A stretch of DNA of 64,000 nt, from the IMG/VR virus record IMGVR_UViG_3300049846_001081. One strand, 5' to 3'. Both the position numbers and the translations under genes were made by a program. The stretch is from a virus (taxonomy: Duplodnaviria > Caudoviricetes). The notes under the pieces are model-generated. The model was not told the DNA's origin and ran no database searches. It worked only from the letters and a program-made list of their open reading frames with translations. Of this stretch, positions 1 through 64,000 are shown one piece after another (position 1 is the stretch's first letter; every line of letters starts with the position of its first letter).

Positions 1-3000
1 ATAATACAACACAACAATTTTCTGATGGTGAACTTTTGACTTGTAGTACACAGATTGTATCTGGACTTCTTGGTAATTCACTAATATCAGTAGGACAACC
101 TTTTGCGTCAACCATTTCTCAAAATGCAAACTCAATAGGATCTGCATTTTCAATTACAAATGGCGTTTACTTTATAAGAGGGCAATTTGTAAACGTAAAC
201 ACGGAAACATTAATTTTAGATCAATATACAAATAGACCCAACTATAGAGTTGGGTTGTTTATATCTGAAGAAATAGTAACTTCAGATATGGATGAAGCGT
301 TAAATGATAACTCTCAGGGATTTAATAACTACTCTGCACCTGGAGCAGATAGATTAAAGATTACAGCCTCTTTATTTAAAAAATCATTAAATGATTTTGA
401 CGATGGAAACTTCATTGAGTTAGCAACTATAACTGATGGCACGATAAGAACTCAACAAACATCATCAACATACAGTGCAATTGCTGATGAATTAGCCAGA
501 AGAACTTATGCGGAATCTGGTGATTATTATGTAACTGCTTTTGATGCTACCTTAAAGGAGTCATTAAACAATAATTTGGGAAATAACGGATTATTTAATT
601 CGGGACAATTCACATATGGTGGTTCAACACCATCGGATGATTTAGCGGTTTATCAAATTTCTCCAGGAAAAGCTTTTGTCAGGGGATATGAATGCGAAAC
701 AATAAGTCCAACATTTTTAGATTGTCCAAAACCAAGAACGACAAAAACACTTGAAAATATATCTTTAAATTATAACACAGGACCAACTTTAAAGTTAAAT
801 AGAGTTTATGGTTCTCCAAAAATAGGTATCGGAAATACTTATATTTTAAGTCTTCGCGATTCTAGAGTTGGTTCAAGTCAGACAATATCATCAGGGAAAG
901 AAATAGGTGTTGCTAGAGTTTATGACTTTAGATTGGAGTCTGGATCATATGATACTTCAAATTCTAATTTAAATCAGTGGGATATTTCATTATATGATCT
1001 ACAAACCATTACAGAAATTACTTTAAACGAACCAATCACTCTTTCAGTTCCAACTTTTATTAAAGGAAAAAATAGTGGGGCAACAGCTTTCGTAAAAGAT
1101 GCAGTTGTAGCGGGAACGGCAGTTACTGTATACGAAAAAACTGGAGACTTTTTATTAAATGAATCATTTGTTATTGATGGTATAGAAAATTCTAGAGTAG
1201 CAATTGCTATTACCTCCTATGGAATTTCTGATATAAAATCTGTATATGGTATTGTCGGATCTGCATCAACTTTTTCTGCGGATGTAGTTCAATCCACTGG
1301 ATTTAACGTTGGTATTGCTACAATTAGTGTTTCTTCTGGTGGGGTTAGTACTGTAACAAGTCCAAATAATTTATTTCCAGGAAAAATTGTTAGAGTTGGT
1401 AATTTAGTTCAATATAGTGATCCAATATCTAGAGATCCAGTTATTGCAAAAGTTGTTGGGGCAGGAAATACTACAATTTCAATTACTGGAGTTACTGGGG
1501 TAAGTGGTATTGCATCCGGATTACTTCCATCTTCATCAGTATTATCAGTTACTGATTTTAAAATCCTAACGACAAATTTGGAAACATCAACTGATAATAC
1601 TTTATATACAAGACTTCCTAAAATTAATGTTTCTAATGTGGATTTGACAAACGCAAATCTTGGAATTAGAACAGTTTTTACTGTTAACATATCTGGTAAT
1701 CAAACGACAACAGTTGTTGCTGGTGCAAATGAGACATTTTTACCATTTGATGAAGAAAGATATTCACTTATAACTTCAAATGGACAGACAGAAGTTTTAA
1801 CATCAGATAAAATTCAAATTGACTCCACAGGAACTCAATTAGCAATATATAATCTTTCAACATCTTCCGACACTGGTGCAACTTTAATTGCAACAACTAA
1901 GAAAATCAAACCAAAATTCAAAGTAAAACTAAAGAACAGAGTAAATTCTATTACTGTAGATAAGTCAAAATATGATTATTCTGGTATAGGATCAACAACT
2001 TTGAATGATGGATTATCTTATGGAAATTATCCATTTGGAACTCGCGTTCAAGACGAAATCATTTCACTTAATACGTCAGATATTATAGAAATTCATGGTA
2101 TTTTTGAATCATCAAATGGAACTGATGTCTCTTCTCCAACTATTGAGCTTTCGTCCATAAATGGACCAACAGCAACTACTTCAGATTTAGCAATTGGAGA
2201 AAAAATAATAGGACAAACCAGTGGAGCCATTGCAATTATAGCAGAAAAAATTAATGATACTAAAGTTGCTTTCATCTATAAAAATCAAAAACTCTTTAAA
2301 GAGGGAGAAGTTTTAAGATCGGATGAATCTCAAATTCAAGCAATAGTACAAACTATTAATTCTCCAAGTTTTGATATCTCTCCCAATTTTACATTTACTA
2401 ATGGTCAAGAATCAACTTTCTATGATTATGGAACTATTAGAAGAAAAACAGGACTACAAGAACCAACTAAAAAGTTAAAAATATATTTTTCAAATGGTTA
2501 CTACGAATCAAATGATGATGGAGACATAACAACTGTAAATTCTTACAATACTTTTGATTATGTTTCAGAAATTCCAACTGTAAATGGTGTAAGAGTAACT
2601 AACATAATTGATATTCGTCCAAAAACTTCATCTTATAACGTCAGTGAAAATTCACGTTCTCCTTTAGAATTTTATGGAAGAACTTTTAATGAATCTGGCA
2701 ATTCTTCCAAGAGTATTTTAGCCTCGGATGAATCTATTTTAACTTCTTTCTCCTTCTATCTGGGAAGAATTGATAGAATTTACTTGACAAAAGATGGAAA
2801 GTTCCAGGTTAAATATGGTGTTCCTGCAGAAAGACCAGAAAAACCAGTTTCTGTTGATGATGCATTAGAGATTGCAACAATAAACTTACCAGCATACTTG
2901 TATAATACGTCTCAAGCTTCCATTCAATTCTTGGATCACAAGAGATATAGAATGGTTGATATTAAAAAACTTGAAAATAGAATTAAAAATCTTGAATATC

Positions 3001-6000
3001 ACACAGCACTTTCTTTATTGGAGATTAATACTGCAAATCTTTTTGTTCCAGATGGTGATGGTTTAAATAGATTTAAATCTGGATTCTTTGTTGACAACTT
3101 TACCTCTTTATTAGCACAAGAAAGTTCTATATTATATAAAAATAGTATTGATATAACCAATAAAGAATTAAGACCAAGACATTATACAAATTCTGTTGAT
3201 TTAATCTCTGGACCTGTCACTGGTGTCGATCCAACAGAAGATCTTGCATTTACTCCAATTGAAGGCGTTAATGTCAGAAAATCAAAAGATATTGTAACCC
3301 TAGATTATGCCGAAGTTGAATGGTTAAAGCAATCTTTTGCAACTAGATCCGAAAGCGTAACCCCATTTTTAATTAGTTTCTGGCAAGGAACTCTAGAGCT
3401 TACTCCAGCTACAGATACTTGGGTTGATACTGTAAGATTGGAAGCAAAAATCATACAGGCAGAGGGAAATTACGCAGAGACATTAGCAAATGCAGTTAAA
3501 ACATTAAATGTTGATCCACAAACTGGATTTGCACCTGTTGTTTGGAATGCTTGGGAAACTAATTGGACCGGACAAGAAATTATTGATACTACAAGACAAA
3601 GAACACAAACTGATAGATGGACTTCTTGGGGTGGAAGACAAATTTGGGAGACTACACAAAATACAGTTCTCTTAGAAAATCTGAGAGAAGTTAGGGATAC
3701 TGGTGTTACCTCAAGAACTGGCACAAGAACTATCGTAACAGAACAATTTGATAACACTTCTGTTGGGGATAGAGTTGTAAGTAGAAATCTTGTCCCATAT
3801 ATGAGATCTAGAAACGTTCAATTTGTTTCTAAAAAATTAAAACCATTAACTCAAATTTATGCATTTTTTGATGGTGTAGATGTAACAAGATATTGTGTTC
3901 CAAAATTATTAGAAATTTCAATGATTTCTGGTGTGTTTGAAGTTGGCGAAAAAGTTATTGGAACAATTCAATCCACTGGATTAAATCTAAACATAGGGCA
4001 AGATGTCCCTAGAATTTCATTCAGAGTATCCCAATCAAATCATAGAGAGGGACCATATAATGCAGCAACTGTAACATATCCAAATAATCCATATACAGGT
4101 CAAACCCTACAACCAACTTATTCTTCAACCTCAAATATTTTAAATGTTGATACATTCTCCTTGTCAAATCAACCTCAGGGAGAATACAGTGGATGGGTAG
4201 AATCTGGGATGATATTAATTGGTGAAACAAGTGGAGCTCAGGCTACAATCACTAATGTACGATTGGTTTCTGATTTATCAGCAACTTTAATTGGAAGTTT
4301 TTACATTCCAAATCCAAATTCAACTAATCATCCAAAATTTGAAGCTGGAACAAAAACTTTAACATTAGTTAATGATATTGCAAATGATCAGAATGCAGCT
4401 ACAACTATAGCAGAAGAAGGATTTATTTCCAGTGGAACTATAGAGACAGTTCAAGAAAATATTATTTCGGTGAGAAATGCTAGAATTCAAAACAAACAAG
4501 AGTTTGAAGAGAGGGCAGTTTCTAGAACCACTGGAACTCAAGTTGTAAGTAGCACTATTCTATCACAAAGTAGTTCTTCAACACTTATTGGATGGTATGA
4601 TCCGTTAGCACAATCCTTCTTAGTTGAAGATGAAACGGGGGTTTTCTTGACCAAGTGTGAGGTCTTCTTTAGATCTAAAGATGATATGGATATTCCTGTA
4701 ACGTTCCAATTGAGAACGATGCAGAATGGATTCCCAACTCAGAGAATATTACCATTCTCAGAAATTACTTTAGATCCAGGAGATGTGCAGACATCTGCAG
4801 ATGGATCTGTTGCAACTACTTTCAATTTTGATTCTCCTGTTTATTTGGAGGGAGGAAAAGAATATTGTATATGTCTTGCATCAAATTCAACAAAATATAG
4901 TGTTTATGTTTCAAGAATTGGTGAAAATGACCTATTAACTCAAACCTTTATTTCAAATCAACCATACCTTGGATCTCTATTCAAGTCTCAAAATGCATCA
5001 ACTTGGGAAGCAAGTCAGTGGGAAGATCTTAAATTTACTCTTTATAGAGCTGACTTCTTAACTTCGGGAACTGTTGATTTCTATAGTCCAGAACTAACTG
5101 AAGGAAACAAACAAATTCCAACACTAATGCCAAATTCAATCAATCTTATTTCTAATAAGATTAGAGTTGGATTGGGATCAACCGTTCAAGATTCAGGATT
5201 AACTTTAGGCAATACAGTAATTCAACAAGGAACAAATGCAACGGCAAATTATGTTGGAGCCGCTGGAAGTGCATCTGGCACACTGACATTAATTAATTCT
5301 GGAATAGGATATACACCTTCAAGTGGTGGATTATCAATTAATGGTATTAACTTAGTTACAATCACCGGAAGTGGAAAAAATGCAACCGCAAATATAACAG
5401 TCTCTAATGGAGTTGCTGTCGCAGCTACTATTACAAACGGTGGATATGGATATCAAATTGGAGACGTTGTTGGAATAAGTACATTTGGATCTGTTTCTGT
5501 TGGAAGAAACGCAAGATTCTCAATTGTTTCTATCGCAGGAACAAATCAATTAGTACTTGATAATGTTCAAGGAGAGTTTGTAGTTGGTTCTGCAAAAACA
5601 GTACAGTATGTTAATAGTTCTGGAATTACTACAACATTAAATTCATCAACCGGTGGAAATGTTCTGATTAACTCAATTGAAACGATTAGTGATGGATTAC
5701 ATATCAATGTTAATCACCAAAATCACGGAATGTATTCTAGTGAGAATTATGTCACTCTTTCAAATATACAATCTGATATTAATCCAACAAAATTAAATAT
5801 TGAGTATAACACAAATTCAACAGGAACAATCAGTGTTGATAACGCATCCGACTTTTCTACCTTTGAAAATGTTGGTGTGGGAACAACAAACCCTGGATAC
5901 TTACTGATAGGAGATGAAATAATTGAGTACACATCAGTATCAGGAAACTTAATCGGTGGAGATATATTAAGAGGAGAAAATTCTAAAAATTATCCAGTTG

Positions 6001-7031
6001 GAACTCCAGTTTATAAGTATGAATTAGGTGGAGTATCTCTAAGAAGAATTAATACCAAACATAACTTAGATAATGTTACTGTTTCTAATCCAATAACATT
6101 TGATTCATATCATGTAAAATTAGATATGGAAGCAAATGGAATTGATAGAACTGATGGTACATCCTATCCAAAACTCCATATTAATCAAACAAAGTCATCT
6201 GGAGGATATAACATCAAAGCAACTCAAAATATGCCTTTTGAAATAGTAACCCCAATAGTTCAAAATCTAACTGTAAGAGGAACTTCTCTGAGTGCATCTT
6301 TAAGAACAGTGACAGGATCAAGTATAAGTGGAAATGAAATTCCATTTATTGATAATGGATTTGAACCAATCAGTGTAGGAAAACCAAATTATTTGGATAG
6401 TACTAGAATTATATGCTCAAAAGTAAATGAAAATGAAAAGTTGACAAATCTTCCTGGTAATAAATCAATGAATTTAAGATTACAATTAGATACTGTTGAT
6501 TCTCGCCTAACACCAGTAATTGATACACAAAGAATTTCTACAATATTAACATCTAATCGTGTTAATAGTGTTGTCTCAAATTATGCAACTGATTCAAGAG
6601 TCAATACTCTTGACCAAGATCCATCTGCCTTCCAATACATTTCAAAAGAGATTAATTTGGAAAATGCCGCAAGTTCTATTAAGGTCTTAGTAAATGCACA
6701 TATCAATCAATATTGTGATATAAGAGCTTTATATGCAATTAGTGAGAAAACAAACTTTAACCCAATTTTTACACCATTCCCAGGTTACATGAATTTGAAT
6801 TCTAAGAATGAGGTTATAAGTTTTGAAAATAGTGATGGTAGATCGGATATATTCGTTTCACCAACCCAATCTCTTGGATTTGAAGCGGATGATATTGAAT
6901 TTAAAGAATACACATTTACTATAGATAAACTTCCATCATTTAAATCATATAGAATTAAAATAATCTTGACATCAACAAATCAAGTTTATGTTCCAAGAAT
7001 TAAAGATCTAAGAGTTATCGCTTTAGCATAA
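1..7031 (+). CDS. Giant virion structural protein (DUF4815/VrlC-like; baseplate/tail associated), 5'-truncated
   Basis: Frame is open from the window edge (track start 36 is a TTG). N-terminal GVYFIRGQFV...YRVGL...NYSAPGADRLKI motif is typical of this cyanophage family; Ser/Thr/Gly-rich beta repeats. Confidence 0.75.
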   Translation, partial: NTTQQFSDGELLTCSTQIVSGLLGNSLISVGQPFASTISQNANSIGSAFSITNGVYFIRGQFVNVNTETLILDQYTNRPNYRVGLFISEEIVTSDMDEALNDNSQGFNNYSAPGADRLKITASLFKKSLNDFDDGNFIELATITDGTIRTQQTSSTYSAIADELARRTYAESGDYYVTAFDATLKESLNNNLGNNGLFNSGQFTYGGSTPSDDLAVYQISPGKAFVRGYECETISPTFLDCPKPRTTKTLENISLNYNTGPTLKLNRVYGSPKIGIGNTYILSLRDSRVGSSQTISSGKEIGVARVYDFRLESGSYDTSNSNLNQWDISLYDLQTITEITLNEPITLSVPTFIKGKNSGATAFVKDAVVAGTAVTVYEKTGDFLLNESFVIDGIENSRVAIAITSYGISDIKSVYGIVGSASTFSADVVQSTGFNVGIATISVSSGGVSTVTSPNNLFPGKIVRVGNLVQYSDPISRDPVIAKVVGAGNTTISITGVTGVSGIASGLLPSSSVLSVTDFKILTTNLETSTDNTLYTRLPKINVSNVDLTNANLGIRTVFTVNISGNQTTTVVAGANETFLPFDEERYSLITSNGQTEVLTSDKIQIDSTGTQLAIYNLSTSSDTGATLIATTKKIKPKFKVKLKNRVNSITVDKSKYDYSGIGSTTLNDGLSYGNYPFGTRVQDEIISLNTSDIIEIHGIFESSNGTDVSSPTIELSSINGPTATTSDLAIGEKIIGQTSGAIAIIAEKINDTKVAFIYKNQKLFKEGEVLRSDESQIQAIVQTINSPSFDISPNFTFTNGQESTFYDYGTIRRKTGLQEPTKKLKIYFSNGYYESNDDGDITTVNSYNTFDYVSEIPTVNGVRVTNIIDIRPKTSSYNVSENSRSPLEFYGRTFNESGNSSKSILASDESILTSFSFYLGRIDRIYLTKDGKFQVKYGVPAERPEKPVSVDDALEIATINLPAYLYNTSQASIQFLDHKRYRMVDIKKLENRIKNLEYHTALSLLEINTANLFVPDGDGLNRFKSGFFVDNFTSLLAQESSILYKNSIDITNKELRPRHYTNSVDLISGPVTGVDPTEDLAFTPIEGVNVRKSKDIVTLDYAEVEWLKQSFATRSESVTPFLISFWQGTLELTPATDTWVDTVRLEAKIIQAEGNYAETLANAVKTLNVDPQTGFAPVVWNAWETNWTGQEIIDTTRQRTQTDRWTSWGGRQIWETTQNTVLLENLREVRDTGVTSRTGTRTIVTEQFDNTSVGDRVVSRNLVPYMRSRNVQFVSKKLKPLTQIYAFFDGVDVTRYCVPKLLEISMISGVFEVGEKVIGTIQSTGLNLNIGQDVPRISFRVSQSNHREGPYNAATVTYPNNPYTGQTLQPTYSSTSNILNVDTFSLSNQPQGEYSGWVESGMILIGETSGAQATITNVRLVSDLSATLIGSFYIPNPNSTNHPKFEAGTKTLTLVNDIANDQNAATTIAEEGFISSGTIETVQENIISVRNARIQNKQEFEERAVSRTTGTQVVSSTILSQSSSSTLIGWYDPLAQSFLVEDETGVFLTKCEVFFRSKDDMDIPVTFQLRTMQNGFPTQRILPFSEITLDPGDVQTSADGSVATTFNFDSPVYLEGGKEYCICLASNSTKYSVYVSRIGENDLLTQTFISNQPYLGSLFKSQNASTWEASQWEDLKFTLYRADFLTSGTVDFYSPELTEGNKQIPTLMPNSINLISNKIRVGLGSTVQDSGLTLGNTVIQQGTNATANYVGAAGSASGTLTLINSGIGYTPSSGGLSINGINLVTITGSGKNATANITVSNGVAVAATITNGGYGYQIGDVVGISTFGSVSVGRNARFSIVSIAGTNQLVLDNVQGEFVVGSAKTVQYVNSSGITTTLNSSTGGNVLINSIETISDGLHINVNHQNHGMYSSENYVTLSNIQSDINPTKLNIEYNTNSTGTISVDNASDFSTFENVGVGTTNPGYLLIGDEIIEYTSVSGNLIGGDILRGENSKNYPVGTPVYKYELGGVSLRRINTKHNLDNVTVSNPITFDSYHVKLDMEANGIDRTDGTSYPKLHINQTKSSGGYNIKATQNMPFEIVTPIVQNLTVRGTSLSASLRTVTGSSISGNEIPFIDNGFEPISVGKPNYLDSTRIICSKVNENEKLTNLPGNKSMNLRLQLDTVDSRLTPVIDTQRISTILTSNRVNSVVSNYATDSRVNTLDQDPSAFQYISKEINLENAASSIKVLVNAHINQYCDIRALYAISEKTNFNPIFTPFPGYMNLNSKNEVISFENSDGRSDIFVSPTQSLGFEADDIEFKEYTFTIDKLPSFKSYRIKIILTSTNQVYVPRIKDLRVIALA

Positions 7032-7032
7032 T

Positions 7033-7260
7033 ATGAATTATTTGAAAGTTGAGGGTCACTCTCACTTAATGAGAGACAAAGAGACAAATTCAATTGTCAA
7101 TACTAACATGACAGAATATCAAGAATACATTTCTAGAAGAAATGCAAAATCTGAAGAGAATCAAAAAATACAGAATTTGGAGGAAGATCTCACTAATATA
7201 AAGGATGATATCAATGAAATTAAAAGTTTACTTAGGAGTTTGATAAATGGATCCCGATAA
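7033..7260 (+). CDS. Small coiled-coil hypothetical protein
   Basis: 75-aa ORF abutting upstream stop; heptad-like C-terminus (LEEDLTNIKDDINEIKSLL). Confidence 0.7.
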   Translation: MNYLKVEGHSHLMRDKETNSIVNTNMTEYQEYISRRNAKSEENQKIQNLEEDLTNIKDDINEIKSLLRSLINGSR

Positions 7261-7417
7261 GATTAAATTAGATGATTTATCTAAAAGTTTTGAATATACA
7301 AAAGCTTGTATTGAGATTGATTCTGTAGAAGATATTGAACAAATAAAAAACATTGCAAAATCATATATGAAATTATACTTAAAACAACAAGAAGTTTTAA
7401 AAGATCTTATTAATTAA
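7247..7417 (+). CDS. 56-aa helical protein, NblA-like candidate (not in ORF track)
   Basis: Hand translation MDPDKIKLDDLSKSFEYTKACIEIDSVEDIEQIKNIAKSYMKLYLKQQEVLKDLIN; overlaps upstream stop and fills the gap before gp13. ORF likely real; NblA call tentative. Confidence 0.45.
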   Translation: MDPDKIKLDDLSKSFEYTKACIEIDSVEDIEQIKNIAKSYMKLYLKQQEVLKDLIN

Positions 7418-7446
7418 ACCATAAATATTTTAAAAAGTAGTAAATA

Positions 7447-8292
7447 ATGGCGCAACCATCTACTAGACAAGAATTAATAGATTATTGCAAGAGGAAACTG
7501 GGAGCGCCAGTTTTGGAAATTAATGTTGCCGATGAGCAAATTGATGATCTAGTTGATGATGCGGTTCAATTTTTCCAAGAAAGACACTTTGATGGTGTTT
7601 ATCCAACTTTTTACAAATATAAGATTACTCAAGATGATATTGATAGAGGTAGATCTAGAGGCGGAAGTGTTGCAGTAGGCATTGCAACTACTACAGCAAC
7701 CACAACAATTGTTGGCGTAACAACAACATTTACATATGAAGAAAATAGTAATTATCTTCAAGTTCCTTCAAATGTAATTGGTGTTAATAAAATATTCCAT
7801 TTTGATGGATCTAACACAATTACACATAATATGTTTAGTGTCAAATATCAGTTATTCTTGAATGATATTTACTATTGGGGAGCAACTGAATTGTTAAGTT
7901 ATGCAATGGTTAAGACATACCTTGAAGATCTTGACTTTTTATTGACCACCCAAAAACAAATTCGTTTCAATAAAAGACAAGATAGACTTTACTTAGATAT
8001 AGATTGGGCATCAGTAAATGTCGGTCAATATATTATAATTGATTGTTATACAACATTAGATCCAAATGATTATTCAAGAGTATGGAATGATTCATTCTTA
8101 AAACCATATCTAACGTCTCTTATAAAACGTCAATGGGGACAAAATATGATGAAATTTACTGGTGTTAAACTTCCTGGTGGAGTGGAGCTAAATGGAAGAC
8201 AAATGTATGATGACGCTCAAAGAGAGATTGATATTTTAATGGAGAAAATGTCTAATACTTATGAACTTCCACCACTTGATATGATAGGGTGA
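7447..8292 (+). CDS. gp13: Neck protein gp13
   Basis: LIDYCKRKLGAPVLEINV...QFFQERHFDG start, GGVELNG and PPLDMIG end; synteny with gp14/gp15. Confidence 0.92.
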   Translation: MAQPSTRQELIDYCKRKLGAPVLEINVADEQIDDLVDDAVQFFQERHFDGVYPTFYKYKITQDDIDRGRSRGGSVAVGIATTTATTTIVGVTTTFTYEENSNYLQVPSNVIGVNKIFHFDGSNTITHNMFSVKYQLFLNDIYYWGATELLSYAMVKTYLEDLDFLLTTQKQIRFNKRQDRLYLDIDWASVNVGQYIIIDCYTTLDPNDYSRVWNDSFLKPYLTSLIKRQWGQNMMKFTGVKLPGGVELNGRQMYDDAQREIDILMEKMSNTYELPPLDMIG

Positions 8293-8296
8293 TAAG

Positions 8297-9712
8297 ATGC
8301 TCAATCCATTTTTTCTACAGGGATCTAAAGGCGAACAGGGATTAATACAAGATTTAATTAACGAACAACTCCGTATGTATGGAGTAGATGTTCATTATTT
8401 GCCAAGAAAATATTTAACAGAGAAAAAAGTTTTAAGAGAAGTTATAGAGTCTGCTTTTAATGATGCATATCCATTAGAAGCTTATATTGAGAACTATGAG
8501 GGATATGGGGATAACACAACCATTCTTTCAAAATTTGGAATACAAGCACTCAACGAACTTACAATAACAATATCAAAAGAAAGATTTGATACTTACATTG
8601 TTCCTCTCATAAAAGATAAACCAAATATTAAACTTGGAACAAGACCGAGAGAAGGTGATCTAATTTATTTTCCACTCGGTGATAGATTATTTGAGGTTAA
8701 ATTTGTAGAGCATGAGCAACCATTTTATCAATTACAAAAAACTTATGTATATACGTTGAAATGCGAACTCTTTAGATATGAAGATGAAATTATTGATACT
8801 GGAATTGATGAAGTAGATGATATTTTAGTTGGTGGTGGAACTACAACCTCCGGAATTGGTGGTGGTATTGCAGTTACACAAATTTTAAGAATGGTTGGAG
8901 TTGGTACAACAGCAACAGCAACTACTACATTAGTAAATGGTGGAATTAGATTTATTGGAGTAACAAATCGTGGTGGTGGATACTCCAGTATCCCGACTGT
9001 AGCAATATCATCCGCACCATCTGGAGGCATAACTGGCATTGCTACAGCATTAATGATTGATGGTATTGTTGTATGTAATGATAATGTAAATCCACAAAAC
9101 AAATCAGTTCAAAGTGTTTTATTGGTTAATCCTGGATCTGGATATACAGTAGCACCAGGAATAAGATTTATTGGTGGTGGTGGATCTGGAGCAGCTGCTA
9201 CAGCTGTAATTGGAAACGGTATCATAGGACCCATTACTGTTACAAATGCAGGATCAGGTTATACAACAGCTCCAACTATAACCTTTACAGGTATCGCATC
9301 TGTGTCTGCGGCTGCTACAGCGGTTGTAAGTACTGCAGGATCCATAACAGCAATTAGAATTACAAACTCTGGTCTTGGATATACTGTAGCGCCATCTATA
9401 ACAATTTCTGCCCCTTCATTTGCGGGAATTGGAACCTATCAATACAATGAGACAATAACCGGTAGTATCAGTGGCGTAACAGCAAGAGTAAGATCTTGGA
9501 ATTCTGTCACAAACACACTAGAAATTTCTAATGCGTCTGGATCTTTTGTAAAAGGAGAAAATATTGTTGGGTCTGCCTCATCAGCTTCATATACTTTATC
9601 TGTGATAGGTGATGATTTTATTGAAAATGCATATGCAGATAACTTAGATATAGAAACTGAGGCGGATAAAATAATTGATTTTACTGAGGTAAATCCATTC
9701 GGAATGCCATAA
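8297..9712 (+). CDS. gp14: Neck/head-closure protein gp14 with internal GSGY-repeat insertion
   Basis: MLNPFF...EQLRMYGVDVHYLPR, REGDLIYFP, LKCELF motifs; ends IDFTEVNPFG. Confidence 0.88.
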   Translation: MLNPFFLQGSKGEQGLIQDLINEQLRMYGVDVHYLPRKYLTEKKVLREVIESAFNDAYPLEAYIENYEGYGDNTTILSKFGIQALNELTITISKERFDTYIVPLIKDKPNIKLGTRPREGDLIYFPLGDRLFEVKFVEHEQPFYQLQKTYVYTLKCELFRYEDEIIDTGIDEVDDILVGGGTTTSGIGGGIAVTQILRMVGVGTTATATTTLVNGGIRFIGVTNRGGGYSSIPTVAISSAPSGGITGIATALMIDGIVVCNDNVNPQNKSVQSVLLVNPGSGYTVAPGIRFIGGGGSGAAATAVIGNGIIGPITVTNAGSGYTTAPTITFTGIASVSAAATAVVSTAGSITAIRITNSGLGYTVAPSITISAPSFAGIGTYQYNETITGSISGVTARVRSWNSVTNTLEISNASGSFVKGENIVGSASSASYTLSVIGDDFIENAYADNLDIETEADKIIDFTEVNPFGMP

Positions 9713-9757
9713 ATATAATTTATAAGTTGATTAAATAGTATTGTAAGGAAATAAAAG

Positions 9758-10759
9758 ATGTTTGAGTATTTTTATAACGAGATTCTAAGAAAGACGGTAA
9801 TATCTTTTGGATCTCTGTTTAATAATATTAGTATTAAACATACTAATAATTCAGGAAATGTTGTTAGTGTATTAAAAGTTCCACTAGCATATGGTCCTAC
9901 TCAGAAATTTTTAGCAAGACTTGAGCAATCTCCAGATTTAAATAAACCAGTTCAAATTACATTACCAAGAATGTCATTTGAATTTACTGGAATAACTTAT
10001 GATGCATCAAGAAAAGTAACAACAACACAATCATTTACTTCAAAATCAGCAACTGATGGAACTGTAACTAAAAAAACTTATATGCCAGTTCCTTACAATA
10101 TGCAATTTGAATTATCAATTATGGCAAAGTTAAATGATGACGCATTACAAATTGTAGAGCAAATTTTACCATATTTTCAACCAGCATATAATTTAACAGT
10201 TGAACTTGTAGATGAAATTAATGAGAAAAGAGATATTCCTGTTGTTTTGGAAAACATAACATTTCAAGATGATTATGAGGGAAATTTCACAACAAGAAGA
10301 GTTCTAATTTATACTTTAAGATTTACAGCAAAAACATATCTGTTTGGACCCACCCAAACTGCTACCAAAGATATTATCAAAAAGACCACCATCAGTTATA
10401 TTACTGGAGATACAACTGCTACTCCAACAAGAGAAGTCGTTTATTCATCTGAACCAAGAGCGATCAAAAACTATACGGGAACTGTTGTCACAAATCTATC
10501 AAAAGATATAACGGCAGAAGATATTTTAGTAGAAGTAAATGACGCTTCTTCAATCTCAACTGATACATACTTGGATATTGAAGGTGAAGAAGTATATGTA
10601 AGACTTAAAAATGGAAATGTACTTACCGTTGATAGGGGTAAAGATAATACATCAATTACACCCCATTTGGCAGGCGCTCAAATCAAATCAATAACATCCA
10701 CAGACAATACATTAATACCGGACGGTGATGATTTTGGATTTAGTGGAGACACTTTATGA
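9758..10759 (+). CDS. gp15: Tail terminator/sheath stabiliser gp15
   Basis: YFYNEILRK, VPLAYGP, LPRMSFE, QIVEQILPYFQP motifs. Confidence 0.92.
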   Translation: MFEYFYNEILRKTVISFGSLFNNISIKHTNNSGNVVSVLKVPLAYGPTQKFLARLEQSPDLNKPVQITLPRMSFEFTGITYDASRKVTTTQSFTSKSATDGTVTKKTYMPVPYNMQFELSIMAKLNDDALQIVEQILPYFQPAYNLTVELVDEINEKRDIPVVLENITFQDDYEGNFTTRRVLIYTLRFTAKTYLFGPTQTATKDIIKKTTISYITGDTTATPTREVVYSSEPRAIKNYTGTVVTNLSKDITAEDILVEVNDASSISTDTYLDIEGEEVYVRLKNGNVLTVDRGKDNTSITPHLAGAQIKSITSTDNTLIPDGDDFGFSGDTL

Positions 10760-11190
10760 AAATGACAAAAAAATTTGATGAGTTAAATAACACATTCAAT
10801 GTATCCGGAGAAATAGTTTCAACAGAAGCAGAAACTTCTATTGAAAAAATAGAAAAAATTGTATCATCTGTTGATGATGTAAAAAAAGATTATGAATATA
10901 CAAGAGGAAATCTTTATTCCTTAATTGAAAAAGGACAAGAAGCAATTAATGGAATTCTTGAACTCGCTCAGGAAAGTGAAATGCCTAGAGCATACGAGGT
11001 TGCTGGTCAATTGATAAAAAATGTTGCAGATGCAACTGATAAATTAATGGACTTACAAAAGAAACTTAAAGATATTGAAGAAGAAAAAGTTTCTAAAGGA
11101 CCCACAACGGTTAATAATGCTCTTTTTGTTGGTTCAACTGCTGAATTAGCAAAACTTCTTAAGCAACAAACCGAAAATGAAAACATTTAA
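10756..11190 (+). CDS. gp16: Terminase small subunit gp16
   Basis: DYEYTRGNLY, PRAYEVAGQLIK, NNALFVGSTAEL motifs. Confidence 0.9.
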   Translation: MKMTKKFDELNNTFNVSGEIVSTEAETSIEKIEKIVSSVDDVKKDYEYTRGNLYSLIEKGQEAINGILELAQESEMPRAYEVAGQLIKNVADATDKLMDLQKKLKDIEEEKVSKGPTTVNNALFVGSTAELAKLLKQQTENENI

Positions 11191-11332
11191 ACAGTTTCAA
11201 GAAGATTGGAGCAATAAATATAAAAAGAGTATTGATTGTTCTAATCCGAAAGGATTTTCCCAGCGTGCCCACTGCGCGGGGAGAAAAAAAAGAGCAAAAG
11301 GTGAGCAAACCAAATCAAAACCAGTTGAGTAA
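11177..11332 (+). CDS. 51-aa basic protein with capsid-targeting-like N-terminus (not in ORF track)
   Basis: Hand translation MKTFKQFQEDWSNKYKKSIDCSNPKGFSQRAHCAGRKKRAKGEQTKSKPVE; its stop overlaps the next ATG. Confidence 0.7.
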   Translation: MKTFKQFQEDWSNKYKKSIDCSNPKGFSQRAHCAGRKKRAKGEQTKSKPVE

Positions 11333-13032
11333 TGCCAAAGTTAAAGACACATAAAACAGTTGAACAAATTGCTAAAAAGCATCGTCTTGACGTGTCTTTT
11401 ATTCAGAAGCAACTTGATATGGGTGAACCTATTGAACATGAACATACTAAAGATCATGAACTTGCAATGGATATTGCCCTCCAACATCTTGATGAAATTC
11501 CAGATTATTACACTCGTTTGAAAAAAATGGAGGCAGATGCCAAAAAGCATCATAAGAAATTTAAAGATGTTACTGAAGAAGGTCTTCGTGACTGGTTTGG
11601 CAAATCAAAATCAAAAGATGGAAAGTCTGGGTGGGTAAATGTTGTAACAGGTGGAACGTGTGCTAGTGATGAACCAGGAGAGGGTGTTCCTAAATGTGTT
11701 TCTTCAGCAAAAAGAGCAAGTATGACACCGGCAGAAAGACGTTCCGCAGCAAGAAGAAAAAAGCAAGCAGATCCAGGACAACAACAAAAATCTGGAGCAG
11801 CAAAACCAACATACGTTTCAACTGATAGTCCAAGAAAGAAAATGAAAAAAGAAGAAGTAGAACTTCAAGAAGTTAAAGACAAACCAAGGAAAAGTAGCGG
11901 TAAAAAGGATGCCTGTTACCATAAAGTAAAGTCACGTTACAGTGTTTGGCCAAGTGCATATGCATCTGGAGCATTGGTCAAATGTCGTAAAGTTGGTGCC
12001 GATAATTGGGGAACTAAATCGGAAGCAGTAGAAGAACAAAGATATTGCCCTTTGTGCGACAAAAGAGAAACTAGATCTGAGTGTTCTTATGGCGAAAAAG
12101 CATGGGATAAAGTTTCCGTTCAAGATCATGAATATTCTATGGCTCGTTCAGAACTAAGTACTATCCACGATGCTTTAAAAAGATTGGAACAAAAAATTGG
12201 TAAAGGTGAAGGTAATTTAGAGGCATGGGTACAATCAAAAATTACCAAAGCAGCAGATTATATTGACACTGCAGCAGACTATGTTGCAAGTGGCGAGATG
12301 AATGAAGGACAAAAGTGTTGGCCTGGATACAAGAAAAAAGGAACTCAAACACTTTTTGGTAAAAAATACAATCGCTGTGTAAAAGCAGAAGATGTAACTA
12401 TTGAAGATGCAGATGGAAATACATTTGCAGAAGTTGTTGATTTAATCAAACCAGAACCAATTAAAGGATTTAAAACACAAGTAAGTGAGGCAATGAGACT
12501 TCAAGCACAAACTGGAAACATTCTTGCAATTACTTTACTTTGGAGAGGAAAATATTATGCGGTTCGCATGTTTTTCCCCCAAACTAAACTTCCATCACGT
12601 CAAGATGTAACTGACGAAATTCAAAAAGTATATCCTGGGGCAAAAGTAGTCCATCATTCTGTTTCCGAATTTACTCCAGGACAACCTTTGATTCAAGCTT
12701 TTGGACCTCAAGGTGGAAGCACAGCGAAATTTGGACCAAATAAAAATTATGTAAAACCAATGGGAGAAGAGGTAGACATTGTAGAGGTTGCTGCATGGCA
12801 AAGAAAAGAAGGTAAAAATAAATCTGGGGGATTAAATGAAAAGGGCAGAAAGTCCTACGAACGCGATAATCCTGGTTCTGATCTAAAGGCACCATCTAAG
12901 AAAGTTGGTAATCCTCGTCGTGCATCATTCTGTGCAAGAATGAGAGGTATGAAAGAGAAACTGACTTCTCAAGAAACCGCAAGAGATCCTGATTCAAGAA
13001 TCAATAAGTCCCTTAGAGCTTGGAATTGTTAA
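11332..13032 (+). CDS. Mosaic Lys/Arg-rich putative internal virion protein
   Basis: 566 aa of short modules (HEHTKD..IALQHLDEIPDYY; KDACYHKVKSRYSVWPSAYAS; AWQRKEGKN...SFCARM) between gp16 and gp17. Confidence 0.65.
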   Translation: MPKLKTHKTVEQIAKKHRLDVSFIQKQLDMGEPIEHEHTKDHELAMDIALQHLDEIPDYYTRLKKMEADAKKHHKKFKDVTEEGLRDWFGKSKSKDGKSGWVNVVTGGTCASDEPGEGVPKCVSSAKRASMTPAERRSAARRKKQADPGQQQKSGAAKPTYVSTDSPRKKMKKEEVELQEVKDKPRKSSGKKDACYHKVKSRYSVWPSAYASGALVKCRKVGADNWGTKSEAVEEQRYCPLCDKRETRSECSYGEKAWDKVSVQDHEYSMARSELSTIHDALKRLEQKIGKGEGNLEAWVQSKITKAADYIDTAADYVASGEMNEGQKCWPGYKKKGTQTLFGKKYNRCVKAEDVTIEDADGNTFAEVVDLIKPEPIKGFKTQVSEAMRLQAQTGNILAITLLWRGKYYAVRMFFPQTKLPSRQDVTDEIQKVYPGAKVVHHSVSEFTPGQPLIQAFGPQGGSTAKFGPNKNYVKPMGEEVDIVEVAAWQRKEGKNKSGGLNEKGRKSYERDNPGSDLKAPSKKVGNPRRASFCARMRGMKEKLTSQETARDPDSRINKSLRAWNC

Positions 13033-13051
13033 TTTATAAGTAGGTTTCATT

Positions 13052-14698
13052 ATGAGTGACGTATATCTTGGTAATCCGCTTTTAAAAAAAGCAAATACTC
13101 CCATTGAATTTACACAAGAACAAATTTTAGAATTTGTTAAGTGTAAAGATGATCCAGTTTACTTTGCCAAAAATTATGTAAAAATTGTAACTCTGGACCA
13201 CGGATTACAAACTTTTCAACCATATCATTTCCAAGAAAAGTTAATTAATAATTTCCATAAACACAGATTTAACATCTGCAAGATGCCACGACAGACTGGT
13301 AAGTCTACAACTGTGGTATCTTTCCTTTTACATTATGCAGTATTTAATGATAATGTTAACATTGGTATTCTTGCAAACAAAGCAGCAACTGCAAGAGAAT
13401 TATTGGATAGATTGCAGACTGCATATGAAAATCTACCAAAATGGATGCAACAAGGTATCATATCATGGAATAAAGGTTCCTTAGAATTAGAAAATGGATC
13501 AAAGATTCTGGCTGCTTCTACATCTGCAAGTGCTGTCCGAGGCATGTCGTTCAATATCCTCTTCTTGGACGAATTCGCTTTCGTTCCGAACCATATCGCA
13601 GATTCCTTCTTCGCATCTGTTTATCCTACGATCACCTCTGGTAAGCAAACTAAAGTTATTATAGTTTCTACTCCACACGGTATGAATCATTTCTACCGAA
13701 TGTGGCATGATGCTGAAAAAGGTAAAAATGAATATGTGTTTACAGACGTTCATTGGAGTGAAGTTCCTGGACGTGATGAAGAATGGAAAAAGCAAACAAT
13801 TGCAAATACATCGGAGCAACAATTTAAAGTTGAGTTTGAATGTGAATTTCTAGGATCTGTTGATACTCTTATTGCACCAAGCAAGCTTAGGGCTCTCGTC
13901 TACGACCATCCTAAGACCCGCAGTGGCGGTTTAGATGTATATGTGGATCCAGAGGAACAACACGATTACCTCATCACTGTAGACGTTGCTAGAGGTGTAG
14001 GAAACGATTATTCAGCTTTTACAATTATTGATATAACACAATTCCCACATAAAGTTGTTGCAAAATATAGAAATAATGAAATTAAACCAATGTTATTTCC
14101 AAGTATTATTCATGATGTAGCAAAAAGTTATAATGATGCATACATTCTCTGTGAAGTTAATGATGTGGGAGATCAGGTTGCATCCATTATTCAATATGAT
14201 CTAGAGTATAATAATCTTCTCATGTGTTCAATGAGAGGTAGAGCAGGTCAAATTGTAGGTCAAGGATTTTCTGGGAAGAAAACTCAACTTGGAGTTAAAA
14301 TGTCCAAAACTGTTAAAAAAGTTGGGTGCCTTAATCTTAAAACGATGATTGAAGAAAATAAGTTGTTTCTCAATGATTATGAAATCATTAGTGAATTGAC
14401 AACGTTTATTCAAAAACACAATTCCTTTGAGGCAGAAGAAGGGTGCAATGATGACTTAGCAATGTGTCTTGTCATTTATGCTTGGTTAGTTGCACAAGAC
14501 TACTTCAAAGAACTTACTGATCAGGATGTAAGAAAAAGATTATATGAGGAGCAAAAAAATCAAATTGAACAAGATATGTCTCCATTTGGATTTATCTCTG
14601 ATGGTCTTGATGATTCAAGTTTTGTGGATGATGATGGAGATAGATGGCACCTTGATGAATATGGAGACCGTGCATATATGTGGGAATATTTGTCATAA
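13052..14698 (+). CDS. gp17: Terminase large subunit gp17
   Basis: Walker A PRQTGKST, Walker B LFLDEFAF, coupling motif VSTPHG, RNase H-like nuclease DVARG...DDLAM. Confidence 0.97.
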   Translation: MSDVYLGNPLLKKANTPIEFTQEQILEFVKCKDDPVYFAKNYVKIVTLDHGLQTFQPYHFQEKLINNFHKHRFNICKMPRQTGKSTTVVSFLLHYAVFNDNVNIGILANKAATARELLDRLQTAYENLPKWMQQGIISWNKGSLELENGSKILAASTSASAVRGMSFNILFLDEFAFVPNHIADSFFASVYPTITSGKQTKVIIVSTPHGMNHFYRMWHDAEKGKNEYVFTDVHWSEVPGRDEEWKKQTIANTSEQQFKVEFECEFLGSVDTLIAPSKLRALVYDHPKTRSGGLDVYVDPEEQHDYLITVDVARGVGNDYSAFTIIDITQFPHKVVAKYRNNEIKPMLFPSIIHDVAKSYNDAYILCEVNDVGDQVASIIQYDLEYNNLLMCSMRGRAGQIVGQGFSGKKTQLGVKMSKTVKKVGCLNLKTMIEENKLFLNDYEIISELTTFIQKHNSFEAEEGCNDDLAMCLVIYAWLVAQDYFKELTDQDVRKRLYEEQKNQIEQDMSPFGFISDGLDDSSFVDDDGDRWHLDEYGDRAYMWEYLS

Positions 14699-14928
14699 TG
14701 GAATTAGATAAACAAATAAAACTAGGTCATTTATTATTAGTTGATAGAAAGTGTAGAGTTTGTGGTGAAATGAAAAATTTAATAGATGGATTTTATCAAA
14801 CTCGCAAAGACAGGGGTCCTGTACTTTCTTCATACTCATATGAATGTAAAGATTGTACCATAAAGCGCATAGTTATTAGTAGGATGAAAAGTAATGTTTT
14901 TGGTAAGTGGGAATATCCTGACTGGTAA
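14698..14928 (+). CDS. Small zinc-finger protein
   Basis: CRVC...ECKDC; ATG at 14698 overlaps gp17 stop. Confidence 0.65.
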   Translation: MELDKQIKLGHLLLVDRKCRVCGEMKNLIDGFYQTRKDRGPVLSSYSYECKDCTIKRIVISRMKSNVFGKWEYPDW

Positions 14929-15013
14929 ATTTTGTTCACGTCACATTTCCCCCGTGAAAAGTGATTTTTTAATAAATATTTTTTAGATAAACTGAGATTT
15001 AACGGAGAAAAAC

Positions 15014-17197
15014 ATGGCGACTCCTCAATTATCTCCTGGTGTACTAGTCAGAGAGGTTGATTTAACTGTAGGGAGAGCTGATAATGTTTTAGATAACATT
15101 GGTGCAATTGCAGGACCATTCCCAATTGGACCAGTTGATTACCCAATTGACATCACTACAGAACAAGATCTTATCAATGTTTTTGGTAAGCCAATTTCAA
15201 CAGATGCTCAATATGAGTATTGGATGAGTGCATCATCTTTCCTCTCATATGGTGGTGTTTTAAAGGTTGTAAGAACTAGTGGATCAACTCTAAACAATGC
15301 TAATGCTGGAGTTGGAATCGCTTCAACCACGGTTCTAAAAATTGACAATTATGATGATTATACCAATAATCATTCAGATGGTACAAACTATACTTATAGT
15401 GCAAAGAATCCAGGCACTTGGGCAAATGGACTAAAAGTATGTTTTATTGATGATTTAGCAGATCAAACAATAGGAATTGCAACTACAAGTTTAGCAGGCG
15501 TCGGTGCTACTGTTGGTTATGGAGTAACAGTAGCACTTACTAGTCAAGTGATTGCTGGATCTGGAAGCACTTCCCTGTTTACTGGATACTTAAAGGGTAT
15601 CATTACTGGAGTAACGACAGACGCAACAAATGGAAACAGTACAATTGATGTAAAGATTGTATCAAGAGTTTCAACTGCTGGAACTGAAACTAAAATTGAT
15701 TATGCGGAAGGTTCCACCATAGCAGCTTTTGCGGCTTCTAATGCAATTAAATTTATTAATAGTTCTGGAGCACAAGCAGGATCAGCAACTGTAACAACTG
15801 TTTCTGATTGGTATAACAATCAGACTCTTGGATTAACAAATACAACTATTTACTGGAAATCAATAGCACCAAAACCAGTATCTAACAGATATTCTCTGGA
15901 CAGAAATGGTAAGAACGATGGTCTCCATATTGCCGTTGTTGATGACCTTGGAACTATAACTGGAAATCAAGGAACCATTATTGAAAAGCATTTAGGTCTT
16001 TCAAAAGCTCTTGATTCAGTTTCCGCTGTCAATTCTCCACAAAAAATCTGGTACAAGCAATATCTTGCAGATTTTTCTGGTCAAATTTATGCAGGAAGCA
16101 ATCCATCAAGTTCTGCTGATTCTTATTGGGGAACAAATCCAAGAGCAACTGGATTCTCAACAGCATTTACGCCATACAGCACAGCGCAAGGTCTTTGGGG
16201 ACAAAATGCCCAAGATACAATTTTCAGTGCAATCGGAAATGAGACCTACACTCTAGGTGGTGGCGTTAATTATTCTGCCTCTGGTGGAATGAAAGCAACA
16301 TTGGGAGATTTAATTACTTCATATGGTCTTTTCTCCAACAAAGATGAAGTTCAAGTTGATTACTTAATCATGGGACCTGGTTTAGATAATGAATCAGATT
16401 CTCAAGCAAAGGCAAACTATCTGATTTCAGTTGCTGGAGATAGAAAGGACTGTGTTGCTGTTATTGGACCACATAGAGCAAATCTAATTGGTATTACAAA
16501 TACAGCGACTCAAACATCTAATCTCATCAAATACTTCAGCCCACTTTCTTCCTCATCTTATGCAGTATTTGATAGTGGATATAAGTATACATACGATAGA
16601 TTTAACAACAAGTTTGTTTACATTCCTTGCAATGCTGATGTTGCTGGTCTAATGACTAGAACAAACATTGTAGCATATCCTTGGTTCTCTCCTGCAGGTC
16701 AACAACGCGGAATCCTGAATAATGCAATTAAACTTGCATATAATCCAAACAAGGCACAGAGAGATCAATTGTATCCTCTGAGAATTAACTCCATCGTCAC
16801 TCAACCTGGTGTTGGAACTCTGTTATTTGGAGATAAAACAGCTCTTGCTTACGCATCAGCATTTGATAGGATTAACGTTCGCCGTTTGTTCCTCACCATT
16901 GAGCAAGCACTTCAAAGAGCAGCTGAGGCACAACTTTTTGAACTGAACGATGAGCTTACAAGAGCAAACTTTAAGAATATTGTTGAACCTTACCTCCGTG
17001 ACGTTCAGGCAAAGAGAGGACTTTATGGATTCCTAGTTGTTTGTGATACATCAAATAACACCCCAGATGTAATTGATAATAATGAATTTAGAGCTGACAT
17101 TTATCTGAAGCCTACTAAGTCCATCAACTATGTAACACTGACATTTGTTGCTACGAGAACTGGTATCTCGTTTGAAGAAGTAGCAGGTACAGTTTGA
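15014..17197 (+). CDS. gp18: Tail sheath protein gp18
   Basis: LSPGVLVREVD start; PWFSPAG, GDKT, FDRINVRRLF, KSINYVTLTF C-terminal motifs. Confidence 0.96.
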   Translation: MATPQLSPGVLVREVDLTVGRADNVLDNIGAIAGPFPIGPVDYPIDITTEQDLINVFGKPISTDAQYEYWMSASSFLSYGGVLKVVRTSGSTLNNANAGVGIASTTVLKIDNYDDYTNNHSDGTNYTYSAKNPGTWANGLKVCFIDDLADQTIGIATTSLAGVGATVGYGVTVALTSQVIAGSGSTSLFTGYLKGIITGVTTDATNGNSTIDVKIVSRVSTAGTETKIDYAEGSTIAAFAASNAIKFINSSGAQAGSATVTTVSDWYNNQTLGLTNTTIYWKSIAPKPVSNRYSLDRNGKNDGLHIAVVDDLGTITGNQGTIIEKHLGLSKALDSVSAVNSPQKIWYKQYLADFSGQIYAGSNPSSSADSYWGTNPRATGFSTAFTPYSTAQGLWGQNAQDTIFSAIGNETYTLGGGVNYSASGGMKATLGDLITSYGLFSNKDEVQVDYLIMGPGLDNESDSQAKANYLISVAGDRKDCVAVIGPHRANLIGITNTATQTSNLIKYFSPLSSSSYAVFDSGYKYTYDRFNNKFVYIPCNADVAGLMTRTNIVAYPWFSPAGQQRGILNNAIKLAYNPNKAQRDQLYPLRINSIVTQPGVGTLLFGDKTALAYASAFDRINVRRLFLTIEQALQRAAEAQLFELNDELTRANFKNIVEPYLRDVQAKRGLYGFLVVCDTSNNTPDVIDNNEFRADIYLKPTKSINYVTLTFVATRTGISFEEVAGTV

Positions 17198-17233
17198 TAA
17201 TCATTATCTAAATAACAAAAGGAGGACCTAAAA

Positions 17234-17803
17234 ATGGCACACAGCATTCAGGATTTTAAAACAGCACTTAAGGGGGGCGGTGCCCGCCCCAATCTATTTG
17301 AAGTTGTTTTAACAGATTTTCCAGGTGGAGCAGAATTTGATGCTACGGAATTTTCTGTGTTATGTAAAGCAGCTAACTTACCCGCATCAAATATTGCTTC
17401 AATTGATGTTCCTTTTAGAGGAAGAATCTTCAAAGTAGCAGGTGATCGCACCTTTGATACTTGGTCAATTACTGTAATTAATGATGAAGATTTTAAAATC
17501 AGAACAGCAATGGAAGCTTGGATGCAATATGTGGGACAATATGCAGATGGAAGTGGTGCAACTAATCCAAATGATTACATGAGAGATGTTCTCGTTAAAC
17601 AATTGAAAAGACTTCCAAGTACAGTTGGTGGAAACAATGCAGTTGGTTCTGGTTTAGAAGTTGCTAAACAGTATAAATTCTATAGTATCTTCCCAACCAA
17701 CATTTCTGCAATTGATCTCTCATATGATACCGCAGATACAATTGAAGAATTCACTGTAGAATTCCAAGTTCAATATTGGACTCCATATACCGGTGAAAAC
17801 TGA
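17234..17803 (+). CDS. gp19: Tail tube protein gp19
   Basis: GGARPNLFEV, VPFRGR..KVAGDRTFDTW, IEEFTVEFQVQYW. Confidence 0.95.
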   Translation: MAHSIQDFKTALKGGGARPNLFEVVLTDFPGGAEFDATEFSVLCKAANLPASNIASIDVPFRGRIFKVAGDRTFDTWSITVINDEDFKIRTAMEAWMQYVGQYADGSGATNPNDYMRDVLVKQLKRLPSTVGGNNAVGSGLEVAKQYKFYSIFPTNISAIDLSYDTADTIEEFTVEFQVQYWTPYTGEN

Positions 17804-17843
17804 TCTAATAAATATCCTTATAAGATCAAAAGAAAAATAAATT

Positions 17844-19532
17844 ATGGCAAAATTGTTTGGATTTTCTATTGAAGATAATGAACCATTATCTCCTGGAGTA
17901 ATCTCTCCCGTTCCACAAAATAGTGAGGATGGGAGTGATTTTTATCTTTCCAGTGGATTTTTTGGTTCTTATGTAGACATTGAGGGTGTTTACAGAACAG
18001 AATTTGATTTAATCAAAAGATATCGTGAAATGGCACTTCACCCAGAATGTGATAGTGCCATTGAAGATATTGTAAACGAAGCAATTGTTAGTGATACAAA
18101 TGATAGTCCTGTTTCAATTGAGTTATCAAATCTTAATGCAAGCGACGGGATAAAAAGAAAAATCAGAGAAGAGTTTAAACATATTCTAGAACTTTTAGAT
18201 TTTGATAGGAAGTCTCACGAAATATACAGAAATTGGTATGTTGATGGTAGATTATACTACCATAAAGTTATTGACATAAAAAATCCACATGAAGGAATTC
18301 AAGAACTTCGTTATATTGACGCAATGAAAATGCGTTACGTTCGCCAACAAAAACAAACTGAAAAGGATAAAAAGATTTATAGATTGGCTAATGTTAATGT
18401 TGACGATCCAATGAGTTATGAATTTCCAGAAATAGAGGAATATTTTGTTTATAATCCAAAAATGACTTATCCTACCACCAATCCATCTTCTTTAGGTGGA
18501 ACTGGTGGAATTAAATTTTCAAAAGATTCTATTACATATTGCACTTCAGGTCTTGTAGATAGAAATAAGGGATCAACTCTTTCATATCTCCACAAAGCAA
18601 TTAAGTCTCTCAATCAACTTCGTATGATTGAAGATAGTCTTGTTATCTACAGACTATCTCGCGCACCCGAACGTAGAATTTTCTACATTGATGTTGGAAA
18701 TCTCCCTAAAGTAAAGGCAGAACAATATCTTCGTGATGTAATGATGCGTTATAGAAATAAAATGGTCTATGATGCAAACACCGGAGAGATTCGCGATGAT
18801 AAAAAGTTTATGGCAATGCTTGAGGACTTTTGGCTTCCAAGAAGAGAGGGTGGTAGAGGAACAGAAATTTCCACACTTCCTGGCGGTCAAAATCTTGGAG
18901 AAATTACAGATATTGAATACTTCAAGAAAAAACTTTACCGTTCTCTAAATGTTCCACCATCAAGAATGGATGGAGAAGGTGGATTTAATCTTGGTCGTTC
19001 GTCAGAAATTCTTCGTGACGAAGTTAAGTTCAGTAAGTTTGTTGCTCGTCTAAGAAAGAGATTTTCTTATATGTTTAATGATATGTTGAAGACTCAACTT
19101 ATTCTTAAAAATATCATTACTCCCGAAGATTGGGCAATAATGGAGGAGCATATTCAATATGACTTTTTATACGATAATCATTTTGCAGAACTTAAAGATG
19201 CAGAACTTCTAAATGAAAGACTTAATATGGTTCAAATTGCAGAACCATATGTTGGAAAGTATTTCTCTCAGGATTATGTAAGACGTAAAATTCTTCGCCA
19301 AACTGATGAGGAAATTATTGAGCAGGATAAGATTATCAAAAAAGAAATTAAAGATGGAGTTATACCAGATCCAAATGCACCAGTAGATCCAGCAACTGGG
19401 TTACCTTTAGGACCAGAAACTGCAGGTATGGATTTGGGGCAACCAGTAATGGAACCAAATCTTGATGCTCAAGGTGCCGCAACAGAAGCAAGTGGAAAAA
19501 TAGCAGAAATGCCCAAGGGTGGCGAGATATAA
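17844..19532 (+). CDS. gp20: Portal protein gp20
   Basis: IYRLSRAPERRIFYIDVGNLP, EDFWLPRREGGRGTEI motifs. Confidence 0.97.
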   Translation: MAKLFGFSIEDNEPLSPGVISPVPQNSEDGSDFYLSSGFFGSYVDIEGVYRTEFDLIKRYREMALHPECDSAIEDIVNEAIVSDTNDSPVSIELSNLNASDGIKRKIREEFKHILELLDFDRKSHEIYRNWYVDGRLYYHKVIDIKNPHEGIQELRYIDAMKMRYVRQQKQTEKDKKIYRLANVNVDDPMSYEFPEIEEYFVYNPKMTYPTTNPSSLGGTGGIKFSKDSITYCTSGLVDRNKGSTLSYLHKAIKSLNQLRMIEDSLVIYRLSRAPERRIFYIDVGNLPKVKAEQYLRDVMMRYRNKMVYDANTGEIRDDKKFMAMLEDFWLPRREGGRGTEISTLPGGQNLGEITDIEYFKKKLYRSLNVPPSRMDGEGGFNLGRSSEILRDEVKFSKFVARLRKRFSYMFNDMLKTQLILKNIITPEDWAIMEEHIQYDFLYDNHFAELKDAELLNERLNMVQIAEPYVGKYFSQDYVRRKILRQTDEEIIEQDKIIKKEIKDGVIPDPNAPVDPATGLPLGPETAGMDLGQPVMEPNLDAQGAATEASGKIAEMPKGGEI

Positions 19533-19561
19533 ATAAAAACGATTAACTATTGGTATTAAAA

Positions 19562-19723
19562 ATGGATGATCTTCTAGATATGATTGTTGCTGACGAATCA
19601 CCATCTCAAGTGAGCGATAAAATCAAAGAACTTTTATTTGCAAAATCTGCAGAAAAAATTGATGCTTTCCGCCCAACGGTAGCAGATAGTATGTTTGGAC
19701 AAGAAGAACAAGAAGAGGAATGA
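19562..19723 (+). CDS. Small acidic prohead core protein (gp67-like; not in ORF track)
   Basis: Hand translation MDDLLDMIVADESPSQVSDKIKELLFAKSAEKIDAFRPTVADSMFGQEEQEEE; directly after portal and a TATAAATA. Confidence 0.65.
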   Translation: MDDLLDMIVADESPSQVSDKIKELLFAKSAEKIDAFRPTVADSMFGQEEQEEE

Positions 19724-19724
19724 A

Positions 19725-20045
19725 ATGAAATCTTTCAAGCAATTTATCTCAGAGTCAGTTAATATTGCTGGTGATTTCACAGGAAATCTCTACATTGGTG
19801 CTCAACCAGAACAACCACAACAAGTTGGCGAAGAATATGTTGCCGATGTTATGTGGAACGGTAGTTTATATCGTTTAGAATTAGTTACTAAAACTGGAAT
19901 TCCATCAGTAAGAGATCTTGGTGAGCAATTACAATCTGATTATCCAGGAGCAGTTGTTCATCAAATTTATCCAGTAACAGAAAAGAATTTAAATATTAAA
20001 AACGCACAAAGATACCACCCATCAAAATTAGAATGGATTGATTGA
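19725..20045 (+). CDS. Hypothetical protein with capsid-targeting-like N-terminus
   Basis: Start at ATG 19725 gives MKSFKQFISE. Confidence 0.7.
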   Translation: MKSFKQFISESVNIAGDFTGNLYIGAQPEQPQQVGEEYVADVMWNGSLYRLELVTKTGIPSVRDLGEQLQSDYPGAVVHQIYPVTEKNLNIKNAQRYHPSKLEWID

Positions 20046-20048
20046 TAA

Positions 20049-21479
20049 ATGGCTCAGTGGAATATAACTATTCAAGATTATTTAAATCAAGAAAGATCTC
20101 TTTTTGAAGTTGTAGGTGTTGCATCAAGTGATGGGCAAATAATTAGCCCACAAAATCCATTTCCAGTTACTGGAACTGTTGGAATTTCGTCAGAAACTGT
20201 TGTAACTATAAACCCAGATACAAATGCTGTTGACGCCTTTGGTAGAGCAAGAGTTTCTGAACTTTTTACGCTTGGAGACTATAAGCATCTTTATGCTATT
20301 GACCCAAACTTTTTAGATAGTAGTTCTGGAGCAGGTTCAACAGTATCATTTTTACAAAATCAAGCAGCTGCTAGACTTCAAACTGGTATTGGATCAACTG
20401 CATCTAGTATTCATCAAACAAAGTTTTATCATCACTATCAACCAGGAAAAGGACAACTAATTTTTAGTTCTTTTAATTTTTATGCACCTCAACAAAATGC
20501 AACTAAAAGAACTGGATACTTTGATGATAGAGACGGAATTTATTTTGAACAAGTTGGACTAAGCACTTCTGATGGAATAAATGCTGGTATTGGAACAAAC
20601 AATTGGGTAATCAGAACTTTTATAAGTGGAATTGCAACAGAAACCAGAGTTCCACAATCACAATGGAACAGAGATAAATGTGATGGAACAGGAATTTCTG
20701 GATTTAATTTAGACATTACAAAAACTCAACTTGCATTTATAGATTTTCAGTGGTTAGGCGTTGGTAGAGTCCGTTGTGGTTTTGCTCACAATGGACAACT
20801 TATTACCGCACACGAATTTTACCACTCTAACAATTTAGCAACTGTTTATATTACCAACCCAAACCTACCAGTTCGTTGTGAAATTAGAAACACTGGTGTA
20901 GGTATTGGAGCATCATTTGATCAGATCTGTTCTTCTGTAATGTCAGAGGGCGGATATGTGGAAAGTGGCATTGACTTTGCCGTTACAATGACCACATCAA
21001 GAACAACTCCAACACCAGCAGGAACTGAACTTCCTCTGATTGCAATTCGTCTTAAAAATACTTTCCAAGCATATCCGAATAGAATATCAGTAAGATTAAA
21101 TAACCTCTCAATACATTGTGAAACCAATAGTATCATTTATAGAGTTATTAAACTTCCAAGTTCTGCTTATTTGAGTAACGCTGGAACTTTAACTTGGACC
21201 TCTGCTTCTTCCAACAGTGGAGTTGAATACTGTATAGATGCTACAACTTATAGTGATGGTGATGAGTTTGCATCAGGATATGTTCCTTCTGGTGCGTCTC
21301 AAAACTCACTTTCACCAGTTGCTTCCGGAACATTAAGTGCAGCAAAGAAAAATATCATTGTTCAAAACATAGATTCATCAAGTTCTGAAATTTATGTAAT
21401 TGTTGTAAGAACTATTACAACAACGGGCAATGCTGTTGCCAACGTTGCTTGTGCTCTTCAATGGAGGGAGATTTATTAA
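20049..21479 (+). CDS. Hypothetical, probably virion structural protein
   Basis: 476-aa beta-rich ORF within the head gene cluster. Confidence 0.6.
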   Translation: MAQWNITIQDYLNQERSLFEVVGVASSDGQIISPQNPFPVTGTVGISSETVVTINPDTNAVDAFGRARVSELFTLGDYKHLYAIDPNFLDSSSGAGSTVSFLQNQAAARLQTGIGSTASSIHQTKFYHHYQPGKGQLIFSSFNFYAPQQNATKRTGYFDDRDGIYFEQVGLSTSDGINAGIGTNNWVIRTFISGIATETRVPQSQWNRDKCDGTGISGFNLDITKTQLAFIDFQWLGVGRVRCGFAHNGQLITAHEFYHSNNLATVYITNPNLPVRCEIRNTGVGIGASFDQICSSVMSEGGYVESGIDFAVTMTTSRTTPTPAGTELPLIAIRLKNTFQAYPNRISVRLNNLSIHCETNSIIYRVIKLPSSAYLSNAGTLTWTSASSNSGVEYCIDATTYSDGDEFASGYVPSGASQNSLSPVASGTLSAAKKNIIVQNIDSSSSEIYVIVVRTITTTGNAVANVACALQWREIY

Positions 21480-21512
21480 ATAATAAATAACTAAAAGTGT
21501 ATTATACGAATA

Positions 21513-22070
21513 ATGGCTCATAGACCAGTTGGGGCAGGATCCTCATTTACATTCACTGCTGGAGCTGCATCAACATCTTCGGCATTTTCAGTTAGATCAA
21601 GTGTTTTGAGAGTGGTTTCTGTAGGGGGCGCTTCTCATGTTGCAATTGGAACAAATCCAGCTGCAACAACAACAGATTATTATATTCCTTTAGGAGGAAC
21701 TGCAACTCTTGCTCTCACAAAAGCATCAAATAGAGTTGTTGGTATTACAACTGGAACCACTACCATCGTTACAGTTCCAGAAGGAACTCAAGTTCCATTT
21801 GGAGCAGGTGACTATGTTTCTCTATCAGTAACTGGTCAATCATATTATGATTTCACTCATCAAGAAGTTTTATCAGTGAATACCACTGCCGATTATGATG
21901 GGTATTATTCAACAAAAATGACTGTGAATTACAACTCAAGTGGCATTGTTACAGCATTTTCTGCTACAGAAGCAACGGTTGTTAATTCTCACAAAATCTC
22001 TGCTATCGGAGCAGCTGGAGGTTCAGGAGTTATTCATTTCCAACAAGTTCAAATTTCAGGAGACGCCTAA
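21513..22070 (+). CDS. Hypothetical protein upstream of prohead protease
   Basis: 185-aa Thr/Ser/Gly-rich ORF after an AATAAATA late-promoter-like motif. Confidence 0.65.
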   Translation: MAHRPVGAGSSFTFTAGAASTSSAFSVRSSVLRVVSVGGASHVAIGTNPAATTTDYYIPLGGTATLALTKASNRVVGITTGTTTIVTVPEGTQVPFGAGDYVSLSVTGQSYYDFTHQEVLSVNTTADYDGYYSTKMTVNYNSSGIVTAFSATEATVVNSHKISAIGAAGGSGVIHFQQVQISGDA

Positions 22071-22071
22071 A

Positions 22072-22722
22072 ATGAAACTTATTACTGAAGAGATTGAATC
22101 AGTAGAAGTTCTTACCGAAACGGTGAATGGTAAGAAGACTCTTTATATTCAAGGTCCTTTCCTCCAAACTGAAGTTGTAAACAGAAACGGTAGAATGTAC
22201 CGTATGCCTGTAATGGAAAGGGAGGTTAAGCGTTATACCGAGCAATATGTAAATAAAGGACGTGCTCTTGGAGAACTTGGTCACCCAGATGGACCAACGG
22301 TAAATCTTGATAGAGTATCACATAAAATTATTTCTCTAACTCAAGAAGGAAATAATTTTATTGGCAAGGCACAAATTCTTTCCACCCCAATGGGAAAAAT
22401 TGCCGAGTCTCTTCTCAGAGAAGGAGTAACTCTTGGTGTTTCTTCTCGTGGTATTGGTTCAGTAAAGCCAACAAGAGAAGGATATACGGAAGTTGGTGAA
22501 GATTTTATGCTTGCAACTGCTGCTGATATTGTTGCTGATCCTTCAGCACCCGACGCTTTTGTTCAGGGAATTATGGAAGGTAAAGAGTGGGTATGGGATG
22601 GTGGAATGCTCAGAGAGAAAGTTGCAGAGAATACAAAACAGAGAATAAATACTCTAGTTGATGAGCATATTCTTGAAGAATATAAACTATCATTATTCAA
22701 TGAGTTTTTAAACTCATTGTAA
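22072..22722 (+). CDS. gp21: Prohead protease gp21
   Basis: Start MKLITEE at 22072; GELGHP, GVSSRGIGS, DIVADPSAPDAFV. Confidence 0.95.
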   Translation: MKLITEEIESVEVLTETVNGKKTLYIQGPFLQTEVVNRNGRMYRMPVMEREVKRYTEQYVNKGRALGELGHPDGPTVNLDRVSHKIISLTQEGNNFIGKAQILSTPMGKIAESLLREGVTLGVSSRGIGSVKPTREGYTEVGEDFMLATAADIVADPSAPDAFVQGIMEGKEWVWDGGMLREKVAENTKQRINTLVDEHILEEYKLSLFNEFLNSL

Positions 22723-22776
22723 TTTATTAATTTATAAATAAATATAGATTTACTACAGGAAAATCGGAGAGTTCAA

Positions 22777-23943
22777 ATGTCTCGTGGAGATTTACAAGAA
22801 ATGGAAGTAGGCACTAAGCAATCCAAAACTGCTGTTAATGCAAACGCTAAGGCAGGGGAGGCAATGCCACATCTATCTGGTTCAACACCAGGACAAACTG
22901 GTGGATGGGAAGATTTAGGTGGTCCAGATCCTTCCAACTATCGTACAGATGATGATTCAGCAAAGTTGAAGACCCCAGGCGCAAGTCTTAAGCAAGTTAA
23001 AGATGTTGTGAATAAAGGTGCTAAACCAGCCGAAGCAATGAAGGGTGTTAAGGAAGAAGAAGAACTCGATGACGAAGATCTCATTGAAGAAGAGACTGAT
23101 GAAGATGAAGTAGTTGCTGAGGCTAAGGAAGAGGAAGAGGAAGAAGAAGGCGGTAAGAAAAAGGGTAAGAAAGAAGAAGAAGAGGAAGATGAGGATGAAG
23201 AGGAAGAAATGGAAGAGTCTTTTGATATTGAAGAGGATGTAAATGCTCTTCTATCAGGTGAGGAGCTCTCCGAAGAGTTCCAAGAAAAGGCACGTATTAT
23301 CTTTGAAGCTGCTCTTGTTTCAAGAGTTGCTCAAATCAAAGAAAACCTTGAAGAGCAATATGCGTTAGCACTTGCTGAAGAGGTTGAAGAAATCAAATCT
23401 ACTCTCAGTGAGCGTGTAGATGCATACCTTGAGTATGTTGCTGACGAGTGGATGCAAGAAAATGCACTCGTTATTGAAAATGGTCTTAAGACCGAAATGA
23501 CCGAATCATTCCTTTCTGGAATGAAGGAACTTTTTGAAGCACATTATGTATCAATCCCTGAAGATAAATATGATGTTCTTAACAGCATGGTAGAAAAACT
23601 TGATGACATGGAAACAAAACTCAACGAGCAAATTGAGAAGAATGTTTCCCTAAACAAGCGTCTCGCAGAGTCGGTTGCAGAAGGAATCTTTGAAAAAGTC
23701 TCTGAGGGCTTAGCAGCCACTCAGAAAGACAAGCTCGCTTCACTTGCCGAAAGTGTTGAGTTTGGAAGTGAAGAAGAATATCGTGAAAAACTGGAGATGC
23801 TTAGAGATTCATATTTCTCTAGCACGAAAGCTCCAAAAGCAAAATCCGAAAGTCTATCAGAACAAGTAGACAGTTCACCTGAAACTATTTCCGGTACAAT
23901 GTCTGCTTATCTACAGACTCTTAAGGCAGTTGCTAGAAACTGA
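22777..23943 (+). CDS. gp22: Prohead scaffold gp22
   Basis: Acidic poly-Glu, LSEEFQEKARIIFEAA, YLEYVADEWM; between gp21 and gp23. Confidence 0.92.
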   Translation: MSRGDLQEMEVGTKQSKTAVNANAKAGEAMPHLSGSTPGQTGGWEDLGGPDPSNYRTDDDSAKLKTPGASLKQVKDVVNKGAKPAEAMKGVKEEEELDDEDLIEEETDEDEVVAEAKEEEEEEEGGKKKGKKEEEEEDEDEEEEMEESFDIEEDVNALLSGEELSEEFQEKARIIFEAALVSRVAQIKENLEEQYALALAEEVEEIKSTLSERVDAYLEYVADEWMQENALVIENGLKTEMTESFLSGMKELFEAHYVSIPEDKYDVLNSMVEKLDDMETKLNEQIEKNVSLNKRLAESVAEGIFEKVSEGLAATQKDKLASLAESVEFGSEEEYREKLEMLRDSYFSSTKAPKAKSESLSEQVDSSPETISGTMSAYLQTLKAVARN

Positions 23944-23994
23944 ATTTAACATTAAACAAACCAAAAAACGCACTTTAGTAAAAGGTAAACGCAA

Positions 23995-25428
23995 ATGTTC
24001 CATTCCGAACAATTGCAGGAAAAGTGGGCACCTCTCCTCAACTATGAGGGTCTTGATCAAATCAAAGATTCGCACAGAAGAGCTGTAACCGCTGTCCTGC
24101 TAGAGAACCAAGAAAGATTTTTAAGAGAGCAAGCAGCATTTGACAATGGTTCAATGTCAATGCTCATGGAAGCCCCAACCAATGCAGGTAATGCTGCTGG
24201 TGCTCAGGGTGGTTTCGGTGGCTCTGCTTCAACCCCAACCGCAGGTTTTGACCCCGTTCTGATTTCATTGATCAGACGTTCAATGCCTAATCTGATCGCT
24301 TATGATGTTGCAGGCGTTCAACCAATGAGTGGTCCTACTGGACTCATCTTCGCAATGCGTTCACGCTACACCAGCCAGACTGGAACTGAGACTTTCTACA
24401 ACGAAGTTGATTCAGCATTCTCCGGTACTGACTCAGGATTTAACACCACCCTCAGCAATGACTTTGCTCAGGTAGGTTCTGGTATTGGTACAACTGCACA
24501 GTCAGGAAGCAACCCAGCTGTTCTGAACGCTTCTTCAGTAGCTGCTACCGACTACAACGTCGGTCAGGGTATGCCAACAGGTGACGCAGAAGCACTTGGC
24601 GATGCATCAGGTAACAACTTCAACCAGATGGCATTCTCAATTGAGAAAGTCACTGTTACTGCTAAGTCACGCGCTCTGAAGGCTGAGTACTCACTTGAGC
24701 TTGCTCAGGACCTTAAGGCAATTCACGGTCTGAATGCTGAAGCGGAACTCGCAAATATTCTCTCAACTGAGATTCTTGCTGAGATCAACCGCGAAGTTAT
24801 TCGTACCATCTACATGACTGCTGAAAAGGGTGCTTCACAGAACGTTGCAACCGCTGGTGTATTTGACCTTGATGTTGACTCCAACGGTCGTTGGTCAGTT
24901 GAGAAGTTCAAGGGTCTTCTGTTCCAAATTGAGCGTGATGCAAACGCTATCGCTCAGAGAACTCGTCGCGGAAAGGGCAACATCATCCTGTGCTCTGCTG
25001 ACGTTGCTTCAGCACTGACCATGGCTGGTGTTCTTGACTACACCCCTGCACTCAATGCTAACTTGACTGTTGATGATACTGGCAACACTTTTGCTGGTAC
25101 TCTCATGGGCAAATTCCGTGTTTATATTGACCCATATGCATCTAACCTGACTTCTGCTAACGCAGCACCTACAGGTGGCAACCAGTACTACGTTGTTGGT
25201 TATAAGGGTTCTTCACCTTATGATGCAGGTCTGTTCTATTGCCCATATGTTCCTCTCCAAATGGTACGTGCCGTTGGTGAGAACACCTTCCAGCCTAAGA
25301 TCGGCTTTAAGACCAGATATGGTCTTGTTGCTAACCCATTCGCTGAAGGAACCACTGTTGGCGCAGGTCGCCTCAATGTTAACACCAACCGCTACTATCG
25401 TAGAGTTGCTGTTAAAAATTTAATGTGA
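23995..25428 (+). CDS. gp23: Major capsid protein gp23
   Basis: GVQPMSGPTGLIFAMRSRY, TAKSRALKAEY, FQPKIGFKTRYG. Confidence 0.98.
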   Translation: MFHSEQLQEKWAPLLNYEGLDQIKDSHRRAVTAVLLENQERFLREQAAFDNGSMSMLMEAPTNAGNAAGAQGGFGGSASTPTAGFDPVLISLIRRSMPNLIAYDVAGVQPMSGPTGLIFAMRSRYTSQTGTETFYNEVDSAFSGTDSGFNTTLSNDFAQVGSGIGTTAQSGSNPAVLNASSVAATDYNVGQGMPTGDAEALGDASGNNFNQMAFSIEKVTVTAKSRALKAEYSLELAQDLKAIHGLNAEAELANILSTEILAEINREVIRTIYMTAEKGASQNVATAGVFDLDVDSNGRWSVEKFKGLLFQIERDANAIAQRTRRGKGNIILCSADVASALTMAGVLDYTPALNANLTVDDTGNTFAGTLMGKFRVYIDPYASNLTSANAAPTGGNQYYVVGYKGSSPYDAGLFYCPYVPLQMVRAVGENTFQPKIGFKTRYGLVANPFAEGTTVGAGRLNVNTNRYYRRVAVKNLM

Positions 25429-25451
25429 GTCTTATTCACATTAAATATTCA

Positions 25452-25477
25452 GAGGGTCCAAAAGACCCTCTTTTTTT
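25452..25477 (+). terminator. Rho-independent terminator after gp23
   Basis: GAGGGTC-caaaa-GACCCTC followed by T7. Confidence 0.85.
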
Positions 25478-25509
25478 ATAAATAAAAATGTAAGAATATA
25501 TTGTGAACG

Positions 25510-25848
25510 ATGCCTAGACCAGTTAAAAACACTTCTGGATATTATGGGGATGGAAAAACAAAAAGAAATGCAGAAAATCATCGCCTAAATGTAATGATTC
25601 GTAGAGATAAACACAAACAACAATTAGTAGAATATTTTAATAATAAATGTAATGATTGTGGTCTAAGTTTTCCGATTTGTTGTTATGATTTTCACCACAT
25701 TGATTCTTCAACAAAATCTTTTGAAATTGCTCCAAGACTAGATGGGAATATTAACACTATAATGGAAGAGGTAAAAAAGTGCATAATGGTTTGTTCAAAC
25801 TGTCATAGAATTAGGCATTATAAAGAAAATAGAAGCAAATCAATCTAA
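25510..25848 (+). CDS. Free-standing HNH endonuclease
   Basis: CNDC...DFHH...EVKKCIMVCSNCHRIRH; preceded by TATAAATA 25477-25484. Confidence 0.8.
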   Translation: MPRPVKNTSGYYGDGKTKRNAENHRLNVMIRRDKHKQQLVEYFNNKCNDCGLSFPICCYDFHHIDSSTKSFEIAPRLDGNINTIMEEVKKCIMVCSNCHRIRHYKENRSKSI

Positions 25849-25862
25849 ATACTTAAAAAAAG

Positions 25863-26417
25863 ATGGCAAAAGCATCTCAGATAGAAAATAGAAATTTTCT
25901 ATCACCTACAGGATTTAAATTTACATTAACAAGATTTCCTAAGGTATCTTTCTTCTGCAATGAGGCAAATATACCAGATATGACTTTAGGTATTGCAAAT
26001 CAACCGTCATATCTAAAGGATATTGATATTCCTGGAGATAAAATTATTTTTGGTGATTTGAATTTAAGATTTCTTGTTGATGAAAGTTTAGAAAATTATA
26101 ATACCATTCAAAACTGGATTCGTGGTCTTGGATATCCAGAAAAGTTAAGTCAGTTTGCAGATCTGAATAATTCTGAAGCATATGGTGGAGCAAACTATGT
26201 ACAAAAAGGTCTAAACATTTATTCCGACGCAACACTGCAGGTTTTAACTAGTAGTCAGATTCCAAATTTTCAAGTGCAATTCAAAGACTTATTTCCATAT
26301 TCATTAGCAACACTTACGTTTGATGCAACCCAAACAGACATACAATACTTTACAGCAGACGTAAGTTTCAAGTATACTATCTACAATATAACTGATTTAG
26401 GTGGCAATCCTTTATGA
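25863..26417 (+). CDS. gp3: Tail completion protein gp3
   Basis: NFLSPTGFKF, PGDKIIFGDL..RFLVDE, FKDLFP.SL motifs. Confidence 0.9.
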   Translation: MAKASQIENRNFLSPTGFKFTLTRFPKVSFFCNEANIPDMTLGIANQPSYLKDIDIPGDKIIFGDLNLRFLVDESLENYNTIQNWIRGLGYPEKLSQFADLNNSEAYGGANYVQKGLNIYSDATLQVLTSSQIPNFQVQFKDLFPYSLATLTFDATQTDIQYFTADVSFKYTIYNITDLGGNPL

Positions 26418-26851
26418 CCATTGATCTTGATAAAATTCAAGAAATGTGGGAAAAAGATTCAAAAATAGATCCAGACAATTTACATACAGAATCTTTAAAT
26501 ATCCCAGTTCTTCATGCAAAGTATTTTGAACTATACAATACAATATTTCTTTTGAGAAAAAAAGCAGAGCAACAAAAAAGAAATATTCGTCACGAAAGAT
26601 ATGAATACTATTCTGGAAAATCTGATCCAGAAGTTTATATAGATAATCCATTTCCAAAAAAGATTCGTGACAAGGATACAATGCAGAAGTATCTTGATGC
26701 AGATGAAAAACTTTCTACTGTCTGCTTAAAGATAGATTATTATGACACTATGCTCGTTTATATTGAAAGCATCTTAAAGATGATTCAAAATAGAACTTAT
26801 CAAATTAAAAATGCAATTGAGTTTATGAGATTTAACTCTGGACTGGGGTAA
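26414..26851 (+). CDS. uvsY: Recombination mediator UvsY
   Basis: ESLNIPVLHAKY, YLDAD, NRTYQIKNAIEF. Confidence 0.88.
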   Translation: MTIDLDKIQEMWEKDSKIDPDNLHTESLNIPVLHAKYFELYNTIFLLRKKAEQQKRNIRHERYEYYSGKSDPEVYIDNPFPKKIRDKDTMQKYLDADEKLSTVCLKIDYYDTMLVYIESILKMIQNRTYQIKNAIEFMRFNSGLG

Positions 26852-26865
26852 ATAAATATTCACAG

Positions 26866-28350
26866 ATGAATGGGATCATCGTGAATACAACAGACCTTGT
26901 AATATCCAAATCAAACGAAGTATTTTTAAAGATACAAACAGAACCCCATATTGAATATGAACTAAGGGACCATTTCAAGTTTGAGGTTCCTAATGTGAAG
27001 TTCATGCCTCAATATAGAAATAGAAATTGGAATGGGGAAATTCATCTATATGATATGAGGTCCAAACAGATCTATGTTGGACTGTTGGATAAGATTGTCA
27101 ATTTTTGTGAGCAGTACGGATATTCTTATAAGTTTGAAAATAATAAATTTTATGGACAACCCTTTGAAGTCAATGAAACGATTTCATATGAGGGTGTTAA
27201 AGATTATATGCAATCTATTTGTGCCCATTCTCCGCGCCAGTATCAAGTAGAGGGAGTATATGATGCTTTAAAGCATAATAGAAAACTATTGATAAGCCCC
27301 ACTGCCAGTGGCAAATCGTTGATGATTTATTCTCTCGTAAGATATTATGTGGATAAAGGAGAAAAAATTCTTTTAGTTGTTCCAACGACATCTCTCGTAG
27401 AGCAGATGTACAAGGATTTCCTTGATTATGGTTGGGATGCTGATTCATATTGCCACAGAATTTATTCTGGTAGGGAGAAAACAAATGAATATCCAGTTAC
27501 AATTACAACTTGGCAATCAGTTTATAAACTAGAGCGTTCATTCTTTGAAGATTATGGTTGTATTATAGGTGATGAAGCTCATTTATTCAAGAGCAAATCT
27601 CTAATTGAGATTATGACTAAACTCCATCATGCAAAATATCGTTTTGGATTTACGGGAACTCTTGATGGAACACAAACTCATAAATGGGTTCTAGAAGGAT
27701 TATTTGGTCCATCATATAAAGTTACAAGAACTGATGAGTTGATGAGACAAGGACACTTATCTCAACTTGATATTCAATGTATTGTTCTTAAACATCCACC
27801 ACAAAAGTTTGAAACATATGAAGATGAGATACAATATCTAATCTCTCATGAACAGAGAAATAACTTTATTAAAAACCTTACTCTAGATCTAAAAGGCAAC
27901 ACACTTGTTCTTTTTTCTAGAGTAGAAGCACATGGAGCAATACTCTACGAAAAGATAAATAGTTCAAAGCGAGATGAACGTAAAGTATTCTTTGTTCATG
28001 GTGGCGTAGATGCAGAAGAAAGAGAACTAGTAAGGGAGATAACGGAGAGGGAAAACAACGCAGTTATCGTTGCTTCTTATGGAACTTTTTCTACTGGTAT
28101 CAACATTAAAAACCTCCATAATGTTATCTTTGCCTCTCCAAGTAAATCAAGAATCCGTAATCTTCAAAGTATTGGACGAGTTCTTAGAAAAGGAAAAGAC
28201 AAAGTAAAAGCAACACTTTATGATATTGCTGATGACTGTACTTATAACTCAAGAAAGAATTATACTTTAAATCACCTCATTGAAAGAATTAAAATCTATA
28301 ATGAAGAGAACTTCAACTATGAGATAATTACCATTCAATTAAAAAAATGA
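26866..28350 (+). CDS. uvsW: DNA helicase UvsW
   Basis: SPTASGKS, GDEAH, TGT, QSIGRVLR SF2 motifs. Confidence 0.95.
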   Translation: MNGIIVNTTDLVISKSNEVFLKIQTEPHIEYELRDHFKFEVPNVKFMPQYRNRNWNGEIHLYDMRSKQIYVGLLDKIVNFCEQYGYSYKFENNKFYGQPFEVNETISYEGVKDYMQSICAHSPRQYQVEGVYDALKHNRKLLISPTASGKSLMIYSLVRYYVDKGEKILLVVPTTSLVEQMYKDFLDYGWDADSYCHRIYSGREKTNEYPVTITTWQSVYKLERSFFEDYGCIIGDEAHLFKSKSLIEIMTKLHHAKYRFGFTGTLDGTQTHKWVLEGLFGPSYKVTRTDELMRQGHLSQLDIQCIVLKHPPQKFETYEDEIQYLISHEQRNNFIKNLTLDLKGNTLVLFSRVEAHGAILYEKINSSKRDERKVFFVHGGVDAEERELVREITERENNAVIVASYGTFSTGINIKNLHNVIFASPSKSRIRNLQSIGRVLRKGKDKVKATLYDIADDCTYNSRKNYTLNHLIERIKIYNEENFNYEIITIQLKK

Positions 28351-28739
28351 TAGAAGAAGACTTTTATGCAACAGTTAAATTAAAAACCGGAGAGGAAATC
28401 TTCGCAAAAGTAGCAGCTTCAGAAGAAGAAGATAGAACAATATTGATTATTTCCAGTCCTATCATTGTCTCTGAAATTAAAGGAAGAACAGGTGTTGTTG
28501 GTTATAAAATAGAACCTTGGTTAAAAACAACAACAGAAGATATGTTTATTATCAATCTTGAAGATGTACTAACTCTTTCCGAATCTTCAGATATTGAAAT
28601 GATTATGATGTATCAAAACTATACCAGACAATCTAATAAAAGTAAAAATAATCAATCAAAAATTAATCGTAGGATGGGTTATATTTCAAATGTTAATGAT
28701 GCTAAAGAGATCTTAGAGAAACTCTTTAAAAATAGCTAA
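28347..28739 (+). CDS. Hypothetical protein
   Basis: 130-aa ORF overlapping uvsW stop; ATVKLKTGEEIFAKV start. Confidence 0.7.
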   Translation: MIEEDFYATVKLKTGEEIFAKVAASEEEDRTILIISSPIIVSEIKGRTGVVGYKIEPWLKTTTEDMFIINLEDVLTLSESSDIEMIMMYQNYTRQSNKSKNNQSKINRRMGYISNVNDAKEILEKLFKNS

Positions 28740-28768
28740 AGCTAATCTTTTCAACCCTGACAAAGGTT

Positions 28769-28797
28769 ATTGTACACACTTTTAAGTACCTTGTCAA
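28769..28797 (-). promoter_or_regulatory. Overlapping antisense sigma70-like promoter
   Basis: Minus strand reads TTGACA-N17-TACAAT. Confidence 0.55.
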
Positions 28798-28819
28798 GCA
28801 TTTATTAAAGTGCTATAAT
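28791..28819 (+). promoter_or_regulatory. Sigma70-like promoter for gp55 operon
   Basis: TTGTCA-N17-TATAAT. Confidence 0.75.
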
Positions 28820-28843
28820 TCATACATATTATGAGTTAAACTA

Positions 28844-29380
28844 ATGATAACCACAGCAATTATGACCAAAAGAAAAAGGTCAGAGCATTACGTTAACAAT
28901 AAAGAATTTCTTGCTGCCCTTATCAAATATCGTGAAGACGTTGAAATCACCTTCATTCAAAAGTATGGTAGAGAACCAACGAAAGAAGACAGAGGAAAGT
29001 CTTGGGATACAAAACCACCTATTCCACGCTACATCGGTGAGTGTTTCCTAAAGATTGCAAATCATTTATCTTTCAAACCAAACTTCGTGAACTATATGTT
29101 CAAGGAAGATATGATTTCGGATGGTATTGAAAATTGCGTTCAGTATATTCATAACTTCAATCCTGAGAAGTCACAGAATCCATTTGCCTACTTTACTCAA
29201 ATCATTCACTATGCCTTTGTCCGTAGGATTGGTAAAGAAAAGCGTCAGTTAGAAATCAAGAACAAAATTCTTGAACGTTCTGGGTACTCTGAAGTTTTTG
29301 AAGATAACTCACTTGACGGTAGCAACTATAGCGACTATAATAGCATTAAGGATAACGTACACTCTAAACTCCGCTATTGA
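28844..29380 (+). CDS. gp55: Late sigma factor gp55
   Basis: HYVNNKEFL, FVNYMFKEDMISDGIENC, NPFAYFTQI. Confidence 0.95.
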   Translation: MITTAIMTKRKRSEHYVNNKEFLAALIKYREDVEITFIQKYGREPTKEDRGKSWDTKPPIPRYIGECFLKIANHLSFKPNFVNYMFKEDMISDGIENCVQYIHNFNPEKSQNPFAYFTQIIHYAFVRRIGKEKRQLEIKNKILERSGYSEVFEDNSLDGSNYSDYNSIKDNVHSKLRY

Positions 29381-30421
29381 ATGAAAGTCGCAATTATTAC
29401 CGACCAGCACTTCGGAGCAAGAAAGAATTCTAAACTCTTTCATGATTACTTTCTGAAGTTTTATAATGATGTATTTTTCCCAACTTTAGTGGAACAGGGA
29501 ATTACTACAGTTGTAGATATGGGAGATACCTTTGATAGCCGTAAAGGTATTGATTTTTCTGCACTTTCGTGGGCAAAGAATAATTATTATGACCGTCTTC
29601 AGGAGATGGGAGTAAAAGTTCATACAATTGTCGGTAATCATACTGCATACTATAAGAACACTAACCAAGTAAATGCTGTTGATTTGCTTCTACGTGAGTA
29701 TGACAATGTAACTGTATATTCAGAACCAACTGAAGTGATGTTGGGTAAACTGCCCGTACTCTTTATACCCTGGATAAATCAAGAAAACGAAGAAAATACT
29801 TTAAAACTGATTCAAAAGACATCTTGCAAATGTGCAATGGGACACCTTGAACTTCAAGGTTTTAGGGTGAATAAACAAATCGTCATGGAGCACGGTTTGG
29901 AAAGTAAACTCTTTGGTAAGTTTACCCGCGTTTATTCTGGACATTATCACACTCGATCTGATAATGGAACAGTCTTCTATCTAGGAAATCCATATGAGAT
30001 GTTCTGGAATGATGTAAACGATACTCGCGGATTTCATATCTTTGATACTGAAACGGTAACTCACGAACCTATTAATAATCCTTTCCGTCTATTTTATAAT
30101 ATTTACTATGAGGATACAAATTATCAAACCTTTGATACTCGTGAATATGAAAATAAAATTGTAAAGGTAATTGTTCGTAAGAAGTCAGATACTAAGAAGT
30201 TTGAAAAGTTTATTGATAAGTTATACTCTTCCAATATTGCAGAACTTAAAGTTGTTGAAAATTTTGTTATTCAAGAATCTGAAGAGTTTGAAGCATTTGA
30301 ATCAGAAGATACTTTATCTATTTTGAATAGATATATTGAGGAGGCAGAAATTAGTCTTGATAAATCAATGATTCAAAAAATGATACAAGAGATCTATCAG
30401 GAAGCGTGTGAATTAGTTTAA
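29381..30421 (+). CDS. gp47: Recombination nuclease gp47 (Mre11-like)
   Basis: TDQHFG, GDTFD, GNH, GHYH metallophosphoesterase motifs. Confidence 0.95.
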   Translation: MKVAIITDQHFGARKNSKLFHDYFLKFYNDVFFPTLVEQGITTVVDMGDTFDSRKGIDFSALSWAKNNYYDRLQEMGVKVHTIVGNHTAYYKNTNQVNAVDLLLREYDNVTVYSEPTEVMLGKLPVLFIPWINQENEENTLKLIQKTSCKCAMGHLELQGFRVNKQIVMEHGLESKLFGKFTRVYSGHYHTRSDNGTVFYLGNPYEMFWNDVNDTRGFHIFDTETVTHEPINNPFRLFYNIYYEDTNYQTFDTREYENKIVKVIVRKKSDTKKFEKFIDKLYSSNIAELKVVENFVIQESEEFEAFESEDTLSILNRYIEEAEISLDKSMIQKMIQEIYQEACELV

Positions 30422-30693
30422 TGTTTATCATCACGATTAATGGTAAAGAAAAAGAAGGAGCATATTCCGTAACAGATGATGAAGGAGATCAGATATTGTA
30501 TCTCTTCCAAGAAGAAGATGATGCGGTAAGGTATGCTATGATGTTAGAAGAAGATGGATATCCAGAAATGCACGTCATTGAAATTGAAGACGATGTAATG
30601 CTCAAAACCTGTGAACTTCACGGGTATCAATATGCACTTATTACTCCCGATGATATCGTAATTCCTCCCGATACTGATTATGATTTTATTTAA
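30421..30693 (+). CDS. Small acidic hypothetical protein
   Basis: 90-aa ORF coupled between gp47 and gp46. Confidence 0.7.
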   Translation: MFIITINGKEKEGAYSVTDDEGDQILYLFQEEDDAVRYAMMLEEDGYPEMHVIEIEDDVMLKTCELHGYQYALITPDDIVIPPDTDYDFI

Positions 30694-32392
30694 AACTATA
30701 AAGTGGAAAAATTTCTTAAGTACAGGAAATCACTATACTGAAGTTGATTTTACACAAAACAAAACTAATTTGATTATTGGTACGAATGGTGCAGGTAAGA
30801 GCACAGTATTGGATGCTCTTACTTTTTCTTTGTTTGGAAAACCATTTCGTAAGATTAATAAACCACAACTTATTAATTCAACTAATGATAAAGATTGTAA
30901 GGTTGAGGTGGAGTTTTCTATAGGTTCTACGGAATGGAAAGTAATTCGTGGAATCAAACCTGCTGTATTTGAAATTTGGAGAAATGATTCTGTATTGGAT
31001 CAGTCTGCTGCCGCTTTGGATCAGCAAAAATGGTTAGAACAAAATGTTCTTAAAATGAACTATAAGTCTTTTACTCAGATTGTAATTCTGGGTTCAAGCA
31101 CTTTTGTTCCCTTTATGCAACTTCCTGCATCTCATCGTCGTGAGGTCATTGAAGACTTGCTTGATATTAAAATCTTTTCTTCTATGAATACTGTAATTAA
31201 GGAAAAGATTCGTCAGGCAAAAGAGGAGGTTAAAACTTTAGAACTGAAAAAGGAAAACTTGAAAGATAAAGTTGAAATGCAAAAGAACTTTATTGAAGAG
31301 TTGGAGAATCGTGGTAATGCCAATATTAATGCCAACAAGGAAAAGATTACCAATTTAGATGAAGAAATTGATAATTATATAAAAGAAAATGAATCTACAG
31401 AAGAACCCCTTCAGCAACTTATTCGTGAACAAGATGTAATCACAGGATATGCTGAAAAACTTCGTAAGTTGGGAAATCTTAAAGGTAAGATATCTCAGAA
31501 AGTATCTACTCTTACTAAAGAGCATAAGTTCTTCACGGAAAATACGGTATGCCCTACTTGCACTCAATCTATTGAAGAGACCTTCAGAATAAATAGAATC
31601 AAGGACGCTCAAGATAAAGTAAAGGAGTTGCAATCTGGTTATAAAGAACTGGAAGAGGCAATTAAAGAGGAAGAGAAGCGAGAGCGTCAATTTAATACTC
31701 TGTCTAAGGAGATTACAAAACTAACTAATGGCATTTCTCAAAACAATATCAAGATTTCTGGATGTCAGAGACAAATCAGAGATCTTGAACATGAAATTCA
31801 AGTTCTTACCGAGAACCTTGCAAACCGAAATTCTGAACATGAGAAGTTAGAATCCTTTAAAGACAACTTAAAAACTACATACGACGAACTCGCTTCTAAA
31901 AAAGACTCAATTAACTATTACGATTTTACGTATAGTTTGCTTAAGGACGGTGGAGTAAAATCCAAAATCATTAAGAAGTATCTACCGCTGATAAATCAGC
32001 AAGTTAACCGTTATCTTCAGATGATGGATTTCTATATCAACTTCACGCTTGATGAGGAATTTAACGAAACCGTCCAATCACCTATTCATGAAGATTTCTC
32101 CTATGCTTCTTTTAGTGAAGGTGAAAAAATGAGAATTGACCTAGCACTTCTTTTCACTTGGAGGGAAGTTGCTAGGATGAAAAATTCGGTGAGTACAAAT
32201 CTTCTGATTATGGATGAGGTGTTTGATTCTTCACTTGATGGATTTGGTACAGAAGAGTTCCTTAAGATCATTCGTTATGTGATTAAAGACGCTAACATCT
32301 TTGTGATCTCTCACAAAACTGGACTAGAGGACAGATTTGAAAGTGTCATAAAGTTTGAAAAAGTTAAAGGTTTTTCGCGTATGGTGGTCTGA
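30680..32392 (+). CDS. gp46: Recombination ATPase gp46 (Rad50-like)
   Basis: GTNGAGKST, Zn-hook CPTC, signature FSEGE, Walker B LIMDEVFD. Confidence 0.96.
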   Translation: MILFKTIKWKNFLSTGNHYTEVDFTQNKTNLIIGTNGAGKSTVLDALTFSLFGKPFRKINKPQLINSTNDKDCKVEVEFSIGSTEWKVIRGIKPAVFEIWRNDSVLDQSAAALDQQKWLEQNVLKMNYKSFTQIVILGSSTFVPFMQLPASHRREVIEDLLDIKIFSSMNTVIKEKIRQAKEEVKTLELKKENLKDKVEMQKNFIEELENRGNANINANKEKITNLDEEIDNYIKENESTEEPLQQLIREQDVITGYAEKLRKLGNLKGKISQKVSTLTKEHKFFTENTVCPTCTQSIEETFRINRIKDAQDKVKELQSGYKELEEAIKEEEKRERQFNTLSKEITKLTNGISQNNIKISGCQRQIRDLEHEIQVLTENLANRNSEHEKLESFKDNLKTTYDELASKKDSINYYDFTYSLLKDGGVKSKIIKKYLPLINQQVNRYLQMMDFYINFTLDEEFNETVQSPIHEDFSYASFSEGEKMRIDLALLFTWREVARMKNSVSTNLLIMDEVFDSSLDGFGTEEFLKIIRYVIKDANIFVISHKTGLEDRFESVIKFEKVKGFSRMVV

Positions 32393-32406
32393 ACCACCCA
32401 AGAAGA

Positions 32407-32628
32407 ATGAAAGTTCCAAACTGGCAACATCACTCCCGCAAGGAGCAAAAACGAAAACTTAAACCGCAAGCACTGAGGCAAGCCAAAGCACGACTTGCCC
32501 AGTTCAAAAAGCGTCACATGGGTCGTCCGAAGGGCGACCTTTCGTTGTATGATGGGTACATACGAAACAAATCTGATGCCTGTTCGCCACGAAATCAAAT
32601 CCCAACTTGCGAAACTGCTTGCGACTGA
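32407..32628 (+). CDS. Small basic hypothetical protein
   Basis: MKVPNWQHHSRKEQKRKLKPQALRQAK; 3' part runs through a hairpin so true length is uncertain. Confidence 0.55.
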   Translation: MKVPNWQHHSRKEQKRKLKPQALRQAKARLAQFKKRHMGRPKGDLSLYDGYIRNKSDACSPRNQIPTCETACD

Positions 32629-34765
32629 AGATCTTGTAGTAGAGCACAAGAAGGTTTCTACCGCTTGCTTTAACGTTCATACTCGTGTTCTGACGCTTCC
32701 TCTGTGGGAGAAAGCAAGTGGTCTTGTATATGACCTTCTGGTGGGTCATGAGGTTGGTCACGCTCTCTTCACTCCTGATGAGGATTGGTTGGAGAAAGTA
32801 AAAGTTCCTCAACAGTTTGTGAATGTGGTTGAGGATGCTCGCATTGAGAAACTGATGAAGCGCAAATATGCTGGACTTGCTAAGACTTTTTACAATGGTT
32901 ATAAAGAACTGAATGAAGATGACTTCTTTCAAATTAAAGAAGAAGATATCTCTACTTTTAATCTTGCCGACAAAGTTAATCTCTATTACAAGATTGGAAA
33001 CTTTGTAGAAATTCCTTTTGATAATTTTGATGAGATGCCTATCGTCCGTATGATTGGTGAGTGTGAGACTTTCTCTGATGTTCTGATTGCCGCAGAATTT
33101 CTCTACAAGTATTGTAAGAAAAAAAAGGAGCAACAACAAAAGGTTGCTAACTTTGATTCTCATGAAATGCGAGGAGATTCCCAATCCCCCGCTAATGAGA
33201 TTGTAGAGACAAATGACTCCTCTTCTGAACAAGATGGTGACAGTGATAACTCTCAACCTAAAGAGGACACTGGATCATATGGAGGAACCGCTCAGGGAGA
33301 TCAAACTCCAGCGAAGTCTTCTGGTGAAGAAAATGAACCTGAAGTTCGTACTGCTGACTCTTTGGAAGAAAAACTTCGTGACCTTGTTGGTAGTGATACT
33401 TATGAGAATAGTTATGTTGAAGTTCCGCAACTGAATCTGAATACTGTTATTGGTAGTAACTTTGAAGTTCATAAGGATATTAATAATTCTTTTGATCATC
33501 AACAGAAACTTCATAATGAACATGCAAAAGATAGGGGATTTACTCCAGTAAATCTTTACAAAGAATCTGATGCCGAGTTTCGGAAGTTTAAGACTTCTGC
33601 TCAGAAAGAAGTGAACTATCTTGTCAAAGAGTTTGAATGTCGTAAAGCGGCAGACCAGTATGCTCGTGCTTCAACTGCCCGCACTGGTGTTCTTGATACT
33701 ACTCGTCTTCATACCTACAAATACAATGAAGATCTATTCAAGAAAGTTTCGGTGATTCCTGATGGAAAGAATCACGGTCTTGTATTTGTTTTGGATTGGA
33801 GTGGTTCTATGTCCGATGTAATGCTTGATACTTGTAAGCAACTCTTTAATCTTGTGTGGTTCTGTAAGAAAGTTTCTATTCCTTTTGAGGTTTATGCTTT
33901 CACAAATGAATGGCGTCGTTGTGAGTATAATTATGAAGCAGAACAATATATTGCTGCAGATCGCACACCTCATTATGAGAAAAAAGAAGGTCTGTTGGTT
34001 GTAGATGAAACTTTTTCTATGATGAATATTCTCACCAGCAAAGTTTCTGGTAAGGAATTGGAGCACCAACTTCTTAATATTTGGCGTCTTGCTTATTGTT
34101 TTGGTAGGACTTATCATTCTCCTTACACTTATCCCAACCGTTTGTGTCTGTCTGGAACTCCTTTGAATGAAGCATTGATTTCTCTTTATCAGATTCTTCC
34201 TAAGTTTCAGAAAGAGAATAAACTTCAGAAGGTTCAGTGTATTGTTCTTACTGATGGTGAAGCGAATCAACTTGTTTATCATAAAGAAGTTCATCGTTCT
34301 TATTCTAAAGATCCTGTTCTTGGAACTGGGTATGTTCATTCTCACAACACTATTCTTCGTGATCGCAAACTTGGAACAACCTATAAAATTGATGAAGGAT
34401 ATCATGGATTTACAGATACTCTCCTCAAAAATCTAAAAGATAAGTTTGCATCAATGAATTTTATCGGTATTCGTGTTCTTGAAAGCCGAAATGTTTATCG
34501 TTTTATTCAACTTTATCACACTCAATCTGATAAGCAGTATGAAAAAATCCAGAGTGACTGGAAAAAACTGAAGAGTTTCACTATTACTAATTCTGGTTAC
34601 GATGCTTACTTTGGATTGTCCTCAACAGCCCTTTCTCAGGATACTGAATTTGAAGTTGCTGAAGATGCTACCAAGTCTCAAATCAAATCAGCATTTGCCA
34701 AGTCTCTGAAGACTAAAAAACTAAATAAAAAAGTACTGGGCGAGTTTATCTCTTTAGTTGCATGA
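32576..34765 (+). CDS. Metallopeptidase-motif plus vWA domain protein (CobT-like partner of CobS)
   Basis: Start MPVRHEIK at 32576; HEVGH plus EDARIE; vWA MIDAS LDWSGSM, SGTP, LTDGE. Confidence 0.8.
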   Translation: MPVRHEIKSQLAKLLATEDLVVEHKKVSTACFNVHTRVLTLPLWEKASGLVYDLLVGHEVGHALFTPDEDWLEKVKVPQQFVNVVEDARIEKLMKRKYAGLAKTFYNGYKELNEDDFFQIKEEDISTFNLADKVNLYYKIGNFVEIPFDNFDEMPIVRMIGECETFSDVLIAAEFLYKYCKKKKEQQQKVANFDSHEMRGDSQSPANEIVETNDSSSEQDGDSDNSQPKEDTGSYGGTAQGDQTPAKSSGEENEPEVRTADSLEEKLRDLVGSDTYENSYVEVPQLNLNTVIGSNFEVHKDINNSFDHQQKLHNEHAKDRGFTPVNLYKESDAEFRKFKTSAQKEVNYLVKEFECRKAADQYARASTARTGVLDTTRLHTYKYNEDLFKKVSVIPDGKNHGLVFVLDWSGSMSDVMLDTCKQLFNLVWFCKKVSIPFEVYAFTNEWRRCEYNYEAEQYIAADRTPHYEKKEGLLVVDETFSMMNILTSKVSGKELEHQLLNIWRLAYCFGRTYHSPYTYPNRLCLSGTPLNEALISLYQILPKFQKENKLQKVQCIVLTDGEANQLVYHKEVHRSYSKDPVLGTGYVHSHNTILRDRKLGTTYKIDEGYHGFTDTLLKNLKDKFASMNFIGIRVLESRNVYRFIQLYHTQSDKQYEKIQSDWKKLKSFTITNSGYDAYFGLSSTALSQDTEFEVAEDATKSQIKSAFAKSLKTKKLNKKVLGEFISLVA

Positions 34766-34986
34766 AGACTTACAAAGAATTTGTTACTGAAGCTGGAGAT
34801 TGGTGGCATCCAGATCCAAAAAAAGATCGTACTATAAGTGGATCGGGAAATAAAATGAGAGCGCGGGAAGATCGCGGAGATGATGTTTCCGTGCAAAAGA
34901 AACCCGATTACAGTAACAGACTTAAACCAGGTGAAACATATATGCAATTTGCAAAACGCAAACAATCAGAGGGGACTAATAGGTGA
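34762..34986 (+). CDS. Small protein with capsid-targeting-like N-terminus
   Basis: MKTYKEFVTE; CTAAATA at 34721-34727 upstream. Confidence 0.7.
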   Translation: MKTYKEFVTEAGDWWHPDPKKDRTISGSGNKMRAREDRGDDVSVQKKPDYSNRLKPGETYMQFAKRKQSEGTNR

Positions 34987-35168
34987 AAACTAAATTTCCA
35001 TTTGAACACGTAGTAAAATACGATACTAAAGAAGTGTGGATTAAGTGCAACAGTGCAACTACTGCTTTAGGTATTCCTGCACTTGTAAAAAAATATTATC
35101 CAGGTTATACTGGGCACATTGCAAGCAATGAATACCTTGAAGAACTCAAGAACCAGTTGGCGAACTGA
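34983..35168 (+). CDS. Hypothetical protein
   Basis: 61-aa ORF coupled to upstream gene and followed by a terminator. Confidence 0.6.
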   Translation: MKTKFPFEHVVKYDTKEVWIKCNSATTALGIPALVKKYYPGYTGHIASNEYLEELKNQLAN

Positions 35169-35173
35169 CCATC

Positions 35174-35197
35174 GGGGTCCCAAGCGGACCCCTTTTT
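35174..35197 (+). terminator. Rho-independent terminator followed by a TATAAT box
   Basis: GGGGTCC-caagc-GGACCCC-T5; TATAAT at 35202-35207. Confidence 0.8.
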
Positions 35198-35239
35198 CGT
35201 TTATAATGACTAGGTTGAAACAAAGCAAACGCCCTGATT

Positions 35240-36358
35240 ATGGCACTCTCCTCCGACTACATCCGCACTTCTCTTCAGTCACTCTATGGTAATAATGTGA
35301 CTGGTGCTGACATTCGTGCATGGTGTGCTCTGAATGATTCCAACTATCAAACTGTTACTAAAAAACTTGATCAGTTTAAAGTTGCTCGTGGCAAATGGAA
35401 CCTTGAAGTGACTCAACAAAAAGTGGAAGAAATTGAGCGTACTTTTCAAGCACCTGCTGTGGTCCCCCCTGTAGAACAGAATCTTATTCCTGATAAAGAT
35501 GATACCTTCGTCAAGTTTGGTAATTTTAACGACGTTAAAAAAATTATTCAGTCCCGTATTTTTTACCCTACGTTCATTACGGGTCTTTCGGGTAACGGTA
35601 AAACGTTCGGCGTGGAGCAAGCGTGTGCTCAACTTAAGCGTGAATTGATTCGTGTTAACATCACGATTGAGACTGACGAGGATGATCTGATTGGCGGTTT
35701 CCGTCTTGTGAATGGTGAAACTGTTTGGCACAATGGTCCTGTGATTGAAGCACTGGAACGTGGTGCAATTCTGCTTCTGGATGAGATTGACCTTGCTTCT
35801 AACAAGATTCTGTGTCTCCAATCCGTTCTGGAAGGTAAAGGTGTTTTCTTGAAGAAAATCGGTCGCTTCGTGAAACCTGCTTCTGGGTTCAACGTGATTG
35901 CCACCGCAAACACCAAAGGTAAGGGTAGTGATGACGGTCGTTTCATCGGCACTAACGTTCTCAACGAAGCATTCCTTGAGCGTTTCCCCGTGACCTTTGA
36001 GCAGTCCTATCCTGCCCCTGCAACCGAGCAGAAGATCCTTGAGGGCATCGCTCTGGACCTTGGCGTGGAAGACCGTGATTTCTGCAAGCGCCTTGTGGAC
36101 TGGGCTGATATCATCCGCAAGACCTTCTACGATGGTGGTATTGAGGAAATCATCAGCACCCGCCGTCTGGTGCATATTGTTCGTGCTTACAGCATCTTTG
36201 GTAACAAGGCAAAGGCAATTGATGTTTGCACCGCACGATTTGATGATGAAACCAAGACTGCCTTTATTGAACTTTACGATAAGGTGGATGCTGATTTCCA
36301 AATGCCGTCGCAACCTGAACTGACTGTTGAGTACGTTGACTATCCCCATCAAATTTGA
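35240..36358 (+). CDS. cobS: CobS/MoxR-like AAA+ ATPase
   Basis: Walker A GLSGNGKT, Walker B LLLDEID, TANTKG, AFLERF arginine finger. Confidence 0.88.
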   Translation: MALSSDYIRTSLQSLYGNNVTGADIRAWCALNDSNYQTVTKKLDQFKVARGKWNLEVTQQKVEEIERTFQAPAVVPPVEQNLIPDKDDTFVKFGNFNDVKKIIQSRIFYPTFITGLSGNGKTFGVEQACAQLKRELIRVNITIETDEDDLIGGFRLVNGETVWHNGPVIEALERGAILLLDEIDLASNKILCLQSVLEGKGVFLKKIGRFVKPASGFNVIATANTKGKGSDDGRFIGTNVLNEAFLERFPVTFEQSYPAPATEQKILEGIALDLGVEDRDFCKRLVDWADIIRKTFYDGGIEEIISTRRLVHIVRAYSIFGNKAKAIDVCTARFDDETKTAFIELYDKVDADFQMPSQPELTVEYVDYPHQI

Positions 36359-36412
36359 TAGAATATGAGGAGGTCAATGTGCCTCCTATTTTGCCCTTTA
36401 CTATGAAACAAA

Positions 36413-36913
36413 ATGTCTGAAAACTTTGAGAGCACTTACGAAAATTCTATTCCTAAAACATTTGGGGATACTGTGATTTATGGTGGAGAAGGAACTGATA
36501 CTATTTCCTTTGGATCTCCCCGTCCTGCACAAGATTTTATTTACGCAGCAGGATCAGTTCCCTTTGCTAGTTTTGGAAGTTCTTCCCCTGATACTATTAC
36601 CTTTAATTTGAAAATGCCCGAAGATACAAATAAAAATCATTTCTGGAAATATAACGAAGACAAAATCCTCAAGCAACTTGAAGAATATATCGCTGGAACT
36701 TATAGTCAGCACTATGTTGATCGTACTGGTGGTGGAACAGAACAAACACTAGACAAGATCAAACACAATCGCCGTGAAGGTTTCTGTGCTGGTAATGTAA
36801 CCAAATATATTGATCGTTACGACACTAAAGGAACTCCCCGTGCTGATCTATTCAAGGTTCTTCACTACACTATTCTTCTGATCAACCATCTTAATCTTAT
36901 TGAAAATAAGTGA
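36413..36913 (+). CDS. Hypothetical protein with DUF3310-like C-terminal domain
   Basis: TYSQHY...GFCAGNVTKYIDRY..KG...DLFKVLHY. Confidence 0.65.
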   Translation: MSENFESTYENSIPKTFGDTVIYGGEGTDTISFGSPRPAQDFIYAAGSVPFASFGSSSPDTITFNLKMPEDTNKNHFWKYNEDKILKQLEEYIAGTYSQHYVDRTGGGTEQTLDKIKHNRREGFCAGNVTKYIDRYDTKGTPRADLFKVLHYTILLINHLNLIENK

Positions 36914-37581
36914 TTATGAAACTTTCTGATAAAACTCTTTCTGTTCTGAAGAACTTTTCTTCCATTAATCAATCTATCCTTTTCAAGCAAGGAAGTAAAC
37001 TTCGCACCATCTCTGTGATGAAGAATATTCTTGCAGAAGCGACGATTACTGAAGAGTTTCCAAAAGACTTTGGAATCTATGACTTGAATCAGTTTCTGAA
37101 TGGTCTTGGTCTCCATCAAAGTCCAGAACTTGATTTTGCGAATGACGGATATGCGGTCATCCGCGAAGGTAAAATGCGGTCCAAGTATTTCTTTGCTGAT
37201 CCAAATGTAATTATTACTCCTCCAGACAAAGCAATTAGTCTTCCTACTGAAGATGTTTGTTTTGAGTTGAGCACTGAACAATTAGACAAACTTCTGAAAG
37301 CCGCAGCAGTTTATCAACTTCCAGATATTTCTGCTGTTGGTGAAGCAGGTGTGGTAAAACTGGTTGTTCGTGATAAGAAGAATGATACTTCCAATGATTT
37401 CTCCATTGTTGTTGGAGAAACTGAGTCTGAGTTTGTTTTCAACTTTAAGGTGGAAAACATTAAGATTCTTCCTGGGACCTATGAGGTAGTTGTTTCGCAA
37501 AAACTTTTGTCACGATTCCAGTCTAAGAACCACGACCTTTGCTATTATATTGCTCTGGAACCTGATTCTACTTTTGGATGA
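36910..37581 (+). CDS. gp45: Sliding clamp gp45
   Basis: MKLSDKTLSVLKNFSSINQSI, FGIYDLNQFL, YYIALE. Confidence 0.95.
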   Translation: MIMKLSDKTLSVLKNFSSINQSILFKQGSKLRTISVMKNILAEATITEEFPKDFGIYDLNQFLNGLGLHQSPELDFANDGYAVIREGKMRSKYFFADPNVIITPPDKAISLPTEDVCFELSTEQLDKLLKAAAVYQLPDISAVGEAGVVKLVVRDKKNDTSNDFSIVVGETESEFVFNFKVENIKILPGTYEVVVSQKLLSRFQSKNHDLCYYIALEPDSTFG

Positions 37582-38090
37582 ACATCTTTGTAACTTCTCC
37601 TTGGCCTGCTGAGAGTGCTATTTGTCTTCCTGACAAACACGTTGTCAAGATGCCATTAGAATGCTGTCAAATGCTTTCTATTGTGGCATCTGACAAATGG
37701 GGTCATAATTATGGTCCTTTATATAAAATTGATAACACTCCCTACAGAACTGAAAAGGGTGCATTTCGTAATCATCCCTGCACCAAATGGGCTATGGAAA
37801 GTATCCATAATGCATATTGGTTGATTAAACATGGTTTAAACTTGTGTGATGAATATACCTTACGGTATAATAAAACTCATGCTTGCTACAAAACTTTAGT
37901 TGATGCTTATTATTTGTTTCCGAAAGGTAAAATAAACGAAGTAACTTCATTTGCTAGAGCAATGCCAGATGAGTATAAACTTGACACAAGCATTGACACT
38001 TTTACTGCTTACAAGATGTATATCGCATCCAAACCTTGGGTTGCATCTAATTATCTTCGTATGCCAGAACGAAAACCTGATTGGGTATAA
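37578..38090 (+). CDS. Pyrimidine-dimer glycosylase (DenV)-related protein
   Basis: MNIF...DKHVVKMPLECCQMLS...NHPCTKW pattern. Confidence 0.6.
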   Translation: MNIFVTSPWPAESAICLPDKHVVKMPLECCQMLSIVASDKWGHNYGPLYKIDNTPYRTEKGAFRNHPCTKWAMESIHNAYWLIKHGLNLCDEYTLRYNKTHACYKTLVDAYYLFPKGKINEVTSFARAMPDEYKLDTSIDTFTAYKMYIASKPWVASNYLRMPERKPDWV

Positions 38091-38095
38091 ACATT

Positions 38096-39043
38096 ATGAG
38101 TCGTAATGAATTTTTGTGGGTTGAAAAATACCGACCCAAAACAATTGAAGATTGCATTCTCCCAGAGGGAACCAAAAAAACTTTTAAAGACTTCCTAGAT
38201 AAAGGAGAAGTTCCCAACCTTCTTCTTGCTGGACCTGCTGGGTGCGGTAAGACAACAGTAGCAAAAGCACTATGTAATGAACTAGGAGTAGATGTATATG
38301 TCATTAACGGATCCGACGAAGGTAGATTCCTTGATACTGTCCGAAACACTGCGAAGAACTTCGCTTCCACCGTATCGCTTTCGTCAACTGCTAAACACAA
38401 AGTCATCATTATTGATGAGGCAGATAACACAACCAACGACGTTCAACTCCTCTTACGGGCGTCTATTGAGGAATTTAGTAACAATTGCAGATTCATCTTC
38501 ACCTGCAATTACAAAAACAAAATCATTGAACCTCTCCACTCCCGATGTGCCGTGGTGGACTTCAGTATCAAAGGCAAGGAAAGGACCAACCTTGCTGCAG
38601 GTTTTTATGGACGCTTGCAAGACATCTTACAAAAGGAGGGGATCAAATATGATTCAAAAGTTCTCGTTGAACTTATTAACAAACATTTCCCCGATTGGAG
38701 ACGAATCCTCAATGAGTGCCAACGCTATTCGTCGGGAGGAGAAATCAACACGGGCATTCTTGCAACTTTTAGTGATGTAAAAATCAATGATCTCGTTAGT
38801 CATCTTAAGGATAAAAACTTTCCTGAAGTCCGAAAGTGGGTGGTCTCCAACTTGGATAACGATGCTTCTCACCTTCTTCGCAGGGTTTATGACGCTGTTT
38901 ATGATTGCTTACTTCCCCAATCTATCCCTGCTGCCGTTCTTGTTATTGCTAAGTATCAATACCAATGTGCGTTTGTGGCTGACCAAGAAATTAACCTCTT
39001 AGCAGCATTAACAGAAATTATGGTGGAGTGTGAATTTAAATGA
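38096..39043 (+). CDS. gp44: Clamp loader large subunit gp44
   Basis: LWVEKYRP, GPAGCGKTT, IIDEAD, SRC, FPDWRR. Confidence 0.96.
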   Translation: MSRNEFLWVEKYRPKTIEDCILPEGTKKTFKDFLDKGEVPNLLLAGPAGCGKTTVAKALCNELGVDVYVINGSDEGRFLDTVRNTAKNFASTVSLSSTAKHKVIIIDEADNTTNDVQLLLRASIEEFSNNCRFIFTCNYKNKIIEPLHSRCAVVDFSIKGKERTNLAAGFYGRLQDILQKEGIKYDSKVLVELINKHFPDWRRILNECQRYSSGGEINTGILATFSDVKINDLVSHLKDKNFPEVRKWVVSNLDNDASHLLRRVYDAVYDCLLPQSIPAAVLVIAKYQYQCAFVADQEINLLAALTEIMVECEFK

Positions 39044-39888
39044 AATCTCTAAAAACCCCTTTACGTTACCCTGGTGGTAAGTCTCGCGCCTGTGAAAAAA
39101 TAGGACTTTATATTCCAGATCTTCGTAACTATGATGAGTTCCGTGAACCATTTCTTGGTGGTGGAAGTGTTGCGATTTATATCGCCAAAAAATATCCTGG
39201 ATTAAATATTTGGGTAAATGATTTATACGAACCGCTGGTAAATTTCTGGCAACAACTCCAGATGTTTGGCAATGATCTTAAAGATAAACTGGTAGAATTA
39301 AAGACAGCAAACAATACTCCCGATTTGGCAAGAGAACTTTTTCTTCACTCAAAGGGGCAGATCAATGACCAAAGTTTGCCAAGTATTTATCGTGCTGTGG
39401 CTTTCTATGTTGTTAATAAGTGTTCTTTTAGTGGTCTCACAGAGAGTTCATCATTTTCGCAACAGGCATCTAACTCCAACTTTTCAATGCGTGGTATTGA
39501 AAAACTGCCTGCGTATTCTGCGTTGATTGCAAACTGGCGTATAACTAACTATTCCTACGACTATTTGTTGGATGGGAATATGGGTGCTTTTGTGTATCTT
39601 GATCCTCCTTATGACATTAAGGATAATCTCTATGGGAATAAAGGATCAATGCATAAAGGATTTGATCACGATAAGTTTGCTACTGATTGCGCTTCTTGTT
39701 ATATGCATCAACTGATAAGTTATAACTCTGATCAACTTGTAAAAGACCGTTTTATAGGTGAAAAATGGAAGACTGGTGAGTTTGATCTAACTTATACGAT
39801 GCGTTCTGTTGGTGAATATATGCGGGAGCAAAAAGAAAGAAAAGAACTTCTGCTGTTTAATTATAATAAAGATTTGTTATGGAATTGA
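39040..39888 (+). CDS. dam: DNA adenine methyltransferase (Dam/D12 class)
   Basis: LRYPGGKS, EPFLGGGSV, YLDPPY. Confidence 0.88.
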   Translation: MKSLKTPLRYPGGKSRACEKIGLYIPDLRNYDEFREPFLGGGSVAIYIAKKYPGLNIWVNDLYEPLVNFWQQLQMFGNDLKDKLVELKTANNTPDLARELFLHSKGQINDQSLPSIYRAVAFYVVNKCSFSGLTESSSFSQQASNSNFSMRGIEKLPAYSALIANWRITNYSYDYLLDGNMGAFVYLDPPYDIKDNLYGNKGSMHKGFDHDKFATDCASCYMHQLISYNSDQLVKDRFIGEKWKTGEFDLTYTMRSVGEYMREQKERKELLLFNYNKDLLWN

Positions 39889-40247
39889 AAGATTGGTTGA
39901 ACTCAATTAATTTTACAAAGGAAGACCTATCGGAAAATACTAAGGATTATCCTCCATATATTATCAATCGTTGTCTTTCTGGTCATATTGACTGTATTTT
40001 ATTTGCAAATGAAATGAATATTCATCATCAACTTGATAAAGATATGCAATATTCATTTTATCTAAATAGTTTGAGGAAAAAGAAGAGGTTTTCTCCCTGG
40101 CTCCGAAAGGATAAGGTTACAGACTTAGAATGTGTTAAATCATACTATGGATATAGTAATGAAAAAGCATCTCAAGCACTGAAAATCCTGACAAAAGAAC
40201 AACTTACTTTCATCAAAAAACGACTTGATATTGGAGGAAAAAAATGA
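39879..40247 (+). CDS. gp62: Clamp loader small subunit gp62
   Basis: YPPYIINRCLS, RKKKRFSPW, YYGYSNEKA. Confidence 0.9.
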   Translation: MELKDWLNSINFTKEDLSENTKDYPPYIINRCLSGHIDCILFANEMNIHHQLDKDMQYSFYLNSLRKKKRFSPWLRKDKVTDLECVKSYYGYSNEKASQALKILTKEQLTFIKKRLDIGGKK

Positions 40248-40681
40248 CTACTACGGTAGAACCTACTGTTGAATGGTCTCAGGACCAAATGGTAGAGGTA
40301 ATTCTTAATGAACCTGATGATTTTCTGAAAGTTCGTGAAACTTTGACTCGCATTGGAGTTGCATCAAGAAAGGAGAAAAAACTCTATCAATCTTGCCATA
40401 TTCTACACAAACAAGGTAGATATTTTATCGTTCACTTTAAAGAATTGTTTGCTCTTGACGGTAAACATGCAAACTTAACTGTAAACGATGTTCAAAGACG
40501 CAATCGTATTGTTCGTCTTCTTGCCGACTGGGGACTTATCACGGTTGTAAAAGAAAGTTCTGTTACTGATATTGCACCACTCAATCAAATTAAAGTTCTT
40601 GCTTATAAGGACAAAAATGATTGGATTCTTGAACAGAAATATAATATTGGTAAAAAAGGAAAAACAACAGACGGTGAATAA
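40244..40681 (+). CDS. regA: Translational repressor RegA
   Basis: FLKVRETLTRIGVAS, LYQSCHILHKQGRYFIVHFKELFALDG. Confidence 0.95.
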   Translation: MTTTVEPTVEWSQDQMVEVILNEPDDFLKVRETLTRIGVASRKEKKLYQSCHILHKQGRYFIVHFKELFALDGKHANLTVNDVQRRNRIVRLLADWGLITVVKESSVTDIAPLNQIKVLAYKDKNDWILEQKYNIGKKGKTTDGE

Positions 40682-40732
40682 ATAGTATGTCGCTTTCGTG
40701 CGCGACACGCTACAACGGAATAACGCTATGAT

Positions 40733-40768
40733 GGAGGGCTTGACACCCTCCTTTTTTTCTGCTATAAT
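40733..40768 (+). promoter_or_regulatory. Terminator hairpin containing the -35 of a consensus sigma70 promoter driving the R-M pair
   Basis: GGAGGG-cttgaca-CCCTCC-T7; TTGACA 40740-40745, N17, TATAAT 40763-40768. Confidence 0.85.
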
Positions 40769-40800
40769 AAGAACGATTGATAAACCAACTACCTTTTACT

Positions 40801-41430
40801 ATGACCGCCCTCAAAGTCGGAACGATTGAGTATCTAAAAAATGTTCCTCTTTATGGTGATGAAATTGGATCATTTGCAGTAACAAGATATTCTGATAAAG
40901 ATATTTCTTTGTTTAAAGAAAACTTTGAGTCCTGGGTAAAACATCGCGAACTGTGTCTAAGCATTGGTGGTAGAGCACCTAATTTGTGTGATGCTTTTAC
41001 TGAAGGTATGTACTGCCTTTATAGTGGTTCTGTTCGTTATGTAAAAGTAGATCGTAGAAAAGCAGAATATAAAACATTTGGACCAGAAAAACTATCCAAT
41101 GCATCTATTGATACTTATTCTGAAAAAAACAAAGAAGGGGAACAAATAAAGTCATCAATTATTTTAGATGATTGTACATCTTTTGGTCCAACAAGTAAAC
41201 AAGATGCACTTTACTTTATGCATTTTTATCGTGACGGTAAAACTCTTGATGGATCTTTTGATTTGTATAGAATTGAAAATGATTTACTGTACTCTACAGT
41301 TATTAAAAATGATGGAACTACCTTTGCCGAAAAACAAAAGACAGGGCAAAGACCTCATTTTTCTTTGATGAAAAAAGTAATCATCCCAAATAACATTCAA
41401 CCCATTGAAAAAAATGTCAAACTTTGGTAA
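40801..41430 (+). CDS. Type II restriction endonuclease, Bsp6I-like (predicted GCNGC)
   Basis: GGRAPNLCDAFTE, SIDTY..EQIKSS, DCTSFGP, GQRPHFSL match recalled Bsp6I-family blocks; overlaps a C5 methyltransferase gene. Confidence 0.75.
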   Translation: MTALKVGTIEYLKNVPLYGDEIGSFAVTRYSDKDISLFKENFESWVKHRELCLSIGGRAPNLCDAFTEGMYCLYSGSVRYVKVDRRKAEYKTFGPEKLSNASIDTYSEKNKEGEQIKSSIILDDCTSFGPTSKQDALYFMHFYRDGKTLDGSFDLYRIENDLLYSTVIKNDGTTFAEKQKTGQRPHFSLMKKVIIPNNIQPIEKNVKLW

Positions 41431-42367
41431 TAAAACAATTGATCTTTTTGCTGGTATTGGTGGAGTTCGCATAGGATTTGAACGAGCAGGATTTCAAACG
41501 GTATTTGCCAATGATTTTGAACCAAAATGTAAATTGACGTATGATTTAAACTTTGATGAACCAAAATTATTGATAGAAGACATACGCAATATTTCTCCAG
41601 ATACTCTTCCAGACTTTAATTTTTTATTGGGTGGATTCCCTTGCCAAGCATTTTCTATTGCTGGTCATCGTCAGGGATTTGATGATGAGAAAGATCGTGG
41701 AAATTTATTTTTTTACATTGCAAAAATTCTTGAAACTAAAAAACCAGATGGTTTCTTTTTGGAGAATGTAAAAAATTTGTGTTCTCATGATAATGGTAGA
41801 ACATTTCAAATTATTGCTTCTGTTTTAAATGATCTCGGTTATCACCTTAACTATAAGGTATTAAACACAATGGAGTATGGAAATGTCCCTCAAAATAGGG
41901 AGCGTATTTACATTGTTGGATTTAAAGATGTTGAACGTGCAAATAAATTTAGGTTTCCAAATCCGAAACATTTGACAGTTACTGTGAAGGACTTGTTGGA
42001 ACCAGTTGTTGATGCAAAATATTATTATGAAAATAAACCTTTGTATGAAAAAATTAAAAATGATGTAAATGATGAAAACAAAATATATCAATGGCGAAGA
42101 GTTTATGTTAGAGAAAATAAAAAAAATGTATGCCCAACTTTAACTGCAAATATGGGAACTGGTGGTCATAATGTTCCCATTATCAGAGATTCTGTAGGAA
42201 TCCGCAAATTAACTCCATGGGAATGTTTGAGAATGCAAGGTTTTCCTGATACTTATAAATTACCAAAATTAAATAGTGATGGTCCACTATATACGCAAGC
42301 GGGTAATTCGGTAAGTGTTCCAGTTATAGAATCTATTGCTAGAGAAATTGCAAAAGTTTGTATGTGA
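41414..42367 (+). CDS. DNA cytosine-5 methyltransferase, M.Bsp6I-like
   Basis: DLFAGIGG, GFPCQAFS, ENV, PQNRER, RKLTP.EC..QGFP, QAGNSV; TRD IYQWRRVYVRENKKNVCPTLTANMGTGGHNVP. Confidence 0.92.
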   Translation: MSNFGNKTIDLFAGIGGVRIGFERAGFQTVFANDFEPKCKLTYDLNFDEPKLLIEDIRNISPDTLPDFNFLLGGFPCQAFSIAGHRQGFDDEKDRGNLFFYIAKILETKKPDGFFLENVKNLCSHDNGRTFQIIASVLNDLGYHLNYKVLNTMEYGNVPQNRERIYIVGFKDVERANKFRFPNPKHLTVTVKDLLEPVVDAKYYYENKPLYEKIKNDVNDENKIYQWRRVYVRENKKNVCPTLTANMGTGGHNVPIIRDSVGIRKLTPWECLRMQGFPDTYKLPKLNSDGPLYTQAGNSVSVPVIESIAREIAKVCM

Positions 42368-42384
42368 AACCGAACAAAAATTTA

Positions 42385-42408
42385 CGGGGTTCATCACCTC
42401 GTTTTTTT
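42385..42408 (+). terminator. Terminator closing the R-M cassette
   Basis: CGGGGT-tcatc-ACCTCG-T7; TATAAT follows at 42419-42424. Confidence 0.7.
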
Positions 42409-42484
42409 ATGATTGTTGTATAATTAGTATTGGATGCCTTCGGGGTCCACAAAACACAAACTCGCTTTAAAAGGAGCTACCATA

Positions 42485-42919
42485 ATGACTAACCTAATGA
42501 AATATCAGGCTGCGGATCTTCCTGCATTGTTGGAAAGAATTAATCGCAATACAATTGGAATGGATGAATACTTTGATCGTATTTTTAAAATTCACGAAAC
42601 AACTTCCAATTATCCACCATATAATCTTGTTCAAGTTAGTAATGTAGAATCCCGACTTGAAATTGCTCTTGCTGGATTTAAAAAGGGAGAAGTTTATGTC
42701 TACACTCAAGACGGCAAACTTTTTATTGAAGGTCAGAAGGAGGATAAAGAAACAGACACCAGGTACGTTCACAAGGGTCTGGCTCAACGGTCGTTTACAC
42801 GTTCCTGGACACTCTCTGATGACACGGAAGTTAGATCAGTTGATTTTGAGGATGGGCTTCTAACGGTCACTCTTGGAAGAATTGTTCCTGATCACCATAA
42901 GAGGAAAGATTATCTCTAA
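42485..42919 (+). CDS. hsp20: Small heat-shock protein Hsp20
   Basis: NYPPYNL, LEIALAGF, HKGLAQRSFTRSWTL, DGLL; AGGAG RBS upstream of ATG 42485. Confidence 0.93.
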   Translation: MTNLMKYQAADLPALLERINRNTIGMDEYFDRIFKIHETTSNYPPYNLVQVSNVESRLEIALAGFKKGEVYVYTQDGKLFIEGQKEDKETDTRYVHKGLAQRSFTRSWTLSDDTEVRSVDFEDGLLTVTLGRIVPDHHKRKDYL

Positions 42920-42935
42920 ATAATTAAAAAAATCA

Positions 42936-43175
42936 ATGAAGTCTTTCAAAGAGTTTGAAGCAATCGCTTATAAAGGAGCAGTTCCCCATACTGTTTTTTC
43001 TGGAGGAAAAGCGAAAAAAATTCCTAAAGGAAAGGCAGTTCCTGTAAGAAGTCGCTCTAGTGCTGGTGGATTTGGTGGAGTTGGTGGTGGGTCTGCTCCA
43101 GGACCCGGTGGCGGTGCTGGAGGAACATCTGGTGCCTCTGGTAATGGTGGTGGAAACGGTGGTGATGGCGAATAA
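42936..43175 (+). CDS. Gly-rich small protein with capsid-targeting-like N-terminus
   Basis: MKSFKEFE; CTAAATA at 42916-42922; Gly-rich tail. Confidence 0.6.
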   Translation: MKSFKEFEAIAYKGAVPHTVFSGGKAKKIPKGKAVPVRSRSSAGGFGGVGGGSAPGPGGGAGGTSGASGNGGGNGGDGE

Positions 43176-43198
43176 ATAGAATTGAATATCGTCGGCGC

Positions 43199-43251
43199 GG
43201 GGAGCACCTGGCAAAATCCAGGTTGACTCCCCCTTTTTTTCTTGCTAAAAT
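43199..43251 (+). promoter_or_regulatory. Terminator hairpin with embedded sigma70 promoter
   Basis: GGGGAG/CTCCCC and CCTGG/CCAGG stems, T-run; TTGACT 43223-43228, N17, TAAAAT 43246-43251. Confidence 0.75.
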
Positions 43252-43272
43252 GACTGGAGGTATGGAGTAAAA

Positions 43273-43656
43273 ATGACGATTAAACTTTTACTTTTAAAGT
43301 CGGGTGAAGATATCATCTCAGACATTAAAGAAATGGTTATTGGTGAGGATGAAGACCGAAGAGTGGTTGGATATTTCCTTAACAAACCTTGCCTAGTTAA
43401 GATGAGGGATCCAAGTCTTCTTGTTGAAGAAAGTACAGAAGAGCAAAAGAAAACTGCATATCAAGTTTCTCTTTATCCTTGGATGCCTCTTTCAAAAGAT
43501 TCAGTTATTCCTGTTGCTGCTGATTGGGTAGTGACTATTGTAGAACCTATTGTTAAACTTTCTGAAATGTACGTGGAGGACGTGTTATCTCGTGGAACAG
43601 AAAACGATCAAAATTCTAGCACTATTGAACAACCTGATTCTAATAACTCAGATTGA
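43273..43656 (+). CDS. Hypothetical protein
   Basis: MTIKLLLLKSGEDII start; GGAG RBS upstream. Confidence 0.75.
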   Translation: MTIKLLLLKSGEDIISDIKEMVIGEDEDRRVVGYFLNKPCLVKMRDPSLLVEESTEEQKKTAYQVSLYPWMPLSKDSVIPVAADWVVTIVEPIVKLSEMYVEDVLSRGTENDQNSSTIEQPDSNNSD

Positions 43657-43855
43657 AGAAGTTGGTGCTGATATTGGAGAACCTGATTGTAAACTTATTA
43701 ATCCATTTGTAGTAAGAAGCGATCAAACTCTTGAACCATTCCTATTTGGTTATACGAAGGAAAACACTTTTATGATGAGTTCGGATAAGATTTTAACCTT
43801 AGCAAATCCAACTCCGACACTTCTTGAAAAATATGAGGACTTGATTAAAGAATGA
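43592..43855 (+). CDS. Hypothetical protein
   Basis: Probable GTG start; DIGEPDCKLINPF; stop overlaps gp43 ATG. Confidence 0.65.
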   Translation: MEQKTIKILALLNNLILITQIEEVGADIGEPDCKLINPFVVRSDQTLEPFLFGYTKENTFMMSSDKILTLANPTPTLLEKYEDLIKE

Positions 43856-46347
43856 GATTTTACACTAATGTTCAATTGATTGGAAATCAATTTTTGATTC
43901 GTGGAGTAGATAATGGTAAAAGATTTGAGACAAGAGATGAGTTCTTTCCAACTCTCTTTGTAAAAACTAAAAAAGATTCCAAATATAGAACATTAAGTGG
44001 TGAAGCAGTAGAACCAATTAATCCTGGAACTGTAAAGGATTGTCGTGAGTTCTATAAAAAATATGATGAAGTTGATGGATTTGAGATTTATGGAAATGAT
44101 CGGTATATCTACCAATACATTTCCGAAAAATATCCAGAGGATGAAATCAAGTTTGATATCAGTAAAATCAAACTTGTGACCCTGGATATTGAGGTTGCTT
44201 CCGAGCAGGGATTCCCTGATGTGGAATCGGCATCAGAAGAAATTCTTTCAATTAGTATTCAAGATTATACAACCAAGGAAATTATTACTTGGGGAGTTAA
44301 ACCTTTTAATCACACTCGAAAAGATTTAACATATCATTATTGTCCAAGTGAATATGAACTTTTAAGTCATTTTATTCACCATTGGATGATTGATGTTCCT
44401 GATGTGATTACTGGATGGAACATTCAGTTGTATGATATTCCTTATATTTGTAAACGCCTAAATCGTGTTCTTGGTGAGAAACTGATGAAGCGTTTCTCTA
44501 ACTGGGGACTTGTAACTGAAGGTGAAATTTATATCAACGGACGTAAGCACACAACATTTGATGTTGGTGGATTGACTCAACTTGATTATCTAGATCTTTA
44601 TAAGAAGTTTACTTACAAAGCACAGGAATCATATCGCCTTGATTATATTGCTGAGGTTGAACTTGGGCAGAAGAAACTAGATCACTCTGAGTTTGATACA
44701 TTCAAAGACTTCTACACAAAAGGATGGCAGAAGTTTATTGAGTACAACATCATTGACGTAGAACTTGTTGACCGTTTGGAAGATAAGATGAAACTGATTG
44801 AGTTGGCACTTACAATGGCATATGATGCTAAGGTGAACTATGCCGATGTGTTCTCTCAAGTTCGTATGTGGGATAACATTATCTACACATATCTTAAGAA
44901 GAGAAACATTGTTATTCCCCCTCGCAACAAAGCACAAAAAGATGAGAAGTATGCTGGTGCTTATGTAAAAGAACCTGTGCCTGGAATGTATGATTGGGTT
45001 GTAAGTTTTGACTTGAACTCACTATATCCTCATTTGATTATGCAGTATAACATCTCCCCAGAAACACTTATGGATGAAAGACATCCAACAGTCAATGTAG
45101 ATAAGATTCTGAATAAGGAACTTACTTTTGAGATGTATAAAGATTATGCTGTCTGTGCTAACGGAGCAATGTTCCGTAAGGATGTTCGTGGATTTCTTCC
45201 AGAGTTGATGGAGAAAATTTATAATGAACGTGTAATCTTTAAGAAGAAAATGCTTGTGGCAGAGCAAGAATATGAGAAGACTAAAAAGAAAGATTTAATT
45301 AAAGAAATTGCCCGCTGTAATAACATTCAGATGGCACGTAAGATTCAACTCAACTCTGCTTATGGTGCTATCGGAAATCAGTATTTTCGCTATTATAAAC
45401 TGGCAAATGCTGAGGCAATCACATTGTCTGGTCAAGTTTCCATTCAATGGATTATGAATAAGATGAATTCTTATTTCAATAAAGTTCTTAAAACTGAAGG
45501 TGAAGATTATGTCATTGCTTCTGACACTGACTCTTTGTACATCAATATGGGTCCTCTGGTTGAAAGTGTATTCAAAGGCAGAGAGAAAACTACTCAAGGC
45601 ATTGTTACGTTCCTTGATAAGGTCTGTAATGTGGAATTTGAAAAGTATATTGAAAGTTCTTACCAAGAACTGGCTGACTATGTGAATGCTTACGACCAAA
45701 AGATGGTTATGAAGCGAGAGTGTATTGCTGAGCGTGGTATCTGGACAGCAAAGAAGAGATACATTTTGAGTGTTTGGGATAGTGAAGGTGTTCGTTATGA
45801 AGAACCTAAACTTAAGATTAAAGGTATTGAGGCAATCAAATCTTCTACCCCTGCACCTTGTCGTAAGATGTTGAAAGAATCTTTTAATATTATGATGAGC
45901 GGAAGTGAGGATAATATGATTTCTTTCATTGATGACTGTCGTAATAAGTTTAAAAAGTTATCTCCAGAGGAGATTTCTTTTCCACGCTCTGCGTCTGATG
46001 TTCAAAAGTATCAATCTTCTTCGGACATTTATGTTAAAGGAACTCCCATCCACGTTCGTGGGGCACTGTTGTTTAATCACTATGTAAAACAAAATAAACT
46101 TACTGGGAAATACTCTCTTATTCAAAATGGAGAGAAGGTTAAATTTGTTTATCTTAAAAAACCAAATACAATTCACGAAAACGTAATCTCATTCATTCAG
46201 GAATTTCCCAAGGAACTCAATCTTGACAAATACATAGACTATGAACTACAATTTGAGAAAGCATTTCTAGAGCCTCTCAAGATTATTCTTGATACAATTG
46301 GATGGAATGTAGAGAAGACAGTAAACCTTGAATTATTTTTTGCCTAA
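43852..46347 (+). CDS. gp43: DNA polymerase gp43 (family B)
   Basis: LDIE exonuclease, [30 protein letters not shown]. Confidence 0.98.
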
Positions 46348-47351
46348 TGGACTTCTTAAAAGATATTGTAAAAGAGATTGGTGATGACTTTACTAAGTTA
46401 GCATCAGATATTGATGAGACTGAGACTTATGTTGACACGGGTTCGTACATTTTTAATGCACTGGTTTCAGGTAGCATATTTGGTGGTGTATCTGGGAATA
46501 AGATTACTGCTATTGCTGGAGAGTCTAGTACTGGAAAGACTTTCTTCTCTCTCGCTGTGGTTAAGAATTTTCTTGATACTCATCCCGATGGTTACTGTCT
46601 CTACTTTGATACTGAAGCCGCTATTACCAAATCACTTATAGAATCTCGTGGAATTGATACTACTCGTCTGGTTGTTGTTAACGTTGTTACTATTGAGGAG
46701 TTTCGTACAAAGGCACTCAAAGCAGTAGACATGTATTTGAAAGCACCAGTAGAAGACCGCAAACCTTGTATGTTTGTGTTGGATTCTCTTGGTATGCTTT
46801 CTACAAGCAAAGAAATTAATGACGCATTAAATGAGAAAGAAGTTAGGGATATGACTAAATCCCAACTTATTAAAGGTGCGTTTAGAATGTTAACCCTTAA
46901 ACTAGGTCAAGCAAATGTCCCGCTCATTGTCACAAATCATACATACGATGTCATCGGAGCTTACGTACCAACTAAAGAAATGGGAGGAGGTTCTGGACTC
47001 AAGTACGCAGCAAGCACGATCATTTATCTCAGCAAAAAGAAAGAAAAGGATGGAACAGAAGTGGTCGGCAATATTATCAAAGCTAAGACTGCTAAATCGC
47101 GTTTGAGTAAGGAGAACAAAGATGTTGAAGTCCGTCTGTATTATGATGAGCGCGGTCTTGATCGTTACTACGGTCTTCTGGAACTTGGTGAGATTGGTGG
47201 ACTCTGGAAGAATGTAGCAGGACGCTATGAGATTGATGGTAAGAAGATTTATGCTAAGCAGATTCTGAAAGAACCTGAAGTATATTTCACTCCAGAAGTG
47301 ATGGAGAAACTTGATGAAATTGCAAGAGAAGAATTTAGTTACGGTTCATGA
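46347..47351 (+). CDS. uvsX: RecA-like recombinase UvsX
   Basis: [26 protein letters not shown]. Confidence 0.95.
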
Positions 47352-47890
47352 TTAAAGTCCTTAAGACTGGAATCAATGTATCTAAAGTTGTAGATCAACT
47401 CAAAAAATATCCACAAGACTGGGACCACCAAAAGCACCTTAAAGATTCCCAGTCTTTAGTTGATAGAGGATTTGCTGACTTGCCAGTAAGTGCTCTTCAA
47501 CTTATAATGGGTGGGGTCAAAAACAAAGAAGAATTTGTTGGTGATTCTGAAATAAACATCAAGACTCCTGCATACGAACATCACAGTGAAATCAGAAAGA
47601 TTATACGCAAACACTTTGGGAATAGAGAATTACATCGTTGTGGATTTCTTTCTCTTCCTGTTGATGAAATTGTAGGAGCACATATTGATGAAGGAACCTA
47701 TTACATAACAAGAGATAGATACCATCTTTCTATTGTTGGTAGATATCAGTATTTTTGTGGTACTGATACTACTATTGTTGAACCAGGAACTCTTTTGTGG
47801 TTTAATAATAAATTACCTCATGGCACCGTTAATATTGGTGATGAGACTAGAATAACGTTTGTATTTGATATGCCTCATGGACAAAGTTGA
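47348..47890 (+). CDS. Asp/Asn beta-hydroxylase-like 2OG-Fe(II) oxygenase
   Basis: HID...RYHL...[12 protein letters not shown]...RITFVFD facial-triad pattern. Confidence 0.72.
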
Positions 47891-49253
47891 GTTTCTTATT
47901 CTTCGCAATCTCTTGCACAATGAAGAATATGTTCGCAAAGTTATTCCTTTTATTAAATCGGAATACTTTGAAGATACAAATCAAAAAGTAGTATTTGAAG
48001 AGATTCTTAAGTTTGTTCAGGAATACAATCAACCAACTACAAAGGAAGTTCTTTGTATTGAAGTGGAAAAACGTCAAGATATCAATGATACTTCTTTCAA
48101 AGAAATTACTCATCTAATTGGATGTCTTGATGATGTTCCTGTTGAATTTAATTGGTTAGTTACTACTACTGAGAAATGGTGTCGTGATCGTGCCATTTAT
48201 TTGGCATTGATGGAATCCATTCATATTGCTGATGGTAAAGATGAAAAGAAGAATCGTGACAGTATTCCTTCTATTCTTTCTGATGCTCTTGCTGTAAGTT
48301 TTGATACACATATTGGTCATGATTACTTACAAGATTACGAACAAAGATATGAATCTTATCATAAAAAGGAGGATAAAATTGAATTTGATCTTGAATACTT
48401 TAACAAAATCACGAAAGGTGGTCTCCCTAACAAAACTCTTAACATCGCTCTTGCTGGTACGGGTGTCGGGAAATCTCTATTCATGTGCCATGTGGCTAGC
48501 TCCGTCTTGCTCCAAGGACGGAACGTTTTGTACATTACGTTGGAAATGGCAGAAGAACGCATTGCTGAAAGAATTGATGCCAACCTCCTAAATGTTCCTA
48601 TTCAAGATATTGCTGAACTTCCAAAAACAATGTTTGAAAACAAGGTTACAAACCTTGCTAAAAAAACTCAAGGAACACTTATAATTAAGGAATATCCTAC
48701 AGCGTCTGCACATGCAGGTCATTTTAAGTCATTGCTTAATGAACTTGCACTTAAGAAGTCATTTAGACCTGATATTATTTTTATTGATTACCTTAATATT
48801 TGTGCTTCCTCTAGGTATCGCGGAAACAGCAATATCAATTCCTATACATTTGTAAAGGCAATTGCTGAAGAATTACGAGGACTCGCAGTTGAATTTAACG
48901 TACCAATCGTGTCTGCTACTCAGACCACTCGTTCAGGTTATGGTAGTTCTGATGTTGAACTTACTGATACTTCAGAATCATTCGGTCTTCCTGCTACTGC
49001 TGACTTGATGTTTGCTCTAATTAGTACAGAAGAACTTGAGGGACTTGGACAGATACTTGTAAAACAACTTAAGAATCGTTATAATGACCCTACCATTCAT
49101 AAGCGTTTCGTGATTGGTATTGATAGGGCAAAGATGCGTCTTTATGACTGCGAACAATCTGCTCAACAAGATATCCTTGACAATGGAAAGGATGAAGAGT
49201 ATGATTATGAAGAAAAGAAACCTAAAAAATCATTTGAAGGATTTAAATTCTAA
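47877..49253 (+). CDS. gp41: Replicative helicase gp41
   Basis: AGTGVGKS, LEMAE, IDYLNI, SATQTTR, KQLKNRY. Confidence 0.96.
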   Translation: MDKVEFLILRNLLHNEEYVRKVIPFIKSEYFEDTNQKVVFEEILKFVQEYNQPTTKEVLCIEVEKRQDINDTSFKEITHLIGCLDDVPVEFNWLVTTTEKWCRDRAIYLALMESIHIADGKDEKKNRDSIPSILSDALAVSFDTHIGHDYLQDYEQRYESYHKKEDKIEFDLEYFNKITKGGLPNKTLNIALAGTGVGKSLFMCHVASSVLLQGRNVLYITLEMAEERIAERIDANLLNVPIQDIAELPKTMFENKVTNLAKKTQGTLIIKEYPTASAHAGHFKSLLNELALKKSFRPDIIFIDYLNICASSRYRGNSNINSYTFVKAIAEELRGLAVEFNVPIVSATQTTRSGYGSSDVELTDTSESFGLPATADLMFALISTEELEGLGQILVKQLKNRYNDPTIHKRFVIGIDRAKMRLYDCEQSAQQDILDNGKDEEYDYEEKKPKKSFEGFKF

Positions 49254-49666
49254 TGACCAAAGTTATTGATACAAACAAATATATTGAATTCGTTCGTCAA
49301 ACTACAAGTCCTGCAAGTAGTGATTTAGCCGCACTTCTTGCCCGTATTGCTGAACTTGAGACTGGGAATGATGTTGATGTTCCTCGTCTTTTGACTGCCG
49401 CTCTTGGTATTAGTGCTGAAGCTGGTGAGTTTACTGAAGTTGTTAAGAAGATAATTCTACAGGGAAAACCATATAATCAAGAAGCAACTTTTCACATGAA
49501 GCGTGAACTTGGTGATATCTGTTGGTATCTTTCTCAGGCATTTATGGCACTTGATACTAACTTTGAAGAAATTCTTCAGATGAATTTTGAAAAACTGAGT
49601 GCTCGCTATCCTGAAGGTGCATTTGATGTTTACCGTTCTGAAAATCGTGTGGAGGGGGATCTGTGA
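49253..49666 (+). CDS. mazG: MazG-like nucleotide pyrophosphohydrolase
   Basis: GISAEAGEFTEVVKK, ELGDICWY, KLSARYP. Confidence 0.88.
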   Translation: MTKVIDTNKYIEFVRQTTSPASSDLAALLARIAELETGNDVDVPRLLTAALGISAEAGEFTEVVKKIILQGKPYNQEATFHMKRELGDICWYLSQAFMALDTNFEEILQMNFEKLSARYPEGAFDVYRSENRVEGDL

Positions 49667-49848
49667 CTAAAGAAAAACAAGTGACAATTAAAATGGACGC
49701 TCGTACAGCGGCTGCAGTTCGTCAAGTTCTGTTTGATGCTCAAAAAGGATACACCTATGATGAAGTGAGTGTTCCTCCTCGCGTAACTGATATTCGTCTG
49801 GTAATTCAACAACTTGATGATAATATTGGTGCTGTTCTTGGTGCTTGA
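49663..49848 (+). CDS. Hypothetical protein
   Basis: 61-aa ORF coupled to mazG. Confidence 0.6.
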   Translation: MTKEKQVTIKMDARTAAAVRQVLFDAQKGYTYDEVSVPPRVTDIRLVIQQLDDNIGAVLGA

Positions 49849-49895
49849 CCCTTTATGGATCTTTTTTATAAATAACTAAAAAGTATTTGTAAAAA

Positions 49896-50447
49896 ATGGA
49901 TTCTAAAGAACTGCGCGGTTTATACGAAGCATATGCTGATGTATATGCTCCTCAAGAAGAGATTGATGAAGCATCAAGAGCAGATGATACGACAAGAGCA
50001 AACATTGCTCGTTATGCTGGTAAAAAAGGTATTTCATTTGAACCAGGACCAAACTGGGACCCATCTGCTAATCGTGGAAGAGGTGCCCATTTAAATCCAA
50101 AGCAAAAGGAAAAGCAGCGTCGTAAAGCACTTCGTCAAGAAGAACTTGATATCTTTGATGTAGTCCTTGAGTTCCTCCAAGCAGAAGGATACGCAGAAAC
50201 TCTGGAAGAGGCAGAGTGGATGATGGCAAATGAATTGGATGCTGATGATATTGATGCTATTTTGGGGGAAGGCAAATCTTCTAGACCACGCTATCCTGGT
50301 GGCAGAGGTGTTCTAGACCAGGAAAGAAGAGATGAAAAGAGGGAAGCTTCTGCTGAAAATATGCGTGGTCATACAGCAGGTCCTGGTACTGTAACCAAGA
50401 ATCCAAAGAAACTTCGTAAGCAAAAAGCAATGGGCGAGCACGGCTGA
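49896..50447 (+). CDS. Late hypothetical, putative internal virion protein
   Basis: TATAAATA 49867-49874 upstream; shares KNPKKLRKQKAMGE with ORF 53748. Confidence 0.65.
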   Translation: MDSKELRGLYEAYADVYAPQEEIDEASRADDTTRANIARYAGKKGISFEPGPNWDPSANRGRGAHLNPKQKEKQRRKALRQEELDIFDVVLEFLQAEGYAETLEEAEWMMANELDADDIDAILGEGKSSRPRYPGGRGVLDQERRDEKREASAENMRGHTAGPGTVTKNPKKLRKQKAMGEHG

Positions 50448-50456
50448 TAGATAAAT

Positions 50457-50493
50457 CGGAAGGTTGCTCTAACCCACTTGACTTTTTAATTGA
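50457..50493 (+). repeat. 37-bp direct repeat copy 1 (promoter stem-loop element)
   Basis: CGGAAGGTTGCTCTAACCCACTTGACTTTTTAATTGA; 35/37 identical to 51029-51065. Confidence 0.85.
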
Positions 50494-50502
50494 TAGAGTT
50501 AT

Positions 50503-50536
50503 AAAAAAAGGAGGGGATAAAACCCCTCCTTTAATT
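50503..50536. terminator. Likely bidirectional terminator between convergent genes
   Basis: A-run, AGGAGGGG-ataaaa-CCCCTCCT, then T-rich tract. Confidence 0.75.
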
Positions 50537-50740
50537 TTATTTGGAACTTACAAAATCATTAATGATTTCTGCTTGTTTTAGAACTTCATTTAGAGTTGGA
50601 AAATCTGGGTAATCCATTGGCACTTGTTTCTTTTTATCTTCATTCCAACAACGAGCAGTGTCATATTCAATACTAAACTGGTCATTCAGCATATTATATG
50701 CTTGCTTAAAAATTTCAAAACGTAGTTCGTAGGGCGTCAT
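50537..50740 (-). CDS. Hypothetical protein, the only credible minus-strand gene
   Basis: MTPYELRFEIFKQAY...PTLNEVLKQAEIINDFVS; AGGAG RBS on minus strand; ends at terminator. Confidence 0.75.
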   Translation of the reverse strand: MTPYELRFEIFKQAYNMLNDQFSIEYDTARCWNEDKKKQVPMDYPDFPTLNEVLKQAEIINDFVSSK

Positions 50741-50824
50741 AAGTATTCTCCTAATGTGTATTGTGTGTGATGTGTAGTAACATCAATAGTACACTAAACT
50801 AAATATCTAAAAAAGTCAACTATA

Positions 50825-51022
50825 ATGAAAACATACCAGCAGTTCTCTGAAGATATTGAAGCACGAAGAAAACAACTTCGTCAAAGGTCAAGAGAGCAAA
50901 TGCAGAAGTTCAAAGAGAAATCTAGAGCTTCTGCAGATGCTCAAAGGCAAAAAGCAGAAGATGCTGGAGAGCGTAAAAGATTAAAGGATGAGATTAAAAG
51001 GGAGTTAAGAGACGAGAACTAA
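50825..51022 (+). CDS. Small charged protein with capsid-targeting-like N-terminus
   Basis: MKTYQQFSE; CTAAATA 50799-50805. Confidence 0.7.
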   Translation: MKTYQQFSEDIEARRKQLRQRSREQMQKFKEKSRASADAQRQKAEDAGERKRLKDEIKRELRDEN

Positions 51023-51028
51023 ATAAAA

Positions 51029-51079
51029 CGGAAGGTTGCTCTAACTCACTTGACTTTTTAGTTGAGTGGGTTTTATAAT
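51029..51079 (+). promoter_or_regulatory. Direct repeat copy 2 with stem-loop sigma70 promoter for the tRNA
   Basis: TTGACT 51050-51055, N18, TATAAT 51074-51079; ACTCACT/AGTGGGT stem around the -35. Confidence 0.75.
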
Positions 51080-51088
51080 ATCTTTATC

Positions 51089-51162
51089 GGGGATATAGCT
51101 CAGTTGGTAGTAGCACTTGCTTTGCAAGCAAGATGTCATCGGTTCGAGTCCGATTATCTCCA
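51089..51162 (+). tRNA. trnA: tRNA-Ala(UGC), CCA not encoded
   Basis: Acceptor GGGGATA/TATCTCC with G3:U70, anticodon stem CTTGC/GCAAG with TGC, T-loop GGTTCGAGTCC. Confidence 0.95.
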
Positions 51163-51192
51163 TTCTAAATACTTGAAAGAGTATATGTAAAA

Positions 51193-52422
51193 ATGAAAGA
51201 AGGAAGCGTTATTGAAGGTATATTCGCAATGTATTGTGCCCTTGTTTTAATAGATCCTGATGATGGTAATGATATTAATAAAATAAAATTAAAAATAAGA
51301 AATATGAGATTGAATACTCAATTGAAGCAAGAAATTAGGGGCGGAAAGACCTCAAGAACTGTTGAGTTTCATAAATTGTATCCAAAAGATGATGATTTTG
51401 AAATGCAAGTCGTTGATGCTAATCCTCAACAATATAAGCATATGAGTGCTGGAGAAAAATATTTCGTTATTCAGGGTAGAAGGCAAACAACTGGACCTGA
51501 TGGTTACACTGCTCCTCCTGATTTTGTTCAAGTCAAATTAGATGTAACTTTGAAGGCTAGTGAGGTTGAAAGAGCGTATGGGATGATACTGAAAGATAAT
51601 TTTGGGGAAAGTGGAGATTTTGGTAAAATTGCGGAAAAGGTTGATACTCTACTCAAAGCAAAACATTCTCAGTTTTTTAGACAACTTGTAATGGCAAAAA
51701 ATAGATTTTTAAAAAATAAAACTACCGATGTTGTTCAATATAACGTCATAGCAGATGGTATAGGTGGCGAAAGTTCTGGTGGAGCTATAAAGTCGGATGT
51801 TTTAATAAGAATAGTGGCAAATGGTCAGAGTATCCTTAAGTATAATATAAATTTTTCTCTTAAAAGTGATGCGGTTACAGTTGAAAATATTGGGTTGATT
51901 AGGGGCGCAAATGAAGTTTATAATATGTTTGAGGGTGGATTGACTGGAAGAGCAAAGATCCAAGCAAAAATGTTTATTGATGAAATAAATGAAACAGCTA
52001 TGGGAAATTCTGAAATTGGAGTTAAAAAAGGGACCGTTAATAGGGTTGCTTTAACGGCACTATTTGAAGTTATAAAAAATAATCTTCCTAGCGGAACATC
52101 CAGATCTAATGAATATTATGATTATCTTGAAAAAGCTGCTTTTGGTAAAGATAAGGCTTCAATTGTTATTGCTGATAAAAATAAATTAAAACAAATGACT
52201 CCAGATTATATTAAATATTTAAGAACATACGGAAATAATGGTAAACCGTTGCTTTTGGAGGTAAAAGCAACTTCTGGTGATATTAGATTTGCTCCACCTG
52301 GACAATCAAAGGAATTTTTATTTAAACTGAGGCTTAAATCGGAACACGGAACCATTGCAAAAATGATGCTTGACGTTGGCAATTTAACCCATGGTGGAAG
52401 AAATTTTAGAAAATTGAAATAA
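51193..52422 (+). CDS. Hypothetical protein, possible PD-(D/E)xK-fold nuclease
   Basis: N-terminal EGIF helix, ADG...KSDV...NFSLK pattern; CTAAATA 51165-51171 upstream. Confidence 0.5.
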   Translation: MKEGSVIEGIFAMYCALVLIDPDDGNDINKIKLKIRNMRLNTQLKQEIRGGKTSRTVEFHKLYPKDDDFEMQVVDANPQQYKHMSAGEKYFVIQGRRQTTGPDGYTAPPDFVQVKLDVTLKASEVERAYGMILKDNFGESGDFGKIAEKVDTLLKAKHSQFFRQLVMAKNRFLKNKTTDVVQYNVIADGIGGESSGGAIKSDVLIRIVANGQSILKYNINFSLKSDAVTVENIGLIRGANEVYNMFEGGLTGRAKIQAKMFIDEINETAMGNSEIGVKKGTVNRVALTALFEVIKNNLPSGTSRSNEYYDYLEKAAFGKDKASIVIADKNKLKQMTPDYIKYLRTYGNNGKPLLLEVKATSGDIRFAPPGQSKEFLFKLRLKSEHGTIAKMMLDVGNLTHGGRNFRKLK

Positions 52423-52459
52423 TTAATAATCAATAAATAAAGGTATAAGATTAAACAAT

Positions 52460-53740
52460 ATGAAGAGTTTCTTTACATTTTTATCAGAAGCAACACAATC
52501 GCAAGCATCTCAGCAGGCTCAAAAACTGGGTCTAAAAGGTGATGGCCATGGAGGTTGGCTGGATCGTTCTGGTAAAGTAGTAGCAAGAACTGATAAAGGA
52601 AAACTCAAGTTTATTGATGGGCGTCAAGCAGGAACAGCAGAACCTGCAACCGAACCAAGACAAGCAGGACCTGCTCCAACACCACAACCACAAACAGCAC
52701 AAGCACCTGCACCAGTTCCACAACAAGTACCTGGCTCAGCACCACAAGATCAAGAACAAGGGCAAGAACTTCCACCACTGACTGTTGTATTTGGACGCTT
52801 CAATCCACCAACAGTCGGACACGAAAAACTTCTGAAGTCTGCAAAGAGAATTTCTGCTGGTGGAGATATTAAAATCTATCCATCAAGAACACAAGATCCA
52901 AAGAAAAATCCACTTGATGCAAACAAGAAAGTTTCGTTTATGAAGAAGATGTTTCCTGAATTTAAGGACAATATTATTAACGACGAAGAAATGAAGACTA
53001 TTTTCAATGTTCTTGTTGCAGCGAATGAAGATGGTTATACAAGTGTAAATATTGTTGTTGGTTCTGATAGACAAGCGGAGTTTGAGAACCTAGCACAAAA
53101 GTATAATGGGGATCTTTATACCTTTGATCAAATTCGTGTGATCTCTGCTGGCGTCCGTGATGCGGATGCTGAAGGTGTGGAAGGAATGTCTGCATCTAAA
53201 ATGAGAAAAGCAGTAATGGATGATGACTTCAATTCCTTCCGCAGAGGAACACCAAAGACACTTGATGATGGAGATACTCAAACATTGTTTAATGCAGTTC
53301 GTCAAGGAATGGGTGTAAAAAAAGTAAAGATTAAAAAAGAAAATTATAATCTCTGGGAAATTGCTCCAAAGTATGATATGAGAAATCTTCGTGAAAATTA
53401 TATTTCTGGAAAAATTTTTAGAATCGGTGATAAAGTTCAGAACTTAAATACTGGATTAATTGGTGAAGTGATGCGTAGAGGCACCAACTATCTAATCTGT
53501 GTGACAGAAGATGGAAATATGTTTAAATCTTGGATTAAGGATGTAATGGAATATACTGAAGTTAAAATGGATAGAATGTATAGAACTCCAGGGAAACCAA
53601 ACACACTTGCTGGAACTACTGGGTATTTGAAGTATGCAGCAAAGCAAACTCCTGGGTCTTCATTGGGGAAACAAAATATTCAAGTAGGTGGTCGCTCATT
53701 TTTGGATTTAATAAATAAGTATAAGGTAAAAAGTAAGTAG
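52460..53740 (+). CDS. Cytidylyltransferase-like (HxGH) nucleotidyltransferase
   Basis: FGRFNPPTVGHEKL, VVGSDR, MSASKMR; N-terminal MKSFFTFLSE and Pro/Gln linker. Confidence 0.82.
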   Translation: MKSFFTFLSEATQSQASQQAQKLGLKGDGHGGWLDRSGKVVARTDKGKLKFIDGRQAGTAEPATEPRQAGPAPTPQPQTAQAPAPVPQQVPGSAPQDQEQGQELPPLTVVFGRFNPPTVGHEKLLKSAKRISAGGDIKIYPSRTQDPKKNPLDANKKVSFMKKMFPEFKDNIINDEEMKTIFNVLVAANEDGYTSVNIVVGSDRQAEFENLAQKYNGDLYTFDQIRVISAGVRDADAEGVEGMSASKMRKAVMDDDFNSFRRGTPKTLDDGDTQTLFNAVRQGMGVKKVKIKKENYNLWEIAPKYDMRNLRENYISGKIFRIGDKVQNLNTGLIGEVMRRGTNYLICVTEDGNMFKSWIKDVMEYTEVKMDRMYRTPGKPNTLAGTTGYLKYAAKQTPGSSLGKQNIQVGGRSFLDLINKYKVKSK

Positions 53741-53747
53741 AATTGCA

Positions 53748-55784
53748 ATGTCCACCAATCCTCTGAATGATATTACCAGAGTTTATCTGGAACAAGTCGC
53801 TTCTCAAGAAGTTGAGATTGAAGAAGGTATGACCATGAAGGATTTCAAAGCAAACCGCAGAAAACTCAAGCGTAGAGAAGCTTCTGCCGATGCTAAGAAG
53901 AGAGGTCATGTTGGTAAAGAGTGGTATAACAGTGGTAGGACCTATTCTCCTGATGAGGCGAAGAGTGGTCGTGCAAAACTGGATGATGCAGAAAGAAGCA
54001 CAAGACATCGTAGTTCTATAGACCCTGAGGGTGAAGATAGTAACTACTCAGCAGATAAGACTAAGAATCCCAAGAAACTCCGCAAGCAAAAAGCAATGGG
54101 AGAACTTGGCGAATCTTCACATCTTGAGACAGATATGAAGAAGCGTTCTGAAGCAAATGAAAAAGCACGTAAAGAAATTGCGAAAAGCAAAGCTCATGCT
54201 GATATGGTGAAGGCAGCAAGAAAACATTTTGATGAATCAAAGAAAGGTGACGGTAATTTGGCAAACAACTATCCCCCCTATGATAAAGTCACCAGAGGAG
54301 ATGTAATCGCTGGTGCAACTGGTAATGATGAGATGGGCGGCAAGAAAAAGAAAAAGGTAGAAGAAGGTAATGACGGTAATTTAGCAAACAACTATCCTCC
54401 ATACGATAAGGTTACCAGGGGAGATGTGATTGCTGGAAGATTAGGTAAAGACCAGATGGGTGGTAAGAAGAAAAAAGTAACCAAAGAAGGATATTCAAAC
54501 TGGAGACAAGATCTTTCTGAAGTTATCAAGGATACTGAAACTGAAAAGAAAATTACAGAAAAGCAAGTTAATAACAAAATTGTAATCAATCCAAAGTTGG
54601 ATCTTGGTGAAGCAGTAGAGAACCTTGGTGGAACTTTGCTTGAGATGATTGAGGTTGAGAATTTTGATTCTATCTTTGATGATCTTTCGGAGTCTGAAAT
54701 CTTCTTGCTTTCGGATGATCTGATTGAAGAAGTTGTAGAAGAGTTTTTCTATGAGTGTCTAGAAGAGGGTTATGATCTTGATCAAGTAGAAAATGTTCTA
54801 ATTGAATCAATTGAACTGACTGATTCAATTTTAACCGAAGCAAAAGTTACTTTGGGTCATGATACAAAAATCAAGAGTGATAGACTTGGAAAAGTAAAGT
54901 CTGCTGTTAAGAAGGTTGGTGGTGCTATTGCCCGAGGCGCTGGGTATGTTGCAGGTGCAGCAGTTCGTGGTGCAAAAGCAGCTGGTAGAGAATTTAAAGC
55001 AGGATATCAAAGAGGCAGAGGTGGATCATCAGGTTCATCTACATCTTCTACATCTTCATCAGCGTCTTCTTCTGGATCTTCATCTTCCGAAACTGGAACT
55101 AAGCGTCCTGGTTTACTTGGAAGAATTGGTTCAGCACTGAAGAGTGGTTTGAAGAGAGCTGTTGCAAAAGGTGCAAGAGCAGTTTCAAGAGGAGCAAGAA
55201 ATGTTGCTCGTAAGGTAGAAGGTAAACCCTCTACCTCATCAGCATCTACAAAACCAGCACCAAAAAAAGCAGAAAAACCTGCTGATCCTTGGGAAGGTAG
55301 TTACAAAAAATCTTCGGAAGTAAAAACGAAACCAAAACCAAAAGCATCAACCAAAAAAGCACCGACACCAAAAGCAACTACAAAGGCACCTGCAAAAAGG
55401 AAGAAAAAGTCAAAGTTAGATGATTTACTTGCTTCAGTAAGAAGTGAGAGTGTTCAAATTGATGAAAAGACTTTGACTAAAATGGAAATGAAGAAGCGCG
55501 AAGAAATTGTCAAGTCAATGAAAGATAAAGCATCTGATTTTGAAAAGAGATATCCTGGTCGTGGTAAAGAAGTGATGTATGCTACTGCCACCAAAATGGC
55601 AAAAAAAGTTGCAGAACAAACAATGGAACTTCAACCCAAAACTCAAACACAGACACAACAACCAGATCCTAGAGCAAAAGCAGCATCTCAAAGAGCAAAA
55701 GCAAAAGCGATAGAATTGAAAACGAGAGAACTTGCAACTCTTAGATCAACTCCAGCTGGAACTGCAGTTTCTACTTTTAACTGA
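53748..55784 (+). CDS. Mosaic low-complexity putative internal virion protein
   Basis: 678 aa; 41-aa tandem duplication, acidic block, Ser-run, Lys/Ala/Pro-rich block. Confidence 0.65.
   Translation: MSTNPLNDITRVYLEQVASQEVEIEEGMTMKDFKANRRKLKRREASADAKKRGHVGKEWYNSGRTYSPDEAKSGRAKLDDAERSTRHRSSIDPEGEDSNYSADKTKNPKKLRKQKAMGELGESSHLETDMKKRSEANEKARKEIAKSKAHADMVKAARKHFDESKKGDGNLANNYPPYDKVTRGDVIAGATGNDEMGGKKKKKVEEGNDGNLANNYPPYDKVTRGDVIAGRLGKDQMGGKKKKVTKEGYSNWRQDLSEVIKDTETEKKITEKQVNNKIVINPKLDLGEAVENLGGTLLEMIEVENFDSIFDDLSESEIFLLSDDLIEEVVEEFFYECLEEGYDLDQVENVLIESIELTDSILTEAKVTLGHDTKIKSDRLGKVKSAVKKVGGAIARGAGYVAGAAVRGAKAAGREFKAGYQRGRGGSSGSSTSSTSSSASSSGSSSSETGTKRPGLLGRIGSALKSGLKRAVAKGARAVSRGARNVARKVEGKPSTSSASTKPAPKKAEKPADPWEGSYKKSSEVKTKPKPKASTKKAPTPKATTKAPAKRKKKSKLDDLLASVRSESVQIDEKTLTKMEMKKREEIVKSMKDKASDFEKRYPGRGKEVMYATATKMAKKVAEQTMELQPKTQTQTQQPDPRAKAASQRAKAKAIELKTRELATLRSTPAGTAVSTFN
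54249..54480 (+). repeat. In-frame tandem duplication, 123-nt period
   Basis: DGNLANNYPPYDKVTRGDVIAG...MGGKKKK twice, mostly synonymous differences. Confidence 0.9.
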
Positions 55785-55828
55785 TTTAATATCTAAATAG
55801 ATCTGGATACTCTCATACGGAGGTCATT

Positions 55829-56002
55829 ATGGGTGGAGTAGTAGCGGTTTTAAAACCACTTCTGATTCAGATTGCAACTCATCCTGCTGTTAAGCAACTT
55901 GTTCTTGATCTACTCAAGAAATATGTTGATAGCACAGATAATAGTATTGATAATGTTGTTTATGAAATGGTAAAAGATAAACTCTTTACGCCACAAGCAT
56001 GA
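55829..56002 (+). CDS. 57-aa small amphipathic protein (not in ORF track)
   Basis: Hand translation MGGVVAVLKPLLIQIATHPAVKQLVLDLLKKYVDSTDNSIDNVVYEMVKDKLFTPQA; GGAGG RBS. Confidence 0.7.
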   Translation: MGGVVAVLKPLLIQIATHPAVKQLVLDLLKKYVDSTDNSIDNVVYEMVKDKLFTPQA

Positions 56003-56163
56003 TTACTTGTTTTGTAACTAACTGGGGAATAACCATTTTTCTAGGTATATTGCTAACTGCTTCCGAGTGGTTAGCAAAAACAAAAAAATTCAAAGAAAAC
56101 GGCTTACTTGATTTAATAACTAATTTTTTAAAAGTTGTTTTACGCAAAGGAGATCAAAAGTAG
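55999..56163 (+). CDS. 54-aa small membrane protein (not in ORF track)
   Basis: MITCFVTNWGITIFLGILLTASEWLAKTKKFKENGLLDLITNFLKVVLRKGDQK; ATGA overlap with upstream ORF. Confidence 0.65.
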   Translation: MITCFVTNWGITIFLGILLTASEWLAKTKKFKENGLLDLITNFLKVVLRKGDQK

Positions 56164-56184
56164 GGTCTCCTTTTTTTATAAATA
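56149..56184 (+). terminator. Terminator fused to a late promoter
   Basis: GGAGATC/GGTCTCC-T7 overlapping TATAAATA 56177-56184. Confidence 0.75.
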
Positions 56185-56220
56185 TCTTATAGCAAATAAG
56201 TTTTTTACGGAAGAAAGAAC

Positions 56221-56982
56221 ATGGCACTCTGGGGAAACAATGATAATAAAGGTTCTGGAGGCACAGTAACTCTAGACTACTCCACCCTTGTCGTAACTGG
56301 TTCTGGCACATCTTTTGGTAACGTTGGTGCTGCTGTAACTGGTGATGTAATCAGATTTGGTATTCGTGGTGGTGGCGGAACCTATTTCGGAGATGCTGTA
56401 ATCGTTGGCATTGCTAGCACAACTCAATGTACAATTGGATCTACTGCAGGATTAAGTGGTGCAGCAATTGCCGCAACTTCTTTTTACGTTAGTGAACTTC
56501 CTAAGTATACAGTGCTTGATAGCTCTTATAGCAATATTAATGATGCAACACAGTCTCTTCAAACCTTAACAATTACAGGAACTGCAACTACTAACGCTAA
56601 TATTGGAACTTCCATTGTTCCAGTAGTTGCTCCTAGTGGATTACTAGTTGGAGATACTTTACTAAATGGTGGAAGCGACATTCTTATTTCTACAATTGGT
56701 GCCACTACAATTTCTCTTGGTTCAACAATTTCTGCTGGAATTGCAACTGGTGATACGTTGACCTTTAAGAGATATGTTGATGGTTATGACAAACAAGTTT
56801 ATGGAATTTCTACTGATGGAGTTCCTGCTGCATATCAAGGATTTACTCATCAAGGTTGGGTTGGTATTACAACCTACGTTGATTGTCAAGGAAACTTTAG
56901 AGTTAAGAGTGAAGTTCTTGTAGCAATGTCCGGTATTACCACTGGTTCTGACGGAATTCTTTATCCAACTCCTGTCAAATAA
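56221..56982 (+). CDS. Virion structural protein (Thr/Gly-rich)
   Basis: MALWG start, HQGWVG...RVKSEVLVAM end; late promoter upstream. Confidence 0.7.
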   Translation: MALWGNNDNKGSGGTVTLDYSTLVVTGSGTSFGNVGAAVTGDVIRFGIRGGGGTYFGDAVIVGIASTTQCTIGSTAGLSGAAIAATSFYVSELPKYTVLDSSYSNINDATQSLQTLTITGTATTNANIGTSIVPVVAPSGLLVGDTLLNGGSDILISTIGATTISLGSTISAGIATGDTLTFKRYVDGYDKQVYGISTDGVPAAYQGFTHQGWVGITTYVDCQGNFRVKSEVLVAMSGITTGSDGILYPTPVK

Positions 56983-56985
56983 TAT

Positions 56986-57378
56986 ATGATTTTTAATGAA
57001 TTGAACGAGGACAATTTCCTCCTATTTGCAATTAAACATTATGAAAATCCCCAGGCAGTGACTAAAGAGGATTTTGAAAAAGACTTAAATCATTTCAAAT
57101 ATATTAAAAGACTTTTGAAACGATACAAGAATACAGGTGAATTAAAAACTCACCTTCTTCTTAATCACTTTATCATTCTTTATAATATTTTTGGTGAAGC
57201 AACAACTCCAATGTTGTTCTTTAAGATTGAAAAAGATTTGTGGTCTTCCATGAAAAGTTTTATAATTTTTTTGAATAGACTACCAGAATATCCAAAATCT
57301 ACAATACATGATATACAAGTTGATTTAAAATGTTTATCTGAACTTCAAAAAATCTACAATGGATCACAAGAAACTTGA
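56986..57378 (+). CDS. Hypothetical protein
   Basis: FLLFAIKHYENPQ, LLLNHFIILYNIFG. Confidence 0.75.
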   Translation: MIFNELNEDNFLLFAIKHYENPQAVTKEDFEKDLNHFKYIKRLLKRYKNTGELKTHLLLNHFIILYNIFGEATTPMLFFKIEKDLWSSMKSFIIFLNRLPEYPKSTIHDIQVDLKCLSELQKIYNGSQET

Positions 57379-57571
57379 TCGCATTATTTCTATAATAAGA
57401 GAGCAAATGGTAGCAAATGCTCCAGGGACTCAGGGTGGATTTTCTGGATCAGCAAATCCAAAGGGACCTGTTGCTGGTTTTGATCCTGTTATGGGGACGA
57501 CAAGAAGAAAATATGCATCTTTAGGAGCAGGATCCCGCAAACGCTGGATGAAAAAGAAACCATCGCAGTAG
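57359..57571 (+). CDS. Hypothetical protein
   Basis: 70-aa ORF overlapping upstream gene. Confidence 0.6.
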   Translation: MDHKKLDRIISIIREQMVANAPGTQGGFSGSANPKGPVAGFDPVMGTTRRKYASLGAGSRKRWMKKKPSQ

Positions 57572-57575
57572 AACA

Positions 57576-57923
57576 ATGTTTGGTCAGGACTCAAAAATTA
57601 AAGTTGCTGTTCTTGAAGAAAGAGTAAAAATTCATGAAGAAATGGTAGAGCGTGTAGATGCTGCTATTCAAACTTTAAGCGAGACCAACCAGAACATATG
57701 TAAGATGCTTGCAGTTCATGATGAAAGAATTATGAACTGTACTTTAAGTGATAACAATACAAATGAAAAAATTGGAAAGTTAGAAATAAAGGTTGACGAA
57801 CTTTCTAAATTTAGATGGATGGCAGCCGGAATAGTTGCTCTGGCTTTATTATTTGTACCAGTTGTAACAGATTTTATAACTGCATCAGTAAATTCAGTTA
57901 CAGAACAAGTTAAAAATAAATAA
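57576..57923 (+). CDS. Coiled-coil protein with C-terminal transmembrane helix
   Basis: VAVLEER...; FRWMAAGIVALALLFVPVV hydrophobic stretch. Confidence 0.7.
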   Translation: MFGQDSKIKVAVLEERVKIHEEMVERVDAAIQTLSETNQNICKMLAVHDERIMNCTLSDNNTNEKIGKLEIKVDELSKFRWMAAGIVALALLFVPVVTDFITASVNSVTEQVKNK

Positions 57924-58083
57924 TTGAGTGTTGGCATAAGATGCCAATGAAGACTCAAAAGAAAATAACACTCTATACTCTACAAAAGACAACTAATTCA
58001 GTCATTAAATGGACCGCAATAATGACTGCTCTTTGTCTTGACAAAGCACGTTGACCTGCTAGAATAGAACGACAGGTTAATGT

Positions 58084-59058
58084 TTGTTTATGGACTTTGT
58101 TGATGTGAAGTACATCAATTTGATATCTTCTAGGTTTCAAAAATTCAAGAAGGTAAAGAATAATCTCTACAACTTTCGTTGCCCCATTTGTGGTGACTCT
58201 CAAAGAAATAAAAATAAAGCAAGAGGATATCTGTATCAGGTAAAGAACAATACAAACTTCAAGTGTCATAACTGTGGAGTCAATATCTCTTTCAATAATT
58301 TTTTAAAACAAATAGATTCTGCAATTTATAAACAATACACTTTTGAGAAGTTTAAAGATGGAAAAACTGGTAGAAATTTCACTGTTGAAGAACCAGTATT
58401 TAATTTTGAAACACCAAAGTTTAAACCAAAACTAGACCTACCAAAAGCATCAGAAAATCCTGACGCAAATGAATACTTGGTAAAGCGAAAGTTAAACCCA
58501 CATAACTATTATTACGCCGAAAAATTCAAGTCTTGGACTAATTCTTTAAAGAAAGTCTTTGATGATACTGCTAAAGATGAACCTAGGATTATTATTCCTT
58601 TGTTCTATCAAAATACTCTTGTTGGATTTCAGGGCAGAGCACTTGGTCCAAGCAAGATTAAATACATCACTGTAATGTTGAACGATGACGCACCAAAAAT
58701 CTACGGTCTCAATGAGATTGAAAAAAACAAAACTGTATACATCACCGAAGGTCCCTTTGACTCAACTTTCATTCGCAACGCGATTGCTCTTTGCGGAGCT
58801 GACGGTGATATTGGTAAGTGGGGTATTAGCGATTGTGTGTGGATCTATGATAACGAACCACGTAATGCAGAAATCCACCGCAGGATTGAACAGTGTATCA
58901 GTAGAGGAGATAAGGTCGTAATTTGGCCTTCAATGATAAGAGAAAAAGATATTAATGATATGGTTTTATCTGGACTAGATGTTCAATCTGTGATAGAATC
59001 AAATACTTATTCTGGACTAGAAGCAAAACTTAAATTTACCACCTGGAAGAAAATATGA
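58084..59058 (+). CDS. gp61: DNA primase gp61
   Basis: CPICGDS...CHNC zinc finger, TEGPFDS TOPRIM, YDNEPRN, KDINDM. Confidence 0.95.
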   Translation: MFMDFVDVKYINLISSRFQKFKKVKNNLYNFRCPICGDSQRNKNKARGYLYQVKNNTNFKCHNCGVNISFNNFLKQIDSAIYKQYTFEKFKDGKTGRNFTVEEPVFNFETPKFKPKLDLPKASENPDANEYLVKRKLNPHNYYYAEKFKSWTNSLKKVFDDTAKDEPRIIIPLFYQNTLVGFQGRALGPSKIKYITVMLNDDAPKIYGLNEIEKNKTVYITEGPFDSTFIRNAIALCGADGDIGKWGISDCVWIYDNEPRNAEIHRRIEQCISRGDKVVIWPSMIREKDINDMVLSGLDVQSVIESNTYSGLEAKLKFTTWKKI

Positions 59059-61352
59059 GCAACGGCACTAAAGTTAAAAAGCGCGATGGACGAATTGAGT
59101 CTCTTGACCTAGACAAAATGCATTTGATGGTTGAAGAGGCGTGTAAAGGTCTTGCAGGGGTCTCTGCAAGTCAAGTTGAGATGACCTCTGGTATTCAATT
59201 CTATGATGGAATTACCACAGCAGAAATTCAAGAAATTCTAATTCGTTCTGCTTCAGACTTAATTGATCTTGATCACCCGAATTATCAGTTTGTTGCCGCC
59301 CGCCTTCTTCTTTTTGCGGTTCGTAAGCAACTTTATGGGAAGATGAAAGAACTTCCAACTTTAGAACAACACATTATTGATTGTGTTTCTGCCGAAGTTT
59401 ATGATAGTGATATTTACAACAAGTATTCTCAAGAAGAGATTGCTCGCGCTGAGTCGTTTATTGATCATGACCGTGACTTTCTATTCACTTATGCAGGTTT
59501 ACGTCAAGTCGTTGATAAGTACCTCGTGCAAGATAGAAGCAGTGGCGGTGTATATGAAACCCCACAGTTTATGTACATGATGATTGCTCTGACTATCTTT
59601 GCAGAGTATCCCAAAGAAACCAGAATGTCATATGTCAAGAGGTATTATGACGCAATCTCAAAGCACAAAATCAACATCCCAACACCAATCATGGCGGGAG
59701 TGCGGACTCCGCTTAGACAATTTGCTAGCTGTGTGCTTGTTGACGTTGATGACACCCTCGATAGTATCTTTAGTAGCGATATGGCTATTGGCAGATACGT
59801 TGCACAGAGGGCGGGAATCGGCATCAACGCTGGTAGAATCCGTGGCATCAACAGCAAAATCCGAGGTGGAGAAGTTCAACACACGGGTGTTGTACCATTT
59901 CTCAAGAAGTTTGAAGCAACTGTCAGATGTTGCACGCAGAATGGCATACGAGGTGGATCCGCGACAGTACACTTCCCAATCTGGCACCAAGAAATAGAAG
60001 ACATTCTTGTTCTTAAAAACAACAAGGGAACGGAGGATAATCGTGTTCGTAAACTTGACTACAGTATTCAAATCAGTAAACTCTTCTATGAAAGGTTCAT
60101 TCAGGATGCTGAGATCACGCTTTTCTCCCCACACGATGTACCTGGACTATATGATAGCTTCGGACTCCCTAGTTTTGATGATCTCTACGTTTCGTATGAG
60201 AAGAATCCGACCATTAAGAAAAAAACTGTTAAAGCACAGGAACTCATTCTCAATCTCCTTAAGGAACGTGCGGAAACGGGTCGTGTCTATATTATGAATA
60301 TTGATCACTGCAACTCTCACTCATCCTTTAAGGACAAAGTTGAGATGAGCAATCTGTGTCAGGAAATCACTCTTCCAACTTATCCTATTCAACACATTGA
60401 TGATACAAATGGGGAAATTGCTCTATGTATTCTCTCTGCTATCAATGTTGGTAAAGTTAAGTCTGATGATGAACTTGAGGAACTTTGTGACCTTTCAGTT
60501 CGCGGTTTGGATGAGTTGATTGACTATCAAAAATACCCCGTAGCCGCGGCAGAAATTGCCACTAAGGCACGTCGTTCTCTTGGTGTAGGGTTTATTGGTC
60601 TTGCACACTATTTGGCAAAACTTGGATACAACTATGATTCTCAGGAAGCATGGGATGCAGTTCATGGACTTGCTGAAAGTTTTCAATACTATCTACTGAA
60701 AGCCTCCAATCAACTTGCTAAAGAAAAGGGACATTGTGAATACTTTGGTCGTACTAAGTATGCTGATGGAATTCTACCAATTGATACATACAAAAAGGAT
60801 GTGGATGAAATTTCTTCTATTGGTTTAGAGCATGATTGGGAATCTCTCAGAGCATCTATCTTGGAACATGGTCTCAGGCACTCAACACTGTCCGCACAGA
60901 TGCCATCGGAGAGCAGTTCCGTTGTGTCAAACGCAACCAATGGAATTGAACCACCCAGAGATTACTTGTCCGTTAAGAAATCAAAGAAAGGTCCACTTAA
61001 GCAGATTGTTCCCCAGTATCATACCCTTAAGAACAATTATACGCTTCTGTGGGAGATGTCTAGCAATCGTGGGTATATTAATATTGTTGCAGTTATGCAA
61101 AAGTTCTTTGATCAAGCGATTTCTGGAAACTGGTCCTATAATCCAGAGAATTATGACAACAATGAAGTTCCTACTTCAGTGATGGCAAATGACTTTTTGA
61201 CTACATACAAGTACGGGTGGAAAACTTCTTACTACCAAAACACTTATGATATTAAGACTGATGAGGTAGTAGAAGAGAAACCCAATCTTCAAGATTTGCT
61301 AAGTGAGTTAAGTTCAGTAGAGGAGGGAGAGTGTGAATCCTGTGCAGTTTAA
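59055..61352 (+). CDS. nrdA: Ribonucleotide reductase class Ia alpha subunit
   Basis: ATP-cone VKKRDG, FASCVL, SNLCQEI, MPSESSS, C-terminal CESC. Confidence 0.97.
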   Translation: MSNGTKVKKRDGRIESLDLDKMHLMVEEACKGLAGVSASQVEMTSGIQFYDGITTAEIQEILIRSASDLIDLDHPNYQFVAARLLLFAVRKQLYGKMKELPTLEQHIIDCVSAEVYDSDIYNKYSQEEIARAESFIDHDRDFLFTYAGLRQVVDKYLVQDRSSGGVYETPQFMYMMIALTIFAEYPKETRMSYVKRYYDAISKHKINIPTPIMAGVRTPLRQFASCVLVDVDDTLDSIFSSDMAIGRYVAQRAGIGINAGRIRGINSKIRGGEVQHTGVVPFLKKFEATVRCCTQNGIRGGSATVHFPIWHQEIEDILVLKNNKGTEDNRVRKLDYSIQISKLFYERFIQDAEITLFSPHDVPGLYDSFGLPSFDDLYVSYEKNPTIKKKTVKAQELILNLLKERAETGRVYIMNIDHCNSHSSFKDKVEMSNLCQEITLPTYPIQHIDDTNGEIALCILSAINVGKVKSDDELEELCDLSVRGLDELIDYQKYPVAAAEIATKARRSLGVGFIGLAHYLAKLGYNYDSQEAWDAVHGLAESFQYYLLKASNQLAKEKGHCEYFGRTKYADGILPIDTYKKDVDEISSIGLEHDWESLRASILEHGLRHSTLSAQMPSESSSVVSNATNGIEPPRDYLSVKKSKKGPLKQIVPQYHTLKNNYTLLWEMSSNRGYINIVAVMQKFFDQAISGNWSYNPENYDNNEVPTSVMANDFLTTYKYGWKTSYYQNTYDIKTDEVVEEKPNLQDLLSELSSVEEGECESCAV

Positions 61353-62523
61353 GATTTCTTCCGTAGAGGAACAACAAACGAATATTAAAGGAATGACCGT
61401 ATTCAATACGGAAAAAGTGGACACTAAAAAGCAACCAATGTTTTTTGGAAAACCACTTGGAGTTCAGAGATATGATTCATACAAATATCCTGTATTTGAT
61501 AAACTAACAACTCAGCAACTTGGATATTTTTGGAGACCTGAGGAGGTCTCCCTCCAAAAGGATCGTGGAGATTATCAAACACTGCGCCCAGAACAGAAGC
61601 ACATTTATACTTCTAATTTGAAGTATCAGATCATGTTGGATTCTGTTCAAGGTCGTGGTCCTGGTATGGCATTTATTCCATACTGTTCACTTCCTGAATT
61701 GGAAGCATGTATGGAAGTGTGGGGATTCATGGAAATGATCCATTCACGTTCTTACACATATATCATCAAAAACGTTTATTCAGACCCCTCTGAGGTGTTT
61801 GATACTATCATTGGCGATGAACGTCTTCTGGAACGTGCTAGAAGCGTTACAGAGTCTTATGATGACTTTATTCAATCCGCACAACAATATGGTGTGTCTG
61901 ATACCTGGATGCACCGACTTGAGGGAGTTTCATACGCAAAGGAATCACTCAACGATGTCAAACGAAAACTGTACAGAGCAGTCGCAAATGTTAATATTCT
62001 TGAAGGTATTCGCTTCTACGTTAGTTTTGCTTGTAGTTTCGCCTTTGGTGAACTTAAGCTTATGGAAGGATCAGCTAAAATCATCTCTCTTATCGCAAGA
62101 GACGAAAATCAACACCTAGCACTTACTCAGAATATTCTGAATAAGTGGAGAGAAGGTGATGATCCAGAAATGCAACAAATTGCAAAAGAAGAAGAGGAAT
62201 GGGTTTATGCAATGTTTGATCGTGCAGTAAATGAAGAAAAACGTTGGGCAGATTATCTGTTCAAAGATGGAAGCATGATCGGACTCAATGACAAATTGCT
62301 TCAACAGTATGTTGAATGGATTGCGAACCGTAGACTAAAAGCAATCGGACTTAAACCACAGTATGATATTTCAGCAAACAACAATCCACTACCTTGGACT
62401 CAGCATTGGATTTCTTCCAAAGGACTCCAGGTTGCTCCCCAGGAAACTGAGGTAGAATCCTATGTAGTCGGAGGCATTAAACAAGATGTTACCAAAAATA
62501 CTTTCTCAGGATTCAAACTATGA
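61333..62523 (+). CDS. nrdB: Ribonucleotide reductase class Ia beta subunit
   Basis: FWRPEE, EMIHSRSY, EGIRFY, DENQH, APQETE. Confidence 0.96.
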   Translation: MNPVQFKISSVEEQQTNIKGMTVFNTEKVDTKKQPMFFGKPLGVQRYDSYKYPVFDKLTTQQLGYFWRPEEVSLQKDRGDYQTLRPEQKHIYTSNLKYQIMLDSVQGRGPGMAFIPYCSLPELEACMEVWGFMEMIHSRSYTYIIKNVYSDPSEVFDTIIGDERLLERARSVTESYDDFIQSAQQYGVSDTWMHRLEGVSYAKESLNDVKRKLYRAVANVNILEGIRFYVSFACSFAFGELKLMEGSAKIISLIARDENQHLALTQNILNKWREGDDPEMQQIAKEEEEWVYAMFDRAVNEEKRWADYLFKDGSMIGLNDKLLQQYVEWIANRRLKAIGLKPQYDISANNNPLPWTQHWISSKGLQVAPQETEVESYVVGGIKQDVTKNTFSGFKL

Positions 62524-62635
62524 TGAATGGTGTGAACAAGCAATTCTGAACGCTTATCAGGAAGCGGCAGAATGTGATGAATTTATGTTTGGGGATTACA
62601 ACTATTGTAAAGAATGGTTAGGTACAAATGAATAG
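62486..62635 (+). CDS. 49-aa acidic ORF overlapping nrdB end (not in ORF track)
   Basis: MLPKILSQDSNYDEWCEQAILNAYQEAAECDEFMFGDYNYCKEWLGTNE; GGAGG upstream; followed by terminator. Confidence 0.5.
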   Translation: MLPKILSQDSNYDEWCEQAILNAYQEAAECDEFMFGDYNYCKEWLGTNE

Positions 62636-62640
62636 ATAGA

Positions 62641-62662
62641 GGAGGTTAACCCTCCTTTTTTT
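62641..62662 (+). terminator. Terminator after nrdB
   Basis: GGAGG-ttaac-CCTCC-T7. Confidence 0.75.
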
Positions 62663-62824
62663 ATGTCCAAAAATCAATTAACTAAAGATGAGTTAAAAGT
62701 TCGTGTTCTGAAATTGAAAAATAATTTATATAAAGAACATATTCGCCCAGAAATGGACATGAAAGGACTTGCTCATAAATATCTGAACGAAGTTCTTGAT
62801 ATCATTGATGAGTATAGATATTGA
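62663..62824 (+). CDS. 53-aa hypothetical protein (not in ORF track)
   Basis: MSKNQLTKDELKVRVLKLKNNLY...YLNEVLDIIDEYRY. Confidence 0.6.
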   Translation: MSKNQLTKDELKVRVLKLKNNLYKEHIRPEMDMKGLAHKYLNEVLDIIDEYRY

Positions 62825-63251
62825 CTATGAAAACCCTTGGACCTACAATGGAAAAGTATTTGGTTCAAGTGATATTCAAGATTATTTTGGTTTTGTATAT
62901 CATATTCATTGCAATCAAACTAATCGTGACTATATTGGTAGAAAGTATTTTTGGAGTTTCCGCACACCAAGAGGAAAATCTAGAAAAGTTAAGTCAGAGT
63001 CCGATTGGAAAATATATTACGGTTCCTGTCCTGAACTCAAAGAAGATGTAGAAAAATATGGTAGGGAGAATTTTACGCGCACTATTTTATCATTACATAA
63101 AACAAAGGGCAAAACAAACTTTGAAGAAACGAGGCAACTCTTCTTCAACAATGTCCTCACGGAATCCCTTGACAACGGAGTGCCAAGATACTATAATAGC
63201 AACATCCTCAACAGGTACTTCCGAAAAGATTATTATGACCGCAACGACTGA
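62808..63251 (+). CDS. GIY-YIG (Seg-like) nuclease
   Basis: GFVY...YIGRK...YYGS...E...YNSNI motifs. Confidence 0.75.
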   Translation: MSIDIDYENPWTYNGKVFGSSDIQDYFGFVYHIHCNQTNRDYIGRKYFWSFRTPRGKSRKVKSESDWKIYYGSCPELKEDVEKYGRENFTRTILSLHKTKGKTNFEETRQLFFNNVLTESLDNGVPRYYNSNILNRYFRKDYYDRND

Positions 63252-63408
63252 AGATATTGTGGCGCATGTGAGATCTTGGTCTCTTGATCGTGTTGCTGAT
63301 AAAAGTATATCTAAAATGGATGCCCGTGCTATTCTTGCTGAGTTTTATGAGTGGATTGAGCCAGAGGATGACGAATTGGAAATTGTCTCTCTAGAACCAG
63401 AATCTTGA
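63235..63408 (+). CDS. 57-aa hypothetical protein
   Basis: Start MTATTEDIVAH at 63235; ARAILAEFYEW. Confidence 0.6.
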   Translation: MTATTEDIVAHVRSWSLDRVADKSISKMDARAILAEFYEWIEPEDDELEIVSLEPES

Positions 63409-63433
63409 CAAAATCTAAATAAAAACTTATAAT
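63405..63433 (+). promoter_or_regulatory. Consensus sigma70 promoter
   Basis: TTGACA-N17-TATAAT. Confidence 0.85.
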
Positions 63434-63439
63434 GCTTAC

Positions 63440-63566
63440 AACCCACCCCATAAAGGTGGGTTTCACATTATGAGACTTTGAATGTGAAATTAGAGCCTAG
63501 GAGATTGCCCCTTGAGAGAGGGGAAGTGCGCTTTCTCTATTAGGATGTAGAGTTCAATCAATTTAA
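63440..63566 (+). ncRNA. Candidate structured 5' leader RNA
   Basis: Several perfect stems between the promoter and ATG 63567 (see findings). Confidence 0.45.
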
Positions 63567-64000
63567 ATGCAAAATTTCTTTACAGTAGCCCTGCCTCTCG
63601 TGGCATCGGTTACGACCAACGTGGCAACACTGCCTGTATTTCCTCCTCCACCTGTGAATGGACCAAATCCACCTTTTTCAATTGTGAAGGAGTTTGAAGT
63701 TACGACAGCGACCAAAGAGGTTGCTCCCGAAAAGCCAAAGGAGAAAAGGCTAATTTGTAAAGGGTGTAATGAAAATGAAAATGTTGCCCTGAATTATTTT
63801 CAGGACATTGGAATTAAAGACAGAAACGCCCTTGCTACCATCATGGGTAATATTCGTCAGGAATCAACTTTTATTCCTAACATCTGTGAAGGTGGTAGTA
63901 GAACCAGTTGGAGTAACTGTGGACGCGGTTACGGACTGATTCAATGGACATCTGCCAATCGTTATTATGGATTGGGTGATTTTGCTAAGAAGTATGGTGG
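63567..64000 (+). CDS. Phage_lysozyme2-like muramidase with hydrophobic N-terminus, 3'-truncated (not in ORF track)
   Basis: MQNFFTVALPLVASVTTNVATLP, Pro-rich linker, ALATIMGNIRQES...GYGLIQWT; no stop before window end. Confidence 0.72.
   Translation, partial: MQNFFTVALPLVASVTTNVATLPVFPPPPVNGPNPPFSIVKEFEVTTATKEVAPEKPKEKRLICKGCNENENVALNYFQDIGIKDRNALATIMGNIRQESTFIPNICEGGSRTSWSNCGRGYGLIQWTSANRYYGLGDFAKKYG

Follow-up and report, generated by a model that had tools for sequence, protein, structure and literature searches.

Six genes with a common N-terminus

The window, the whole 64,000-nucleotide stretch analysed here, belongs to a freshwater T4-like cyanomyovirus (Kyanoviridae) that encodes a gp21-type prohead protease, a gp22 scaffold, and gp23. 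An initial annotation had singled out six ORFs on its plus strand whose N-termini resemble the capsid-targeting sequence (CTS) of T4 internal proteins; all six are found at the positions and with the N-termini given there, and intact homologues elsewhere identify each as a real gene. They encode proteins of 51 (11177..11332, MKTFKQFQED), 106 (19725..20045, MKSFKQFISE; phrog_1742), 74 (34762..34986, MKTYKEFVTE), 79 (42936..43175, MKSFKEFEAI), 65 (50825..51022, MKTYQQFSED), and 426 (52460..53740, MKSFFTFLSE/A, the slash marking the predicted cut) amino acids. Compared among the six, the protein bodies are unrelated to one another, as had been claimed. The cargo would consist of one NMNAT-like nucleotidyltransferase of ∼46 kDa, one small acidic α/β domain, and four small basic peptides.

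The motif MK[ST][FY]xxF is found at 6/70 gene N-termini (the window holds ∼70 genes), where 0.003 would be expected from composition. A six-frame scan of the window found MK[ST][FY] eight times, six of these being the starts of the ORFs described here, and MK[ST][FY]xxF seven times; 200 shuffles gave the latter a mean count of 0.065 and never more than 1. Among 20,298 residues, K[ST][FY]xxF appears internally only three times. When the genes were scored by rules derived from the T4 determinants, the distribution was bimodal, with values of 4 to 6 for the six tagged genes and of 3 or less for the other 64. Motif scan, shuffles, and composition estimate agree that the tag recurs far beyond chance and is specific to N-termini; most late genes of the window lack it.

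Position 4 is F or Y and position 7 is F in all six ORFs, and the aligned family members follow suit, with Phe always at position 7 and Phe or Tyr throughout at position 4. In the 52460 and 19725 families (120 homologues each), positions 4, 7, 8, and 10 are invariant or conservatively substituted and positions 5 and 6 vary; stand-alone members of the 34762 family have a similar pattern. Synonymous codons at the conserved leader residues vary in the four families with DNA loci, G- and C-ending codons included, while the residues stay fixed, which indicates that selection acts on the peptide.

Four of the genes had also been credited with a late-promoter-like motif just upstream, and these motifs are present exactly as described, all on the plus strand. 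CTAAATA is found at 34721..34727, 41 nt upstream of the 34762 start and within a vWA/peptidase-like gene; at 42916..42922, 20 nt upstream of the 42936 start; and at 50799..50805, 26 nt upstream of the 50825 start. ATAAATA at 52433..52439 lies 27 nt upstream of the 52460 start, and in S-CREM2 the tagged orthologue of this gene is preceded by TATAAATA. The motif at 34721 is kept in 14/14 distinct upstream regions of stand-alone relatives, and that at 42916 in 14/14 distinct upstream regions of its relatives. Only 2 of 11 distinct relatives have the 50799 motif; in most of those lacking it, the stop codon of the upstream gene overlaps the ATG of the 50825 homologue. The genes at 11177 and 19725 have no promoter motif of their own and lie within late operons; (T)ATAAATA (19529..19535, plus strand) stands ahead of the 19562/19725 gene pair.

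The motifs show a strand bias in the window, CTAAATA occurring 10 times on the plus strand and never on the minus strand, and ATAAATA 23 times and once, respectively. [AC]TAAATA lies 14 to 45 nt upstream of gp13, gp15, gp18, gp19, gp20, gp22, and gp3 as well as of four of the six tagged genes. Throughout the replication block, from 27 to 49.8 kb, it is found near a gene start only ahead of 34762 and 42936. Identical short contigs are present in a metatranscriptome, with DNA carry-over as a possible source.

The tagged families and a modular virion protein

Behind its leader, MKTFKQFQE, the 11177 product continues as a basic Cys/His peptide (WSNKYKKSIDCSNPKGFSQRAHC). The gene overlaps the end of gp16, and the gene that follows (11332..13032, plus strand; phrog_727) encodes a 566-residue modular, Cys-rich, basic protein homologous to ORF29 of S-SCSM1, a virion protein. 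IMG/VR holds more than 570 relatives of the small protein, at 88 to 100% conservation. Among the 80 that were read, 79 start with MKTF and one has K for M, F7 and E9 are invariant, and the order gp16, 11177 gene, modular protein gene is kept in 73 to 77 of the 80 loci. Because the whole 51 residues are conserved, the leader is not distinct in this family. In S-SM2 the peptide forms the C-terminal module of a 142-residue protein and is preceded there by an internal leader-like KTFEEFRE, so the tag motif is not strictly N-terminal.

The 19725 gene, between the portal gene gp20 and gp21, encodes its leader followed by a small α/β domain. The N-terminus in 120 homologues is summarized by MKS[FY]xQF[ILMV]xE[SA]; the leader reads MKSYNEFISE in S-RIM8 and MKTFKQFMSE in S-SCSM1. 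The core (residues 33 to 80) is homologous to residues 393 to 442 of the 566-residue modular protein, in which the domain copy sits after QVSE/A, and gives fold matches to an S-SCSM1 virion protein. The S-SCSM1 orthologue itself (ORF30; 76% identical) is not marked as belonging to the virion in a study with 45 virion proteins detected.

The start of the 34762 gene overlaps the stop of the vWA/peptidase-like gene (32549-34765), and its leader is followed by a basic GDWWHPDP peptide. Across 49 IMG/VR loci this module has one of two kinds of sequence in front of it: a leader that fits M[KR][ST][FY]x[EQ]F(hydrophobic)xE, or, where in other phages it is part of a longer protein, Glu. Internal copies of the module directly follow Glu in 20/20 cases read, mostly as [VIM]-x-E; the published gp21 motif is L/I-x-E (PMC9026906). 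Fused and unfused copies alike have a boundary that matches x-x-E, which, judged from the sequences, would fit removal of the leader after Glu. The bodies of 19725 and 34762 correspond to modules of a modular virion protein family in free-standing form, and that of 11177 to the C-terminal module of a longer S-SM2 protein; this argues against the tagged set as novel effectors.

The product of the 42936 gene, which follows hsp20, opens with a leader-like MKSFKEF, continues with a basic segment (KKIPKGKAVPVRSRSS), and ends in an acidic, Gly-rich tail. Intact copies are present in 25 IMG/VR relatives, where MK[ST][FY]xEF is kept and the gene always lies between hsp20 and the gene at 43273. The 50825 product consists of the leader MKTYQQFSE and a helical, highly charged peptide. 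Among IMG/VR relatives, 14 have it intact, with the N-terminus MKT[YF][HQ]QF[SN]ED, and in relatives the gene is flanked by mazG/49896 and the NMNAT-like gene.

That NMNAT-like gene, 52460, encodes the leader, a small conserved module (residues 11 to 55), a disordered P/Q/A linker (residues 56 to 102), a nucleotidyltransferase of the HIGH type, and a small β domain. The superfamily motifs are present as TVGH at residue 118 ((H/T)xGH) and SASKMR at residue 244 (ISxxxxR type). The predicted structure, with pLDDT values of ∼65 to 87 in the core, gave its best Foldseek matches with archaeal NMNAT, NadD, and PPAT (E value, ∼1e-5; TM by target, 0.6 to 0.7). A sequence search of the PDB returned no match, and at the family level the sequence does not place it among the NMN/NaMN adenylyltransferases, the Pfam CTP_transf_like score being 20.2 bits and the cut-off 21. 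As modelled, the protein would have a HIGH-type nucleotidyltransferase fold closest to NMNAT, NaMNAT, and PPAT, the fold search not separating NMNAT from PPAT. Among its 120 homologues, M1, K2, S3, F4, F7, L8, E10, and A11 are nearly invariant (117 to 119 of 120), positions 5 and 6 are free, and position 9 varies between S and T.

The 52460 product is ∼58 to 62% identical to S-SCSM1 ORF91, identified as a virion protein by mass spectrometry and encoded in the same gene neighbourhood; three neighbouring genes, 49896, 53748, and 56221, likewise have virion proteins as their S-SCSM1 homologues. Mass spectrometry of virions from three T4-like cyanophages detected NMNAT-like orthologues, and virion-associated NMNAT-like or cytidylyltransferase proteins are reported for S-SCSM1, S-SZBM1, S-CREM2, and S-CBWM1 (PMC9602691, PMC10665884); contamination by abundant cytoplasmic protein was left open for these enzymes (PMC10665884). 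The virion-detected orthologues are all tagged (S-SCSM1, MKSFLQFLKEA; S-CREM2, MKNFSSFLTEA; S-SZBM1, MRFRQFIIEA), and a T4-type address followed by a protease site is found on every T4-like 52460 orthologue examined. The proposal of the initial annotation that the six proteins are packaged as a set is borne out in part: published mass spectrometry places 52460 orthologues in cyanophage virions, but the S-SCSM1 orthologue of 19725 is without a virion flag. Its further suggestion, that the set is injected and includes candidate anti-defence or host-takeover effectors, would go beyond this evidence.

Relation to T4 capsid targeting and head maturation

A control scan of T4 with the identical DNA pattern recovered ipI, ipII, ipIII, and gene 61.1, which upholds the suggested match between the N-termini of the window and the T4 CTS. 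The tag agrees with MKTYQEFIAE of T4 IPII and IPIII at residues 4, 7, 8, and 10. The CTS of IPI, IPII, and IPIII was described by Mullaney and Black in 1996 and has been reviewed (PMC9026906, PMC3012670). Mutagenesis in T4 assigned targeting to residues 4 and 7 and processing to residues 8 and 10; Asp at position 10 stops cutting and leaves targeting unaffected (PMC9026906). The resemblance takes in the N-terminal M-K-T-(Y/F)-x-E-F with its aromatic residues at 4 and 7 and, in three of the six proteins, a hydrophobic position 8 together with a Glu10 that precedes Ala or Ser. It extends to the bodies, which like those of the T4 internal proteins are small, basic, and mutually unrelated, and to their genes, which have putative late expression signals and are dispersed rather than gathered in a single operon; a gp21-type protease and a gp22 scaffold are likewise encoded by the same phage. 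The differences are that this cyanomyovirus is very distant from Tequatrovirus, that the bodies do not resemble IPI, IPII, or IPIII, that cut sites are non-canonical or absent in three members, and that two bodies are also found as Glu-delimited beads within a modular virion protein and a third is found as the C-terminal module of a longer S-SM2 protein. The set in the window is described here from its sequence.

In the literature searched, no paper linked the CTS to a cyanophage protein. The S-SCSM1, S-SZBM1, S-CREM2, and S-CBWM1 papers report detection in virions without a loading mechanism, and the conserved leader offers one. Many head-internal proteins of phiKZ, 201phi2-1, and SPN3US are cut after Glu by a gp21-related prohead protease (PMC9026906). 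Those phages differ from the window in using an S/A-x-E motif and long propeptides, with no short MKT(F/Y)xxF address described.

T4 Alt is an ADP-ribosyltransferase that enters the head, undergoes trimming by gp21, and is injected. Both of its ends are processed by gp21 (PMC9026906). By analogy, the 52460 product would be a head-carried enzyme delivered with the DNA, although it is a HIGH-type nucleotidyltransferase and not an ADP-ribosyltransferase.

A gp21-type prohead serine protease is encoded at 22072..22722 on the plus strand (Pfam Peptidase_S77, E value of 8e-37; phrog_207 head maturation protease, E value of 5e-82). The gp22 scaffolding core protein (22777..23943, plus strand) was recognized from DNA similarity to annotated gp22 of S-SM2 and others, and homologues of it carry PF25623; the phage thus has both components expected of a CTS system. 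In gp23, codons 24163..24171 (plus strand) specify L-M-E at residues 57 to 59, and in an alignment with T4 gp23 the resulting LME/A falls on the maturation site LTE/A, which suggests that the specificity of the protease has been retained. We propose that this protease is the enzyme that would take off the leaders; gp22 is presumed, from T4, to be their docking partner. Cleavage after Glu would fit the six unequally. A canonical hydrophobic-x-Glu at positions 8 to 10 is found in only three (19725, ISE/S; 34762, VTE/A; 52460, LSE/A), positions 7 to 9 read F-Q-E in ORF 11177 and F-S-E in ORF 50825 rather than L/I-x-E, and ORF 42936, with Glu at neither position 9 nor position 10, is without a canonical cut site.

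Taken together, we consider it probable that the six genes encode head-internal proteins sent to the assembling prohead by a T4-type capsid-targeting leader. Late expression would start from [AC]TAAATA-type promoters or take place inside late operons; the N-terminal helix, M-K-(S/T)-(F/Y)-x-x-F, would then dock to the core (gp22 and partners) during shell growth, and the gp21-type protease would cut after Glu 9 or 10, releasing a mature protein that remains with the DNA inside the head. We infer docking, cleavage, and retention for this phage, as well as ejection into the host. The best reading is a known kind of system, that of head-targeted, protease-trimmed internal proteins, in a new lineage. 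The small basic peptides could equally be DNA-associated or core-type, as T4 IPII and IPIII may be.

Alternative readings and implications

The role of the proteins once in the head is where a competing view has most to offer. The tagged proteins may be head targeted and yet mostly not effectors, the small peptides and 19725 being structural internals without a role in the next host, such as DNA charge-neutralisers or prohead-core accessories like T4 gp67/gp68 or IPII/IPIII; we hold this to be quite possible, if short of probable. Four of the five small mature products would be basic, of 4.8 to 7.4 kDa and with a pI of ∼10, and 19725 sits in the gp20-gp21 interval, where the T4 core genes 67 and 68 lie. 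The 19725 and 34762 bodies are conserved modules of the virion family, not fast-evolving accessory genes, the 11177 body recurs as a module of the longer S-SM2 protein, and the conservation of that peptide across its many relatives is unlike that of arms-race proteins. Failure to flag the S-SCSM1 orthologue of 19725 would be expected of a degraded core protein. The NMNAT-like enzyme, however, is plainly non-structural, and T4 IPI and Alt show that tagged cargo can act in the host.

It is unlikely that the shared N-terminus is instead a generic late-gene feature of unpackaged proteins, either an AT-rich, unstructured 5' end that aids initiation or a helix for other machinery. The codons for MK[ST][FY]K[EQ]F are indeed AT-rich, several tagged genes have a short or no obvious Shine-Dalgarno sequence upstream, and published virion evidence covers one family of the six. 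Against this, most late genes of the window do without the tag, the residues are fixed under varying synonymous codons, those ending in G or C among them, and the conserved positions are those that T4 genetics assigns to targeting and cutting; the Glu boundary is moreover kept in larger proteins, far from a start codon, and tagged 52460 orthologues are present in virions. A functionless relic of common descent, or of a recombination cassette of promoter and 5' coding stub as at the T-even internal-protein locus, seems highly improbable. The conserved 5' ends that encode the CTS in T-even phages may help internal-protein genes to swap (PMC9026906), and a similar promoter motif and leader are found in four of the six genes. 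But the six leaders differ in DNA and drift only synonymously within families, the spacing and sequence from promoter to ATG differ between genes, and two genes, 11177 and 19725, lack one of their own; strong purifying selection, seen over hundreds of homologues at positions 1 to 4, 7, 8, and 10, would not be expected of a relic.

With head targeting as the preferred reading, the conserved leader supplies a specific, testable mechanism for the presence of NMNAT-like enzymes in cyanophage particles, where the question is one of cargo versus contaminant (PMC10665884). It would also make head cargo predictable by a sequence rule in aquatic phages that are abundant but for the most part uncultured. 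Being common to coliphage T4 and cyanophages, the tag seems to date far back in the T4 superfamily and not to be a T-even peculiarity.

More tentatively, and with some doubt on our part, the modular protein and the separate genes might represent one ancient, portable address in two interchangeable formats: Glu-delimited beads, or separate late genes with an MK(S/T)(F/Y)xxF-hydrophobic-x-E leader. If so, the proteins that uncultured cyanophages inject could be listed straight from sequence, and among them the NMNAT-like enzyme would be delivered before any phage transcription, possibly pre-empting NAD-depleting host defences.

The shared leader and its T4 counterpart

The six tagged ORFs of the window, which start on the + strand at 11177 (51 aa), 19725 (106 aa), 34762 (74 aa), 42936 (79 aa), 50825 (65 aa), and 52460 (426 aa), were all found on ORF reading, with precisely the N-termini given in the initial annotation. 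The best explanation for their common leader of about 10 residues would be a capsid-targeting and protease-trimming system of the T4 type, working in a cyanomyovirus. A scan within the window showed that the motif is far more frequent at ORF starts than chance would give: 6 of about 70 genes match MK[ST][FY]xxF, and 0.003 were expected. The same motif occurs 7 times in a six-frame count, compared with 0.065 in shuffles; composition expectation and shuffle counts led us to reject a chance origin of the shared N-terminus. MK[ST][FY] has 8 six-frame occurrences, 6 of them the starts of the six ORFs, and the tag motif minus its Met is found internally just 3 times in 20,298 residues of window proteins. 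Strict matches in related genomes number about 1-3 per genome, below the count for the window.

The likeness to T4 IPI, IPII, and IPIII proposed at the outset holds, since the DNA pattern used on the window, applied unchanged to T4, returns ipII and ipIII (MKTYQEFIAE), ipI (MKTFKEFTST...), gene 61.1 (MKTFKEFIKE), and one unrelated 16-codon frame. Gene 61.1 (T4 18966-19130), which encodes a hypothetical protein of 54 aa and adjoins the primase gene, thus carries a full leader resembling the capsid targeting sequence (CTS). The first ten residues of T4 IPIII are enough for packaging; within the T4 CTS, residues 4 and 7 serve targeting and residues 8 and 10 processing, and gp21 cleaves after Glu in L/I-x-E (PMC9026906). 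Scored by T4 determinants alone, the six ORFs reach 4-6 and all remaining window genes 3 or less.

In an alignment of 120 homologues of 52460 (overall identity, 77-95%), M1, K2, S3, F4, F7, L8, E10, and A11 are essentially invariant, with variation at positions 5 (F/L/S), 6 (N/Q/R/T/K), and 9 (S/T). The 19725 family begins MKS[FY]xQF[ILMV]xE[SA], and stand-alone members of the 34762 family begin M[KR][ST][FY]x[EQ]F, a hydrophobic residue, and xE[AS]. As judged from these alignments, the constraint on the leader is at the positions identified by T4 genetics. The four families with DNA loci use several synonymous codons at conserved leader residues, G- or C-ending ones included, so that the constraint is on the peptide and not on mRNA or a cassette; conservation at the nucleotide level and a relic of a recombination cassette were both rejected on this ground.

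Comparative evidence shows that the six ORFs are genuine genes. 19725 (phrog_1742) is found in 135 isolate genomes and 34762 in 264, and homologues of 52460 number thousands. IMG/VR yielded over 570 relatives of 11177, a gene type that Bellamy also carries. It was the sole source of homologues for 42936 (25 intact relatives) and 50825 (14), all with conserved synteny in T4-like cyanophage contexts; tblastn of these two against isolate phage genomes gave no match and one weak hit (E 6e-3).

Putative cut sites and modular proteins

The body of 34762 (GDWWHPDP...) was read in 49 IMG/VR loci, where it occurs in two formats. In the stand-alone format it starts immediately after the leader Glu. In the internal format, within proteins of 100-700 residues, Glu precedes it every time, in most cases as the last residue of a hydrophobic-x-Glu triplet. 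The IMG/VR junctions include NVNE/A, NMSE/A, EIQE/A, VVYE/S, SVNE/A, TVKE/A, TINE/R, EIDE/S, and VVSE/A, where the slash marks the proposed gp21 cut after Glu; S-RIM8 gp147 has TIRE/A. Since Glu precedes the body in both formats, the module boundary coincides with a gp21-type site whatever the upstream context, as would be expected if the protease frees the 34762 module each way.

The window encodes a 566-aa modular protein (11332-13032) in which residues 393-442 share homology with the folded core of 19725 and follow QVSE/A. A structure search with this core also gave matches to DUF6321 proteins and to ORF29, an S-SCSM1 "virion protein". The 566-aa protein is Cys-rich and basic, belongs to phrog_727, and has a DUF6321-type C-terminus. 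Its modules recur in S-RIM8 gp147, S-SCSM1 ORF29, and P-SSM4 gp160, differing in order and number, and module edges in this family are often hydrophobic-x-Glu. The protein is likely, from this arrangement, to be a protease-processed polyprotein of head-internal peptides. The 11177 peptide corresponds to the C-terminal module of S-SM2 gp108, with an internal KTFEEFRE in front, so that gp108 appears to be two tagged genes fused into one. In S-SZBM1, ORF192 (3504-4001 of its locus) starts MKTFKQYITE/A, followed by Cys-rich polyprotein-family modules; the next gene downstream, ORF191 (MKSFKSFLSE/S), is the 19725 orthologue.

Genome setting and late-promoter-like motifs

Window DNA is 74-78% identical to that of T4-like cyanomyoviruses, S-SM2 and S-SCSM1 among them, and every gene is on the + strand. 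The gene order is VrlC-like, gp13, 14, 15, 16, 17, 18, 19, 20, 21, 22, 23, gp3, uvsY, uvsW, gp55, gp47/46, a vWA/peptidase-like gene, cobS, gp45, gp44/62, regA, hsp20, gp43, uvsX, gp41, mazG, a group of unusual charged proteins, gp61, and nrdA/B. A Peptidase_S77 gp21 homologue is encoded (22072-22722), and the window gp23 has LME/A aligned to the T4 gp23 maturation site LTE/A. An overlapping gene pair, including a C5-methyltransferase-like gene from 41414, lies between regA and hsp20 (40733-42408).

Nearly all [AC]TAAATA copies are on the coding strand (+ versus -: CTAAATA, 10 and 0; ATAAATA, 23 and 1), and many structural genes have one 14-45 nt before the start. The late-promoter-like motifs reported for 34762, 42936, 50825, and 52460 were confirmed at this distance, which is also seen for 49896, 51193, 53748, 55829, and 56221. 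Within the replication block (27-49.8 kb), the only copies so near gene starts are those before 34762 and 42936, and each is conserved in 14 of 14 distinct upstream regions of relatives. The motif is missing in most relatives of 50825, the majority of which show the stop of the upstream gene overlapping the ATG. We infer late expression of the tagged genes from these motifs. Short contigs of metatranscriptome X5, which carry no strand, 5'-end, or timing information and may reflect DNA carry-over, match parts of 50175-53591 (50826-51092 among them) at 100% identity.

The region 49896-55784 is a block of highly charged proteins with late-promoter-like motifs. 49896 and 53748 have a common KNPKKLRKQKAMGE module, and their S-SCSM1 homologues, ORF89 and ORF92, are virion proteins. 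51193 (409 aa), with its own CTAAATA motif, is present in 1 of 16 related loci and has no PHROG match; it looks like a lineage-specific insertion.

Predicted cargo and virion evidence in relatives

The predicted mature products show no mutual similarity, in keeping with the "otherwise unrelated proteins" first described. They comprise four basic peptides (4.8-7.4 kDa, pI near 10), an acidic alpha/beta domain (10.8 kDa), and, from 52460, a 46-kDa putative enzyme. In the 52460 model, a helix (residues 4-12) and a small conserved module precede a P/Q/A linker (56-102) that is disordered, and a HIGH-type nucleotidyltransferase core and a small beta domain follow; confidence is low outside residues 105-290, as it is outside 35-95 for 19725, and the predicted leader helices of both models were given no weight. 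The nearest folds are NMNAT, NadD, and PPAT. A PDB sequence search with 52460 gave no match, and the fold search alone was informative. The protein has both a TVGH and an SASKMR motif, with a Pfam score slightly under threshold.

S-SCSM1 ORF91, about 58-62% identical to 52460 and starting MKSFLQFLKEA, is one of the 45 proteins that were detected in virions purified on CsCl (PMC9602691). NMNAT-like proteins are listed for virions of S-CBWM1, S-SZBM1, and S-SCSM1, and S-CREM2 adds cytidylyltransferase ORF154, with contamination considered possible by its authors for these detections (PMC10665884). The S-CREM2 orthologue begins MKNFSSFLTEA, with a TATAAATA motif upstream, and that of S-SZBM1 begins MRFRQFIIEA, shorter by one residue with the F..F-I-x-E-A spacing kept. 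Bellamy (MKSLFQFLNEA), P-SSM4 (MKKFSAFLKEA), and S-B43 (MKSFLNFFSEA) also fit the leader. Bellamy gp170 (6001-7236 of its locus) is annotated from a start 16 codons past the conserved one; this miscall leaves the deposited protein without a leader. The S-SCSM1 homologues of 49896, 53748, 56221, and 11332 are virion proteins. ORF30, the S-SCSM1 orthologue of 19725, has no virion-protein flag, however, which counts against packaging.

Taken together, leader, cut sites, and homologues make it probable that the tagged set is head-targeted. Our confidence exceeds this for 52460, 19725, and 34762; it is lower for 42936, where a canonical cut site is absent. The kind of system is already known from T4, and the cyanomyovirus set is a further member; a literature search within the available library found no paper tying the CTS to cyanophage proteins. 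For the small peptides, an effector role is one possibility and an internal structural or DNA-associated role another, and an anti-defence role of the cargo is speculation. Delivery of an NMNAT-like enzyme at infection, if true, would suit current ideas on NAD-depleting defences (cited in PMC12801897).

Variant leaders were also seen. Two small genes beside the P-SSM4 cytidylyltransferase (5123-5925 of the P-SSM4 locus) start MLSFKSFNQ and MLSFKAYLAE, with Leu replacing Lys at position 2, and the S-SCSM1 virion protein ORF93 (11627-11836 of its locus) has a leader-like motif at its C-terminus, ...KKKRTFKEFLEYIE.

What the first reader, a model, noticed from the sequence alone, without database searches (positions are those of the whole stretch)
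40733..42408. Complete Bsp6I-like (GCNGC) type II restriction-modification system carried by a T4-like cyanophage
Seen: two overlapping genes (17-nt overlap) sit between regA and hsp20, bounded by a perfect TTGACA-N17-TATAAT promoter and a terminator. The downstream gene has the conserved C5-methyltransferase motifs. Knowledge (recalled): its target-recognition segment YQWRRxYVRENKxNVCPTLTANMGTGGHNVP closely matches M.Bsp6I, and the upstream ORF carries Bsp6I-family blocks (R-x-x-N-x-x-D-A-x-x-E, SFGP, GxRPHxSL). Orphan methyltransferases are common in cyanophages; an intact restriction endonuclease partner is much less expected. GCNGC is not eliminated from the phage (e.g. GCAGC 24133, GCTGC 24193), so self-methylation would be required. 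Inference: the nuclease could shred the probably GC-richer host chromosome, exclude unmethylated co-infecting phages, or be a selfish cassette.
Basis: partly seen in the sequence, partly recalled or inferred. Interest (0 to 1): 0.88.

Follow-up and report, generated by a model that had tools for sequence, protein, structure and literature searches.

The report
Cyanophage carries intact GCNGC restriction-modification cassette
A T4-like virus of cyanobacteria carries a complete, apparently working restriction enzyme plus its protective DNA methylase, inserted as a movable cassette between two core genes, so the virus can probably cut up any DNA (host or rival virus) that lacks its own methyl mark.

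Summary
The observation and most of the interpretation hold. Window 40801-41430 encodes a 209-aa protein that passes Pfam RE_Bsp6I (38.4 bits, cut-off 25). It keeps the family's catalytic E68/D104/Q115-x-K117 and gives a confident PvuII/BisI-like nuclease fold and a predicted homodimer. Overlapping it by 17 nt, 41414-42367 encodes a C5-methyltransferase 54% identical to authentic M.Bsp6I (GCNGC), with 29 of 31 identical residues in the target-recognition block.

The pair sits between regA and hsp20; in the nearest isolate, S-SM2, these genes are adjacent. It is bracketed by two stem-loop/T-run/TATAAT modules of the PeSL type. GCNGC is not avoided (74 sites in 64 kb), so self-methylation is needed.

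No R homologue was found in 50,697 deposited phage genomes. R-then-M pairs were present in all 22 metagenomic or IMG/VR loci fetched, at several different genomic sites, including a complete 172-kb psbA/gp23 cyanomyovirus. R is under purifying selection (dN/dS 0.066). An RNA library holds identical contigs over R and M.

Most likely it is an active GCNGC R-M system expressed early, which cuts unmethylated host and competitor DNA while the pre-methylated phage genome is spared. The family is known; the carrier and use are unusual. The scan had already noted this same stretch once, in another reading of the same genome.

The parts
40733..40751 (+). Stem-loop GGAGGG-CTTGACA-CCCTCC followed by a T7 run. 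It is the regA terminator and the stem-loop half of the upstream PeSL-like module; its loop holds the -35 box.
   Evidence: Terminator scan; hairpin/T-run/TATAAT scan; aligned to the single S-SM2 spacer.
40740..40768 (+). Sigma-70-type early promoter TTGACA-N17-TATAAT with TG before the -10 box. It drives R and M.
   Evidence: 12 of 12 consensus match, the only one in 40200-42900. Identical in the independent contig L011.
40801..41430 (+). R gene: a 209-aa Bsp6I-family PD-(D/E)XK type IIP restriction endonuclease with catalytic E68, D104 and Q115-I-K117.
   Evidence: PF09504 at 38.4 bits against a cut-off of 25. hhalign probability 99.9% to a Bsp6I-cluster REase. Column conservation. AF2 pLDDT 95.3. 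NhoI/Eco15I Z 8.3 and PvuII Z 6-6.8. Homodimer ipSAE 0.79 against a best control of 0.00. dN/dS 0.066.
41414..41430 (+). 17-nt R/M overlap (ATGTCAAACTTTGGTAA): the M start codon lies inside the last codons of R, which suggests translational coupling.
   Evidence: Direct reading. The same 17-nt overlap occurs in L001-L013 and L016.
41414..42367 (+). M gene: a 317-aa C5-cytosine DNA methyltransferase with an M.Bsp6I-type target-recognition domain (predicted G-m5C-NGC).
   Evidence: PF00145 at 302 bits and TIGR00675 at 333 bits. 54% identical to M.Bsp6I P43420, with 29 of 31 identical in the TRD block. TRD conserved in all phage cassettes. dN/dS 0.033.
42384..42409 (+). Stem-loop ACGGGGT-TCATC-ACCTCGT plus T-run. 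It is the terminator of the R-M operon and the stem-loop half of the downstream PeSL-like module.
42419..42424 (+). TATAAT -10 box of the hsp20 promoter. From this point the sequence is again collinear with the S-SM2 regA-hsp20 spacer, so it marks the right edge of the insertion.
   Evidence: Alignment A3 of both junctions with the S-SM2 spacer and with L011; sequences.

Best explanation
This is an intact, expressed type IIP restriction-modification operon of the Bsp6I (GC^NGC) kind, carried by a lytic T4-like cyanomyovirus. It arrived as a cassette between two promoter/terminator (PeSL-type) modules in the regA-hsp20 spacer.

Shown: both genes are intact, conserved and linked. R has the fold, catalytic residues and predicted homodimer of a PvuII/BisI-like nuclease. 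M has the M.Bsp6I target-recognition domain. The phage keeps about one GCNGC per 865 bp.

Inferred mechanism: virion DNA enters already methylated at G-m5C-NGC from the previous cycle. This makes it safe to transcribe R first, from a consensus sigma-70 early promoter, with M translationally coupled behind it. The R homodimer cuts every unmethylated GCNGC in the cell. That covers the host chromosome (about 1 site per 75-250 bp at 50-68% GC) and any co-infecting phage without the mark. Host gene expression is thereby shut down and nucleotides are released. Meanwhile M keeps the hemimethylated daughter phage DNA protected.

This is functionally the same logic as chlorovirus R-M systems, and as T4's modified cytosine combined with nucleases specific for unmodified cytosine-containing DNA.
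For: Family and integrity:
- PF09504 is passed above the gathering score, and hhalign gives 99.9% to a Bsp6I-cluster REase.
- In 72 family members E68 is E in 71, D104 in 72, position 115 is Q in 64 and E in 7, and K117 in 72. All are present here.
- The AF2 model has pLDDT 95.3. Its best PDB matches are the GCNGC cutters NhoI/Eco15I (Z 8.3), which use xD...Q(V/I)K (PMC11347163), followed by PvuII.
- Predicted homodimer: ipSAE 0.79, best control 0.00. That mark was reached by 20 of 30 proteins solved as pairs of one chain and 1 of 23 solved as single chains. The runs agree in at least 96% of contacts and pLDDT is 90.

Specificity: M is 54% identical to M.Bsp6I P43420, with 29 of 31 identical in the TRD.

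Selection and linkage: dN/dS is 0.066 for R and 0.033 for M against L011. R is intact and directly upstream of M in 22 of 22 loci.

Need for protection: 74 GCNGC sites, not depleted.

Insertion: S-SM2 has regA directly followed by hsp20. Junction alignment. Two of the three composite hairpin/T-run/TATAAT modules in 64 kb flank the cassette. PeSL architecture is described in PMC4122927.

Expression: 12/12 promoter. An RNA library holds 100%-identical contigs on R, on the R/M junction and on M, with patchy depth along the phage.

Precedent: chlorovirus R-M enzymes are thought to degrade host DNA (PMC7019647).
Against: No enzymatic or methylome data exist. R is only about 24% identical to Bsp6I-type enzymes, so its site is inferred from M. 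The RNA-library contigs could be contaminating DNA. Contigs identical to the cassette lie at very low word depth next to abundant relatives that lack it, so any advantage is not sweeping. No deposited phage isolate carries it. The host is unknown and may itself methylate GCNGC. In chloroviruses the restriction enzymes were found not to be responsible for mutual exclusion.
Confidence: 0.6

Rival explanations
1. The main role is competition between phages. The cassette destroys co-infecting or superinfecting cyanophage genomes that lack GCNGC methylation. It may also spread into their empty regA-hsp20 site by recombinational repair (a drive-like effect). Host DNA degradation would be secondary.
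For: Relatives lacking the cassette coexist in the same samples: contigs join about 40510-40651 to about 42404-42443. Related phage DNA carries GCNGC at ordinary frequency, so it would be cut. The cassette sits at different sites in different cyanomyoviruses. The flanking PeSL-type repeats favour recombination.
Against: M expressed in the same cell would also methylate the competitor's DNA, which blunts exclusion. The cassette looks rare among relatives, which is not what a strong drive predicts. In chloroviruses the restriction enzymes were not responsible for mutual exclusion.
Confidence: 0.3
2. It is a selfish, addictive R-M cassette that hitch-hikes in the plastic regions of cyanomyovirus genomes by PeSL-mediated shuffling and gives the phage no net benefit.
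For: It has a patchy distribution at several insertion sites. It lies at low depth relative to cassette-free relatives. It is absent from 50,697 deposited phage genomes. R-M systems are known selfish elements (established knowledge, Kobayashi 2001).
Against: Both genes are under strong purifying selection within a phage lineage. They are retained in at least about 10 divergent cyanophage-like contexts with R always intact. Their base composition is close to that of the phage. Post-segregational killing has no obvious target in a lytic virus that kills its host anyway.
Confidence: 0.2
3. Only the methylase matters, protecting the phage against host Bsp6I/Fnu4HI-type restriction. The endonuclease would be inactive or decaying baggage.
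For: Orphan methylases are common in cyanophages (PMC12801897). No activity data exist.
Against: R dN/dS is 0.066 with dS 0.31. All catalytic residues are kept. The fold and dimer are confident. R is intact in 22 of 22 loci and no M-only version was seen among them.
Confidence: 0.05
4. The nuclease is a BisI-like modification-dependent enzyme that cuts methylated GCNGC, and it is not the cognate partner of M.
For: The best structural matches are the BisI-family enzymes NhoI and Eco15I, with the same Q-x-K motif. A conserved R-P-(R/H)-(F/L/I) motif near the C-terminus loosely recalls their (H/R)(V/I/T/M) methyl-binding motif.
Against: That enzyme would be lethal next to a GCNGC methylase, yet the two genes overlap and co-occur in 22 of 22 loci. 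The family profile finds no BisI-family sequence in the PDB, while Pfam RE_Bsp6I and a Bsp6I-cluster enzyme match strongly.
Confidence: 0.03

Closest known systems
Bsp6I R-M system of Bacillus sp. RFL6 (R.Bsp6I GC^NGC, M.Bsp6I P43420) and its near-copies on small Bacillus plasmids such as pTM1, NZ_AP025263
   Same: The gene order is R then M on one strand. R belongs to PF09504 with E...D...(E/Q)xK. M is 54% identical, with a nearly identical TRD.
   Different: The phage R is 209 aa rather than 174 aa and only about 24% identical. It has Q-x-K instead of E-x-K, an extra N-terminal beta-hairpin and an insert at residues 83-100. The genes overlap by 17 nt instead of being about 100 nt apart. The carrier is a lytic T4-like cyanophage, not a plasmid.
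BisI family (NhoI, Eco15I; PDB 8q5n, 8q5o, 8rpx) and PvuII
   Same: These are the closest solved folds (Z 8.3 and 6-6.8). They share the PvuII-like dimeric PD-(D/E)XK architecture. BisI enzymes also act on GCNGC, cut to a 1-nt 5' overhang and use D...Q(V/I)K.
   Different: BisI enzymes require methylated GCNGC and are solitary. No sequence-level relation was detectable. The phage enzyme is paired with a GCNGC methylase and must therefore be methyl-sensitive.
Chlorovirus (PBCV-1 and relatives) virus-encoded type II R-M pairs
   Same: A lytic virus of a photosynthetic host carries adjacent R and M genes, and its genome is methylated at the cognate site. The nuclease is thought to degrade host DNA early in infection (PMC7019647).
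   Different: Those are eukaryotic-algal giant viruses with unrelated enzyme families recognising 2-4 bp sites, and the nucleases are packaged in the virion. Packaging is unknown here.
PeSL (promoter-early stem-loop) mobile regulatory cassettes of T4-type phages (Arbiol 2010, PMC2839356; Comeau 2014, PMC4122927)
   Same: They have a stem-loop plus a near-consensus sigma-70 early promoter (TTGACA-N17-TATAAT) and flank variable, non-core genes.
   Different: They were described in coliphages and vibriophages. Here the -35 box lies in the hairpin loop and the cargo is an R-M pair. Recombination at these modules is inferred from the junctions, not shown.

Membership tests
Pfam PF09504 RE_Bsp6I (Bsp6I-family type II restriction endonuclease) | Score above the curated gathering threshold over most of the profile | tested here: met
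   38.4 bits against a cut-off of 25, E 1.3e-9, profile positions 18-169 of 179. hhalign probability 99.9% over 160 columns to a Bsp6I-cluster enzyme. The NCBIfam library gave no hit at E 0.01.
Pfam PF09504 RE_Bsp6I (Bsp6I-family type II restriction endonuclease) | PD-(D/E)XK catalytic residues: Glu in helix alpha-1, Asp at the start of a beta-strand, (E/Q)-x-K in the next strand | tested here: met
   E68 lies in helix 64-75, D104 just before strand 105-107, and Q115-I-K117 in strand 112-119. D and K are invariant in 72 sequences.
Pfam PF09504 RE_Bsp6I (Bsp6I-family type II restriction endonuclease) | Cleaves GC^NGC and is blocked by cognate m5C methylation | not testable with these tools
   Inferred only from the partner methylase's TRD and the constant R-M linkage.
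Type IIP R-M system | Separate, adjacent nuclease and methyltransferase genes, with the nuclease acting as a homodimer on a palindromic site | tested here: met
   The genes are adjacent and overlapping. Predicted homodimer: ipSAE 0.79, best control 0.00; the mark was reached by 20 of 30 proteins solved as pairs of one chain and 1 of 23 solved as single chains; runs agree in at least 96% of contacts; pLDDT 90. This is a prediction, not a measurement.
C5-cytosine DNA methyltransferase (PF00145), M.Bsp6I specificity group | Conserved motifs I, IV (PCQ), VI (ENV), VIII, IX and X | tested here: met
   PF00145 at 302 bits over 323 of 324 profile positions and TIGR00675 at 333 bits. The motifs are readable in P0002.
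C5-cytosine DNA methyltransferase (PF00145), M.Bsp6I specificity group | Target-recognition domain like that of M.Bsp6I (GCNGC) | tested here: met
   29 of 31 residues are identical to P43420 across IYQWRRxYVRENKxNVCPTLTANMGTGGHNVP. Against the pTM1 near-copy of M.Bsp6I, identity is 78% in the TRD segment and 51% elsewhere. The methylated base and site were not measured.
PeSL-type mobile promoter/terminator module | Stem-loop joined to a sigma-70-like early promoter, in copies flanking a variable gene block that close relatives lack | tested here: met
   Modules lie at 40733-40768 and 42384-42424. S-SM2 has a single module and no cassette. Actual recombination at the modules was not tested.
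BisI family (modification-dependent GCNGC endonucleases) | Sequence membership and solitary occurrence without a cognate methylase | tested here: not met
   The family profile finds no NhoI or Eco15I sequence. The gene is always paired with a GCNGC-type methylase. Only the fold is shared.
T4-like cyanomyovirus (Kyanoviridae) | T4-type replication module and nearest relatives among cyanomyoviruses | tested here: met
   gp62, regA and hsp20 are in the window, and gp45/gp44 are in the collinear L011. DNA is 77-80% identical to S-SM2, Bellamy and SynMITS9220M01 over gp43, gp41 and nrdA. The host was not determined.

The most novel reading that the evidence does not exclude
Lytic cyanomyoviruses use a mobile, PeSL-flanked GCNGC R-M cassette as an offensive weapon. 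Because the virion DNA arrives pre-methylated, the nuclease can be made first and can shred the GC-rich host chromosome and unmarked rival phages within minutes. It would be a bacteriophage counterpart of the chlorovirus R-M strategy, and a methyl-based substitute for T4's hydroxymethylcytosine combined with its nucleases specific for unmodified cytosine-containing DNA. The cassette would also spread among phages by cutting and repairing empty sites.
Probability: 0.4. Interest if true: 0.75.

Novelty: new member of a known kind. Interest (0 to 1): 0.62.

Why it matters
Phage methylases are usually read as passive shields against host restriction. A complete, selected and probably transcribed restriction enzyme in a virulent T4-like cyanophage points to active use of restriction by the virus, against the host chromosome or against rival phages.

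The system recurs as a cassette at different sites in several uncultured cyanomyovirus lineages, yet it was not found in 50,697 deposited phage genomes. Culture collections therefore miss it.

It gives a directly testable model for three questions. How do cyanophages, which as far as is known lack T4's base modification, tell self from host DNA? How is host DNA recycled in nutrient-poor waters? How do accessory cassettes move between phages?

It also supplies a divergent Bsp6I-family enzyme whose closest solved folds are the methyl-dependent GCNGC cutters. That is of interest for how methyl-sensitive and methyl-dependent recognition of one site are related.

Tried and rejected
- **R against deposited phages:** tblastn of R against 50,697 phage records gave no match.
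- **NCBIfam:** no hit for R at E 0.01.
- **PDB by sequence:** the single sequence and the 72-member profile found nothing meaningful. Foldseek alone gave only E of about 0.08 or weaker. The VIA re-alignment was needed to see the matches.
- **Bsp6I mutagenesis paper:** Pawlak et al. 2005 (PMC548357) is not held, so published catalytic residue numbers could not be quoted.
- **M.HhaI loop comparison:** I tried to infer M specificity from Loop 2 of M.HhaI, which is reported as five residues shorter in the M.Bsp6I hybrid (PMC2790894). The HMMER alignment to M.HhaI is gap-free there, so this was uninformative. It was replaced by the direct comparison with P43420.
- **Upstream small ORF:** the 82-84-aa ORF before R in other cassettes was tested as a possible controller protein. 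It has no significant Pfam match and is absent from this window.
- **Cassette free of its own site:** zero GCNGC in 1.65 kb against about 1.7 expected is not significant.
- **Literature:** searches found no report of a restriction endonuclease plus methylase pair in a cyanophage. The library is incomplete, so this is not proof of absence.
Full report
**What is in the sequence**

Two same-strand ORFs lie at the stated place.
- R runs 40801-41430 (209 aa, kept as P0001).
- M runs 41414-42367 (317 aa, kept as P0002).
- They overlap by 17 nt.

The neighbours were identified with Pfam.
- Upstream are a Dam-like D12 methylase (39040-39888), the gp62 clamp loader and regA (40244-40681).
- Downstream is hsp20.

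The promoter is a perfect TTGACA-N17-TATAAT at 40740-40768, the only 12/12 match in the region. Terminator-like hairpins lie at 40733-40751 and 42384-42402. The -35 hexamer sits in the loop of the first hairpin, so regA's terminator and the R-M promoter form one composite element.

**Identity of the nuclease**

P0001 passes Pfam RE_Bsp6I above the curated cut-off: 38.4 bits against 25, covering profile positions 18-169 of 179.

An exhaustive HMMER search found 193 family clusters (collected). In a 72-member alignment of these, the candidate catalytic positions are conserved as follows:

| Position in P0001 | Residue across 72 sequences |
|---|---|
| E68 | E in 71 |
| D104 | D in 72 |
| Q115 | Q in 64, E in 7 |
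| K117 | K in 72 |

A 174-aa 'Bsp6I family' enzyme sits next to a 95%-identical copy of M.Bsp6I on Bacillus plasmid pTM1. It aligns to this family profile with 99.9% probability over 160 columns and places its E, D and E-S-K on these same columns.

The AlphaFold model is very confident (pLDDT 95.3, pTM 0.91). It puts E68 in helix 64-75, D104 just before strand 105-107, and Q-I-K in strand 112-119.

Foldseek alone gave only weak hits. Re-alignment ranked NhoI and Eco15I first (Z 8.3) and PvuII next (Z 6.1-6.8).
- NhoI and Eco15I are BisI-family enzymes that cut GCNGC to a 1-nt 5' overhang.
- They use xD...Q(V/I)K plus a helix glutamate, and their closest canonical relative is PvuII (PMC11347163).
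- No sequence-level link to them was detectable. The phage protein therefore shares their fold but is not a BisI-family member.

A homodimer is predicted with ipSAE 0.79, against a best control of 0.00.
- In the tool's calibration that mark was reached by 20 of 30 proteins solved as pairs of one chain and 1 of 23 solved as single chains.
- The runs agree in at least 96% of contacts, and pLDDT is 90.
- The interface runs through helix 32-54 and residues 55-69.
- This supports pairing but does not show it.

**Identity and specificity of the methylase**

P0002 is a full-length C5-methyltransferase: PF00145 at 302 bits and TIGR00675 at 333 bits.

The authentic M.Bsp6I (Swiss-Prot P43420) was recovered through the cluster of the pTM1 methylase. 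P0002 is 54% identical to it overall. In the block IYQWRRxYVRENKxNVCPTLTANMGTGGHNVP, 29 of 31 residues are identical.

The TRD core is conserved in all twelve distinct phage cassettes examined. Against the pTM1 near-copy of M.Bsp6I, identity is 78% in the TRD segment and 51% elsewhere.

The TRD sets specificity in this enzyme class (PMC2790894). G-m5C-NGC methylation is therefore the well-supported prediction. GCNGC cleavage by R follows by inference from the obligate pairing.

**Need for self-protection**

The window has 74 GCNGC sites, one per 865 bp. Markov-1 simulations give 58 +/- 7, so the observed/expected ratio is about 1.2-1.3. The site is not avoided.

GGCC (5 sites against about 64 expected) and TCGA (6 against about 160) are strongly avoided. 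So this phage avoids some sites but not this one.

**Carrier and insertion**

The flanking DNA is 77-80% identical to Synechococcus myoviruses S-SM2, Bellamy and SynMITS9220M01 over gp43, gp41, nrdA, regA and hsp20.

In S-SM2, regA is followed after a 159-bp spacer by hsp20. Aligning both window junctions with that spacer gives the following picture.
- The single S-SM2 module (stem-loop, T-run, TATAAT) is present on both sides of the cassette.
- The left copy now drives R-M.
- The right copy keeps the hsp20 promoter and leader.
- The insertion is about 1.65 kb, roughly 40769-42418.

Only three such composite modules occur in the 64 kb, and two of them bracket the cassette. This matches the PeSL elements that mediate modular shuffling in T4-type phages (PMC4122927).

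The cassette's GC3 (0.18-0.20) lies about one standard deviation below the phage mean (0.26 +/- 0.08).

**Distribution**

- No R homologue exists in 50,697 deposited phage genomes, and no close homologue of M does (best 53%).
- Metagenomes hold 18 close R clusters and more than 100 M clusters at 70-96% identity.
- All 22 loci fetched have an intact R directly upstream of M.
- L011 is an independent assembly with the same regA-R-M-hsp20 arrangement at 96% amino-acid identity.
- Other cassettes lie after cp12, after a DEAD-box helicase, or in ORFan-rich regions.
- Seven IMG/VR contigs carry the pair. They include a complete 172-kb genome with terminal repeats, gp23 and psbA, and two further psbA-bearing contigs.
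- The stretch, or parts of it, occurs in runs from 17 studies. Almost all are labelled freshwater.
- In three DNA metagenomes some contigs are identical to the cassette, and others join about 40510-40651 to about 42404-42443, skipping it. Cassette-free relatives therefore coexist. The word depths suggest they greatly outnumber carriers, but contig depths are crude.

**Selection and expression**

Against L011, dN/dS is 0.066 for R (dS 0.31) and 0.033 for M. Across more distant cassettes it stays at or below 0.37 for R.

One metatranscriptomic library holds contigs 100% identical to the window.
- They cover regA, R (40807-40987), the R/M junction (41137-41612), M (41937-42136) and hsp20.
- Contig depths are very uneven along 20 kb of the phage, with hsp20 far above the rest and some stretches empty.
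- This fits RNA better than contaminating DNA, but it does not prove transcription.

**Mechanism**

Shown so far: an intact, linked and selected R-M pair with a consensus early promoter, in a genome full of target sites.

Inferred:
1. Virion DNA is already methylated, so making R first and M by translational coupling is safe for the phage.
2. Unmethylated host DNA (about 1 site per 75-250 bp at 50-68% GC) and unmarked rival phage DNA are cut.
3. Hemimethylated daughter DNA is maintained by M.

The documented parallel is the chlorovirus R-M systems, whose enzymes are thought to degrade host DNA within minutes of infection (PMC7019647).

The rivals are phage-phage exclusion or drive, a purely selfish cassette, a dead nuclease, and a methyl-dependent nuclease. 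Each is weighed in its own section. The last two are poorly compatible with the selection and linkage data.

**Verdict**

The enzyme family and system type are known. The carrier (virulent T4-like cyanophages), the cassette mobility and the probable offensive use are the interesting parts, and they are directly testable.

Noticed in passing
window 1-64000: GGCC (5 observed, about 64 expected) and TCGA (6 observed, about 160 expected) are almost eliminated. AGCT, CATG and CCGG are at 0.3-0.45 of expectation. GCNGC and GATC are not avoided. This looks like site avoidance against HaeIII-, TaqI-, AluI- and NlaIII-type host restriction.
   Followed up: partly
window 39040-39888 (+): A Dam-like D12 N6-adenine methyltransferase (PF02086) is wedged between the gp44 position and gp62, overlapping the gp62 start. 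S-SM2 has unrelated ORFs at that place. It is a second, orphan methylase 0.9 kb upstream of the R-M cassette.
   Followed up: partly
window 42428-42490 (+), hsp20 leader: A weak match to the ROSE_3 heat-shock RNA thermometer (24.3 bits, gathering score 43, E 0.032) lies directly upstream of hsp20. The leader is conserved in S-SM2 and L011.
   Followed up: no
window 40686-40725 (+): A conserved hairpin, GTCGC-TTTCGT-GCGAC plus ACGCTAC, lies just after the regA stop codon. It is nearly identical in S-SM2 and L011 although the surrounding DNA is about 80% identical. It may be an RNA element or operator.
   Followed up: no
window 42936-43175 (+): A glycine-rich small ORF (GGxGG repeats) follows hsp20. 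Its repeat tract differs in length and sequence between metagenomic contigs: joints skip 95-96 nt and other GGDGG-coding letters replace them (tables 5 and 5c).
   Followed up: no
L002:1270-1524, L007:7739-7987 (other cassettes): An 82-84-aa ORF lies directly upstream of R in the cp12-site and helicase-site cassettes. Only its last ~50 nt remain in L001. It has no significant Pfam match. It could be a third cassette gene, but it is absent from the window.
   Followed up: partly
proteins P0095-P0140: Methylases 68-72% identical to the phage M are fused to a LexA-like repressor (PF01726 + PF00717) in about 525-aa proteins, two of them labelled Patescibacteria. This would be a methylase-LexA fusion.
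   Followed up: no
same genome, about 8-19 kb before the window start (outside the window): Earlier first-reader notes (e1-5382553, e1-5382546) describe an array of 36-39-bp direct repeats that delimit gene cassettes, including another 'putative R-M pair'. No genome is held, so this could not be read.
   Followed up: no
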